A DNA stretch of 64,000 bases, from assembly GCA_001661245.1 (NCBI GenBank), contig KV454013.1, positions 1,683,860 through 1,747,859 on the forward strand, in the 5' to 3' direction. A program made the translations under genes and the position numbers. This stretch comes from Pachysolen tannophilus NRRL Y-2460. Taxonomy: Eukaryota. A model generated the notes under the pieces. The model was not told where the DNA came from. It worked only from the letters and a program-made list of their open reading frames with translations, and did no database searches. Positions 1-64,000 of the stretch are shown here, piece after piece (the first letter of the stretch is position 1; every line of letters starts with the position of its first letter).

Positions 1-3000
1 CCTTGGTACTCCTGAGAGCTCAGAGTTGGTGCTGAATAAGCTGAACTTGAAGCACCAGATGAACTAAATACTGGAGCCGAAGGTCTAACTGAACTTGCGG
101 CACCAGATGAACTAAATACTGGAGCCGAAGGTCTACCTGAGCTTGGAACACCAGATGAACTAAATACTGGAGCCGAAGGTCTACCTGAGCTTGCTACTCC
201 TGATGAACCGGAAGCCGCTGCTAGAGAACTAGCTGAACTTCCTGCACCAGACGAACTAAATACTGGAGCTGAAGATCTACTTGAACTTGGAACTTCTGAT
301 GAACTCAGAGCTGGAGCTGAATAAGCTGAGCTAGGAACTCCTGATGAACTCAGAGCTGGAGCTGAAGAAGCTGAACTTGCAACACTAGCTGAACTAAATA
401 CTGGAGCCGAAGATCTACCTGAGCTTAGAACTCCTGATGAACTCAGAGCTGGAGCTGAATAAGCTGAACTTGCAACACTAGATGAACTAAAGACTGGAGC
501 CGAAGGTCTACCTGAGCTTGCTACTCCTGATGAACCGGAAGCCGCTGCTAGAGAACTAGCTGAACTTCCTGCACCAGACGAACTAAATACTGGAGCCGAA
601 GATCTACCTGAACTTGGAACACCAGATGAACCAAATACTGGAGCCGAAGATCTACCTGAACTTGGTACTGCTGAAGAACTCAGAGCTGGAGCTGAATAAG
701 CTGAGCTTAGAACTCCTGATGAACTCAGAGCTGGAGCTGAAGATCTACCTGAACTTGGAACACCAGATGAACTAAATACTGGAGCCGAAGATCTACCTGA
801 ACTTGGAACACTAGATGAACCAAATACTGGAGCCGAAGATCTACCTGAGCTTAGAACTCCTGATGAACTCAGAGCTGGAGCTGAAGAAGCTGAACTTGGA
901 ACACTAGATGAACTAAATACTGAAGCAGAAGATCTACCTGAGCTTGGAACTCCTGATGAACCGGAAGCCGCTGCTAGAGAACTAGCTGAACTTCCTGTAC
1001 CAGACGAACTAAATACTGGAGCTGAAGATCTACCTGAGCTTGGAACACCAGATGAACTAAATACTGAAGCAGAAGATCTACCTGAGCTTGGAACTCCTGA
1101 TGAACTCAGAGCTGGAGCCGAATAAGCTGAACTTGGAACACCAGATGAACTAAATACTGGAGCCGATGATCTACCTGAACTTGGTACTGCTGAAGAACTC
1201 AGAGCTGGTGCTGAATAAGCCGAGCTAGGAATTCCTGATGAACTCAGAGCTGGAGCTGAATAAGCTGAACTTGGAATACCTGATGAACTCAGAGCTGGAG
1301 CTGAATAAGCTGAACTTGGAACACCAGATGAACTCAGAGCTGGAGCTGAATAAGCTGAGCTTGGAACACCAGATGAACTAAATAATGGAGCCGAAGATCT
1401 ACCTGAACTTGGAACTCCTGATGAACTAAAGACTGGAGCCGAAGATCTACCTGAACTTAGAACTCCTGATGAACTCAGAGCTGGAGCTGAATAAGCTGAA
1501 CTTGCAACACTAGATGAACTAAAGACTGGAGCCGATGATCTACCTGAACTTGGTACTCCTGATGAACTAAAGACTGGAGCCGAAGATCTACCTGAACTTG
1601 GAACACCAGATGAACTGAATACTGGAGCCGAAGATCTACCTGAGCTTAGAACTCCTGATGAACTCAGAGCTGGAGCTGAATAAGCTGAACTTGCAACACT
1701 AGATGAACTAAAGACTGGAGCCGATGATCTACCTGAACTTGGTACTCCTGATGAACTAAAGACTGGAGCCGATGATCTACCTGAACTTGGAACACCAGAT
1801 GAACTAAATACTGGAGCCGAAGATCTACCTGAGCTTAGAACTCCTGATGAACTCAGAGCTGGAGCTGAATNNNNNNNNNNNNNNNNNNNNNNNNNNNNNN
1901 NNNNNNNNNNNNNNNNNNNNNNNNNNNNNNNNNNNNNNNNNNNNNNNNNNNNNNNNNNNNNNNNNNNNNNNNNNNNNNNNNNNNNNNNNNNNNNNNNNNN
2001 NNNNNNNNNNNNNNNNNNNNNNNNNNNNNNNNNNNNNNNNNNNNNNNNNNNNNNNNNNNNNNNNNNNNNNNNNNNNNNNNNNNNNNNNNNNNNNNNNNNN
2101 NNNNNNNNNNNNNNNNNNNNNNNNNNNNNNNNNNNNNNNNNNNNNNNNNNNNNNNNNNNNNNNNNNNNNNNNNNNNNNNNNNNNNNNNNNNNNNNNNNNN
2201 NNNNNNNNNNNNNNNNNNNNNNNNNNNNNNNNNNNNNNNNNNNNNNNNNNNNNNNNNNNNNNNNNNNNNNNNNNNNNNNNNNNNNNNNNNNNNNNNNNNN
2301 NNNNNNNNNNNNNNNNNNNNNNNNNNNNNNNNNNNNNNNNNNNNNNNNNNNNNNNNNNNNNNNNNNNNNNNNNNNNNNNNNNNNNNNNNNNNNNNNNNNN
2401 NNNNNNNNNNNNNNNNNNNNNNNNNNNTGGAACACCAGATGAACTAAATACTGGAGCCGAAGATCTACCTGAGCTTAGAACTCCTGATGAACTCAGAGCT
2501 GGAGCTGAATAAGCTGAACTTGCAACACTAGATGAACTAAAGACTGGAGCCGATGATCTACCTGAACTTGGTACTCCTGATGAACTAAAGACTGGAGCCG
2601 ATGATCTACCTGAACTTGGAACACCAGATGAACTAAATACTGGAGTCGATGATCTACCTGAGCTTAGAACTCCTGATGAACTCAGAGCTGGAGCTGAATA
2701 AGCTGAACTTGGAACACCAGATGAACTAAATAATGGAGCCGAAGATCTACCTGAACTTGGAACTCCTGATGAACCGGAAGCCGCTGCTAGAGAACTAGCT
2801 GAACTTCCTGCACCAGACGAACTAAAGACTGGAGACGACGATCTACCTGAACTTGGAATACCCGAAGAACTCAGAGCTGGAGCTGAATAAGCTGAACTTG
2901 GTACTACGGAAGAACTCAAGACTGGAGCTGAAGATCTACCTGAGCTTGGAACTCCTGATGAACTCAGAGCTGGTGCTGAATTAGCTGAACTTGGAACTCC

Positions 3001-3230
3001 TGAAGAGCCTATGACTGGAGCCGATGATCTACCTGAACTTGGAACACCAGATGAACTAAATACTGGAGCCGAAGATCTACCTGAACTTGGAACTTCTGAT
3101 GAACTCAGAGCTGAAGCTGAATAAGCTGAGCTTAGAACTCCTGATGAACTCAGACCTGGAGTTGAATTAGTTGAAGTATCAAGACCAGAAGAACTTAATG
3201 CTGGAGCTGAAGATCTAACTGAACTTTGGA
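1..3230 (-). repeat. Coding minisatellite: mosaic of 48-nt (SSSGVPSSGRSSAPVF) and 45-nt (SSSGVPSSAYSAPA[CTG]) units, with occasional GAGSSASSLAAASG units
   Basis: Tandem units are directly visible, e.g. gaacttggaacaccagatgaactaaatactggagccgaagatctacct; the array is interrupted by the N-gap at 1871-2427. Confidence 0.95.
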
Positions 3231-6200
3231 AACTAGATGCAATTGGAACTCCTGACGTACTGAAAAGAGGAGTCGTTGAACCAGTTGATTCTTGATTTCC
3301 AGATGAAATTGTAGTTGGAAGCGATGAAGTAAGCAAAGTGGTACTAGCATAGGAACTTAAAACACTGGATGGTATTTTACTTGTAGAGCTTCCCGGTAAT
3401 GCTGGAATGGATGAAGTTACTGAATTTGCACTAGATATGTAGTTGGAGGATGTTTTCGATGCCGTAGACTTCAGTTGCAGCGAGACAGATGTTTCGGAAG
3501 AAGTTGTGGATGATGTTGTTGGATTCACTGAGATTGTCAAAAAGCTTGATGGAGAAGTTGAAAAATAACTCAATCTTTGTGAGCTTGATTTGGAAGCAAT
3601 AAATGGAGTCGAAGTTGCTGTAGAACAACTAGTAGAAGATTCAAATGTGGAATACGAAGTTGGTGACGAGTACGACAATATACCAGTAAGTGAGGTGGAA
3701 TAATAAATGGCTGAGCTTGTACTTGGAGCGCTAGAAGTTATTGAGGTCACTGATGCCCAATTTGATAACACCGTAATTTTATCACTGGTCAAAAGCGTAC
3801 TTTCCGTCGTAATTGATGTAGAACTACTCCATGGCCAAGTATATGGGCTTATGGAATTCGAAATTGTAGTCGTTTCTGTTGGTGAGCTACTCCAAACTAA
3901 GCTACTTTTAGATGCAGATGATGAAATTGTTGTTGGGCTAGCCAAAGGCCAATTACTTGAAGTAGTTGCTGTTGATGATGATGACGAACAGATAGTCGAT
4001 GAGCTAATTGAAGTTTTTGGAGTACTCGATAATGAAACGGATGAAGTCGTTGTTGGTGATGTTGAAATCCTAGGTGACAAAGGTAATGAGCTTGTAGAGC
4101 TGGTAGAACTGGTAGAACTGGTGAAAGTTGTGAAGCTAGTAGAACTAGTTGAACTAGCTGAACTTGAGAAACTTGTAGAACTGGTAAAAATTGTAAAGCT
4201 AGTAGACCCTGTAGAACTTGTAGAACTTGTAGAACTTGTAGAACTAGTAGAACTTGTAGAACTAGTTGAACTTGTAGAACTTGTAGAACTAGTTGAACTA
4301 GTTGAACTTGTAGAACTTGTTGAACTAGGTGAACTTGTAGAACTAGTTGAACTAGTTGAACTTGTAGAACTTGTTGAACTAGGTGAACTTGTAGAACTAG
4401 TTGAACTAGTTGAACTTGTAGAACTTGTAGAACTTGTTGAACTAGGTGAACTTGTAGAACTAGTTGAACTAGTTGAACTTGTAGAACTTGTTGAACTAGG
4501 TGAACTTGCAGAACTAGTTGAACTAGTTGAACTTGTAGAACTAGTTGAACTAGTTGAACTTGTAGAACTTGTTNNNNNNNNNNNNNNNNNNNNNNNNNNN
4601 NNNNNNNNNNNNNNNNNNNNNNNNNNNNNNNNNNNNNNNNNNNNNNNNNNNNNNNNNNNNNNNNNNNNNNNNNNNNNNNNNNNNNNNNNNNNNNNNNNNN
4701 NNNNNNNNNNNNNNNNNNNNNNNNNNNNNNNNNNNNNNNNNNNNNNNNNNNNNNNNNNNNNNNNNNNNNNNNNNNNNNNNNNNNNNNNNNNNNNNNNNNN
4801 NNNNNNNNNNNNNNNNNNNNNNNNNNNNNNNNNNNNNNNNTGAACTAGTTGAACTTGTAGAACTTGTTGAACTAGGTGAACTTGTAGAACTAGTTGAACT
4901 AGTTGAACTTGTAGAACTTGTTGAACTAGGTGAACTTGTAGAACTAGTTGAACTAGTTGAACTTGTAGAACTTGTAGAACTTGTTGAACTAGGTGAACTT
5001 GTAGAACTAGTTGAACTAGTTGAACTTGTAGAACTTGTTGAACTAGGTGAACTTGCAGAACTAGTTGAACTAGTTGAACTTGTAGAACTAGTTGAACTAG
5101 TTGAACTTGTAGAACTTGTTGAACTAGGTGAACTTGTAGAACTAGTTGAACTAGTTGAACTTGTAGAACTTGTTGAACTTGTTGAACTTGTAGAACTAGT
5201 AGAACTTGTAGTACTTGTAGAACTTGTAGAACTAGGTGAACTTGTAGAACTAGTTGAACTAGTTGAACTTGTAGAACTTGTTGAACTAGGTGAACTTGTA
5301 GAACTAGTTGAACTAGTTGAACTTGTAGAACTTGTTGAACTTGTTGAACTTGTAGAACTAGTTGAACTTGTAGAACTTGTAGAACTTGTTGAACTTGTAG
5401 AACTAGTTGAACTAGTTGAACTTGTAGAACTTGTAGAACTTGTAGAACTTGTAGAACTTGTAGAACTTGTAGAACTAGTTGAACTAGTTGAACTAGTTGA
5501 ACTTGTAGAACTTGTAGAACTTGTAGAACTTGTAGAACTTGTAGAACTTGTAGAACTTGTTGAAGTGGTGGAGCTTGTTGAAGTTGGGGAGCTCGTTGAA
5601 GTTTTCGAGCTTGTTGAACTTGTAGAAGTTGTCGAAGTGGTGGAAGTTGTTGGGGAACTTGTAGAACTTGTTGAAGTTTTCGAAGTTGTTGAAGTTGTCG
5701 AAGTAGTGGAAGTGGTGGAGCTTGTTGAAGTTGTTGAAGTTGTAGAACTTGTAGAAGTTTTTGAACTTGTTGAAGTTGTGGTGCTTGTTGAAGTTGGGGA
5801 GCTCGTCGAAGTTTTCGAGCTTGTGGAACTTGTTGAAGTTGTGGAGCTTGTTGAAGTTTTCGAAGTAGTCGAAGTGGTCGAACTTGTACTAGAAGAATAT
5901 GATCCACAGCTTGCGGGCCATTCATAAGTTGGGAAATCTGTTTCGTCGTCTGTACAACCACCGATATAAGTCCAACTATCAGAATATGAAGAAAACATAC
6001 AATCTAAAAGGTTTAATATATTGATGCTACCGCACCAAGTAAATTCAATTTCAAGAGTTGGGGCAGTGGCAACACCATCTGAAACAGTTGCTTCCACCTC
6101 CACTGTTGCTGTCCAATCACAAGAATCTGTTATCAAATCTGTAAGAGAACTTGAATAAACAGTAAAACTACCTGAGGTAGTTCCTGTAATAAGAATTTCT

Positions 6201-7003
6201 GTCAACGCTGAAAGATCTAAACAATCAGATGCAGAAAAACTAAGTGTAAGCTCGTAAAAATTGCTTGAAATCCATTCAACAGCAGTAATTGAAATTGTGG
6301 CCAGCGGCATATCTTCTGCTGACAGGCGGGATGTAAAATCATAACTAGGACATACTTCATTAATATCTGAGGTTGCACATGTCACTGGTCCTGTGATAGT
6401 AGATGAAGTCGAGGTTGTTGAAGTTTTTGAAGTTGAAGTGGTTTTAATCGGTGATGTTGAAGTTGTAGTGGTCATACCTTGACCTTGTTCTCCGCCTTGA
6501 CCTCCACTACTTTCACCGTTACTTCCTTCGTTGCTTCCTCCATTACTTCCTTCGTTGCTTCCCCCATTGCTTCCTTCGTTGCTTTCTCCACTGCTTCCTT
6601 CATTGGTTCCTACATTACTTTCATCATTACTTTCACCGCTACTCCCTACATTACTTTCATCATTACTTTCACCGCTACTTCCTACATTGCTTTCATCATT
6701 ACTTCCCTCATTATCTGGTACCAGGATCGGTCCCCTTTTCCCTAGAGAAAAATAAGCTAAAGTACGATTTTTTTTTTTAGTTAGTTAGTTTTGCGTTGAA
6801 AACAAAGGAAATCTAGTCAACGAAAAAAATTCGCTATAAAAAAAAAAAATTAACTTACATTTAGTTCCATCTCGTTTAACATTAATACCTTTGTTAGATC
6901 TAAAATTTGAAGGAATAACAAGAGCATTGGAAATTGTAATGACCAACAATAGTAAAATCAACAATAAGGTTGAAAATGAAAAATTGGATTTGAATAGTCG
7001 CAT
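1..7003 (-). CDS. Giant Flo11-domain flocculin/adhesin. Exon 1 is 7003-6859; the intron runs from 6858 to 6757 (or 6742); exon 2 runs across two N-gaps and off the left edge of the window
   Basis: ATG at 7003 begins a signal peptide (STLLLILLLLVITISNA). GTAAGT donor at 6858, CTAAC branch repeats at 6788-6780. Either acceptor joins in frame to the 4550..6475 ORF. Residues at 6379-5906 (CPSYDF, ITAVEWISSNFYELT, LITDSCDWTATVEVEAT, ETDFPTYEWPASC) match recalled Flo11 A-domain motifs (CPNLDF, VTSVSWVQDNTYQIT, LIDNPTDFTATFEVYAT, QTDFPGFYW). A long Ser/Thr stalk follows. Frame across the gaps is assumed. Confidence 0.88.
4210..5885 (-). repeat. Coding 9-nt tandem repeat (ACAAGTTCT/ACTAGTTCA, encoding Thr-Ser-Ser), degenerating toward 5885
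   Basis: Long visible gaacttgta/gaactagtt array, interrupted by the N-gap at 4574-4840. Confidence 0.95.
6480..6712 (-). repeat. Coding SNEG/SNDE/SSGE repeat in the adhesin N-terminal region
   Basis: The minus strand reads DNEGSNDESNVGSSGESNDESNVGSSGESNDESNVGTNEGSSGESNEGSNGGSNEGSNGGSNEGSNGESSGGQGGEQGQG, in frame with the ATG at 6475. Confidence 0.85.
6757..6858 (-). other. Spliceosomal intron of the adhesin (alternative in-frame acceptor at 6742)
   Basis: GTAAGT ... AACTAACTAAC ... TTAG (6757) or CTAG (6742); phase 1; splicing restores the reading frame. Confidence 0.8.
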
Positions 7004-10000
7004 TGCGAGAAAATCAAATCAAGAGTATTTTTGTTTATTTGATTATTTCTTTTTTTTTTCGTTTTTTCTTAAAACTCTATAGAAAACAGCACTCTTGTGA
7101 TGAATGATGATAAAAAATCTAAAATCCAACCCTGAAACTTGTCTATATATCACTGATCGATAAAGTCCTTAGTTCGGAATGAAAAATATATGTGTTGATA
7201 ATAACCGATAAAAATTGTCAACAACAAAAATAAAAATAAAAGAAAAAAAGATCAAAATACTGGAAACTGAACAATATAGAATATAAGATCTTTAACTTGA
7301 AGGAATCTAACTTCTATATATTAGAAATGATATTTGAAAATTGGAATAGAAAATTGAAGAAGAAAATTGAGAGAGAGGAAAAAAAAAAAAAAAAATTGAA
7401 AAATGATCGAAAGTTTTCAAACCAGCATACCTTTCATATAATAAAAATGAACAAAGATGGACTGGAAAATAAAAAATTGGTTATATAAGATGGGGTTGAA
7501 AATTAGTTGAAAATTTGATATCTAGGAGATGCCTGGCTTTAGACAAAGTTGAAGATGAGAAAAATTTCCAAGTGCGGTGCGGTGCGGTGCCAAAAGAAAC
7601 TGAATTGTAATAGTGAGCCGCAACCAGGCTAGCAAGAGAAATTTTTTCAAGCTTATGCAGCGTTATTAATTTCAAGGCGTCTTGGCTATCTGTTAGATCT
7701 GACATGCGTCACTAAATAATACCTTAAAAGTCTGATTAGGAGAGTAAAAAATTTTTTTTTTTTTTTTTGTTTTTTTGTTTAAATATGCAGAAGATTGTAT
7801 GCATGCAAGTTATTTAACTATTCTAGGCGGGATCATTCAACTTAGTAATTTGTTACATTTTGAGCTCAGATGAGTGACAATTCTGTTCTATGATCATGAT
7901 GAAAACAACGAAGAGCTACATACAAGAGTTACGTGGGGGAGCAGATACGGAAGAGGAAAGGGAAGAAAACTTACCGAAAATCAGTGGAACTATTTATTTG
8001 CAAAGACGTCCTTAAAACGCAGTGGACGCCTCAAACAATGAGTTGAACAAATATGACGTTTTTTATTTTCTTTTCTTGTTTATAATAAAAGGAGAGGTGT
8101 GTTTGTGTTATGTTTTATTCAAATTTTTTGTCTTAGACCACACTGATATTAGCGAATGGTTACGTAAGACTAACAATAAAATTTGAAGAAAAGTGACGAA
8201 GTTGGTTTTGGTTTGGGTTTTGGTAGTTTTTCAAAGAGTCTAGAAATCAAGATATCGAAAAAGGAATCATGTCTTGTGGTATTTTTTGTTTTTTTAACCA
8301 AAAAAAATAAAAAAACATATAAATTAAAACCTGATTTCGCCTGGATTTTAATAAACTAAATCACATGAGCGGTTTCAGAAGTAATTTAACTTAGTGAAGA
8401 CATTTAATTTACGAATTTCAGCTTGACCATTGAAACAAAAGAAAAATAAATAAAATAAAAATTACAACTTCATGAGAACTTGATCGGTTCCTCCTAAATT
8501 GTTTTTTGGTTCGTTGTAGGCCTTTAGTAGGATTAATTGAAAATGCAAAATAGTCGTTCAACAAGAACCCTATCTAGTTAACTTGGAATATTATTCCATT
8601 AAACAATTTTCTTAATATATTTTGTATGGTTAAAGTTGCCCTCTTTTGCATCTTTGCTTTTTTTTTTTTTTTACTAGGGATGTTATTAATTTACAAGGAA
8701 ACCAAACCAGAATAGCAAATTTCAATCGCAGATCGAATAATATACCATTTATCAATTTCAATAATCCTGCCAAACAAAAAATACACACATTTTTAATAAA
8801 TTAAAATAACTACTTTTGGTTTAAAATCCTATAACTGATAAATATATATACATCCACAGAAATTTAGCAAATATTAAACTTGACTAAACTTGAATTTAAC
8901 ATTAAACATCTTTTTAGTAAAAAAAAAAAAAAAAAAAAGAAAATTCACCTGTTTTCCACCTAATGTTATTATATGGATGTATAGATAAAGCTTAAAGTTT
9001 CTTTTGTTTTTCATTTGCGGCTCAGTCATGTATCCTATTCGGGATTTACATTTTGCTCTTTACTAGGACAAGGAAAGTAGGAAAAAACCATACATACATA
9101 AATATGGATGGATATATATAAAATGTGTGAGTCTTCCAACCCTCTCTTATTAAGAAAAAAGCAAGCTACACAGTTTTTTGCATTACACTACTTTGATTGA
9201 ATAAATAAGAGATAAGAGAGTAATTATTAAATGTAAATGATTTAAGGATAAAAAAAAAAAAAAAAAAATTAGGTGGGTGGGCAGTGAATGGATAATAGGT
9301 GGATGGAAGAGACCTTACACATCTTTTAATTAAAAATTAAAAAGTTAAGTTTTTAATTAAAGAGCTTATATTAATTTTAAGCTTAAATCTGTAAGTTAAT
9401 TTTACCAGTTGAGGCTCGATTCGGAAATCTATTATATCTATTAGACTTGATATCCTATATATATATAAATATATAAATATATATCTCTATATATATATTT
9501 TAAACAATAGGGTTTAGTCTGAAAATGAGGTTTTAATAATAAAGGTATTAAAAATTAGCGTTGTAAATAAATAATGGTACTGCATTAGTTAGTTAGTTGG
9601 AATTCTATTTTTTTAATTGTTTCCTACTGCGGGGCGGCCGGAGGCGGGTTCTTCTGAAATATTTTCCCGCCGTTTTCATGAAAAATTCCTGCAAGGCTGG
9701 AATAAGTAAACTAGCATAGATATGCTCAGTTTTATATGTAGGTTTATTTACAATTGCAGAAGAAGTATTGCAGATTACTACTACATATACTACTATATAG
9801 ATACTTTATAACTATAGCTTGCTTGTAAATACTATAAATTAATAAAATAATCTTTGATCAAAATATAGAGTTTTTTTTTTTCTTTCTTTTTCCTTTAATT
9901 TCAATCTATTTCATTAAAAATGATTTATATTAAATTAACAACGTTTTCGTTATTATCGGTTTATGTTGGAATCGATTCAAATTTTAATGAGCGTTTTATT

Positions 10001-10212
10001 TTTATTTTTATTTTTAATTTTATTACAGCAGCGCTAATTAGTACTTTAATTAAAAGATCAAACTAGTAGATAATTAAGATGTCTTGCAGCACCTGCTTCT
10101 TCTAATTTATTTTAAATTTATTGCAAATAGTTGTGTTACACAAATGTTTTTCTTCCGAGGTGAAATTGTATTATTGTATTGTATTGTAAAAGTTGTAGTC
10201 GAGTTACACAAA

Positions 10213-10221
10213 GACACAAAA
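10213..10221 (+). promoter_or_regulatory. Possible Ndt80 middle-sporulation element (GACACAAAA)
   Basis: Exact GNCRCAAAW match, with further CACAAA cores near 10139 and 10207, upstream of the 10557 gene. Confidence 0.35.
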
Positions 10222-10556
10222 GTAACAAACCCAAAAAAAAAAAAAAAAAAACCAAAATTTACCCAAATTACTTTGAGTTTAGGCCTAACCCCCAATCCAG
10301 TCTCCAATGTTTTCTTCTCTATGCTGCTAATGGCTCAGAATTCAATTAGATTGGAAATGCCTTTTGTCTTTTCAATTTTGCAACCGGAACTATAAAAAAG
10401 ATTTATTCTTTTATTATTAAAAAATTTTTTTTTTTTTTTCTTTTTTCTTTCTTGTTGTTGTTGTTGTTGTTGTTGTAAATTTAAGGGTATTTGAAGGTCC
10501 TTCACCACTCGCCTCGTTAAAATACCATTTTATTTTGCTAATATAACCATCCAAAA

Positions 10557-11300
10557 ATGCCAATTGAACTTATTCTTTCTCCATTGATGAGGCCTGCAGT
10601 AAGGGCAAAAGCCCTTTTATTCCATCCTCACCGTCGTTCTTCACGTTATATTCCAAATATCATTGATTTAAAACAAGAAAAAATATCCGAATATGCTATA
10701 AGAAAGAAATTTGGTACTGGTTCTAAAATCTTTGATGTATTTGATGCTTCTTCAGAAAAAATCAATGGACCAGAAGATGCATCAAAGAGAATTTTTTGGC
10801 TTGTTAGATCAAGAGCAGTTAAAGGTGCTTATAAGATGTATTCTAGTGATATTACAGGTACAGGAGAAAACGGAGAAGATGAACCGGTTGCAGCTTTAAG
10901 AGCTGGATTACGTTCAAATGTCTTGTTAATTAGAGCTCCACAAGCACCAGCAGCAGAATTGGGTTGGCACATCATAGGTCATCGTGTTGATGCCATTGAC
11001 AGTTATAGAATGTTTACTTTATCAGATGGTGTCACTTATCAGTGGACAACTTCGGGTAAATTCTTGGAAAAAGTTGCCAATGTTGGTGAAAAAGAATCTG
11101 AAGTTAGAGAAAGAATTGCTCAAGTAATACCAGCAGGAAAAGGTGGTTTCAACATCAAGGTTGATGAATCAAAGATTCCTCGTGAGATGGCTATAGCTTC
11201 TGCGATGTGCTCTTATATTGACCAATGGAATACTGATTTTGCTGTTGGTGGTATTTACTTGGCACATCAACCAAGACAAGTTAGATGGAAGAGAGATTAA
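10557..11300 (+). CDS. Protein of unknown function (247 aa), possibly with a tubby-C/LURP-one-like beta-rich fold
   Basis: Good ATG context (AAAAATG), typical codon usage, globular composition. The fold is a guess from the YQW motif and a C-terminal helix. Confidence 0.75.
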   Translation: MPIELILSPLMRPAVRAKALLFHPHRRSSRYIPNIIDLKQEKISEYAIRKKFGTGSKIFDVFDASSEKINGPEDASKRIFWLVRSRAVKGAYKMYSSDITGTGENGEDEPVAALRAGLRSNVLLIRAPQAPAAELGWHIIGHRVDAIDSYRMFTLSDGVTYQWTTSGKFLEKVANVGEKESEVRERIAQVIPAGKGGFNIKVDESKIPREMAIASAMCSYIDQWNTDFAVGGIYLAHQPRQVRWKRD

Positions 11301-11516
11301 AATAAAAAATAAAAAAGTGGAAAATTATTTGTTAATTGAGGGATTACACAAATAATCACTTTATCATTATTGCATGCCTAACACACAGGGTAAAAAAGAA
11401 GAAGAGGTGAGAGGTGAGAGGTGGGGTGAATATATAGAAAAAAAACTAGATTAGAATTAGTATTTAAAGGAAAGAAGAAGAAACAAAAAAAAAAAGCACA
11501 TTCTTTCTTCTTCTTT

Positions 11517-11557
<41 letters not shown>

Positions 11558-11999
11558 TTAGTTTTTTTTTTCTGTTCTTTATATTTAATTCAATGGCAGG
11601 GTTATTCAATTAAAAAATAAAAATTTGAAGAAAAAGAATGAAATAAAACTATTATCTATTTATTGTATTCATTATAGAGAGATTATGAAAATGAATAATA
11701 CCAAGATCAAAATGTAAACAAAAAAAAAAACCAGAAAAATCGTGTCTGAAATATCAAAAACTGTTTTGGGAGTTTCTTCCACGTAAAGTGTTTACTTCGC
11801 GGTTATTTCAATAATATATATAATATAATATAATATAATATAATATATATTTAAATAACTTAATGGCCTTTTTATTGAATATTTGAGTTATTGGTTATCT
11901 TGCCAAGGAATTTTCACTTATTTTCACTTGTTTTCTGATTGACTGGATCTGTGTTGATTGGTTAAAAATTTTTTTAAGTTCAAAAGGCGATTATTAGCA

Positions 12000-14477
12000 A
12001 TGCCGCCTAAGACAGCAAAAATTTCCAAAAATCTGCTGCTGCGGAAACATTTTTTAAATGATGATGGGAAAGATGAGTTGAAGACTTCTGAGTTGGTTTT
12101 CGGTAAGGGAAAATTTAGAGAGTACTTGGTGACGAGTCCATCGGCTGATATCAAGGTTTCGAGGTCAATTGCTACGGTTAATGAAAGAATTTGTTTATTG
12201 GTATTGGCTTTAATCTCACTTGTTGTTCGTTTAAATAAACTTTCACAACCGGATTCGGTAGTTTTCGATGAAGTTCATTTTGGTGGATTTTCCAAAAAAT
12301 ATATTTTGGGTTCATTTTTCATGGATGTTCATCCTCCATTGGCAAAGATGCTTTTCGCAGGGGTTGGTGTATTTGGTGGATTTAAAGGTGATTTTGATTT
12401 CGCCAAGATTGGGGATGTATACCCGGAAACCGTTCCTTATGTGTTGATGCGTACTTTACCTGCCTTGTTGGGTGTTGGAACAATTATCTTACTTTATTTG
12501 ACATTGAGAGCTTCTGGTTGTAAACCTATTCCGTCACTGTTTACTAGTCTGTTGTTATTAATTGAAAATGCTAATTTCACCATATCAAGATATATCTTGT
12601 TGGATTCTCCATTATTATTTTTCATTGCTGCAGCAATTTATTCTCTGAAAAAACATGAAAATGAAATACCTTTTACCTGGGGTTGGTACAAGACTTTGAT
12701 TTCCACAGGTGTATCGCTTGGTCTTGCAGTTTCTTCTAAATGGGTTGGTTTATTCACTATTGCTTGGGTTGGTTTAATTACTGCTTTTAATCTTTGGTTT
12801 ACAATTGGTGATTTATCGGTTACCCCAAAAAAAATTATAGGACAAATTTTTTCCAAGCTAATTATCTTATTAGGACTTCCAATTATCTTGTATCTTTATT
12901 TTTTCAATTTACATTTCCAAATTTTAAATAAGGAAGGTGATGGTTCTGCATTCATGTCTTCTGCTTTTAGATCAACTTTGATTGGTAATAAGATTCCTAC
13001 TGATATTCAAGCAGATGTAGGAGTTGGGTCAAAAGTTACACTTCGTCATTTGAATACTGAAGGTGGATACCTTCATTCCCATAATCATTTATTTGAAACC
13101 GGTTCAAAACAACAACAAGTTACTTTATATCCACATTTGGATGAAAATAATATTTGGACAGTTGAATTATATAATGTTTCTGAACCTCCAACTAGTTTTG
13201 AACCTATTACCGATGGTACCAAGATCAGATTAAACCATATTTTAACTAAACGTAGATTACATTCTCATGATATTAGACCACCAGTTACTGAACATACCGA
13301 TTGGCAAAATGAAGTTTCTGCTTATGGGTTTGAAGGTTTTGAAGGTGATCCAAATGATGATTTTATTGTTGAAATTGTTAAAAAGAAATCTAAAAAAGGT
13401 GAAGCTCAAGAAAGAGTTAGAGCTTTAGAAACTATTTTCAGATTACGTCATGCAATGACTGGTTGCTACCTTTTTTCTCATGAAGTTAAATTACCTACAT
13501 GGGGGTTTGAGCAACAAGAAGTTACTTGTGCTTCTCAAGGGATTGTACCATTATCGTTATGGTATGTTGAAACAAATGAAAATGAATTTTTACCAGAAGA
13601 TGCTGAACGTATAAATTATGAAGCTCCAAGTTTCTTTCAAAAATTCTACGAACTTCATCAAAAGATGTGGAAAATTAATAGAGGTTTGACCGAATCACAT
13701 GCTTGGGAATCTTCTCCAGATTCATGGCCATTCTTATTACGTGGTATTAACTATTGGGGTAAAGACCATAAGCAAGTATACTTTATTGGTAATTTCATTA
13801 CTTGGTGGGCAAGTACTGCGGCGATTATTTTCTTTTTCGTTTATACTTTTGTTAATATCTTAAGATGGCAAAGAGGTTGTCAGGTAGGCTCATCACCTGA
13901 TGTTTTCAACTTCAATGTTCAAATGTTACATTTCATTTTAGGATGGGCTGTTCATTATGCTCCTTCATTTATGATGGAACGTCAATTATTCTTACATCAT
14001 TATCTTCCATCGTTTTATTTTGCGTTATTGGCATTGGGCCATGTCTTTGATATCATATATTCATTTGTATTAAAGAGCAAGAGATTAGTCTCCTATGCAA
14101 TCTTGGGAGGTGTGTTTTCTTCTGCCATAACTGTTTTCTTGAAATACTCGCCATTGATTAAAGGTGATCCTTGGACAAAACAACAATGCGAGAGTTCCAA
14201 ATTGATAAGTACATGGGATTTTGATTGTAATAATTTGCTTAACTCGTTAGAAGAGTACTCTGGTTTTACCTCGTCCTTGGCCCATTCATCCGAACCTACA
14301 ACTCTGACAAAAGTTAACTTCCAAAGCGCAGTTCCAGTTGAAAACTTTTATGACGATTATGAAGAAAATGAAAAGAAAAACGGAATTACAAGGAGCTCTG
14401 ACAATAATGAAGCATCTCCAACGGACGCTGAAGATACTGTAGGCGAACCAGAAGTTGAAAAAGTAGGAGAAACTTGA
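12000..14477 (+). CDS. PMT1: Dolichyl-phosphate-mannose:protein O-mannosyltransferase, PMT1 subfamily
   Basis: VVFDEVHFG, DVHPPLAK, SRYILLD, MIR domains (GGYLHSH, RRLHSH), RQLFLHHYLP. First ATG is at 12000. Confidence 0.93.
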   Translation: MPPKTAKISKNLLLRKHFLNDDGKDELKTSELVFGKGKFREYLVTSPSADIKVSRSIATVNERICLLVLALISLVVRLNKLSQPDSVVFDEVHFGGFSKKYILGSFFMDVHPPLAKMLFAGVGVFGGFKGDFDFAKIGDVYPETVPYVLMRTLPALLGVGTIILLYLTLRASGCKPIPSLFTSLLLLIENANFTISRYILLDSPLLFFIAAAIYSLKKHENEIPFTWGWYKTLISTGVSLGLAVSSKWVGLFTIAWVGLITAFNLWFTIGDLSVTPKKIIGQIFSKLIILLGLPIILYLYFFNLHFQILNKEGDGSAFMSSAFRSTLIGNKIPTDIQADVGVGSKVTLRHLNTEGGYLHSHNHLFETGSKQQQVTLYPHLDENNIWTVELYNVSEPPTSFEPITDGTKIRLNHILTKRRLHSHDIRPPVTEHTDWQNEVSAYGFEGFEGDPNDDFIVEIVKKKSKKGEAQERVRALETIFRLRHAMTGCYLFSHEVKLPTWGFEQQEVTCASQGIVPLSLWYVETNENEFLPEDAERINYEAPSFFQKFYELHQKMWKINRGLTESHAWESSPDSWPFLLRGINYWGKDHKQVYFIGNFITWWASTAAIIFFFVYTFVNILRWQRGCQVGSSPDVFNFNVQMLHFILGWAVHYAPSFMMERQLFLHHYLPSFYFALLALGHVFDIIYSFVLKSKRLVSYAILGGVFSSAITVFLKYSPLIKGDPWTKQQCESSKLISTWDFDCNNLLNSLEEYSGFTSSLAHSSEPTTLTKVNFQSAVPVENFYDDYEENEKKNGITRSSDNNEASPTDAEDTVGEPEVEKVGET

Positions 14478-14806
14478 ATTAAAAGAAGATAAATAGCTTT
14501 CCTAGATGTACATATATTTTTCTCATTGACTTTGGCTCTTATAGTCTTCTCTCTATATATATCTACACTTCAAAAATATGGATATCCTTTTCTACTCAAT
14601 TGTACTATTTAAATATCATTTTTTGATCAATTTGATAACGTCTTGTATGTATTTCCTAAAGAGGAAACTGTTTTTTCAAAATGTTGTAATTCAAATCTCT
14701 GTGCTGTAACTAGACTTCAACAACTATATATAGTTGGGATGAGAGCACAATTATATCCAAGAAATAAAATTTATTAAATTCTTGTTATTGTTTTTAGGAC
14801 TCTGAT

Positions 14807-15472
14807 ATGTCTACAAGCAATCCTGAGTTTGTTGTCGAGTTGGAAAGCATCACATCGTATTTTGATAAGATTCAGTTCAAATCAAAATATTTAAAACTAT
14901 ATGAAATCCCAGAGTTCTATCTGTGTAGTGAAGAGTTTACCGAGCAAATCAGCGAGGAGACTGTAGCAGATATTGAAGAAATGGCAAAATCCAAAAATAG
15001 TTGTTTTAAATTCATCAACATCAATGGAAAAGTTGATGGAGAATTGTATTTGGACAATTTTGAAGAAATAGATATCACTTCGAATGTCTCTCAACTCAAT
15101 TCCTCAATAGGTAACAATGATGAATTTACAATATTACATACAAGTGATATAGAGGATACGTTGCTTGCTACATGTAATAGGGACAAAAATCATAGTAGGC
15201 CAATGACGAACAACCATTGTATTAAATCTTTGGATGTTGCAATTAGTAGTGAATTTAGCGAGATTGAAGAAGAGAGTGATTTGAAATCGGTTAGCATATT
15301 CACAGATGATTTACATTCCACACGCGATAATTCTTTAGGAGGTCCAAATACAACAGTTGCCAGTTTCTCTGATCAAAATAAGTTGCCTAGTTTTCATGAT
15401 TCCTCCTGTAAACAATCATTGTATCATGTGGCATTTCAATCATCAGAAGGAATGTTTAGTGAAATTAATTAG
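14807..15472 (+). CDS. Hypothetical acidic protein (221 aa)
   Basis: A 666-nt ATG-initiated ORF in AT-rich DNA that overlaps no other gene; no recognisable motif. Confidence 0.55.
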   Translation: MSTSNPEFVVELESITSYFDKIQFKSKYLKLYEIPEFYLCSEEFTEQISEETVADIEEMAKSKNSCFKFININGKVDGELYLDNFEEIDITSNVSQLNSSIGNNDEFTILHTSDIEDTLLATCNRDKNHSRPMTNNHCIKSLDVAISSEFSEIEEESDLKSVSIFTDDLHSTRDNSLGGPNTTVASFSDQNKLPSFHDSSCKQSLYHVAFQSSEGMFSEIN

Positions 15473-15594
15473 AGATAGATAGATAGTTATATATTGATTC
15501 AATAGAAGCAAAATTTTAATTGAAAGAATATACAAAAAGGCCAAGAAAAAAAAAAGCAGTATCAATGGTAGACAAAAGATTTCGTTGGCATATT

Positions 15595-18234
15595 TCAAAG
15601 ATACTTGTTTCTGGCTAACCAATCTTTAACATCATCTGCGTCATTATTAACCCATTTAGCATTTGCCTTGATCGATTCTAACACCTGAGATAACGATCTT
15701 TCAAATCCAATGATATTTTTATCTGCAAAAAAATCTTTGATATCATCATACGCCTCATTACTTGCAAAATTTGTCAAAGAAAACTTTATGAATCTATCCA
15801 TAATGACCATATTAGCCGACAATTTCTTGTATAAGTCATCATAATTGGCCTTTATGAACTTCCACAATAGCCAACGTGTTTCGTTATTACGGGCCAAAGA
15901 ACTTGACAAGAAATGCACATCCATTTCAGGGACAAAAGGTTTCAATAATAGTTCAACAGCTTTTGGTAGTAAAGCCTGTTCATTCTTTGAAGTTAAATGA
16001 CCCATGGAGGTAAGTGCAATTTCTCTGGCATCAAGTGATGAAGGCTCTAAAACTTCTTTTAATACCACATTGAATTCATTACTGGAAGCATCTTCATGTA
16101 ATACAGTTGAAAGAACAAAACTTCTTGCAGATGGCCTGATCTCTTCTTTACCCTGTTCCCAGTTTTTGAAGATTCGTTTTGCTTCTTCTACAACCATATG
16201 AACAGACGTTAAACCAGCAGCTGACAATATTTCCATTCGTAAATTTTTTGTTAACAAGGAATCAGTTTCCTCGTCTTTAAATCCAATATTATTGAGTGCA
16301 TGAGAATAGATTTCTTGCTGAAATTTTTTCAAAGCAACTTGAACCTCTAATGGTTGTTCAAACCATGTCTGAGCTAGTTTAGATAATCTACAAATAATTG
16401 TAGTCCAAATATTAATGTCAGTTTCATCTTTAAAGCTCCAAATCAATTCCAATAAAGCTGAGGTTTTCCCCAATCCAGCAGATGCTATCGAAGCAGTATC
16501 TGCTAGTAACCCAATTTTATCCTTAACACTTAATTTGTCTATATTTTCTATGATAATTGACAAAATATCCGAATCATAAAAGACACGATAAACACCAACA
16601 GAGTCTTTGTTTAATTTGAAGAATTTGGTGGTATCTAAAGGTATTTCTATTGTTCTAGAAGAGAAAAATTTCCAAGAATCGGAATTGTTTTTCAAAACAT
16701 CTTCAGGATTAGGACCTGTCGAAATATTCAAAGGAACCCACCATAGTGTTTCGTTTTCTTCAGGTTTAACATCACCAGTTGATAAAAATCGATTCTGTTC
16801 GACTGAAATACCAGTATCAGTTTTTTTAACGATTAGATAAGGAAATCCAATTTTACTAATCCAGGAATCCATCAATTTGGTAACATCAACATTGGAGCTT
16901 TCGCTAATCCCTTTCCAAAGATCGTTAGTCTTGGCGTTACCATATTTGTGTTTTTTCAAATATAAAGATACACCTCTCAAAAAAACATCGACTCCCAAAG
17001 AAGAACTCAACATATTAATAGCAGAGGCCCCTTTTAAATAAGAGATATCATCAAAGACCTGGTCAATGTCCAAAGCAGAATAGACGGGGACTTCAATAGG
17101 ATGAGAACCTCTTAATGAATCTAAGGCAAGGGCACTTTGTAATGATGTAGATATAAAACTAGTGAAAAATTCCCATTCTGGATATAAGTACGAAACAGCT
17201 AAGGTGCCTACCCAAGTAGCGAATCCTTCGTTAAGCCACAATTCGTTCCACCAATCCATTGTGACAAGATCACCAAACCACTGATGAGCAACCTCATGAG
17301 CAACGACGTAGGCAATTTTTTGCTTATATTTAGTATCAGAGGTCTTCTCATCGAATAACAATGCAGTGGATCTAAAAGTTATCAACCCATAATTTTCCAT
17401 TCCATTATGGCTATAAGTGGGAACAGATATTAAATCCAATTTTGGTAAAGGATAATCTAAATCGAATATCTTGGAAAAATAGTCAAGGGATTTAGTGGCA
17501 ACATTCAAACCAAACTGACCTTGTTCTTTCAAACCTCTTGCAGTGTAAACTCTAACTGGAATAGGTTTGTTATTGTACAATCTTTCAGTGAAAGATTCAA
17601 TATATTCAAAATCACCACATGCCCAAGCAACCAAATAAGTACTCATGACTACAGTCTTGTTGAAAATATATTTGACTAAACCTTGATTTTCAATCACTTC
17701 TTTCTGATGAAGTTCCACATTTGATAAGGCAATCCAATCTTGCTTAACAATAACTTCTATAGAAAATGTTGCCTTGAAATTCGGCTCATCTAAACAGGGG
17801 AATCCTCTCCTTGCATCTGTAGCTTCGAATTGAGTACTTAAACAGCATTTTTCCTTACCTGTTATCTCATCTTTATAATCTGATCTATAAAAACCGGACA
17901 TATTGGTTTGAATAATCCCAGCATATTTAATTGATACATATATTTTAGAACCTTTGGCCAACTTATCTTCAAGATCAATCGAAAGCAATTCTGTTTTCAA
18001 ATCCAGATCAAATTTTTTAACATGAATTGGCTTTTTCTCCAGTGTATAGACTCCAATGGTCTTTATTGTTATATCTCTAATGTTCAACAAAATATTGTCT
18101 GTAGACTCTTCGACCGTCAAGTCAATTGAAACAAAACCATTAAAAATATTTGATTCGGTGTCAATTTCTGAAATTTTTATATCATAATGAGATGGAAGAA
18201 GACTCCGTGGCAAACCTTCGTGAGATAATGTCAT
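15595..18234 (-). CDS. M1-family zinc aminopeptidase (Ape2/Aap1-like)
   Basis: STQFEATDARRGFPC, NGMENYGL (GAMEN variant), HEVAHQWFG...WLNEGFA zinc motif, SYLKG. Confidence 0.93.
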   Translation of the reverse strand: MTLSHEGLPRSLLPSHYDIKISEIDTESNIFNGFVSIDLTVEESTDNILLNIRDITIKTIGVYTLEKKPIHVKKFDLDLKTELLSIDLEDKLAKGSKIYVSIKYAGIIQTNMSGFYRSDYKDEITGKEKCCLSTQFEATDARRGFPCLDEPNFKATFSIEVIVKQDWIALSNVELHQKEVIENQGLVKYIFNKTVVMSTYLVAWACGDFEYIESFTERLYNNKPIPVRVYTARGLKEQGQFGLNVATKSLDYFSKIFDLDYPLPKLDLISVPTYSHNGMENYGLITFRSTALLFDEKTSDTKYKQKIAYVVAHEVAHQWFGDLVTMDWWNELWLNEGFATWVGTLAVSYLYPEWEFFTSFISTSLQSALALDSLRGSHPIEVPVYSALDIDQVFDDISYLKGASAINMLSSSLGVDVFLRGVSLYLKKHKYGNAKTNDLWKGISESSNVDVTKLMDSWISKIGFPYLIVKKTDTGISVEQNRFLSTGDVKPEENETLWWVPLNISTGPNPEDVLKNNSDSWKFFSSRTIEIPLDTTKFFKLNKDSVGVYRVFYDSDILSIIIENIDKLSVKDKIGLLADTASIASAGLGKTSALLELIWSFKDETDINIWTTIICRLSKLAQTWFEQPLEVQVALKKFQQEIYSHALNNIGFKDEETDSLLTKNLRMEILSAAGLTSVHMVVEEAKRIFKNWEQGKEEIRPSARSFVLSTVLHEDASSNEFNVVLKEVLEPSSLDAREIALTSMGHLTSKNEQALLPKAVELLLKPFVPEMDVHFLSSSLARNNETRWLLWKFIKANYDDLYKKLSANMVIMDRFIKFSLTNFASNEAYDDIKDFFADKNIIGFERSLSQVLESIKANAKWVNNDADDVKDWLARNKYL

Positions 18235-18410
18235 TACAATTCCTATTGATTAATGTATTATAATTAGTTTCTTTCTCTCAAGCAAATTCCCAAAAAGTAT
18301 TAGAAAATTTTCTACTGCGTAAAGTTAGTTAACTTATACAAAAAAATGTGAAAAACTTTAAATTAAATGATCATTTCAACAATAATTACAATAATCATTT
18401 TACTTGAAGC

Positions 18411-18445
18411 AAAGGTCTAGGTAAAGATCTAGGTAAAGATCTAGG
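18411..18445. repeat. Three tandem copies of a 12-mer (AAAGATCTAGGT)
   Basis: aaaggtctaggt aaagatctaggt aaagatctagg. Confidence 0.8.
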
Positions 18446-18669
18446 CTCATTTAGACGATGAAATCTGGTGTATCTATATGAGAGGGAGAATAAATACTTC
18501 AGAAATATTGAAAAGAAAGAAACACATATATATATATGTATATACGTAGATATATATAAAGTCTAAGTAGAAAATCAAAAATTATATACTTTTTCTTTTC
18601 ATTTAAATTCTTATTTTTATTTATAGTTTTTTTTTGCTTTTTCTATTTTTTAGTTTTCGGTTTTGGACT

Positions 18670-20865
<2,196 letters not shown>

Positions 20866-21845
20866 GTCTCTTATATCTTATATATATATATATGTATATA
20901 TGTATATATATACATGCACTTGGGTATTATAAATAAATATATCTCCAAATGATCTTTTAATAAGAGAAATAAAAGCCCAACAACACCTATATATACATAT
21001 ACTGAAGATGTATAACCTGGTGTTTAATTATATATATATATATATATTTTAGCGCTGTTTAAATAAACAAGTAATTATTTATTTTGATTTCATTTTTGAG
21101 TGTTTACAAAAAACAAGAGCTTCGCGAAAAGGTCATCTCCGGAGCTAGAAATTGGAGGCAAAGAAATAAGTGCAAAAAATTGTACGGAGGTAAGTTTTTC
21201 GAGCACCTGTGGATCCGCGAATTTAAGGTTACATTTATCTAATTTTTTGACTAAGAAGGACATAAAGATTAAAACACGGTATTATTGAAGCTAAAAGATA
21301 AGACAATAAAGAAGAGATTGTTATTGTTAGTTCTTGTAGTTATTTTATCTTGTGTGAATTAGTTTTTTCTTTCCCGTTCTTTGTAGTAGTAGTAGTAGTA
21401 GTAATTACTAACGTCTTGTCAAAGTTATCAATTGACTTTGAAAAAAAGATTTAGAAAAATCACAAAGAGATAGGAGTTTATGTCGGTACTAAACAATTAA
21501 TAAATGAAAAGTTAGAGTAGACTAATAACATGGGGGTTTCCATATGTTAAAAATCTATAAGTTTTTACATGTACATTTATTTGAAACGAAAGAGACAAGA
21601 GAGACGAGGAAAAGAATGGCGAGCTTTCATGCGCTATCTTTAATTATCTATATTTCTTCCTAATTTGGAACTCTTGCTTTTCAGTTTGCGTAGCAAAAAT
21701 ACCGAATTTGGGTCAAGTAGAAGACGGCCAATGTTAAGTAGAACACATATAATCTCTAATTGAAAAAAAAAAAAAACTCAATTACACAATATTGAAGAAT
21801 AACTTGAGAATATATATATATATGAATTATTAATGAATTAATACG

Positions 21846-23441
21846 ATGCCTTCTAATTTTCAAAGTATAGAAGACCTTCAAAGACTTTTAGAATTGGTGA
21901 AACTCACCGGAGTCAACATAAATCAGTTGACTCAATTAGCTACTTCTGGGAATAGAGATTTGTTTGATCAAGAATCTTTTTCAGAAATCTCAACACCTGA
22001 TGTACAATCCATTGATAGAAGTTCAGATGATTATTTTTTAGATTATACAAATAAGTATATAGATTTCACCTATGAAAATCCAACCACTTTCCATGCTGTT
22101 GATGGTGTTGGTAAATTATTAGAAGAAAATGGATTTACCTACTTATCTGAAAAATCGGATTGGTCTGATTTAAAAGCAGGTTGTTATTATACAACCAGGT
22201 CAAGTAGTTCAGTGGCTGCTTTTGTAGTTGGATCAAAATGGACCCCATCAAAAGGTGTAGCTATGATTTGTGCTCATATCGATGCTTTAACAACCAAGTT
22301 GAAACCAAATTCTATAAAGGACAAAGTTGAAGGCTATGAGTTATTAGGTGTTGCACCTTATGCTGGTGCCTTGAGTGAAAGATGGTGGGATAGAGATTTA
22401 GCTATAGGTGGAAGAGTTTTAATTAAGAATAAAGATTCAGCTGAAAAATCTGGATTTAGAATTACTTCAAAATTGATTAACTCTGCCCCTCGTCCAATTG
22501 CTCATATTGCAAGCTTAGCTCCACATTTTGGAGCTCCAGCAGAAGGTCCTTTTAATAAAGAAACACAAATGGTTCCAATTATTGGATTTGATGGTAGCCC
22601 AGATCCTGAACCTACTGAAAGTGAGCGTAATTCTCCATTATATGGTAAGCATTCTTTGAAATTATTAAGGTTAGTTGCTGAATTAGCAGATGTTGAAGTT
22701 TCTGAATTGTATGAATTAGATTTGGATCTATATGACGTGCAAAAAGGTGTTATTGGTGGCTTATCAAGTGAATTTTTGTTTTCTCCAAGAATTGATGATA
22801 GGATTTGCTCATTTTCTGCTATTAGTTCTTTAATCGAATATGCAAATGGTATTGATCAAATTCCAGAAGAATCTTTTTCATTTGTTGCCTGTTACGATAA
22901 TGAGGAACTAGGTTCTTTAAGTAGACAAGGAGCACAAGGTGGCTTACTGGAATCTGTGGTTGATAGAGTGATAAACGCATATTTCCCAGATAAAGATACT
23001 TCTTCATTGGCTAGAGTAGCATACGCAAACTCAATCATTCTCTCTGCAGATGTTACTCATTTGTATAATCCAAATTTCCCTGGCCAATATTTGGAAAACC
23101 ACAAACCAGTTCCAAACATTGGTTTAGTAGTCTCATGTGACTCTAACGGTCATATGGCAACTGATGCTGTCGGCAAAGCTTTATTACAACAAATTGCAGA
23201 ATTGAATGACGATAAGTTGCAAGTTTTCCAAATAAGAAACGATTCAAGATCTGGAGGAACAATAGGTCCATATCTCTCTAGTAAGACAGGTGCTAGAACT
23301 GTTGAAATTGGAATTGGTCAGTTATCAATGCACAGTATTAGACTGATGACAGGCTCAAAAGATATTGGTTTAGCTGTCAAATATTTTGTTGGATTCTTTG
23401 ATAAGTGGAGAGAGGTTTATGACTCTTTTCAAGATTTATGA
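21846..23441 (+). CDS. APE1: Vacuolar aminopeptidase I (M18 family) with N-terminal propeptide
   Basis: ENPTTFHAV, WWDRDL, LAPHFG, PRIDDRICS, DNEELGS, RSGGTIGP, QLSMHSIR. Confidence 0.9.
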   Translation: MPSNFQSIEDLQRLLELVKLTGVNINQLTQLATSGNRDLFDQESFSEISTPDVQSIDRSSDDYFLDYTNKYIDFTYENPTTFHAVDGVGKLLEENGFTYLSEKSDWSDLKAGCYYTTRSSSSVAAFVVGSKWTPSKGVAMICAHIDALTTKLKPNSIKDKVEGYELLGVAPYAGALSERWWDRDLAIGGRVLIKNKDSAEKSGFRITSKLINSAPRPIAHIASLAPHFGAPAEGPFNKETQMVPIIGFDGSPDPEPTESERNSPLYGKHSLKLLRLVAELADVEVSELYELDLDLYDVQKGVIGGLSSEFLFSPRIDDRICSFSAISSLIEYANGIDQIPEESFSFVACYDNEELGSLSRQGAQGGLLESVVDRVINAYFPDKDTSSLARVAYANSIILSADVTHLYNPNFPGQYLENHKPVPNIGLVVSCDSNGHMATDAVGKALLQQIAELNDDKLQVFQIRNDSRSGGTIGPYLSSKTGARTVEIGIGQLSMHSIRLMTGSKDIGLAVKYFVGFFDKWREVYDSFQDL

Positions 23442-24182
23442 ATTTTCATCTTAATTTACAAATTTTTTTTTTTTTTTTTTTTTTTATTTTTCATTATTAT
23501 TATTTTTTATTTTTTATTTCTTGGTAGACAGTGAGGCACTGAAGGTGTTGTGGTATTATTTTATCCAAATGGATACTTCTTCTATTACTTCCAATGCATA
23601 ATTATGCATGTCTAAGTGCAAAATTCTCTTAGATGAAAAGTTCTTTACCAAAACGTTTTGCTTTTCTTTTTTTATAATAAACTTTTATCAAAAACTAGAA
23701 AGATGAAAGTAACAGATTCTTCAAATATCTCTGGATGAAATAAAGATTCATGTTTCCCAAAATCAAGAAGCTCTCTTTTTTAAACGTGAGAATGTATAAA
23801 CAAAGTTTAAAGAGAATTTTGTATTTATATTGTGTACTCAATACTCAAAAATTACATATTATTTATATAACAGTTAATTTTATTAAGATGACTCAGAAGC
23901 GGTCACCGGGTTCCACCTGCAGCTCTTCTTCTATTTCTAACATTTTCTTTTAAACTTAGACCCTGGAATAGAATTTATTTGTGATAACATGGTGAAATTT
24001 TATGACATGCTAACGAAGGTCTGTCAGATGACGCACCGCCGGTTCAATAATTACACACAAATAAATAGATAATACTTTATTTATATATAAAAGGAAACAC
24101 GGTGGAATGAGAGGGAGGGTTTTTTTTTTTTTTTAGTTTTTACTAAAAAAGCTATTCAAATTGTTTTTCTTCAATTGAAAAG

Positions 24183-24887
24183 ATGACAAAATCTGAGGTA
24201 GAAACTGAGATATGTTTATTTGATCTTGATGGTACTTTGGTACTTTCAACAGAAGCAGTGGAAAGAGCTTGGAGTGTTTTATTCAAGAAACATAATTTAC
24301 ATCCTGAAGATTTTTTCGAAGGTAATCATGGTGTTCGAACAACAGATACTTTTAAAAAGTATTTACCTGAAATTGACAATACAAACAATGCTGCTTCCGA
24401 TGAGTTTGAAGTTACCATTTCTAATGATTGGGGTCATTTGGCAATGCCTCTTAAGGGAGCTTCACAATTGATCAACAGTATTCCAGAAGACAGATGGTGC
24501 ATTGTCACATCAGGCACGACCAAAATGGCTCATGGTTGGTTTGAGAAAGTGTTAATAAATGATGGTATTTCTAAGCCAAAAGTTTTCATTACGGCTTCAG
24601 ATGTTAAGCAAGGAAAGCCGAATCCTGAAGGATACTTGAAAGGTGCAAAGTTATTGGAACTGAAGTTGTATCAGGGGAAAATTACTAAAAAAGTTGTCTT
24701 TGAAGATGCTCCTGCAGGTATTAAAGCAGGTCTTGCATCTGGTGCTATTGTTATTGGAATTACTTCAAGTTTTGATAGAGATGTTTTGATCGAAGCTGGA
24801 GCTAATTATGTTGTTAAAGACTTATCATCAGTGGTTGTTAAGAATATAAATGATACAAGCTTTACCTTGGAAATTGATCATTTATAA
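24183..24887 (+). CDS. HAD-superfamily sugar phosphatase (Dog1/Dog2/Gpp-like)
   Basis: CLFDLDGTL, IVTSG, GKPNPEGY, VFEDAPAGI. Confidence 0.9.
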   Translation: MTKSEVETEICLFDLDGTLVLSTEAVERAWSVLFKKHNLHPEDFFEGNHGVRTTDTFKKYLPEIDNTNNAASDEFEVTISNDWGHLAMPLKGASQLINSIPEDRWCIVTSGTTKMAHGWFEKVLINDGISKPKVFITASDVKQGKPNPEGYLKGAKLLELKLYQGKITKKVVFEDAPAGIKAGLASGAIVIGITSSFDRDVLIEAGANYVVKDLSSVVVKNINDTSFTLEIDHL

Positions 24888-25044
24888 ATTAATATATATG
24901 GCTTTTTTTAATAAATAATATATATATATATATATACATAGATAGACTGAATAGACCTAGAAGAAGATAAAGTCAATAAAGAAACAAAAGACTAATGTTA
25001 TTTAAGAAGTAAGTATTTTTTTTTTTTTTTTTTTGGGCCTCTTA

Positions 25045-26268
25045 TTAATTGAAAGAAGGTTTTTTATTAGAACTGCTTTGTTCACGAATTACCAAGTTCT
25101 CAACAGATGAAGAAGAATCAACTGACGGTGATGACGATGATTTATCTTGTTTTTTTCTAAAAATTTTATTCCAACGTAGACCAAGCCAGTATTTCGGTTT
25201 CAATTGACTACTTTTCAATTTACAAAATGGTAAATGATCATTTCTTTCCTCATATTGCATGATTTGCAAAATTAATATAAGAAACCCCCAATAGACATTA
25301 TAAGAAATAACTGAACCATATGTAGCAGAGTTCTGCCATCCTAGTAAAGAGTTGAAAATGTCCCAACCGTTATCAATTTCTGGGTTGCAGCAGTTTACGT
25401 GCCAAACAGATTGTTTAACGTTATAAGTTCCAGGGCCTGAACCATTTTCTGAAGCATCACCACCAGTCTTTTGATTATATTGATAATTTTGGAAAAACCA
25501 AATACCTCTTGAAAATAAACCAGCAGAAATCAAATATAAGATTGAAGTTGAAACTGAAAGAAAAATTTGTAATTTTGCTACTGAACCACCGTAGTATAAT
25601 AACCCACCAACTATTAATCCGCAAATTATACCAGTAACTACAGGTAGTACAAACCCACTTGCTGGTTTGCCAATCCCAACACCACCAATAAATACAACAG
25701 CTTCTAAACCTTCTCTTAAGCAAGTTATAAAAGGTAACCAAAACATGAAAAAATTACTTTTAAAATATTTAGGAACATTATTAAACCATTTACCAATTTT
25801 TTTAAAAATATTTCTAGTTTCTTTAATTTCTGTATATTCTTCCTTTTCTTTATCAACCAATGCTTTTTTCAATTTAACTCTCCATTTGTCTTGCATTTTT
25901 GATACTCTTAGCAATCCAACACCCATAACTGTGATCAATAATGATGCAACTATACAGAAAACACCTTCCCATAAATCTTCTGTCTTTGCATATAAATCAG
26001 AACCTTTAGTATAAAAAACAGCAATAAATGTAATACCAACAGCTAAACAAACCAGGAATCCAGCGAGACCTCCTCCAATAACTTGAATTTTTAATTTTTT
26101 ATTCAATTGTTGCAGTTCATTCTTTTTATTTTCAGCAACTTCATCTGTTCCAAATCCTTTATCAATAAAAGCCAACAATACAGACATAACTATAAATGCC
26201 TCTAATGACTCTCTGAAAACTACAAAGAAAATCTGAACATTAAAAACTTTGTCGTAAGTATCTGTCAT
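25045..26268 (-). CDS. FTR1: High-affinity iron permease
   Basis: KVFNVQIFFVVFRESLE and REGLE motifs; GGDASENGSGPGTY...VWHVNCCNPE. First ATG is at 26268. Confidence 0.92.
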   Translation of the reverse strand: MTDTYDKVFNVQIFFVVFRESLEAFIVMSVLLAFIDKGFGTDEVAENKKNELQQLNKKLKIQVIGGGLAGFLVCLAVGITFIAVFYTKGSDLYAKTEDLWEGVFCIVASLLITVMGVGLLRVSKMQDKWRVKLKKALVDKEKEEYTEIKETRNIFKKIGKWFNNVPKYFKSNFFMFWLPFITCLREGLEAVVFIGGVGIGKPASGFVLPVVTGIICGLIVGGLLYYGGSVAKLQIFLSVSTSILYLISAGLFSRGIWFFQNYQYNQKTGGDASENGSGPGTYNVKQSVWHVNCCNPEIDNGWDIFNSLLGWQNSATYGSVISYNVYWGFLILILQIMQYEERNDHLPFCKLKSSQLKPKYWLGLRWNKIFRKKQDKSSSSPSVDSSSSVENLVIREQSSSNKKPSFN

Positions 26269-26887
26269 TTCCAACAAAACTTCAATACAGATTATACCAA
26301 GACTAACCCCAAAAAAAAAACACAAAACTATTCAAATTGAAAACTTTTTCTCTTTTATTTCAAACATTGTTCTAGCATTATATGATAAAAAAGAAAAAAT
26401 TAAAAAATGAAAAAAGGTCTCAACCAATTTAAGGTTTACCTTGGAGTTGCTCCAAAACAGAAAGTATAAAACTATAGATTAAATAGATAACTTTATTTTG
26501 AACTTGGGACATAAACTTGTAAACTAGTAAACTTCTAATTTTATTAACTTTTTACTTGTCTAATAAGTCATGTCTACTTTTTAAGAGAATGAACAAGACT
26601 AGAAACTCCTAGACACTTGCAAAAGAACTAGCATTCAACTAACATTAATTTGTTAATATAAATAACCTACAATAAAAAGGGGTAACAGATAAAAGAAAAA
26701 GGGGGTAATCCGCCTGGAATCGTGCGCAGAGTATCAAAGACGGCCTGCCGGGAATTTGGCGGTGGCCCAGACGCAGGGCGGGCGGAAGACTTTGGTTTAA
26801 GTTCTGCCGCATAGCAAATATAGATGATAATAATTTATTCATTTTATAATTATTCAACTTGTAAGTGTGTATCAATTTATTTGAAAT

Positions 26888-27739
26888 ATGACGGTTCAAA
26901 GGTTTTATCAATTGTCTTCGGGCTATAGGTTACCATCTGTTGGTCTTGGTACTTGGAGTATTCCCAATCTGAGCACGGCTAAGGTTGTATGTAGTGCTTT
27001 AGATTGTGGATTTCGGCTTATTGATACAGCAGTATTATATGGTAATGAACGGGAGTGTGGTCAAGGTATTTTGAAATGGATTGAGCAGGATCCTCAGAAT
27101 AATAAGAGGGAAGAAGTTGTTTATACTACTAAGTTATGGAACTCTGAGTGTGGGTATCTGAGGGCAAAAGCTGCAATTAAAAAATGTTTTGAAAAAGTTG
27201 AAGGGCTCGGTTATATTGATTTATTATTGATACATTCTCCTTTAGCTGGACCAACAGCAAGATTAGAGACTTGGAAGGCTATGCAAGAAGCAGTTGATGA
27301 AGGTTTAGTCAAATCAATTGGTGTTTCGAATTATGGCCAACATCATATTGAACAATTGCTATCATGGGAAGGATTAAGGTATAAACCAGTTGTTAATCAA
27401 ATTGAAATATCACCTTGGTTAATGAGACAGGAATTGGCTGATTTTTGCAAATCAAATGGGATTGTGGTAGAGGCATATGCACCGCTAGCTCATGGTGGAA
27501 GAATAAACGATAAAGATGTTTCAAGATTGGCCAAGAAGTATAACGTTTCCACAGCTCAAATTTTAATTAGATGGAGTTTACAAAAAGGTTATGTTCCATT
27601 ACCAAAGACAAAATCTCTTGAAAGGTTACCATCTAATATTGACGTTTACAATTTTGAAATCTCTCAAGAGGATATGGATATCTTGAGTCACCCAGAGAGT
27701 TATGACCCAACTGATTGGGAATGTACCGATGCTCCTTGA
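26888..27739 (+). CDS. Aldo-keto reductase (YJR096W-like)
   Basis: IDTAVLYGNE, TTKLWN, LLIHSP, SIGVSNY, PLPKT, C-terminal PTDWECTDAP. Confidence 0.92.
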   Translation: MTVQRFYQLSSGYRLPSVGLGTWSIPNLSTAKVVCSALDCGFRLIDTAVLYGNERECGQGILKWIEQDPQNNKREEVVYTTKLWNSECGYLRAKAAIKKCFEKVEGLGYIDLLLIHSPLAGPTARLETWKAMQEAVDEGLVKSIGVSNYGQHHIEQLLSWEGLRYKPVVNQIEISPWLMRQELADFCKSNGIVVEAYAPLAHGGRINDKDVSRLAKKYNVSTAQILIRWSLQKGYVPLPKTKSLERLPSNIDVYNFEISQEDMDILSHPESYDPTDWECTDAP

Positions 27740-27873
27740 ATTTGATTGGTTTTTAACATTGAAATTCTTGAAATTTTTGAAATTTTTTAAATATTTTTTT
27801 TTTTAAAAAGGAAAGCTGAAATTAATAAAATATAACATTATCATCTATTATATTATTATATATACACATTTGT

Positions 27874-29457
27874 TTAACTTAAAGTAAAATCAAATTCTTT
27901 AAAATAATTTTTAAACAATTCACATTCTTTGGTCTCTTTAGCTTGAGGTTGTTTGCATTTATCCCAATGTATCCTTTTTGTTTCATTTATCAAAGTAGCA
28001 AAAACTCTTCTAGGAAATTGTAAATCAACGGAACCTGAATCTTCTGTACCACTTAATTTACAAACATATTGATTTTTAACCTCAACATCACTGTAAATTG
28101 ATATTAAGATGTAGTCTTCATTATTTATTATATTGTCTAATTCTTCTTGGCCAGCATTGTCATTCGTTATTTCAATAAAGTCTAATTTTTGATTTTTAGT
28201 AAATAAATTATTATTTCTTCCAACTTGTTGATCCAAAGTTTTCTTAAAATTATCATTTTCAAAAAAATTCGACATTATTGGTAAAAACTGAATATGATAA
28301 TGTACCGATTTTAATCTTGAAACTTCAAAAAAGACAATTTTAAATTCAGAATTAATATTTTTAAACATCTTTATTAAGGCAATTTTATATTTCAAAATTT
28401 CATCGAATAATGGTGATTTTGTAATATTTGTCGTCTCATCTTCTTTTTCATTTAATGACCTTAAAGTTGGTATATGAGAAATTGGGATGATAATTCCATG
28501 ACCTGAAATATCAATTAAGCCTCTGTGAGGTCTTGTCAAAGGTCCTTTTGCAATAGTCAAATAACAATGTTCACCAATAGAGATAATCATATGAACATCA
28601 ATTTTAGGATTCGATAAACAAAAAAAACATTGATCTGGAGTAACAATTTGTTTCATTTTTTTAAAGCTAGAAGAGGACACACCATCATTCAACTTTCTTT
28701 TCTGTGAAGTTGGAATTAATTCAACGGTGTTAATTGTAGCAGGTTTACTCTGTTCCAAAAATGGATTATTGTTGTTAAATTGTGTTATGTTCTCCAAATC
28801 TAATTCACTTAATAGGTTTAAATTAAAAGCATAATGCCATCTTTCTAATTTATTTCCATAAGTCCCTAAACTAACAAATCTCGTTAACCTTGATTCATCT
28901 TTCCAATAAATCGGTTGTCTTTCAAAAAATCGTCCATTTTCACTTCCACAACAAAAATGATATCTTGGTTTTGTCAACTTTACAACTTCGTCAATCTTAA
29001 CGTCATTCGCAATTAAAGTTAATTTTTGTTCTTTTGAAATAAAAGATGGCCATTGATATGAAAGCAAAATATCTATGGTTTCATTTTGGAAAGTTTCTTG
29101 AATTTTTTCCATAGTTATATCTTTGAGATTTCCTGTTATATAACCAATCGTAACACCATTTGATAATTTATAAATACCAATTTTACCTAGGAATATCAAG
29201 TTATTCACCACTTCTTTATGTACATCTTCTAATTCAAATTCTGCTGGGTTGATTCCTTCCACAAATATAGTTTTCTGATCTATGCTAATCAAATCTTTCA
29301 GTTGAGTAGAATTCTGTAAAGTATCACCAACTAGTAAAACTAAGTCAAAAGGTCCATTCTTCAGATTTAATGAGTTTGCTTGTTTCAATAACTTGTTCAA
29401 ATTTGTTGGATTTGGATTCAAGACTAATAGCTTTAGCCTCAGAACTTCTCCTGTCAT
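27874..29457 (-). CDS. DRN1: Cwf19-like/CwfJ protein, debranching-enzyme associated
   Basis: N-terminal pseudo-metallophosphoesterase (KNGPFD, KPRYHF), CFFCLSNP, AKGPL, GH..IIPISH, HYHIQ, LQFPRRV. Confidence 0.82.
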   Translation of the reverse strand: MTGEVLRLKLLVLNPNPTNLNKLLKQANSLNLKNGPFDLVLLVGDTLQNSTQLKDLISIDQKTIFVEGINPAEFELEDVHKEVVNNLIFLGKIGIYKLSNGVTIGYITGNLKDITMEKIQETFQNETIDILLSYQWPSFISKEQKLTLIANDVKIDEVVKLTKPRYHFCCGSENGRFFERQPIYWKDESRLTRFVSLGTYGNKLERWHYAFNLNLLSELDLENITQFNNNNPFLEQSKPATINTVELIPTSQKRKLNDGVSSSSFKKMKQIVTPDQCFFCLSNPKIDVHMIISIGEHCYLTIAKGPLTRPHRGLIDISGHGIIIPISHIPTLRSLNEKEDETTNITKSPLFDEILKYKIALIKMFKNINSEFKIVFFEVSRLKSVHYHIQFLPIMSNFFENDNFKKTLDQQVGRNNNLFTKNQKLDFIEITNDNAGQEELDNIINNEDYILISIYSDVEVKNQYVCKLSGTEDSGSVDLQFPRRVFATLINETKRIHWDKCKQPQAKETKECELFKNYFKEFDFTLS

Positions 29458-29773
29458 TTTTCAACCAAGTACCGTTATTATATTTAACTTTTAGACTTTA
29501 AAAACTTGGTTCTTTTTATTTATTTGCATTACAAAATTTTTTTTTTTCAAATTTTCATACATTACATATAATAACATTGTAAAAATCAACATAATTATAG
29601 AATTCAATGAATAAGAATATATACAGAAATCAATAAAAAATAGGATTCATATATAGTGGAGTCAAAATCACAATTAATCGCAATAAATGTTAAGTTTTTT
29701 TTTTTTAAAAAAAAAAAAAAAAGAAAAAGAAAAAAAAAGTTATTTATTCATTTCATTTCCAACCCATTAAATC

Positions 29774-32146
29774 TCAAACAACTTCACTAATAATCTCACT
29801 TGCTTGTCTATATGTATCTAATAAATTCTGACACCTTTGTCTTTCCGCGCTTATAGTTTCATCTTCCAATAGTAACTCATCAAACAAATCTTCTTTATAC
29901 AATTTGGATACCAATCTGTTTTGAACCGTTTCTTTTGTATAATTGACTAAAAGACACATAACGGATTTTGGAACTTGGTCTTGAATCATTTCTCTGATAA
30001 TTCCAAAATATGAAACGATTAATTTTAAAATCAATTCACATTCCAATTGCTCTCTCTCTGATAATTGTTGGAATTGTTGATCCGTTTCTATATTTAACTG
30101 TTCCATTTGTTGGGTGATTTTTGATTGAATATTATTTGAAGGTGAATTGAATGACAATTCCGATGATGGGAAAGGGACAGCTGATGTCAGATCTTGTTCA
30201 GTTTGTCCCTGGGCAAACTGTTGAGATTGATCATCTTTACCGAAAAAGAAATTCAAAAAGGAATCTTGGTTTGTATCGTTCTGCAGTTGCGCTGCTGATG
30301 ATGAGTGAATAGCAGGGATTGTATCTTTAGAATCATCTGAGTTGCGTTGAATTTCAATTTCAACTTCGTTTTTAGAATCAGACTTCGTATTATTAGATCC
30401 ATGAGAATGATGTTTTGCAGAACCATTTTCCAAGATTTTTTTATCATGATTTTTAGAACTGTTTTTAACTTTTTGCTTTCTTTCTTCAACTACACTTGCC
30501 ATTGCACTTGCTGCACCAACAAAATTTGGATGATTTGTGTTAATATAAGCTCTATGAATTTCAATTAAGCTCTCGACATATTTAGTAGCAGGACCTAATC
30601 TTTCTCTTAATAAATCAGAAATAACTTCTATTAATTTTGTTTGTAATTTTGGATATCTGCTCAACTCTGCAGATCCACAATTATGACAAATTTTCATTAA
30701 TTCTTCATATACTAATTCAACACATCTTTTAGAAGGACCTTCTAATAATTGAATTTGTGGTTTTACTAATAAATCAAATGCCAATTCTGGAACAAATAAA
30801 GATGGTCTTGGACCGGTAGAATTTCTAATAGCTGTTCTAATATCATTGATTGATAAATTAGAAGTTGGATTAATTGTCAATAATGACTGTCCAAAGACTT
30901 CATTATATATATAATATATTCTTGCACCACCACATAATTCTTTTGTAGAAATTTCCATTGAATTACCTTCTATTGAATTAATAAAATTTGTTGCAAATTT
31001 TGTCATTAATTGTAAAATTAATATTCCTCTATTTTCTTTTGAAACTGAATCTAAATCACCATAACTTGCCAATTCTTGTTCCGTTTGTCCCATCAAAGTA
31101 TTTAATTTAGCTTTAATATCAGGTAATCTTTCTCTAATATGATTCATTAAAGTATGATTTAAAGTCTTTGCTAAAAATTTTGTACCGCATCTATTGGCAA
31201 TACTTCTATAAGCAGGATGATTATGGAAAAAATCTTCTTCAGCTTGAAGACTATCTTCTAAAGATTTATTAACCGAAATATCTTGTTGAGATCTATTAAC
31301 AGTACCAATGAATCCCAATTTTAATGGATAAACTTTACCAGTTAAGATATCCAAGGCGTTTGTACCATGATCCATCAAATCAATTTTTGATAATATACCA
31401 ATTGTTCTTTTACCTAAAGGATCAACTTGTCTTGCTAATTTCAAAGATTCAGAATTAACCAAATCAACATTTGCAGGAGAAACTGCCAAGATTATTGAAT
31501 TTGGTTTAGCAATATATTCTAAAATTAAATTTTTTATTTGTCTTTCAATATCAGTTGGTTGATCACCAATTGGAATCTTGGTTAAACCAGGTAAATCTAC
31601 CAAAGTAAGATTTAAAACTTTTGGTGAATATACTTTTAAATTTATTGGTAACCTACTAATCCCTTTATTTTTCCCAGCAATTCTAGCAGTTTCATTTTCA
31701 ATTTCTTTTCTAATATCAGCAAAATTATAAAATCTCTTATTAGGAATATGTAAAAATTCACCCCATTCATTTAAAGGTGTATGATTATTATTATTATTAT
31801 TATTATTATTTGTTATTGTATTTTTCAAATGATCTTCTAAAGTTAAACCTTCATTAGAAGAATTATATAAATCTTCATGATTAACAGAACTTCCATTACT
31901 ATTTTTATAAATTAAAGAATCATCTTCATCAATATTTATCAACTGTAAAACCAAAGGTCTTCTTGTAACAATACCAACCCCTCTTGGTAAAAAATCTTTA
32001 CCAACAATATTCTCTAAAACTGATGACTTCCCAGCAGATTGAGATCCAATAACAGTCAATAATGGTAAATCTAAATCAGTTAAATTCGTATTAATAACAA
32101 TATCTTGTAATTTATTAACCACAGGAATAAGATCTTGAAAAGACAT
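29774..32146 (-). CDS. DNM1: Dynamin-related GTPase for mitochondrial fission
   Basis: GSQSAGKSS, LVDLPG, ISTKELCGGARIYYIY, RNSTGPRPSLFVPE, insert B with SFLNFFFGKD, GED domain. Confidence 0.93.
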   Translation of the reverse strand: MSFQDLIPVVNKLQDIVINTNLTDLDLPLLTVIGSQSAGKSSVLENIVGKDFLPRGVGIVTRRPLVLQLINIDEDDSLIYKNSNGSSVNHEDLYNSSNEGLTLEDHLKNTITNNNNNNNNNHTPLNEWGEFLHIPNKRFYNFADIRKEIENETARIAGKNKGISRLPINLKVYSPKVLNLTLVDLPGLTKIPIGDQPTDIERQIKNLILEYIAKPNSIILAVSPANVDLVNSESLKLARQVDPLGKRTIGILSKIDLMDHGTNALDILTGKVYPLKLGFIGTVNRSQQDISVNKSLEDSLQAEEDFFHNHPAYRSIANRCGTKFLAKTLNHTLMNHIRERLPDIKAKLNTLMGQTEQELASYGDLDSVSKENRGILILQLMTKFATNFINSIEGNSMEISTKELCGGARIYYIYNEVFGQSLLTINPTSNLSINDIRTAIRNSTGPRPSLFVPELAFDLLVKPQIQLLEGPSKRCVELVYEELMKICHNCGSAELSRYPKLQTKLIEVISDLLRERLGPATKYVESLIEIHRAYINTNHPNFVGAASAMASVVEERKQKVKNSSKNHDKKILENGSAKHHSHGSNNTKSDSKNEVEIEIQRNSDDSKDTIPAIHSSSAAQLQNDTNQDSFLNFFFGKDDQSQQFAQGQTEQDLTSAVPFPSSELSFNSPSNNIQSKITQQMEQLNIETDQQFQQLSEREQLECELILKLIVSYFGIIREMIQDQVPKSVMCLLVNYTKETVQNRLVSKLYKEDLFDELLLEDETISAERQRCQNLLDTYRQASEIISEVV

Positions 32147-32410
32147 TGCCAACTAAACACTAAACACTAAACAACTTCACTTGATTTGATTTATACTCAA
32201 TTTATTTATATCCTCTACTCCTCTACACAAATACTTTCTATACAACACTTGTTTAAAATTACTTTTGCCATCTGTTTTGTTTATATATTCTCAACCAATA
32301 AACAAGTTGAAAAAAAAAAAAAAATTGCAAAAAATGACCAAAAAAGGAAACACAGTCCAATTAAGGAAAAAGTATTATATAAATTACCTATTTAGGAAGT
32401 CATAACGGGT

Positions 32411-33820
32411 TTATAAGATGGGTTTCTTTCTTCTTTTGACCAAACCATTTAAATTATTAACAGTTGGTGATGATAATTTCCTCTTGACTAGTCCATTCAA
32501 GTCATTAGTTTGTGGGATTATTGTGTTAGCTTGGTGGTTTTGTTTTTCAAGTTTTCCAAGTTTTTTCCCATGAATTTCTTTAAATATATGGTTGATTGAT
32601 AGGCAATTGATGTAATTGTAAATTTTTTCTATTTCATCGATATCATTGCTATAATCTTGTTCAATTATGATGGTTTTAAGTTTCTTCAAGTTCTTATTAT
32701 TCAATTTTATAAGTTCATTTGTATTTGAAAAATTTTTTTTATGTAAATTTCCTTTAACTCCAATTACACCAACTACAACACCAAGCCTAAATTCTTGTCT
32801 TATTGATAATTCTAACCAAAATTGCAGTATACTAATTTTTTTAATTCTATTTTCCACCACTAAATGTTCAAAAAATCTTCCCTTTGGATCATCTGGAAAT
32901 AGAGGTATGGCATTAATAGCCAATTCATGATTTGAATCTTTATGATTATTATCATGAAATATATCACCAATAGACCAATTAGTTTTATTTGGTAAATACC
33001 TTTCTGTTGTTGTAAATTCTGATCCTGGAATAGTTAATTTAATTTCTTTATTATCAAATTCTGTTAAACTAACTTCATTGATTATATTACACCACCATTT
33101 TAATAATTGTTCACCATTTAATAAATGTTTCTTTGTATTTTTATATGAATAAGGGAATAAATATTGTCTTTCAGGTCTTGTAAATAAACAAATTTTATCC
33201 ACAACATGATTATCATTATATTCAAGTTTTAAATGAGATATTCTATTATTTCCTTCAGTTTTTAAAGGTTTATTAATATCTTTATTTTGATGTAATCTTT
33301 CAATTAAAATTCTTAAAGATCTCTCAGTAGATGTTACATATCTATTGTTGTTAAACTTGTTTGAGAACGAAAACTCATGTTTAATATTTTTATCTTTCTC
33401 AAGTTTAACTATAACATCATCTAAATAATAACTCAATGGAATTCTTAATAAATATTTCATTATATCTTTAACCAATTCTCCAATATTAACATTAATTTTA
33501 TCCTGCGTCTTATCTTTATCAAATAACCCAGTAGTATCAGCCTTTGATATAAATAAAACTCTCGAAGTCTCATCTTTATCCAAGATAATATATACAAATA
33601 CTTCAATTCCGAAAAAAATAACCTTATCTTGTAATATCGATATGAAATGTTGAATCTTAACAGTTGTACTTTTAGTGGTATTTTTATTCTTATAAAAAAT
33701 TGGTTTTGATTTTTTAGATTGAGATACTAAATTGATTAATCTATAACGAATTGAAGATTTTGGTAAATGAGATTCTAAAAGTGAACAAAGCTCAACTTCA
33801 CTATCATCATTATCAGACAT
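32411..33820 (-). CDS. RTT109: Histone H3K56 acetyltransferase
   Basis: FISKADTTG, LFTRPERQYLFP, LLKWW, IPLFPDDPKGRF, FWLELSIRQEFRLG. Confidence 0.92.
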   Translation of the reverse strand: MSDNDDSEVELCSLLESHLPKSSIRYRLINLVSQSKKSKPIFYKNKNTTKSTTVKIQHFISILQDKVIFFGIEVFVYIILDKDETSRVLFISKADTTGLFDKDKTQDKINVNIGELVKDIMKYLLRIPLSYYLDDVIVKLEKDKNIKHEFSFSNKFNNNRYVTSTERSLRILIERLHQNKDINKPLKTEGNNRISHLKLEYNDNHVVDKICLFTRPERQYLFPYSYKNTKKHLLNGEQLLKWWCNIINEVSLTEFDNKEIKLTIPGSEFTTTERYLPNKTNWSIGDIFHDNNHKDSNHELAINAIPLFPDDPKGRFFEHLVVENRIKKISILQFWLELSIRQEFRLGVVVGVIGVKGNLHKKNFSNTNELIKLNNKNLKKLKTIIIEQDYSNDIDEIEKIYNYINCLSINHIFKEIHGKKLGKLEKQNHQANTIIPQTNDLNGLVKRKLSSPTVNNLNGLVKRRKKPIL

Positions 33821-34169
33821 ATTCTTCTCCTTCTCCTTCTTCTCAATTAAACTAAACTCATTAAAATCACTGTTTTAATGTTTAATTTTGAATTTTTCAT
33901 TATTTGTTTTTCAGTATGTATCTTTTTTACTATAACAAATTCAATAGAAAAAAAAAAAGTTTCAATTATATCTAGTAATTATACGGATTATAAATATGAA
34001 AAAAAATATATATATAGTTAAGAAAGATTAATAACTAATTATTCTTTAGAAACTTATAACAATCATTTACTCCTCAATTCTTTTTTTTTTTTTTTTTTTT
34101 AAATTATGTTTCCTTTTATTAATATTGTAAAATTTTATTTTCAAAGAAAAACAAAAAAACACAAACTTT

Positions 34170-35186
34170 TCAAGCTTCTTGATATTCATCTGGGTAAAAT
34201 ATCAATCTTTCAATTCCATCTTTGGTTAATATAACTAATCTGATGACACCACCTGAGGATCCATCCCATTTGATAGCTTGTGATAAAGAAGTTTTTATAA
34301 AATTAACAGTTTCATCTTTTGTCATATTTTTTTTAAAATTTTTATTACAATAACCGTAAATAAAAGTAGAACCTGAACCAGCAATTGCATAATCTTGTTG
34401 ATGAATGGAGCCACCAATTGGAATACTATAAACTGAACCCTTTTTCTTCTCATCGTACCCAGCACATATGATACCAGCTGTTAAATGATCTTTATTTGTA
34501 TAACATAATTCTTGAAATAATGAGGCTGCTATTTTTGTTGTTGGTTTACCATTTTGAGCTGTATACATCTGTAAATGGTATCTGACAACGTCAGTTATTG
34601 CCTGAGTATCGGCAGCAGATCCTGATCTGCAACAGAAAATTGTATCATGAACTTGAGTCAATTTATCAGTCACACTTTATATATAATTTGTTAGTAAAAT
34701 AAGGTTCTTGATATAAAAGATAAAAGATCTATAAAAACAAACTTACCGATTAGCAATATAAGCACCAGTTGTGGTCCTACTATCGGCCCCCAATATGACA
34801 CCATCTTTAAAAGTAACAGCCATACTAGATAAATAAACATGTTAGTACCATACTTTCTATTTTTTCCAAATAGATGATTACAACCTTGACCTGATACACA
34901 CAAGCCCAAAAGTTGCCAAAATTCAATTCGTTACATACATTGAAGTACCAAGACTATATTACATATTAATTGATTAAAATAATGTTAGTGATCTATTGCT
35001 CAATAAGTTGTTGTTGTTGTTGCTGTCTTAATTCTCATCATTACATTACAAGCTCTATGATTGATAGAGTGTAGAAAAACGTAGAAAGAAAAAAACAAAC
35101 AAGAAGAAAAAAAAAACAAAAAAACTTCAAACATACCTAACTTCACCTTTCTTCAAGTGTTCTATATCAACTGTGATTCCATTCAT
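34170..35186 (-). CDS. PRE3: 20S proteasome beta-1 subunit; four exons: 35186-35137, 34953-34939, 34824-34747, 34674-34170
   Basis: The spliced product reads [58 protein letters not shown]. Donors GTATGT/GTATGT/GTAAGT, branch points CACTAAC/TACTAAC/TACTAAC, acceptors TAG/TAG/AAG. Confidence 0.95.
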
Positions 35187-35271
35187 AATTACTAATTGCC
35201 CTCTAATTGAAATCTTAAAAGTCTTCCTTTTAAATAGATTTCAACTCTTCTTTAAACCTTTAAACCTTTCA

Positions 35272-35280
35272 GTTGCCACT
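35272..35280 (-). promoter_or_regulatory. PACE-like (Rpn4) element AGTGGCAAC upstream of PRE3
   Basis: Variant of GGTGGCAAA, about 86 nt upstream of a proteasome-subunit ATG. Confidence 0.6.
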
Positions 35281-35521
35281 ATAAAATTGAACAAATAGAT
35301 GAAAACCAGAATTTGAATTTCTACGCACGTCTCTTAATTGCAAACCAATATCAACTATAATATATTAAGACGATATACAATCAGGTATATATTGAACTAT
35401 AAAAGAGTAGAAGAAGGAGAAAAAATAAATTGAATGGAAAGTAGTTAAAGAGAAAAAGAAAGAAATTGAGGCAATTGTGTTTTTTTCTTTTTTCCTTTTT
35501 TTTTCATTTTTAGCTTTTTAT

Positions 35522-37216
35522 TCAAGATTCCAAGATTTCATCTTCATCTTCATTAGCAGAGTTATCAGCAAATGCGTTTTCTGCTACTTTGTATAAAGTC
35601 ATCTTTGGAGAATTTGGATCTTTCAACACGAGGAACTTACCGTAATCATCCTGGCTATAATTGAGGATCATGTCTATAATTGATCTAACAATACCCCAAC
35701 CATTGTTTATTGACAAGTTCATTTGGAGAGCTAAATCGGTTGGTTTATATTGAGTAACACCTAAGACCGAATGTTTACTATTATCTTTAACATTTGCTCT
35801 AGCGACGAATCCAATTTTCATTGCATCGATACCTGCCAAGATAGATTCAATGGACCATTTTGATATCTTGTTGTTATTTTTTTTCATTTCAGCAGCCATA
35901 ATAGCACCTCTTTGTTGAGTTAATTTTTGTTTCCAATCTAATGAACCTGGTAAATATTGGTTCAAAGCATGAATTGATAAAAATTGTGGTGCATTTGTAC
36001 TTTCTTTTGTATAAGAATCTATTTCTGTTCTAATAACAATTGGATATGGTTCCTCTTCTGCATTTGCAGATGGTAAGACAAATTTTCTATAACGGTAACC
36101 TCTTTGTAAAAGTGGTTCATTTTCATCTACTTCATCATCATTTACAAATGGATTTTCTTTATGTTCAAATTTATATTTTGGAGCATTATTTTCTAAAATT
36201 GAAGCAGTAACAAAATTTTGATTAATATATGTTGCTTCTAATGATAAGTTATTAGCATTATTGATATCTGAATCATGACTATCAGAAGGAGCAGCATTTG
36301 AATTTTCATCAACAGAAATTCTATCTAATATGGAACCATCACGTTTATCAATGAAAATTTTGTCCTTATTTTTAACAATTACAATATCCCATGAATAAAC
36401 TGATCTTGAAGCACACATTAATTGAGAAATTACACTATCTGTAGAATAAATTGTCAATTCTGTTTGATTTTCAGAAAGTTGTTGTATAACAGGATCATCT
36501 GATGCAGTTGGATTATAGAAAACTCTATCCAATACTGGTAAACTATTTTGTGAACCATTTAATCTTTCAAATTTCTTATCATAAGGACAAGCAGAACCAT
36601 ATGTAACTACATCTTCACCTGAAACAACATCCAAATTTAACTTGGCCAATTTGTTAAATTCAATTTCAGAAATAACTTGCCAATCAGGTAAAACTTTAAC
36701 AGAAGATTCTCTTTTCCTATCATCATTTTTATTATTCCAATTATTATGATAAGGTTGACGACGACGATTAGCTGCAAACGCATTTGGCTTGTTGTTATTA
36801 GCATTGAAATGCATCTTCTTATTACCAGAAGAAGCTAATTTATTAGCTAAAGTATTTGGTCTTTGTTTATTTGAAGATCTTCCTCTTAAAACAGTTGTAG
36901 TCTTTGATGGTGCATTTTTATCAACAACTGAAAATTCTCCATCATCCTCAACCTCAGCAGCAAACGACGAAGCAGCAGAAACACCATAAGCATGGTATTG
37001 ATCCCTTTGCCCACGCTGGTGCATCTGTTTTGACTTTTCCTTCTCTCTAGATTGATCAGTATTCCAATCAGCTGCTTTACCTAATTTATCACCTTTACTA
37101 AAAGGCGCATATGGAATATCATTAAATCTCAACGACTCAGGAACCTCTTTAGGTGGTCCCCACGTTGATGTCGTTGAAGCTAACGAGTTAAACAAAAATG
37201 GTAATTCAGTCGACAT
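35522..37216 (-). CDS. Translation initiation factor eIF3 subunit d
   Basis: WGPP, DIPYAPFSKGDKLGKAADW, TASDDPVI, SRSVYSWDIVI, LSLEATYINQNF, DWKQKL..QRGA, NGWGIVR. Confidence 0.9.
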   Translation of the reverse strand: MSTELPFLFNSLASTTSTWGPPKEVPESLRFNDIPYAPFSKGDKLGKAADWNTDQSREKEKSKQMHQRGQRDQYHAYGVSAASSFAAEVEDDGEFSVVDKNAPSKTTTVLRGRSSNKQRPNTLANKLASSGNKKMHFNANNNKPNAFAANRRRQPYHNNWNNKNDDRKRESSVKVLPDWQVISEIEFNKLAKLNLDVVSGEDVVTYGSACPYDKKFERLNGSQNSLPVLDRVFYNPTASDDPVIQQLSENQTELTIYSTDSVISQLMCASRSVYSWDIVIVKNKDKIFIDKRDGSILDRISVDENSNAAPSDSHDSDINNANNLSLEATYINQNFVTASILENNAPKYKFEHKENPFVNDDEVDENEPLLQRGYRYRKFVLPSANAEEEPYPIVIRTEIDSYTKESTNAPQFLSIHALNQYLPGSLDWKQKLTQQRGAIMAAEMKKNNNKISKWSIESILAGIDAMKIGFVARANVKDNSKHSVLGVTQYKPTDLALQMNLSINNGWGIVRSIIDMILNYSQDDYGKFLVLKDPNSPKMTLYKVAENAFADNSANEDEDEILES

Positions 37217-37459
37217 AATCTATCTAGTTAAAGAAATGTTATCTCTTGATTCAAAGTAATAAATACTTTTATAATAATATATATCTATGGATTTTCTTTG
37301 AAAAAAATTTCAGTAAAAAAAAAAAACATGAAAAAAAAAAAAAAATTGTCAAAATAATATTAGTCGTTCTACAAGTATCAAAAGTACAAAAAAGGAAACA
37401 ATAATATACATGGTAATAATAATATACAGAAATACAAAAAGCAAAGTTTCACAAGTTTC

Positions 37460-40400
37460 TCAAGTCAGTGGATGAGTTTTGTTTGACAGAGTTGAAGTTG
37501 AAGGGAGGTTGAAAAGTCTGGGTATTTTGGAAGCTGGGCGAGTTAATGAAGGTGGTGATGGCTTCACCAAGTTGGTTCGTTCCAGCTCGAATGATAAGTA
37601 GTTTTCTTCATTAGAATCCACAAAAGTACTTGAACTGCTTCTAGTATTTGAATAATTTTGTTTATTTCTATTAATGATATCACGATTGGTATTGTTTTGT
37701 TCGATATCATGTTTATCTGAGGATCTGGTTTCGTGGCCAGCAAGATTGAGATTTGGTATTTCGTTTAAATAAAGCAGCATTCGTTGCCTTAGATCGGGGA
37801 TTGGAGAAACTTTTGGTGAATCAATGTTTTCAAAAAATTTTCTATTGTTGTTATTTTTAGTTTGAGTGTTCTGTTCCAGCTTGGTTTTAAAATCATCTTC
37901 CTGAGGTGGATAATTCACAGGCTGAAATCGTTGTTTCTTGGATGAAAATAAAGTTTTAAGTAATTGAGGGTCGGGTTTAGTATTATTAATAGGGGAAGAC
38001 GTTGAAGCCATATTAACAGAAATTATATTAGTATTCCCATATAACGTTTCTTCATGATTTGATTCAACTTCTTGTGATTTATCAGAATGATTATTTTGAG
38101 TTTGAAAACTCCTTGATCCCTTTCCAATTACGTCTTTATCAATTTTTGATAAAAATGATGGTTGTGGTGGTATTGATATGGGAATATCTTCACTCTTGGG
38201 ATTAAAATCATCAAATGTGTTATTCGTGCTAGAGTACAAATTTTCACCACCAATAACTTTGGCAAAATTATTGTTATTATCAATAGTTATCTTTTTAGCA
38301 GATGGAGTAGGTGATTTATTTTTAACACCATAAAATCTTTTCTTTAAAGCATCAATTTGACTTCTTTTATAACTTTGACTATCCACATTGATATTTGGAT
38401 TGATTCTAATACTCCTGGGAGTTCTCATTGAAGATCTTGGAGTTTTGAAAAAAGAAGGTCGTTCTGTGAATGAACTGTCCTTTGATGGTGATAAGAATTC
38501 TGTTGAACCATTACGTTGTTCATCGTTAAGCAATAATGGAGTTGAGGAGATCATTTGTGGCTGAAAATCCAATTTTCTTGAATTCTTTCTGTTTAAAGGA
38601 GAAGTATAGTTTTCATTGTCATTAAAAGAAATCTCGGTATTAATATTCTTGTCATGTTTTTCTAAGGTAAAATCTTTCCAAATAGTTAAAAAATTCTTCA
38701 AAATGGTTACTTCTAATTTTTTTTTGAATTCAAGTGACAAATTTTCATTATTCTTAATCTTCAAGTATTTTAATGATATTTTCTTGAAAAAAGAGTTCAA
38801 ACGATTCAAGTTTCCATAATAAATTCTTTCATTACAAAGTTGATTCAAATATTGAATCTCGTTGAACCTATCGATTAAAATATTTAAATAATTTGTGAGT
38901 AAAAGCTCTTCATTGAACTTTTTAGCTTTGACTTTGTTTTCTTCTATCTTCTTATATTTATTCAACCATTGATAAAAGACAGGAGTGACAAAATTCTCTT
39001 GAGATGATAATTCATAATTATGTTGCAATAATTGTTTTTTTTCAAACAATTCAATAGTTTTATCTTCCCATATTGTTAAAAAAGATTTTAAGATAATAAG
39101 TTTTCTTCTTTGTTCAAATTCACCGAGAGATTTAATTTCCAAATCTTTTAGATTTTCAGACCTTTTTATTTTTCTATTTGAATCTTTCTGAACCCATAAC
39201 TTGAATATATTGTATTTCAAATTTTCATTCCTGGAAAATTGAAATAAAGAAGACCTTGTTTCCAATTTCCAGAGTCTTAAAAAAAATGAAAGTAAACCAT
39301 AATTTCTTCTTTTCTCAAATCTTTTCAAATTTAGTTGAATTTGCAAAACTTTAAAATAGTGCTCCAATAACCTTTCTCTTGCAAAACAGTCTGCCATAAA
39401 CTTGTTTTCTTTGATAATAACCAAATTTAAAAAATAGCGTCTTAGTATCTTTTTATTTAAAGTAGAGGAAAACTTCTTCCGCAATTTTTGTTCCAGATAT
39501 CTTTGATTCCAGTATTGAAAAAACAGATTCTTGCGAATCAACTCAATTTTTCTAAAAGTCTCCGATTCAAGTTTTTTCAAATCCGACAGGGCCTTCCAGC
39601 GAGCGAAAAAAGTATGTTTCACCCTTTGTAAGTAGATCAGTTCACGATTTCTCAATATGAGTGTTCTCTCATCATATTTTAAAAGAAGTTTCTCAAAAAA
39701 TAACTTTTTTTTAGAGTTTTCCAAAATTTTGATTTTAGAATTCAAAGTTTGTACACTTTCAAATTTCAGTATGAACTTCTGGATATAGTTAATTTTTTGA
39801 AACTTACAAAATTTATCATATTGCAAATCTAATTCGCAATTATACTTATTGAACTTAGAAACCCATAAAACTAAGAATTTACTTTGAACAATTTCACTCG
39901 AAACAAGGTCAAGACTTTGATATATCCTGAAATGATTCAGCCATTTCTCATAAAATAATTTCGAGTCATATAATGTTTTATAATTATCTGCTTGTGATTC
40001 TAGAAATTTTAATTTTGACAATTTTTTATTCCACAAATTAAAAATTTTTCTTGTTAAGATGACTTTATTGTACAAAGCCAAAAATTCCTTTTCTTCTTCT
40101 TTCAAACCTAAAGCATCGAACCATATCTTCAAGAATTTCCTTTTTAATTTTTTGTCTTTGGTGTATTTGAATAAAGCTTCTCTATGCACTGTAGTGGTTT
40201 GGATGATCTTAGGATCTTTATTAAAAATAGGTTCTCCCACCATCACTTTGCACAAGTTATGTAATTCTAAGTCCCAGCATTTATGTGTTATAGTTTCATT
40301 TTCATATTTTAAAACATTTTTTTTAACATTATTATAATATACATCATTGATTAGGGTATTAATATTGCCATCATGCAATAATATATCAACATAACATTTG

Positions 40401-41683
40401 AAGATTTCTGGAAATTTAAATTCATAATAATCTGGATCCACTATATTTGAGGTATCATCATAAAGGGGTCTTTCATGTAATTCGTAATTTTTAAATGCAT
40501 TTACTATTTTTTTCAACAAGGTTAACAATTTTTCTATTTCTTTTAAAGAATCTATATTTTTAACAAGATGTGGGCGATATTCATTTTCTTCATAATCTCT
40601 TTTTATGATTTTAGAATTTTTGATTAATTTTGAGGTGTGTATTTGATCTTTTATGGGATGAGGGACTGATTTGGAGGTTTTCTTAGTTTTCTTGTATTCC
40701 TCAAGCATAATCTCTAATTCATTGAAAATAGGGTTTTTATTAAAATATGTTTTAATTGTTTTACCCAACTGAGATGAATTTTCATCAACAAATACACATG
40801 TAATATTTATTATAGAATTGTTAAAGTTCAACATTAAATCATTATTGAAAAAATAACGGATACGAATGAAAACTTTGTACATTTGAAGTGTAATATTTGA
40901 AATTTTCCATATTTTATCTTTGAGTATAGCGTTATCATCTTCATTTGTAGATTCAGTGAGGACTCGCAATAACATATTTTCATAGCATCTTTGGAAAAAA
41001 GGATCATTTGACTGAAGATTTAAAGGCTCCAATTGATTGTTTTCAATACTAAATTCTGTTGTCGGATCATGATTAGTTGTATTACTATCTGTTAAAAATT
41101 TATCAAATATTTTCTTGATCTTCAAATTGTAATTATATTCGTATATGAATGAATCAAATATTAGTTTAACAAGCTCAGATTCGACAGAATTACAATCTTT
41201 CTCAAGAAGTGATATAAATTTTCCAATCTCTTCAAGCAATATTATCAGGAAACAGTCATTAACGTTTTTTGATGAGTTTTTTTTCAAATTCTCATTACAA
41301 CAATTTTTCAATTTATCAAAATTTAATTGATTTACTGAATTTTTCGAATTAGCATTTAGTGAAACTTTTTTCATTGCATCTGAAATTGTCATTACTGGTT
41401 CCTGATCATTCTTATTCAAAGTATATTTAAAAATTCTCCTATTTGAAATTTGTTTATTATTAATAATTAATTCTCCAATTGAAATATCATCTAGTATTGG
41501 CGGTACATTTAAAAATTGTTTCCAGTTAGCCCTTATTACTGATAACCTATGATTGATGATTGCATAAACCTCTGTTTCCGTATAATTTGAATAATCAACA
41601 TACAAGTTTATAATAGACGCTACTAACTGGTTCAAAGACAGCTCTGTATGTTTTGCTTGTCCTGTTGGCAGTTTGTCGTCCAT
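37460..41683 (-). CDS. SFI1: Sfi1-like spindle pole body half-bridge protein (1407 aa)
   Basis: Many periodic L...F..W centrin-binding-like repeats (KIFNLW, LFYEKW, TFFARW, LFFQYW, SFLTIW) followed by an S/T-P-rich tail. Confidence 0.7.
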   Translation of the reverse strand: MDDKLPTGQAKHTELSLNQLVASIINLYVDYSNYTETEVYAIINHRLSVIRANWKQFLNVPPILDDISIGELIINNKQISNRRIFKYTLNKNDQEPVMTISDAMKKVSLNANSKNSVNQLNFDKLKNCCNENLKKNSSKNVNDCFLIILLEEIGKFISLLEKDCNSVESELVKLIFDSFIYEYNYNLKIKKIFDKFLTDSNTTNHDPTTEFSIENNQLEPLNLQSNDPFFQRCYENMLLRVLTESTNEDDNAILKDKIWKISNITLQMYKVFIRIRYFFNNDLMLNFNNSIINITCVFVDENSSQLGKTIKTYFNKNPIFNELEIMLEEYKKTKKTSKSVPHPIKDQIHTSKLIKNSKIIKRDYEENEYRPHLVKNIDSLKEIEKLLTLLKKIVNAFKNYELHERPLYDDTSNIVDPDYYEFKFPEIFKCYVDILLHDGNINTLINDVYYNNVKKNVLKYENETITHKCWDLELHNLCKVMVGEPIFNKDPKIIQTTTVHREALFKYTKDKKLKRKFLKIWFDALGLKEEEKEFLALYNKVILTRKIFNLWNKKLSKLKFLESQADNYKTLYDSKLFYEKWLNHFRIYQSLDLVSSEIVQSKFLVLWVSKFNKYNCELDLQYDKFCKFQKINYIQKFILKFESVQTLNSKIKILENSKKKLFFEKLLLKYDERTLILRNRELIYLQRVKHTFFARWKALSDLKKLESETFRKIELIRKNLFFQYWNQRYLEQKLRKKFSSTLNKKILRRYFLNLVIIKENKFMADCFARERLLEHYFKVLQIQLNLKRFEKRRNYGLLSFFLRLWKLETRSSLFQFSRNENLKYNIFKLWVQKDSNRKIKRSENLKDLEIKSLGEFEQRRKLIILKSFLTIWEDKTIELFEKKQLLQHNYELSSQENFVTPVFYQWLNKYKKIEENKVKAKKFNEELLLTNYLNILIDRFNEIQYLNQLCNERIYYGNLNRLNSFFKKISLKYLKIKNNENLSLEFKKKLEVTILKNFLTIWKDFTLEKHDKNINTEISFNDNENYTSPLNRKNSRKLDFQPQMISSTPLLLNDEQRNGSTEFLSPSKDSSFTERPSFFKTPRSSMRTPRSIRINPNINVDSQSYKRSQIDALKKRFYGVKNKSPTPSAKKITIDNNNNFAKVIGGENLYSSTNNTFDDFNPKSEDIPISIPPQPSFLSKIDKDVIGKGSRSFQTQNNHSDKSQEVESNHEETLYGNTNIISVNMASTSSPINNTKPDPQLLKTLFSSKKQRFQPVNYPPQEDDFKTKLEQNTQTKNNNNRKFFENIDSPKVSPIPDLRQRMLLYLNEIPNLNLAGHETRSSDKHDIEQNNTNRDIINRNKQNYSNTRSSSSTFVDSNEENYLSFELERTNLVKPSPPSLTRPASKIPRLFNLPSTSTLSNKTHPLT

Positions 41684-42912
41684 TTCTTTTCATATAGATA
41701 AACATATATACATATATATATACATATATTGTTTAAATAAATAAAAAAAATAAAAAAAAACAAAAATATAGTGGGCGCTTTATAAAAATAATCCAGTCTC
41801 AATCACTTTCACACTAACGCTCTGACTCTCATTTACTGTATTCTAATGTTGTTTTCAACTTTATTACTTCTTTAACATTTAAAACACATAAATTCATTAA
41901 ATCAAAACTAAAATTATTATATAGAGATAAAAACTCAAACAAACGCGTACAAGACTTTGTGATCTTCCTAATTGGGAAGAACTGTGTTTCAGACACACGA
42001 CCACGACCACATAAAATGAAGTTAATAGAAAGATAGAAAAATATATTTAATAACAAAGGATATTAGAGTTGATTATGGTTCAAGTAAATGCTGATAGATG
42101 GACAATGTAAGATATAAGTATACCCGTATCTTTCTTTTCGTTATTGAGAATAAGATTAAAACAGGATAAGGGAAAAAAAAAGGCAGTTGTATATTTGAGG
42201 AAATGGAAGTACGGTGCAAGTTTTAAAAGTAGAAGAGCATGATTTACATAGTTAACTATTGCAAAAAGATATTGCTCTGCTTACTGGTTTCAACCACAAA
42301 TTCCCAGAATTAGCATATAGTAAAACTAAGGCTACAATTTTCTAGAGTCCAAATACGAAAAAAAAAAAAAAAAAAAAAAGAATAAAACTAAAAAAATAAA
42401 ATAAAAGGCAGTAAGTACAAGTATAATACGTACGTAACCGCCAATACCAAATTTAATATAATGATACGATATGACCCTCCCTGCTTCAATTCCTTCACGT
42501 AGAAACGTAGAAAGGGTCAGAACATCTCATTTATAGCGACTGTAAAAATTAATTGTGTAACAAGAAAAGTTTTGCGCCAATCGCCATTACCCACTCAAAC
42601 CCATTTTCCTTCCCATAAGGAAAAGAAAATTTTTCTTCATATAGAAATTCCTTCCAAATCTAATCTTGTCTCAAGCCTGTGAAGGCGAAACAAAACCAGC
42701 TTGAAATACGGAATAAAAAAAAGAAGAAGGGAAAAGTCATAATATGGAGTACGCGAGATTTCATCATGTAAATAAAACTTGGAAGGTCATATAAGGAGAA
42801 AAAAAAAAAAAAAAAAAAAGAAAAAAGAAAAAGACTTAAATGAGTTATTGATGCTTCTTCTTTCTTGTATTTATACTTTTTTACGAAAAATACCCAAAAA
42901 AAAAAAACAAAA

Positions 42913-42924
42913 AAAATTTTTTCA
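42913..42924 (-). promoter_or_regulatory. RRPE-like element (TGAAAAAATTTT) upstream of NOC4
   Basis: Matches the ribosome-biogenesis motif, but the local DNA is very A/T-rich. Confidence 0.4.
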
Positions 42925-43123
42925 AGAAGGATTATTGACACGGTGCAGAGAGGTTGCAGTCTGTCATCAAATTTTTTTTCTTTTCTGTATGGATAAATTT
43001 TGCAAAGGTGAAGAAGAACAAGAAGAACAAGAAGAAGAAGTGATAGGTTTAAATTAGATTAGTTTTTAGTAAAAGTTGGTATTTTTTTCCAGTGAATTTG
43101 AGGAGTTGAATTTGTGGTCTAGT

Positions 43124-44883
43124 ATGGTTGTGAAGAGGAAAAGTTCAAGTAAGGATAAGGTCTTGCTGAAGAAAGTTAAAGCAGATTCAAAGTTTGATGG
43201 ATTATTTTCTATTGAAAAAATTAAAGAACTTTGCGATGAGTTGGATGAGTCTGCGAAATTTTTGAATAATATTGCGTTGTTATTGCAGCAATATGATTTA
43301 GTATTGCCGCAGTTGTCTGGGGCTCTGGGGAAAGAGTTGGAAGATTTTATTGTGTTGTTGAGGTTTTTAACTGTTAGTATACTTCATGTTTTTGAGAAAT
43401 TAATGGTTAAAGAATTTTTCGTTATTAGCAAAGGAATAGATGAATCCAAGCTTAAAGTTGCCAAATGGCTAAGGTTAAAATATCAATTTTTTTGTTACGA
43501 TATCTTGTTGGAATTTTTTTCTTTGGATATTGAGGAACAAGATAATGATTTATTAAATTCATTTAAGATTGATGTATTAGAAATTGTAATGAGATTAATA
43601 AAACTTGAATCTACATATTTTGCACCAAATCCAAATGAACCATATTTTAGTTTGCCCCTTTATAAGAAGTTAATAATCAAGTTGTTGACTAGTGGGAGTC
43701 ATGAAGGAATTCAACAAAATGGTGTTAATGATAATTATTTGGTTTTAGAATTTTATGAACAATTTTTCCAAAAAAATTGGGATTTAAAATTTTTTTTCTT
43801 AAGTGAGACTTGTAATATATTATTTAAAGAAGAAGAAGAAAAAGAAGAAAAAGAAGAAAAGAAAAAAGTGAAAGATTTACAATTGATTTTTTCAAATTTT
43901 CTTGTAATTATGAGAAATTCGATATATAAAGATTATGAAATTGATTCTAAACAATTTTTTGTTACAAATCCTCCATCAGTAATTTTTAAAAAAAATCAAT
44001 TTAAAATTAATTTTGAAAAAACTTGGTTAAATTTTTTAAATTTCCCATTAACAATTCAACAATATAAACAAACTTTATTAATTCTTCATAAACGTATAAT
44101 TTTATTTTTCAATAATCCAACAAAATTAATGGATTTTGTTACAGAATCTTATGAAATAGGATTTTCTAACATTATACAAAGAGATGAAGATGATGATGAA
44201 GATCATGAAGATTCAATAATAATATCGATCTTGGCTTTGAATGGGTTATATGAATTGATGAAGAATTATAATTTGGAATATCCTCAATTTTATGAAAAAT
44301 TATACAAGATATTATCAAATAAAAATTTATTACATTTAAATTATAAATCAAGATTTTTCAGAATGTTAGATTTATTTTTATCATCTACACATTTACCAGC
44401 TCAATTAGTTGCTTCTTTTATTAAAAAATTATCCAAATTATCATTAACTTCACCACCTTCTGGTATTGTTATAGTTATACCATTTCTTTATAACTTGTTG
44501 AAAAAACATCCATCATGTATGATAATGTTACATAATACAAATCATGATGAATCTTATAAAGATCCTTTTATAGATACAGAAGAAGATCCTTTAAAAACTA
44601 ATGCAATTGGATCTTCCTTATGGGAATTACAAACATTAATGTCACATTATCATCCAAATGTGTTATCATTACTGAAAATTTTTGGACAACCTTTTAATAA
44701 GTATTCTTATAATTTAGAAGATTTTCTCGATTGGAGTTACAATAATTTATTAGAAAGTGAATTACACAAGAAATTTAAAGGTGACATTTCATTAGAATTT
44801 GAAAAATTCGATAAATTACTCGAAAAAGGTAAAAATGATCATGAAAAGTCGGAGATAAGCTATATGACCGGTTGGCAATGGTA

Positions 44884-44884
<1 letters not shown>
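43124..44884 (+). CDS. NOC4: Nucleolar complex protein 4 (CBF/Mak21 domain)
   Basis: LALNGL, NLEYPQFY, RFFRMLDLFLSSTHLP, SSLWEL, HYHPNV. First ATG is at 43124. Confidence 0.93.
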
Positions 44885-44922
<38 letters not shown>

Positions 44923-45696
44923 TTCGTACTATATTTTTTTTCTTTTTAATAGACATAGCTGAAAAAAATTAAAATAACCAACCATCTTTACTTTTCATTA
45001 ATTTTTAAATTTATTCAAAAAAAGAAAAAAAAATCTCAAAATAAACTATTCTTCTTAGTTTTATGGCCATCTCATTAGCTTAATTTTTTTTTTTCCTTTT
45101 TGACCTTACCATAATATCTTAAAATCAAAGAAAAAAAATATATATATATTACTAATTTTGAAGTATTATTCATTCCTATCAATTCTTAATAGGCATTAGA
45201 TAAAAAGAGGAACCGCGCAATCTTACCGCTAGCGGAATTTGTTTATCAATTCTCCAAAAAATTGCTGCATTCTGCATGTAAGCGAATCACATAAGAGATT
45301 GAGAAAAGGGTCGGCGGCAATGTTTCAGAAACAGTATAAAAGCTGCATCATTTGATTGTAATGCATTAATTCTTGGTGACCCTTTGAAATTTTCTTTGGT
45401 GAACAAATATTTTTCAAGTATAAACTAAATAGATAGAGATAGAGATCACTGATAAAAAAAAAAAAAAAAAACAAGAAAAAGAAAAAGTTCAACTTGAACT
45501 AAAATGAAAATGCAGTGTATTGTCATAACCTCATCTGTTCGAGGTTATATTTAAACCTCTTAGTATCTATCTTTTTTTTTTTTTCATTCGTTGTAGTAAA
45601 AAATCTCTTGGTCGAATAAATTTCAGAAATTTAAGATTACTTGGTGATTTACTTGCACAGACTTTAAATAAAATTTGTATTTTAGTTTCTTCCAAT

Positions 45697-47513
45697 ATGG
45701 AGAGTAAAAAATCTACTAGATCTGTTGCTCCAGTAAAGTCGACAACGATTTTAGATGTTGACGATTTAAGGGTCACTTCTGTTCTATCAAATGGTCATAG
45801 TCACAGAAAAATTGTGGTTGATCATGAAGTTGATAGAGATGAGGCTATTATCTTGGCATTAGGTTATAAGCAAGAGTTTAAAAGAGAATTTTCGTTGATG
45901 ACAACTTTTGCAGTTTCTTTTTCAGTTTTAGGTTTATTACCTTCTATAGCCAGTACCATGTGGTATTCGTTGGGTTATGCTGGAAATGCAGGTTTAACTT
46001 GGGGATGGTTGGTTGCTATGATCGGTATTCAATGTGTTGCAAATAGTTTAGCTGAAGTTTCTTCAGCATTTCCAACTTCGGGTGGATTATATTATGCAAC
46101 AGCTCAACTTGCACCTCCAAAATGGGCTCCTTTCTTATCCTGGTGTGTTGGTTGGTCTAACTGGTTAGTTCAAATTACAGGGGCACCTTCGGTTGATTAT
46201 GGAGGAGCATGTATGATTCTTGCTTTAAAAAGTTTTAGTGATCCAAGCTTTAGTGCAACAAATGGTCAAACATATTTGCTAACAATGGCATTAACTACAA
46301 GTAATGCATTCTTATCATCTATGCCAACAGCATGGTTAGCTAAATTTAATACCGTTGGAAGTATTTTTAATTCCGTGTTTTTAATTATAATATTCTTGAT
46401 GATTTTAGGAGGTGATAATAGAGTAAGTCAGGGATATTCAAAATTTAATGACAACTCTTATGCTTGGGGTATAACTAACTCAACAGAATGGCCAGATGGA
46501 GTCAGTGTTATAATGAGTTTCTTGGCTGTTATTTGGACAATGTCTGGATATGATTCACCTTTTCATTTAGCTGAAGAATGTTCTAATGCTCAACTCGTAA
46601 GTTTTTCTTTCTTTCATTCATATTGATTTTTAATTTTATGATCAAAATTACTAACTTTTAACTTTATTTATAGCTGACACCACGACTGATTGTTATGACT
46701 TCTAGTATTGGTGGAATAATGGGATTTGTATTACAATTGGCAATTGCATACACGATTGTTGATGTTGATGCAGCTGTTAACGATGAATTGGGTCAACCTT
46801 TTGTCTCATACTTGGCTCAATGTCTTTCAACAAAGATGGTCTATGCTGCTACATCATTTACCATTATAAGTAGTTATTTTATGGGACAGCTGTGTCAGAT
46901 TGCTCTGTCTCGTGTTACTTATGCATACTCAAGGGATGGATGTTTCCCCTTTTCAAAATATTTGAAAAGAACAAGTAGTTGGGATATCCCACTTAATGCT
47001 GTCTGGGCTAATTGGTTTATAGGTCAATTATTATTATTATTAATCTTTGCAGGAGGTACTGCAATTGATGCAATTTTCTCTGTTGGGGCAATTGCAAGTT
47101 TCATTTCATTTACTACTCCAGTCTTGTTAAAAATCACTTATTCACGCAAAACTTTTAGACCAGGTCCATGGAATTTAGGAGTTTTCTCAATTCCATGTGG
47201 TATAATTGCTTGTTCATTTGTTATTATGATGATTCCCTTCTTACTATTCCCAGAATACAGAGGTGCAGATAATGTTCCAGACTCAATGAACTGGACAGTT
47301 GTTGTCTATTTTGGTCCAATGCTCATGGCAATCGCTTGGTTTGGTATATCTGCAAGAAAATGGTTCACCGGTCCAAAGACTAACTTGTCCAATGATATGG
47401 TTATTGATAATGACGAGTCTTTGGAAGTAATCGAAGCTAAATTCAGTGCTGACAATGAAAAGATAAACTACGGCCCAGTATCGTCTACTCTAGTAAAAGA
47501 TCCAGAAATCTAA
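45697..47513 (+). CDS. APC-family amino acid/GABA/polyamine permease; exons 45697-46596 and 46674-47513
   Basis: LGYKQEFKREFS, PTSGGLYY, GYDSPFHLAEEC. The intron GTAAGT(46597)...TACTAAC(46649)...TAG(46673) joins the two track ORFs in frame. Confidence 0.92.
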
Positions 47514-47931
47514 AAGTTTTCTAAAAATTGTTTTAGCTGAAATCAAATCTTACTCTTACTGTCGATGCTCATTTGGTCTGGTACCTGCGGCTCAAATATC
47601 ACTTCTGTTTTTTCTTATTTTTTTTTTTTTTTGCAAGCTCTGTTTTCTTGAAAGATAGTAATATTTTTCCTTTTATCACTTTCATTTGTATTTAGTGTCT
47701 TAATATTAATATTTCTATTTATTCTTAATCGTTTAATCTTATTTTAACAAGCAGTATATAACTTAAACGTCATCTACAATCTAGTTTACTTGGTTGTACA
47801 AGCTTATCTTTGAAACTGTATCTAACTGTGAATTACCTTATTCGGAAGTGTTCCAAGTGCCTATTTTTCTGTGAGCAAAAGTAACCCAAAATTCAAACGT
47901 TTAACCGCTGATTAAATTATTATATATTTTT

Positions 47932-47967
<36 letters not shown>

Positions 47968-48221
47968 TAGTTATTCATTTTTCTAATCTAAGGGTATCGA
48001 TTTTTTTGTCAGTGGGAAACTGTTGTTAAATTATAGTAGAGTTTATTTTGGAGTGGTGTTTCTCAGTTTAATTTTTGTGAAATTGATTAGAAAAGAAGTT
48101 CTAATTTCTAAAAACTAAATCATCTTGGCTGTTGTTTGTCACAATTTTTTTTTTTTTTTTTTTTTTTGATTTTTGATTCAACTAGTTTTGAAAAGGTTAC
48201 AAACTATAAGATCAAGGGAGG

Positions 48222-50591
48222 ATGCAAGAATTACAGTTCACTTCGTTGGTTGATACTTCATCTCGACTTAAAGTCGATAAAATGGGTAATTTTGTTGAGA
48301 GCAAGTCAGGAAGAAGAGTGACATTGAAAGGTATAAATCTTGATTCGTCGATGAAAATACCTACTTCACCACCACATATGACAAGTTATAGACCTTTTAA
48401 AGATGGATTGTTTTGGGATGGTGACAATGTTTCATTTGTAGGGAGGCCATTTCCGATAGAGGAAGCAGAGGAGCATTTTAATAGAATCAAATCATGGGGT
48501 TATAATACTATTAGATATATTATTACTTGGGAAGCTATAGAACATTTTGGACCTGGTCATTATGATGATGAATTTGTTGAATATACAATTAAGATTTTGA
48601 AAATAATTGATCGAATCGGTGGTTTATACGTTTTCATTGATCCACATCAAGATGTTTGGTCTAGATTCACTGGTGGTTGTGGAGCGCCTCTTTGGACTTT
48701 ATATGCAGCAGGGCTTAATCCTCATAAATTTGCAACCACAGAGGCAGCATTTATTCAAAATAGTTATCCTGATCCTATAAATTTTCCAAAGATGGTTTGG
48801 CCAACAAATTATACCAGATTAGCAACTTTTACAATGTTTACAATGTTTTTCTCTGGAAAGAAATTTTTCCCTAAATGCATTATAGATGGTGTAAATATTC
48901 AAGATTATTTACAATCTCATTTTTTAAATTCTTTAAAATATTTTCTAGTTGCATTGGAAAGTAATGTACCTAAGCTTATGAATACTACTATTATTGGATT
49001 TGAAACATTAAATGAACCTTCTTGTGGTCTATATGGTAGGCAAGATTTATCAGTTTTACCTAAGGATCAAGAATTGAGGGTTCATACAACACCTACAGCT
49101 TTTGAAGCCATGAAATTAGGGATGGGTATTCCTTGTGAGATTGATACTTATGAAATTAGAATTATTGGTCCTACAAGGACTGGGAAAAAATTAGTTAATG
49201 AACAAAAAGATAATTGTTGGATTAAAGATTACAAATGGGATGATCATTATGGGTTTAAAAGAGATAAAAATTGGAAAATAGGACAATGTGTTTATGCGTT
49301 ACATGGTATCTGGGATATTAAAACTGAAACATTATTGATTCCAGACTATTTTGGTAAAGACCCAAATACGGGCACAATTTTAAATAAAGATGTTTTCGTT
49401 AACGAAGATTTTCTAGATTTTTATATTTCATCTAAACAAATGTTACGGTCCATTAATTCTGATTTATTCAGCATGATGCAAATTCCAGTTTTTGAAATTC
49501 CACCTAATTTAATGAATACTGATATAGTAGATAATCGTACTATATTATGCCAGCATTATTATGATGGTATGTCACTCATGTTTAAGACATGGAATAGAAA
49601 ATATAATGTTGATACTTTGGGAATCTTAAGAGGTAGGTATTTGAATCCAATTTTTGGGATTGTATTTGGTGAAAAAAACATTAGAAGATGTATTAAAAAT
49701 CAATTTAATGAGATGAATAGAGAAAAAATTGAGTATATGGGTAGAAGTGTTCCTATGATGATATCTGAGACGGGTATGCCATTTGATATGGATGATAAAA
49801 AATCTTTTGATGACGGAGATTATTCTTCTCAGATTTCAGCATTAGATTGTATTGGATACGCTTTAGAAACGAACAATTTATCTCATACTTACTGGTGTTA
49901 TTCTTCAATTAATTGTCATAAATGGGGTGATAGATGGAATAATGAGGATTTTGGTTTTTGGTCGAAAGATGATTGTAAAGATTGGGATTATACTAAGAAA
50001 ATGTTATATGATTCTACTAGGAGATTTAATACTGATCGAACGTTTGTAGATTCAATTAAAGATGAGAATATCTCAAGTTCAAAGAGGAAAATGGATTTTG
50101 AATCCGATTCAACAGTTACCGAATCAATATTATTGAAAGATCAAAAGCAGCATGTAAAAGAGGATTTATCATTATTTGCAGATGGTGTGCGTTCATTGGA
50201 TTCGATAGTAAGACCTTACCCAGTATTGATAAATGGAACTGTAGAATATTGTGAATTTGATTTGTCGAATTTAACATTTGAATTGATTATAAACACAAAA
50301 TCTTCTTCAAATATAGTATTTCCAAGTGTTATATATTTACCGTCATTTCATTTTCCTATTGATGATGTTGAAATTCAGGCTTCAACAGGAACTACAAAGT
50401 ATAAGTTTAATGATTTTTTGCAAGTTTTACATTGGCATCATGATATCAATATTGGTAAACAGCGATTATATGTTCAGCTAAATCAAAATAATGAAAATAA
50501 AGAGGCGAGTGCTTTAAACTTCTCAGCCTGTGGATGTGGAAGTGGGAGTTCGGGTTATGGAAAAAATCCAGAAGCTTGTACGATTATTTAA
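48222..50591 (+). CDS. GH5 endoglycoceramidase-related glucosidase (Egh1/EGCrP-like) with C-terminal CaaX
   Basis: SFVGRPF, TWEAIEH.GPG.YD, DPHQDVWSRF, NEP acid/base, SETGMPFD nucleophile, WGDRWNNED; the protein ends in CTII. Confidence 0.88.
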   Translation: MQELQFTSLVDTSSRLKVDKMGNFVESKSGRRVTLKGINLDSSMKIPTSPPHMTSYRPFKDGLFWDGDNVSFVGRPFPIEEAEEHFNRIKSWGYNTIRYIITWEAIEHFGPGHYDDEFVEYTIKILKIIDRIGGLYVFIDPHQDVWSRFTGGCGAPLWTLYAAGLNPHKFATTEAAFIQNSYPDPINFPKMVWPTNYTRLATFTMFTMFFSGKKFFPKCIIDGVNIQDYLQSHFLNSLKYFLVALESNVPKLMNTTIIGFETLNEPSCGLYGRQDLSVLPKDQELRVHTTPTAFEAMKLGMGIPCEIDTYEIRIIGPTRTGKKLVNEQKDNCWIKDYKWDDHYGFKRDKNWKIGQCVYALHGIWDIKTETLLIPDYFGKDPNTGTILNKDVFVNEDFLDFYISSKQMLRSINSDLFSMMQIPVFEIPPNLMNTDIVDNRTILCQHYYDGMSLMFKTWNRKYNVDTLGILRGRYLNPIFGIVFGEKNIRRCIKNQFNEMNREKIEYMGRSVPMMISETGMPFDMDDKKSFDDGDYSSQISALDCIGYALETNNLSHTYWCYSSINCHKWGDRWNNEDFGFWSKDDCKDWDYTKKMLYDSTRRFNTDRTFVDSIKDENISSSKRKMDFESDSTVTESILLKDQKQHVKEDLSLFADGVRSLDSIVRPYPVLINGTVEYCEFDLSNLTFELIINTKSSSNIVFPSVIYLPSFHFPIDDVEIQASTGTTKYKFNDFLQVLHWHHDINIGKQRLYVQLNQNNENKEASALNFSACGCGSGSSGYGKNPEACTII

Positions 50592-51445
50592 AAACTGCCA
50601 TCCACAGGCTTATGGGTATATTTATAAGGCTCCTACAATTAACAATTTTAATTTTCTTGAGAGTATTTTGGTGGCTATTAGGTGTCTTTACTAGGGCTTG
50701 TTGAAGATACATTTTTTTTAAATATATTTTCATATGTTGAGCATTATTATTACTTGTCTTTTATACTTTTAAATAAATATAATTATGTCAGTTCTAACAT
50801 TCCATCCTGTAGCCATTTAAAATTGACGAGTTAAAACAATTATTAGCATGTGTTTTTTTTTTTTTTCTTGGCTTACCAAATACTTGTTGAAACGTGTCTT
50901 TTTAGATTTGCAATTGGCCAAACTTAAAGCCAACAACCCGTCAAATCAGATTAAATCGTTACATCAGTTTCTAAATCGGTGAAAAAGAGCGGGGGGTAAA
51001 CAAAGGAAACACAACTTCCTAATACGGCAATACGGCAAAATCTCCGGTTGACCAGTATTTAGAAAGACAACATTCTGCATGTGGTACGTCTCCAAACCTT
51101 AGTTTTGGCAAATTTGTCCTATGTTTTATGTTGTACTTGCCTCTTTCCGAGTATTTATTGTAATCGGAATTAAAACTTCACCAATTAGATGCTCTAAAAG
51201 GCTATGAGAGATTTTTTTGTTGGGTGTTTTAAAGTTTTCATATTCAATGAATCGGCGCAATTCGTAGTTTTTAATTTGTAATTTGTAAATCATGGAGATT
51301 GTGTTCAACTCTTTTGAATTTTCCTTGAGAGGGAAGAACAGTACTTAAAGGTTAGTTATTGCCAGTTTTATTTTCTATAATTCAATTTTTCTTTATATAT
51401 AAGTTGAAATTTTTTTCATAAATTATTTTACAATATAAAGATATA

Positions 51446-53029
51446 ATGAGTCCATCTAGTTTTATTCCTAAAATCAAGGTTGCAACCGATAAGTGTAAGT
51501 TTCAAGGAGATACCTTATTATCGTCATACACGTATCAAAATGCTCTTGTTTCTAAAGATTTAGAGACAGGTATATTTAACGTTGAGCCGCAATCTACTGA
51601 TTACAATTTCAAATTAGATTTGAAAATTCCAAAAGTTGGATTAATGTTAGTGGGTCTTGGTGGTAATAATGGATCCACAGTAGTTGCCGCGGTCTTAGCC
51701 AATAAGCATCAATTATCTTTTGAAACTAATAAAGGTGTTGTTAAACCTAATTACTATGGTTCGGTAACTCAATCTGCAACTTTGAAATTAGGTATTGATA
51801 GGCATGGTAGTGACGTTTATGCTCCTTTTAATGATGTTTTACCTCTTGTTAATCCAAATGATCTTGTTGTTGGTGGTTGGGATATTAATGGTGCTGATTT
51901 GAAAAAGGCAATGGAACGTGCCCAAGTCTTGGATATCGATTTACAGAAAAAATTGGGTCCATACATGAAAGATATAAAACCATTACCATCTGTTTACTAC
52001 CCTGATTTTATTGCTGCAAACCAAGATGATAGAGCAGATAATTGTTTTAATAGAGAAAACGTAAATGGTGTTGTTTCAACAAAGGGAAAGTGGTCACATG
52101 TTGAGAAGATCAGATCTGATATTAGAGAGTTCAAACAGAAAAATAATTTAGATAAAGTTATTGTTTTATGGACTGCAAATACTGAACGTTATGCAGATGT
52201 TGCTGCAGGAGTAAACGATACTGCTGAAAATTTGATCAGTTCTATTAAAAAAGATGACGAAGAAGTTTCTCCTTCTACAATTTTTGCAGTTGCATCAATC
52301 TTAGAGAAAGTCACTTTTATCAACGGTTCCCCTCAAAACACTTTTGTTCCTGGTTGTATCGAATTAGCTGAAATTAATAAAACATTTATTGGTGGTGATG
52401 ATTTCAAAACTGGACAAACAAAATTGAAATCAGTATTGGCCCAATTTTTGGTTGATGCAGGTATTAGACCAATTTCTATTGCTTCATATAATCATTTGGG
52501 AAATAATGATGGTTATAATTTAAGTTCTGCAAGACAATTTAGATCTAAAGAAATTTCTAAAAAATCAGTTGTTGACGATATGATTGCTTCAAATAAAATT
52601 CTATATAATGAGGAAAAAGGAAACACAATTGATCACTGTATTGTCATTAAATATGTCCCTGCTGTTGGTGATTCCAAGATTGCCATGGATGAGTATTACT
52701 CAGAATTAATGTTAGGAGGGCATAATAAATTGGTGGTTCATAATACATGTGAAGATTCTTTATTAGCAACTCCTTTAATAATTGACTTAGTAATCATGTC
52801 AGAATTTTTATCGAGAATTAATTACAAGAGAGCTGATGAAACAGAATACCATGATTTCTATTCAGTATTATCATTTTTATCCTACTGGTTAAAAGCACCA
52901 TTGACAAGACCTGGATACGACGCTATTAATGGTTTAAATAAGCAAAGACAAGGTATTGAGAATTTAATGAGATTACTCATTGGGCTTCCAGCGTTAGACG
53001 AATTAAGATTTGAGGAGAGATTAGTTTAA
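51446..53029 (+). CDS. INO1: Inositol-3-phosphate synthase
   Basis: [46 protein letters not shown]. Confidence 0.97.
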
Positions 53030-53151
53030 AGGAATAGTGTTAGACAAAGTCGAATTTATAATTTTTTTTTCTTTTCTTTAATGGAATGAACATCTTTTCC
53101 AACTTCTGTTTTAAATTTATATTAAATTAATAAAATTGATACAATATTCTT

Positions 53152-53183
<32 letters not shown>

Positions 53184-53238
53184 TGTTGGGGTATATACAT
53201 ATCCGCTCAAAAACAACCTATTAAAATATGCAATACAT

Positions 53239-54480
53239 TTAAAAATTTCTTCTTGAAGGTGTAATGTTTTTTGGACTTCCTCCAATGTTCATATTTGAAA
53301 AACTACTAACAAACGAACTTGATTTTGCTGGATCCAGCGAATTATCTTTGAATTTAAAATTTTCTTTTATCATTGGAATCTTATCGATATCATTCAAATC
53401 CACTTTATCCTTTAGAACTGGAGAAACAGTTTCCTCTTTTTTCTCGATAGCCTTATTTTCAACTTTTAAATCCAATCCAAGCAATTCACGTTGTGCATTA
53501 GATAATGGTAAATCTAAACACTGATCTTGTTTTTTAAATATTTGAAATAGACATAACAGTAGGTTGAAACTAATGACTGAATAAAAAATTAATCTTATGA
53601 ATCGACATACAGAGACAGAAAATATGGTATCATTTAAATAATCCAACAATGACGTGTTGATATAAATATACTTTATTAGGCTTACAAGTAGCTTGAAAAC
53701 AAATAAAAGGAAAACGTTGAAAACAAATGTTTTAACGTATAATTCTTTATTCAGAATTCTTGTCATTGCAAGTTGGACATTTTCATCCAATAGTGGTTCA
53801 AATGTGGTTTTTTGATTAAGATAAGATTTATCATTTGATGCTAAATTTGATGAAGTTGAAGATATTTCGCATTCTTGTTCAACATTTTTTTGAGCATTAT
53901 TAAAATATGTGTTTTGTAAGTTATTCGATATTTCAAATGGAGTTTTGTTAATCTCTTGAGGTATCATATTTTGAGAATTTTTAAAAACTAAATTTGGATT
54001 TAAATACCTATTGACATCATTTGAAAATTCCGCATAAATTGGTGATGATGTTGAAAGCAAACTTTTATCATTTTTTCTATCTTTTTGAAGACGTAATTGT
54101 TGTTTGAAAAAAGTATCTTTAGATGTTGTTGGTGACAGTTTAAAAGGTGAAACAATTGTTTGTTTTTCTATTGGGGACCTATTGATCGAGGGGAAAAATT
54201 TTTTTTTAAGTTCAACTTCTTCTGGATTACGGTCATTCAAATCACCATTTTGAAACTGCTTTATCCTTGTTGATGGAGTCTCATTTATTATATTAGAACT
54301 TTGCTGTTGATTTTTCGGAGTTTGAAAACTATTAATTGCTGCTAAATGCTGTAAATCAATATAGTTACCACTTCTCGATTTCGTTCTATTATGTTTGATA
54401 CCTACAAAAGTATCATTTGGACCCGGCGTACTAAACGAGTCCGTATCAAAAGGAGTCTTCACTGGAGTAACAAATGACAT
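53239..54480 (-). CDS. POM34: Pom34-like transmembrane nucleoporin
   Basis: TP/SP-rich N-terminus and two hydrophobic segments followed by DLPLSNAQRELLGL. Confidence 0.6.
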   Translation of the reverse strand: MSFVTPVKTPFDTDSFSTPGPNDTFVGIKHNRTKSRSGNYIDLQHLAAINSFQTPKNQQQSSNIINETPSTRIKQFQNGDLNDRNPEEVELKKKFFPSINRSPIEKQTIVSPFKLSPTTSKDTFFKQQLRLQKDRKNDKSLLSTSSPIYAEFSNDVNRYLNPNLVFKNSQNMIPQEINKTPFEISNNLQNTYFNNAQKNVEQECEISSTSSNLASNDKSYLNQKTTFEPLLDENVQLAMTRILNKELYVKTFVFNVFLLFVFKLLVSLIKYIYINTSLLDYLNDTIFSVSVCRFIRLIFYSVISFNLLLCLFQIFKKQDQCLDLPLSNAQRELLGLDLKVENKAIEKKEETVSPVLKDKVDLNDIDKIPMIKENFKFKDNSLDPAKSSSFVSSFSNMNIGGSPKNITPSRRNF

Positions 54481-54736
54481 CTTTCCTTATCCTTATCCTT
54501 CTCATCAGAAAGATTCTATTAACTTGAAATTTAAAACAACAAATTATATAAGTTACAGTTTGTTACTACTAATAAATTCTCGAGAATAAAAATATATAAA
54601 TAAGTGATTAAATCAATTCTTCTGTTTGGTAAGTTCATACACTACAAAAGTGGTGTGAGATGTTTTCTATATATTATTTACTATGGGATAATTATTGTAT
54701 TGATAAAATTGGTGTGATATGGAATGTATCAATGTA

Positions 54737-55717
54737 TCAATGAATTGGCCAATAACCAGGGAATAAATAGTGCATTTTTTCCAATAGTTCACGTTTAACA
54801 CCATCTGGAGAGGTACTTACGGAGTATTTCATTGATCCCAGGAGATCATTACCAACGTTACCGGCTTTAATTTCAGTTTCCAATCTGTCAATAAGTCTTT
54901 CAGCAAGAATATGAGCATTCGCACTATTTGCTGACAAATTACCAATAACAGTTTCAACTGTAACGGGTTCTTCTTGATCATTCCAAGCGTCGTAATCGGT
55001 AGACATACAGATCATTTGGTAAGCGATTTCAGCTTCTCTAGCTAATTTTGATTCTGGAATAGCAGACATGTTAATGACGGATCCACCCCAAGATTTGTAT
55101 AATCTTGATTCTGCTCTTGTAGAAAAAGCTGGACCTTCCATACAGACCAAGATAACATCGTCTTTTAAAGTTTCCTTAGTATGGAAAATAAGATTATCAC
55201 CTTGTAATAAATTTTTTTCAACACCAACTTCTGCAACAATTTTATTTAATTTTAAATCAAAAGGTTCACCAAAACCTGCATGTGCAACAAATCCTTTTTC
55301 AAAAAAAGTTGAAGGTCTTATACCTTTTGTTCTATCAATGATTTGATTTGGTAAGACAAAATCTCTTGGTTTAATATGTTTTTGTAATGAACCAACTGCA
55401 CTAAAGGCAATAATACATTTGACTCCCAATTTCTTTAAAGCTGCAATGTTTGCCCTACTTGGAACATCAGAAGGTAATAAATCATGATGTAAACCATGTC
55501 TAGCTAAGAAAGCAATAGGGAACCCCGACTCAGTTTTCGAAATTGTAATTGGTGATGATGGGAATCCCCATGGTGTTGAAACAGTTAATTTGGCCACTGC
55601 AGTTAAAGTATCTAGCTTATATAATCCAGTACCACCTATTACAGCTAATGTAACCGGCTCATGAAACTCGGTAGGCAAAGGCTGACCTTCACTCTTTGAA
55701 TTGCGATGTAAAGACAT
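54737..55717 (-). CDS. MEU1: S-methyl-5'-thioadenosine phosphorylase
   Basis: IGGTGLY, TPWG, FLARHG, MEGPAFSTRAES, INMS, MSTDYD. First ATG is at 55717. Confidence 0.94.
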   Translation of the reverse strand: MSLHRNSKSEGQPLPTEFHEPVTLAVIGGTGLYKLDTLTAVAKLTVSTPWGFPSSPITISKTESGFPIAFLARHGLHHDLLPSDVPSRANIAALKKLGVKCIIAFSAVGSLQKHIKPRDFVLPNQIIDRTKGIRPSTFFEKGFVAHAGFGEPFDLKLNKIVAEVGVEKNLLQGDNLIFHTKETLKDDVILVCMEGPAFSTRAESRLYKSWGGSVINMSAIPESKLAREAEIAYQMICMSTDYDAWNDQEEPVTVETVIGNLSANSANAHILAERLIDRLETEIKAGNVGNDLLGSMKYSVSTSPDGVKRELLEKMHYLFPGYWPIH

Positions 55718-56165
55718 TTTCTTAATATCTCTTTTAAAAATTAATAAAACTGGGTTAAGCTTAAACACACTGAAAAAAACCAAAAAAAATCAAACCAAAA
55801 AAAAAAATTAAACTTTGCAATTGACTCAAAAGAAACGCAAATAACTATATATATATATATATGTAAATATAATCTATCTATCTTTTCTAGCTCTACCCAC
55901 CCATATATATATATATAGTAATAATTGGTGAAGTTTTAAAAAAAAACGTTGAAATCTGAGCAATCGCAAATTCGCCTTTTTTCGTTCTTTTTTTTGGTTT
56001 TTTTATGATATAAACAAATATATTTATATGTGCGGAGGCATGTGCTCATAAACCACAGTTTTGAACTACTAACTCTACAAAGTGAGATAATAATGGATAA
56101 ATTAAATTGTATTGAAAGCCTTTATTATAAATTACTTTATTATAAATTACTATGAACTTGAATCT

Positions 56166-57134
56166 TTATGATAGTCTTTCACCTTCTTCAATCTGGGGTT
56201 CTTGTTGACCTAATAAACCTTGAGTTACACCATTTTTATCACGTTGAGAATTTTCTATTTCGTTTATATGACTTGTATCTGAATCTGAATCGTGAATAAA
56301 GTTTTGATGTTGGTGTTTATATTCTGGAGATTGAATGATGTTGTCAATCAAGTAGTACTGTAAGGAATTCATTACTAATGGGAAAATCATCAATACAAAT
56401 ACCAATTGTAAATTTTCGTACTGATCGCTCCAACTAAGAATCCAGTCAGCAATTTTTACCAAGAATGGGAACAGTTCCAATATCATATATATGATTAATT
56501 TCATGAAAATTAGCCCTATAAAATATAGCGATAATTGTTTTAAATAGTAAGATATCTTTGGTGGTACACCGTATTGGCCACTGGATATACCTTGTATATT
56601 TGCTTTACTTGCTAAGGAGTAAATCATCAATAACATGAGCCATAAGATGGGCACTCCAATTGTGGTATCAAACAAGATATTTAAAAAATAATAGTTACAC
56701 GGATCCGTCATAAAATCATCATTGTTACCGCCATTATTAGAGCTATTCCCAGGGGAATGATTAATTCTATGATTAGAACCAAGACTGGATCCATCTTTAG
56801 ACCCATCTCTATACCCATCATCTCTATTGTTCCCATTGGTGTAGTCTCGTATCCTAATTAATGAAAACCTATCATGTCCACCATGATCCCCTTGGTTACC
56901 ACTTATTATACTTAACAGAACATTTAACATGTGAATGCCTAAACTACCAAAAACTTGTTTTGAAACATCAAAAAACCATATTTTCCAAGGTCTTCTATTT
57001 GGATATTCTCTAAACCTTTTTAAAACCAATGACGAAAGAGCCAATAACCCTAGACATACTTGGACAAATAGTGCAAATGGTCCAATTAACTTGCACTGAT
57101 CTGTCTTATCCGCTATATTCCATGAGAATATCAT
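56166..57134 (-). CDS. STIMATE/TMEM110-family membrane protein (YPL162C-like)
   Basis: CKLIGPFALFVQ, RRPWKIWFFDVSKQ, PCNYYFLNILFDTTIG, SGQYG.PP, QYYLIDNII. Confidence 0.82.
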   Translation of the reverse strand: MIFSWNIADKTDQCKLIGPFALFVQVCLGLLALSSLVLKRFREYPNRRPWKIWFFDVSKQVFGSLGIHMLNVLLSIISGNQGDHGGHDRFSLIRIRDYTNGNNRDDGYRDGSKDGSSLGSNHRINHSPGNSSNNGGNNDDFMTDPCNYYFLNILFDTTIGVPILWLMLLMIYSLASKANIQGISSGQYGVPPKISYYLKQLSLYFIGLIFMKLIIYMILELFPFLVKIADWILSWSDQYENLQLVFVLMIFPLVMNSLQYYLIDNIIQSPEYKHQHQNFIHDSDSDTSHINEIENSQRDKNGVTQGLLGQQEPQIEEGERLS

Positions 57135-57635
57135 AACTTCTCACTAAAGACTAGACTAATTCTTAAAACATATAGCTACATTTGTTTTAAGCAAATAAAG
57201 CCTTAATTAAATAAATAAATAAAAAAATTGCTGGTAGTGCGCTCGGTACTAAAATAATTCTTGAAGATAAAAGAGTTTCCCAATCAAGTAACTAGTTAAA
57301 TACGGCAGTCGGTCCAAATTAGGCAATTGCCCCTGGATACTTATTTTTTATTTTTTTTTCCGTTTTTGATTCAGAATTTTCGGAACGGTTTTTTGAAAAA
57401 AAAGTTGTGGCGAGTGAGAAGGGTTTCGGGAAAATTACGATTAAGAAGAAGCTCCCATTTAGGAAAGAGGGGTTTTTCCACCACCTTTTCTACCTTTTTC
57501 ACCTTTTTTTTTGTTTTTTTTGTTTTTTTCCGATCAAAACAAAACGGTACAAATTAAAAGAAAAAAACTAATTATCGAAATTTTTCATTTCATATATCTA
57601 GTTTTAATCCATTTTATAAATAAAATTTTTTCAAT

Positions 57636-57908
57636 ATGGTTGAACCAAAAGAGACCAAGGCACCTGATGCTTCAAGTAAGTTTTGTTAATTTTGAGTATT
57701 TATACTGTTCATTTTAAAATTTCCAAGTTTCTCAGCTGACTAATTGTTCTTTATAGCTTCTAAACCAAAACCATGTTGTGTTTGCATTCCTCAAAAACAA
57801 TCAAGAGATGAGTGTTTGTTGCTTAACGGTCAAGAAAGTGGGAAGTGTGATTCCATAATCCAAGAATACAAAACGTGTATGAAAGGCTTTGGCTTTGAGG
57901 TGAATTAA
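57636..57908 (+). CDS. COX17: Mitochondrial copper chaperone; exons 57636-57675 and 57757-57908 (absent from the ORF track)
   Basis: The spliced product MVEPKETKAPDASTSKPKPCCVCIPQKQSRDECLLLNGQESGKCDSIIQEYKTCMKGFGFEVN has CC plus twin CX9C motifs. Intron GTAAGT...GACTAAT...TAG. Confidence 0.93.
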
Positions 57909-58744
57909 TTTAAAGATATTTTAAGATTTTAAAAGTCTGTTTTTTTTTTCTTCTTCTTTTTACTTGTATATATATATATTCCCTTTTAATGCTACGATTA
58001 TTAGATTTATTTATTATTAATACCTGATAGTTTTAGAGAAAAATAAATAAAATAAAGCTAAAAAATGAAACATGGGTGATTTAAAAAAAAAAAAAAAAAA
58101 AATTAAAAATATGGAGAATTAAAATAATAATGAAAAATGAAACTAGTTTAGGTCAATCGGTATTTTTCAATTTTACTATTCTATTATATATAACAATATA
58201 TAACGGGATCGGCTTGGTTAAAATTAAAATTATTCATATTCAAATAATGATGACATCTTTTCACGTACAATAAAATAATAATAATAATAATATTTTACCT
58301 TCCTTCATGTCCTTCGTAAGCAGATTACGTAATTGATATAGGATAAACTACATTGTTTGGAACTATATTTTTCAATAAAAGTGCGGGATGGACTTAACCT
58401 AAGACACCAATTCTCGAAAACTGGCACCTTTTTTACTTTACCTGATCGCAAGCGGTTTCGCATTGAATACGGCCAAAGCTATTTGCTATAGGTAGATCCA
58501 TGTAGTTGGTTGGTTATTCTCCCTTAACTTTTATTATTATTTTTTTTTTTTTTGAAATTTTAGCTTTCAAGTTATTCGAGCAAGCTGAAATTGAAATTGT
58601 ATTTAAGCATATCGGTTTCCCCAGAAAAAGATCGGAATAAGTTTTTAAGATTATTTATATTAAATAATTATTATTTTTTATTAAGGTAATATATATATAT
58701 ATAACTTAATTTTTGAAAAGAAAAAAAATAAAAATAGAATAAAT

Positions 58745-59707
58745 ATGTCTCTGCCTTTTTTCACTCTTAATAATGGATCTAAGATTCCTGCTGTTGGTTT
58801 AGGTTGCTGGAAATTAGCAAATGAAACTGCTGCAGATATGGTTTATAGTGCCATTAAGCAAGGTTATCGTTTATTTGATGGTGCTTGTGATTATGGAAAT
58901 GAAAAAGAAGTTGGTGAAGGAATTAACAGGGCAATTAAAGATGGTTTAGTTAAAAGAGAGGAATTATTTGTTGTCTCAAAGTTATGGAATAATTTCCATG
59001 CAAAGGAAAATGTTAAGAAAGCTTTTAAAAAACAATTGAGTGATTTAAATTTGGATTACTTGGATTTATATTTAATACATTTCCCAATTGCATTCAAATT
59101 TGTTCCATTTGAAGAAAAATACCCACCGGGATTTTACTGTGGTGATGGTGATAAATTCCATTATGAAGATGTTCCTATAATTGAGACTTGGAGAGCATTG
59201 GAAGAATTGGTTGATGAAGGTTTAGTCAAATCAATTGGTGTTTCAAACTTTAGAGGTGCCTTACTTCAAGATTTAATAAGAGCTGCTAGAATTAAGCCAG
59301 CTTCTTTACAAATTGAACATCATCCTTATTTACAACAAAATGAATTGGTTGAATACGCTCAATCACAAGGTATTGTTGTTACAGGTTACTCCTCTTTTGG
59401 TCCATTATCGTTTATTGAACTAGAAAACGAAATTGCTGCAGGCACTACTCCATTGTTTGAAAATAAAGTCATCACTTCAATTGCTGCAAAACACGGAAAG
59501 TCACCTGCACAGGTCTTGTTAAGATGGGCAACTCAAAGGGGTATTGCAATTATTCCAAAATCAAATAACCCACAAAGATTATCGGCAAATTTGAATGTAA
59601 ATGACTTTGATTTGACAAAAGAGGATTTTGCAGAAATTGCTAAGTTAGACAAAAACTTAAGATTCAATGATCCATGGACTTGGGACAAAATTCCAACTTT
59701 TGTCTAA
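58745..59707 (+). CDS. XYL1: NAD(P)H-dependent D-xylose (aldose) reductase, AKR2B
   Basis: [53 protein letters not shown]. Confidence 0.93.
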
Positions 59708-60660
59708 AAAACATTTTGATTCTATTTTTTTTTTTTTACTTCCTTTTTTTTTTTCATTCAAGATTTTTAGATAAAATTTATATATATATATATATTTTTT
59801 CNNNNNNNNNNNNNNNNNNNNNNNNNNNNNNNNNNNNNNNNNNNNNNNNNNNNNNNNNNNNNNNNNNNNNNNNNNNNNNNNNNNNNNNNNNNNNNNNNNN
59901 NNNNNNNNNNNNNNNNNNNNNNNNNNNNNNNNNNNNNNNNNNNNNNNNNNNNNNNNNNNNNNNNNNNNNNNNNNNNNNNNNNNNNNNNNNNNNNNNNNNN
60001 NNNNNNNNNNNNNNNNNNNNNNNNNNNNNNNNNNNNNNNNNNNNNNNNNNNNNNNNNNNNNNNNNNNNNNNNNNNNNNNNNNNNNNNNNNNNNNNNNNNN
60101 NNNNNNNNNNNNNNNNNNNNNNNNNNNNNNNNNNNNNNNNNNNNNNNNNNNNNNNNNNNNNNNNNNNNNNNNNNNNNNNNNNNNNNNNNNNNNNNNNNNN
60201 NNNNNNNNNNNNNNNNNNNNNNNNNNNNNNNNNNNNNNNNNNNNNNNNNNNNNNNNNNNNNNNNNNNNNNNNNNNNNNNNNNNNNNNNNNNNNNNNNNNN
60301 NNNNNNNNNNNNNNNNNNNNNNNNNNNNNNNNNNNNNNNNNNNNNNNNNNNNNNNNNTTTNTTTTTTTTTTNTTTTTTTTTTTTGGTTTACTTCATTTTA
60401 CAGTTTTTCCTCAAATATAAGACATCAATTACAATTATTTATCGATCTTTTAAAGAGAGGTTTATGTGTATATATAATAAGGTATCGTCGGTGTCCTTCA
60501 TGTATCTGTCCAGAATTTGTCCCCTATATGTGTGTCACTGTTGTGTCTTCAGTGACAGTGTCAAGCAACAAAAATCGCACTACCTTTCTTTCTATCTTTT
60601 AAAGGTATTTCTGCCGATGTCTTTTGATCTAAGTTGTTTAACGAAATAGCAGTTGTTTCT

Positions 60661-61569
60661 ATGATAAGAAGAAGAATAATTGATAAACGAGATATTATGT
60701 CACCTTTATTGAAAACTCTTAGTATTGCGTTAATTCAATTGCATACCACGGCAAATAAGTCGTCGAATTTATTAAAAGTCAAGCAATATGTCCAAAAAGC
60801 ATTGACTGAGAAACCTAGTTTAGATTTAGTAATGTTACCAGAATGTTTTAATTCTCCTTATTCTGTCACTGAATTTAGAAATTATGCTGAAAATGTTCCT
60901 AATGGTGAAACTACTAAATTTCTTAGCGAATTGGCAAAGGAACATAAAGTTTTCATTATTGGAGGATCGATTCCTGAGTTAGGCTTAGACAATAAAGTTT
61001 ATAATACTTCTCTTTCCTTTGATAAGACAGGAAAGCTTATAGCCAAACATAGAAAAGTTCATTTGTTTGATATTGACATTCCTAATGGGATTACTTTTAA
61101 AGAAAGTATCACTTTAAGTGGTGGTGAGAAGGCTACAGTTTTTGATTTGGATGGATATGGGAACGTAGGTTTAGGAATATGTTATGATATAAGATTCCCA
61201 GAATTAGCTGCAATTGCAGCAAGAAAAAACTCTTTTGCAATGTTTTACCCTGGTGCGTTTAACACTACTACAGGTCCACTTCATTGGCATTTATTAGCTA
61301 GGGCAAGGGCAATTGATAATCAAACTTATGTTGTCTTATGTTCTCCTGCTCGAGATTTATCTAGTGGTTACCATGCTTATGGTCATTCTTTAATCGTCGA
61401 TCCAAATGGTAAAATTATTGTTGAAGCAGGAGAGAATGAAGAAATTGTTTACGGGGAATTAGATCCATCGTATATAGATCAAATCAGATCGGGAATCCCA
61501 ATTACTACCCAGAGAAGATTTGACGTGTACGACGATGTCAGTGTTAATGCTAAAGTCAGTGACATTTAA
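60661..61569 (+). CDS. NIT3: Omega-amidase, nitrilase superfamily (alternative start at 60697)
   Basis: LPECFNSPY, HRKVHLFDIDIP, GICYDIRFPE (E-K-C triad), AFNTTTGPLHW. Confidence 0.9.
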   Translation: MIRRRIIDKRDIMSPLLKTLSIALIQLHTTANKSSNLLKVKQYVQKALTEKPSLDLVMLPECFNSPYSVTEFRNYAENVPNGETTKFLSELAKEHKVFIIGGSIPELGLDNKVYNTSLSFDKTGKLIAKHRKVHLFDIDIPNGITFKESITLSGGEKATVFDLDGYGNVGLGICYDIRFPELAAIAARKNSFAMFYPGAFNTTTGPLHWHLLARARAIDNQTYVVLCSPARDLSSGYHAYGHSLIVDPNGKIIVEAGENEEIVYGELDPSYIDQIRSGIPITTQRRFDVYDDVSVNAKVSDI

Positions 61570-62030
61570 TATAAATGTATATGCTATACAGTTAATTACG
61601 TATAATAACTCGATAAATACTTTTATCAAAAACCCTATACAGGATATTTCTGACTTTTAAATCTATTCTAAATTGTAAATTATAGATACTGGGCTATATA
61701 TTATCTGATGCTTCTAGAATAAGGAAAACCTTTATTCTCCGCTTTTCGCTATTATTTCCCCCAGATTTTTCAGCCATACTATTTTTCTTCAAATACAACT
61801 CATTTAATCACTTTCACTGGAAGTCATTATTATTCTGTAGAAGTATTCTATATTCTCTCTTATTTACGAATTGCAAAAAAAAAAAAAGAAAAAAAATATA
61901 TATGAAAATATAATATAAAAGATAAAAAAACATATTCTTTTATAATAGTCTGAAATCAATGACTTTGTTGCTAAAAAATTGTTCATAATAAGTTAATTAT
62001 CTAAATATAATTTTAGTTGTAATTCAAAAG

Positions 62031-63104
62031 ATGACACCTAATGAAGATGCAAATTTAATTCAAGAGCTATTTCCATGGGTTTCCACACCTCCAATTATCA
62101 GTGCACCAATGCGTGGGGTCTCTGGTCCTGAATTAGCTGTTGAAGTCTCAAAGGCTGGTGGTCTTGGCTTTATTGGACCCGGATTGACTGAATCTTCTCT
62201 AGAATTGAACTTGATTCAAGCAGAGAAATTAGTTGCTGGAATAAGTCAATTTCAAAAATTAGATGTTCTTCCGATAGGTGTTGGTTTTATTGTTTGGGAT
62301 AGTGTATTGGAAGTTGCATTAAATGTTATTTTAAAGTATAGACCATCTGCGGTTTGGTTATTTGCCGCACGGGAGGGTCAAAAAGATTTTGATCTTTGGA
62401 TCAATAAACTTAATGAGGTTTCACCTGCTACGAAAATATTTATTCAGTTGGGATCTGTTACACAAGCAATTGAAGCTTTCAAGAGCAAATCTAGACCTGA
62501 TTTAATTGTAGTCCAAGGATCTGATGCTGGAGGTCATGGCTTGAAGAAAGGGTGTGGTCTAATCCCACTTTTATTAGAAATTCGTGATAAATTGGATGAA
62601 CTTTCATATTCTTTAAAAATTCCAAAATTACCTTTAATCGCAGCAGGAGGAATTGCCGAAGGTCGAGGGGTAGCAGCTTCATTGATATTAGGTGCTTCTG
62701 GAGTTGCAATGGGGACTAGATTCTTGGCATCCAACGAGTCTTTAGTTGCCCAGGGTTATAAGAATGCTTTAATTGAGGCAGAAGATGGAGGTCAAAATAC
62801 CAAACGTACATTTTTATTTGATCAGCTTCGTGGCACCACAGGATGGCCAAAAGACTATAATGGCAGGAGTGTAATCAACCAGAGTGTGAGAGATGACGAA
62901 CTCAACAGTATCCCATTTGAAGAAAACAAAAAATTATACGAAGAAGCTTTAGCAAAAGGTGATCAAGGTTGGGGATTTGAGAACGGAAGATTAACTACAT
63001 TTGCTGGTGCTGAAGTTGGCTTGATTAAAAAAATTGAACCTGCTGCTCAACTTGTATTCAAAGTTAGGGAAGATGCAATCAAATGTCTTCATATAGCTTT
63101 ATAA
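62031..63104 (+). CDS. Nitronate monooxygenase / 2-nitropropane dioxygenase-family flavoprotein
   Basis: ISAPM, AGGLGFI, VQGSDAGGHG, IAAGGIAEGRG, MGTRFLAS. Confidence 0.9.
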   Translation: MTPNEDANLIQELFPWVSTPPIISAPMRGVSGPELAVEVSKAGGLGFIGPGLTESSLELNLIQAEKLVAGISQFQKLDVLPIGVGFIVWDSVLEVALNVILKYRPSAVWLFAAREGQKDFDLWINKLNEVSPATKIFIQLGSVTQAIEAFKSKSRPDLIVVQGSDAGGHGLKKGCGLIPLLLEIRDKLDELSYSLKIPKLPLIAAGGIAEGRGVAASLILGASGVAMGTRFLASNESLVAQGYKNALIEAEDGGQNTKRTFLFDQLRGTTGWPKDYNGRSVINQSVRDDELNSIPFEENKKLYEEALAKGDQGWGFENGRLTTFAGAEVGLIKKIEPAAQLVFKVREDAIKCLHIAL

Positions 63105-63528
63105 ACATTAAATTACAATTAATAGCACATGCTTTCCAAAAATCAAGATTATCATTATTACCCATACTGTTTAAAGAAATTACACGATACTTATTTTACT
63201 TATTTACAATTAACTTATAATATAGGCCTAAAATCTATTTCGCGATAATGCAGTTAGCCGCAGTTCCATTGATAGACAAGTAGTGATAAGATTGGATCAT
63301 ATTAGTAGCGGGATTATATTTGTGCTGTTTAAATGTAGTATATTACAATGTAACATTTTCTGTTTTCATTTGTAGCCTTTTTCTAGTTAGATAGCTCATA
63401 ATCTGCAACTGGTAACGAAAATAAAAAAATGTTACCCCAGTCGATTAGAATTTGTATACATATATAATCAACCAACCACGCAACTTCTAATTCTAATTAA
63501 ACAGTCTAAGGAGTATGAATAAAGTAAA

Positions 63529-64000
63529 ATGACTGTGGAACAACCTATTTTGAACTTACTTGTTATAGGAGCTGGAGGAAGAGGAGAAGCTTATACCAAT
63601 GCCTTGAAAACTTCTAAATTTGTTAAAATTACAGGTATTGCTGACCCTAATACAGTCAGGCTAAAGAATTTGAAAAATTTTTACTTAGGTTTGAGGCCTG
63701 ATATGGACAGCAGTGAAATTAAAGAATATTCTGATTGGAAAAATTGTGTTGAAGATGCTAATCTTTACCATGGTGTTTTGATTTGTGTAATGGACCAAAT
63801 GCATAGGGATGTTGCAGTGACATTTGCTGATTTAGGTAAGCATCTATTATGTGAGAAGCCAATGGCTACCACCTGGCAAGAATGTAAGGATATCTTTGAT
63901 GCAGTTATTAGAAACAACGTCTTATTGGCTGTTGGTCATGTCTTGCGTTATTCACCTCACAATGTTATGTTGAAGAGTTTATTAGATGAGGGAGCCGTTG
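63529..64000 (+). CDS. Gfo/Idh/MocA-family NAD(P)-dependent oxidoreductase (runs off the window; absent from the ORF track)
   Basis: Open frame MTVEQPILNLLVIGAGGRG...IADP...DQMHRD...HLLCEKPMA...VGHVLRYSP. Confidence 0.9.
   Translation, partial: MTVEQPILNLLVIGAGGRGEAYTNALKTSKFVKITGIADPNTVRLKNLKNFYLGLRPDMDSSEIKEYSDWKNCVEDANLYHGVLICVMDQMHRDVAVTFADLGKHLLCEKPMATTWQECKDIFDAVIRNNVLLAVGHVLRYSPHNVMLKSLLDEGAV

Follow-up and report, generated by a model that had tools for sequence, protein, structure and literature searches.

NCBI translation table 26, in which CUG is read as alanine, was made for Pachysolen tannophilus, and the reassignment was reportedly published in 2016. According to the portions available from one report (PMC4937558), LC-MS/MS of P. 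tannophilus covered 907 CUG positions with full support and gave alanine at 97.2% of them. The same portions describe an alanine-type tRNA(CAG) with G3:U70 and without a long variable arm, report no tRNA-Leu(CAG), cite a second 2016 report of CUG-Ala, and give alanine as the meaning of CUG in the mitochondria of Eremothecium. The Ala clade is composed of Pachysolen, Nakazawaea and Peterozyma in the accessible part of PMC5951914, and the diagnosis of the order Alaninales, as excerpted from PMC11182611, includes CUG-Ala.

In this study, a 64-kb stretch of DNA (the window) was analyzed, for which an initial annotation had proposed that CUG is read as alanine. We conclude, with a probability of about 0.97, that the window represents nuclear sequence from P. 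tannophilus NRRL Y-2460, a member of the order Alaninales, in which CUG encodes alanine according to table 26. The strain is assigned because gene products of the window are identical to PACTADRAFT_80512 and PACTADRAFT_75621: GFA1 translated under table 26 matches the former at 692 of 692 residues, and exon 2 of a permease is letter-identical to the latter except for a 9-residue stretch absent from the record. The GFA1 identity and the taxonomy lineage place the window within Pachysolen/Nakazawaea/Peterozyma; the wording "Pachysolen tannophilus and relatives" in the initial annotation was exact, and these two proteins confirm the species itself. Its statement that this genome uses CUG-Ala was borne out both by masked orthologue columns and by the identity to NRRL Y-2460 proteins, and all CTGs it cited (12033/12036/12039, 12537, 12549, 20616, 22947, 23343, 44672, 46674, 46686 and 46905) are in frame at those positions. 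Alanine stands at 13 of 13 CTG codons checked in public records of the same genome (P0001, P0121 and P0241), which shows the table chosen by the annotators and says nothing about the actual product of the cell. A search of the 64-kb window for tRNA genes returned none. The call is correct but already known and adds no new science, because the alanine meaning of CTG was previously demonstrated in P. tannophilus.

CTG accounts for 60 of the 14,232 codons across 28 ORFs of the window, or about 4 in every 1000, and reading it as Leu affects 19 of the 28 ORFs. The rarity of the codon, which had been pointed out beforehand, is real as a count; it is no evidence for reassignment, since it is a composition effect of a DNA with 30% GC, and other G/C-ending codons are comparably scarce in the same ORFs (CTC 29, GCG 25, CCG 26). 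That CTG is no rarer than these three agrees with the standard code, under which CTG would be leucine, scarce through AT-richness, and its matches to alanine accidental.

The alignment of CTG-containing columns to orthologues, which had been suggested as a check, was run on 11 well-aligned CTG sites from four proteins, with CTG masked as X ahead of search and alignment, and it favoured alanine over leucine and serine. CTG-bearing genes outside this alignment are Sfi1 (14 CTG), NPCC (4), CwfJ (3), FTR1, M1 peptidase, STIMATE, MTAP, HAD and DNM1. Three of the 11 sites fall in columns with at least 97% Ala and one further site in a column with 75% Ala. At a threshold of at least 90% Ala, the columns hold 3/11 CTG sites, 0/231 Leu-coded, 0/162 Ser-coded and 39/110 Ala-coded sites; the difference between CTG and Leu-coded sites is significant (Fisher p = 7e-5), and the association of CTG with alanine exceeds chance. 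The earlier description of CTGs as falling where homologues have Ala thus holds beyond chance and is overstated as a general rule, as only 4/11 alignable sites lie in Ala-majority (at least 50%) columns. When residues were scored over the CTG sites, alanine was the sole one with a positive value (+15.6 bits), followed by W (-9.6), S (-11.1) and L (-18.1). When ordinary Ala codons were resampled, 99.3% of the draws scored higher for alanine than the CTG sites do.

The column test refuted the standard-code reading. No CTG site among the 11 is found in a Leu-majority (at least 50%) column, versus 159/231 Leu-coded sites (p = 5e-6), so that CTG does not behave like the other Leu codons, and alanine exceeds leucine by +33.7 bits, whereas the best of 5000 resamples of Leu sites reaches -17.0. 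Since P. tannophilus is also the organism with published Ala peptides, we regard leucine as vanishingly improbable, even though homologues or paralogous units carry hydrophobic residues at several positions described below. Serine, the meaning of CUG in Candida (table 12) and in the Ascoidea/Saccharomycopsis clades, fares no better in the same columns: Ser-majority columns hold only 1/11 CTG sites, compared with 76/162 Ser-coded sites, the columns of at least 90% Ala contain no Ser-coded site, and alanine exceeds serine by +26.7 bits against a best value of 7.4 from 5000 resamples of Ser sites. The organism moreover sits in the Ala clade, and the serine reading has next to no chance of being right. 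By these columns, CTG goes with conserved Ala in the orthologues rather than with conserved Leu or Ser.

The clearest alanine columns come from the permease on the plus strand. Its intron (46597..46673; GTAAGT...TACTAAC...TAG), read directly from the sequence, adjoins the CTG that forms the first codon of exon 2 (46674..46676), and P0121 confirms the splice with the reading ...AEECSNAQLATPRAIVM. This first codon and the CTG in TPR[CTG]IVM (46686..46688) are each aligned to A in 117/119 homologues, with A in P0121 at both, and the CTG in IA[CTG]SR (46905..46907) is aligned to A in 116/119; all three had been correctly assigned to Ala sites of the family. The remaining permease CTG (46890..46892) lies in a column of S 68, A 35, G 14 and L 2 of 119, and its Ser majority is a point for serine. 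In NOC4, the CTG of HPNVLSL[CTG]KIF (44672..44674, plus strand) is at an Ala site as originally described, with A in 113/150 representatives, V in 11 and S in 5.

The five CTG positions or runs of PMT1 (plus strand) display a different picture. The run CTG CTG CTG near the N-terminus (12033..12041) is read AAA in P0001, and its columns are uninformative, with 82 to 107 gaps of 119. Counts out of 119 mark the column of a membrane-domain CTG (12537..12539) as hydrophobic, with 64 F, 37 L, 8 Y and 3 A, that of the next CTG (12549..12551) as mixed, with 39 L, 28 A, 18 S and 16 F, and that of the CTG at 12645..12647 as aromatic, with 48 F, 26 Y, 19 W, 13 L and 6 A. The last one, in the C-terminal tail (14304..14306), is aligned to T 31, N 21, S 13 and A 7 of 119. 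The PMT1 codons that had merely been listed beforehand are thus in frame, with 12537 and 12549 outside Ala columns and 12033-12041 unalignable. Standard-code predictions for the nearest relative within the Ala clade show "L" at PMT1 180, PMT1 216 and NOC4 517, the last of which may be a mistranslated CTG.

GFA1 lies on the minus strand and possesses an intron after ATG TG (20750..20860), read directly; P0241 opens with MCGIF and agrees with the translated window from there on. The CTG in DGDK[CTG] (20614..20616), which is A in P0241, had been presented as an Ala site, and S. cerevisiae indeed has A there (DGDEA); across 118 sequences the residue varies, with P in 36, K in 30, L in 17 and A in 12. 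The second CTG, in IP[CTG]QIKK (19177..19179), is aligned to E 67, Q 24, G 11, A 4 and L 0 of 118. Human GFAT1 (PDB) has D at both sites, within gapped or variable stretches.

For APE1 (plus strand), the four alignments shown comprise S. cerevisiae constructs only. The CTG in SMHSIR[CTG]MTGSKD (23343..23345) is aligned to A in S. cerevisiae Ape1 (PDB 5jgf), SMHSIRAATGSKD, and the one in GGL[CTG]ES (22947..22949) to L (GGLLESVV), so that both the alanine match and the counter-example of the initial annotation were accurate. In RTT109 (minus strand), the CTG of KISI[CTG]QFW (32825..32827) is opposite S in S. cerevisiae Rtt109 (PDB 3q66), a second position in line with serine. Bacillus AKRs from the PDB have N or S at 26969 and E at 27158; for the most part, the PDB proteins compared are too remote to be informative. 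A Ser-rich repeat ORF (2494..3155, minus strand) contains six CTGs in tandem units, with codon starts at 3153, 3108, 2967, 2874, 2685 and 2496. Ten paralogous units have TTT (7), TTA, TTG or ATA where CTG stands, which are codons for Phe, Leu or Ile, and by this paralogy the position is hydrophobic.

A comparison of Pfam scores under the three codes over 12 CTG-containing domains gave sums of 2143.6 (Ala), 2137.7 (Ser) and 2134.2 (Leu). Alanine is weakly favoured, by +9.4 bits over leucine and +5.9 over serine, a result not decisive alone. Leucine outscores alanine in 5/12 domains (PMT, M18, HAD_2, Sfi1 and STIMATE), two of them by 0.1 bit, and in PMT with 281.1 vs 278.2; these slightly higher scores agree with the standard code, as does the hydrophobic character of the PMT1 sites, of APE1 22947 and of the position in the Ser-rich repeat. 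The serine scores are near those of alanine in AKR (161.6 vs 161.2 for Ala), AA_permease_2 (98.5 vs 97.5) and Sfi1 (64.9 vs 62.5), which is consistent with a serine reading in these domains, while the serine sum stays below that of alanine.

The hydrophobic positions may also be accounted for by mixed decoding, in which CUG would be mostly alanine while certain sites receive a biologically meaningful share of leucine, for instance by wobble of tRNA-Leu(UAG). Hydrophobic-majority columns contain 3/11 CTG sites (PMT1 12537, 12549 and 12645) versus 11/110 ordinary Ala codons, an excess that is not significant (p = 0.12), and hydrophobicity extends to APE1 22947 and to the sites in the Ser-rich repeat. 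Stochastic decoding of CUG is known in Ascoidea asiatica, according to the part of PMC6041473 available. However, in the portions available from PMC4937558, non-alanine or ambiguous readings make up only 26 of the 907 CUG positions and are not above the AUG control codon. A simpler account of the excess is that single-base changes turned TTG or CTN into CTG where the site was tolerant, and we consider mixed decoding extremely unlikely. It is very unlikely, too, that the CTGs at hydrophobic sites (PMT1 12537 and 12645, APE1 22947 and the six repeat copies) are more than tolerated Leu-to-Ala replacements and denote either a minor functional Leu reading or relics of ancestral CUG-Leu positions that the nearest relative within the Ala clade has in common.

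With CUG read as alanine, the origin of the code may be outlined from the literature. The ancestral tRNA-Leu(CAG) would have been lost, and CUG captured by a tRNA-Ala gene after mutation of its anticodon to CAG. The captor tRNA would have kept the alanine identity elements and lacked the long variable arm typical of tRNAs for Leu and Ser, and would therefore be charged by alanyl-tRNA synthetase. CTG may then have built up again, in some cases at Ala positions and in others at tolerant positions, reached via single-base changes from Leu or other codons. For annotation, the consequence is direct: the standard-code ORF track is wrong at every CTG, as the initial annotation had warned, and the deposited proteins read Ala. 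Standard-code translation therefore places Leu instead of Ala at about 63 codons of the 64-kb window, and ORF tracks and protein searches on the P. tannophilus genome need table 26. A reader without tools was able to spot this sense-codon reassignment from a few conserved columns.

Compared with the known codes, the window differs from Eremothecium, where the code is mitochondrial, since its genes are nuclear and spliceosomal, with GTAAGT/TACTAAC introns. The CUG-Ser codes (table 12 of the Serinales; Ascoidea/Saccharomycopsis) concern the same codon, likewise captured by a non-Leu tRNA(CAG); they give Ser, whereas serine fails the column test in the window. The window is a 64-kb sample of the genome for which the table 26 code was described, with CTG sites at which Ala is conserved somewhat less strongly than at ordinary Ala codons. 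To that code, as set out in the portions available from Muhlhausen et al. 2016 (PMC4937558), it shows no difference, being the same organism with the same reassignment.

CTG codons are scarce in the window, numbering 60 of 14,232 and spread over 19 of the 28 ORFs, with three further ones (20616, 46674 and 46686) in exon parts beyond the ATG-ORFs. All those cited in the initial annotation lie in frame at their coordinates. Their rarity, which that annotation also noted, is no evidence for reassignment because it follows from base composition, CTC (29), GCG (25) and CCG (26) being likewise rare. The sequence is AT-rich, with GC of 27 to 38% across 4-kb bins of the 64 kb, and yeast-type genes are closely spaced throughout. 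The 28 ORFs are what remained of 31 ATG-ORFs of 150 aa or longer once 1847..2512(+), 3707..4843(+) and 4550..6475(-), each overlapping a Ser-rich repeat ORF in a different frame, had been dropped. Genes named by Pfam comprise PMT1-like mannosyltransferase, M1 aminopeptidase, GFA1, APE1 (M18), HAD hydrolase, FTR1, two aldo-keto reductases, CwfJ protein, dynamin, RTT109, SFI1, NOC4, amino-acid permease, nuclear-pore NPCC protein, MTAP and STIMATE protein. Spliceosomal introns with GTAAGT, TACTAAC and TAG signals were found in two genes, permease (46597-46673, plus strand) and GFA1 (20860-20750, minus strand). ORF 59674..60420 contains a run of 556 Ns (59802-60357) and single Ns at 60361 and 60372, and is largely an artefact of read-through of Ns.

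The reading of CUG was evaluated on orthologue columns without presupposing any amino acid, CTG being masked as X before all searches and alignments. Comparison sets consisted of 119 homologues for PMT1, 119 for permease exon 2, 118 for GFA1 and 150 representatives for NOC4, after removal of the window's own records (P0001, P0121 and P0241 for the first three) and, for GFA1, of P0242. The latter match, of 1182 aa and labelled Centruroides sculpturatus GFAT2-like, equals the best yeast GFA1 match in score with 62% identity over only 62% of the query, and is probably a fused or duplicated gene model. Another match, P0038, is a 972-aa PMT labelled as an Asgard group archaeon MAG; it is 56% identical to the window PMT1 over 96% of its length, ranks amid Candida and Debaryomyces-type PMT orthologues, and resembles a yeast contaminant of an archaeal metagenome bin.

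Of the 16 CTG sites in these four genes, 11 have a column occupancy of 80% or more and were scored, with Leu-, Ala- and Ser-coded control sites drawn from the same alignments. Alanine dominates at permease 46674 (117/119), 46686 (117/119) and 46905 (116/119) and at NOC4 44672 (113/150), all four being among the sites that the initial annotation had matched to Ala. Columns with at least 90% Ala hold 3/11 CTG sites, vs 0/231 Leu-coded (p = 7e-5), 0/162 Ser-coded (p = 2e-4) and 39/110 Ala-coded sites (p = 0.75). Columns with at least 50% Leu hold 0/11 CTG sites vs 159/231 Leu-coded sites (p = 5e-6), with 1/110 Ala-coded and 0/162 Ser-coded. In a Codetta-like log-odds score over the 11 sites Ala is the sole positive residue (+15.6 bits), followed by W (-9.6), S (-11.1) and L (-18.1). 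The Ala minus Leu difference is 33.7 bits, and resampling 11 true Leu sites 5000 times gave at most -17.0; the Ala minus Ser difference is 26.7 bits, and the same resampling of true Ser sites gave at most 7.4.

Only 4 of the 11 sites lie in Ala-majority columns. The remainder are permease 46890 (S 68, A 35, G 14), GFA1 19179 (E 67, Q 24, G 11) and 20616 (P 36, K 30, L 17, A 12), and PMT1 14304 (T 31, N 21, S 13, A 7), 12537 (F 64, L 37), 12549 (L 39, A 28, S 18, F 16) and 12645 (F 48, Y 26, W 19, L 13, A 6). Hydrophobic-majority columns account for 3/11 CTG sites vs 11/110 ordinary Ala codons (p = 0.12). The Ala minus Leu difference is exceeded by 99.3% of ordinary Ala-codon resamples, so conservation is lower at the CTG sites than at a typical Ala site. 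Such patterns are consistent with reassignment of the codon followed by its re-accumulation, in part via single-base changes at tolerant sites, an origin that we infer for the CTGs in hydrophobic columns.

Six CTGs occur in repeat units of the form SAPA/SASA/TPG-[CTG]-SSS in a long Ser/Thr-rich tandem-repeat ORF (1828-5925, minus strand), which has no Pfam match and probably encodes a cell-wall mucin-like protein. Ten sister units carry TTT (7), TTA, TTG or ATA at this position, and the six would most simply represent one TTG-to-CTG change amplified along with its unit. N runs at 1871-2427 and 4574-4840 break the ORF and the frame shifts across them (ORF 4550..6475 in another frame), so repeat number and frame are uncertain in this assembly.

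In the comparisons with S. cerevisiae, Ape1 aligns A with CTG 23343 and L with CTG 22947, the latter being the counter-example that the initial annotation had correctly raised, and Rtt109 carries S at CTG 32827. When 19 ORFs were translated under tables 1, 12 and 26, Pfam scores summed over 12 CTG-bearing domains were 2134.2 for Leu, 2137.7 for Ser and 2143.6 for Ala. Ala gives the higher score of the two in 7 of the 12 domains and Leu in the other 5, with a margin of 0.1 bit in two of these; the direction favours Ala, though weakly.

The window's own PMT1 is present in the protein database (P0001). GFA1 (18673-20748, minus strand, table 26) is identical to residues 3-694 of PACTADRAFT_80512 of Pachysolen tannophilus NRRL Y-2460 at 692/692 positions, and permease exon 2 to PACTADRAFT_75621 of the same strain, save a nine-residue stretch. 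The own-genome records, which map to a contig of 1,751,653 bases, have Ala at 13/13 CTG codons (seven in P0001, four in P0121, two in P0241), and their depositors therefore used table 26. The stretch missing from PACTADRAFT_75621, AKFSADNEK, is in frame in the window (47417-47443, plus strand). That protein begins MKIDEAIIL and the window ORF is unbroken from the ATG at 45697 (MESKKSTRSV..., region 45697-45850, plus strand); its gene model may include two spurious small introns. The closest relative, about 61-62% identical, carries L in place of the A shared by 113 of the 149 others at the NOC4 site (P0361), and again in a PMT1 column with 84% Ala (P0002). Both residues could reflect CTG codons in a further yeast of the Ala clade whose proteins entered the collection under a standard-code translation.

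The CTG observation is confirmed, and its interpretation as alanine is supported by the orthologue columns, the identity to P. tannophilus proteins and the LC-MS/MS published by Muhlhausen et al. 2016 (PMC4937558). The sole practical consequence is that table 26 is obligatory for translating this genome. No tRNA genes were found in the 64-kb window. The reassignment is already known, since NCBI table 26 has P. tannophilus (order Alaninales, family Pachysolenaceae in the NCBI taxonomy) as its type organism. In the 2016 study, 97.2% of the 907 fully supported CUG positions were read as Ala and residual error was similar to AUG; its authors describe a tRNA(CAG) without an extended variable loop and favour tRNA-loss-driven reassignment (PMC4937558). 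Further papers add Nakazawaea and Peterozyma to the Ala clade (PMC5951914) and include CUG-Ala in the diagnosis of Alaninales (PMC11182611).
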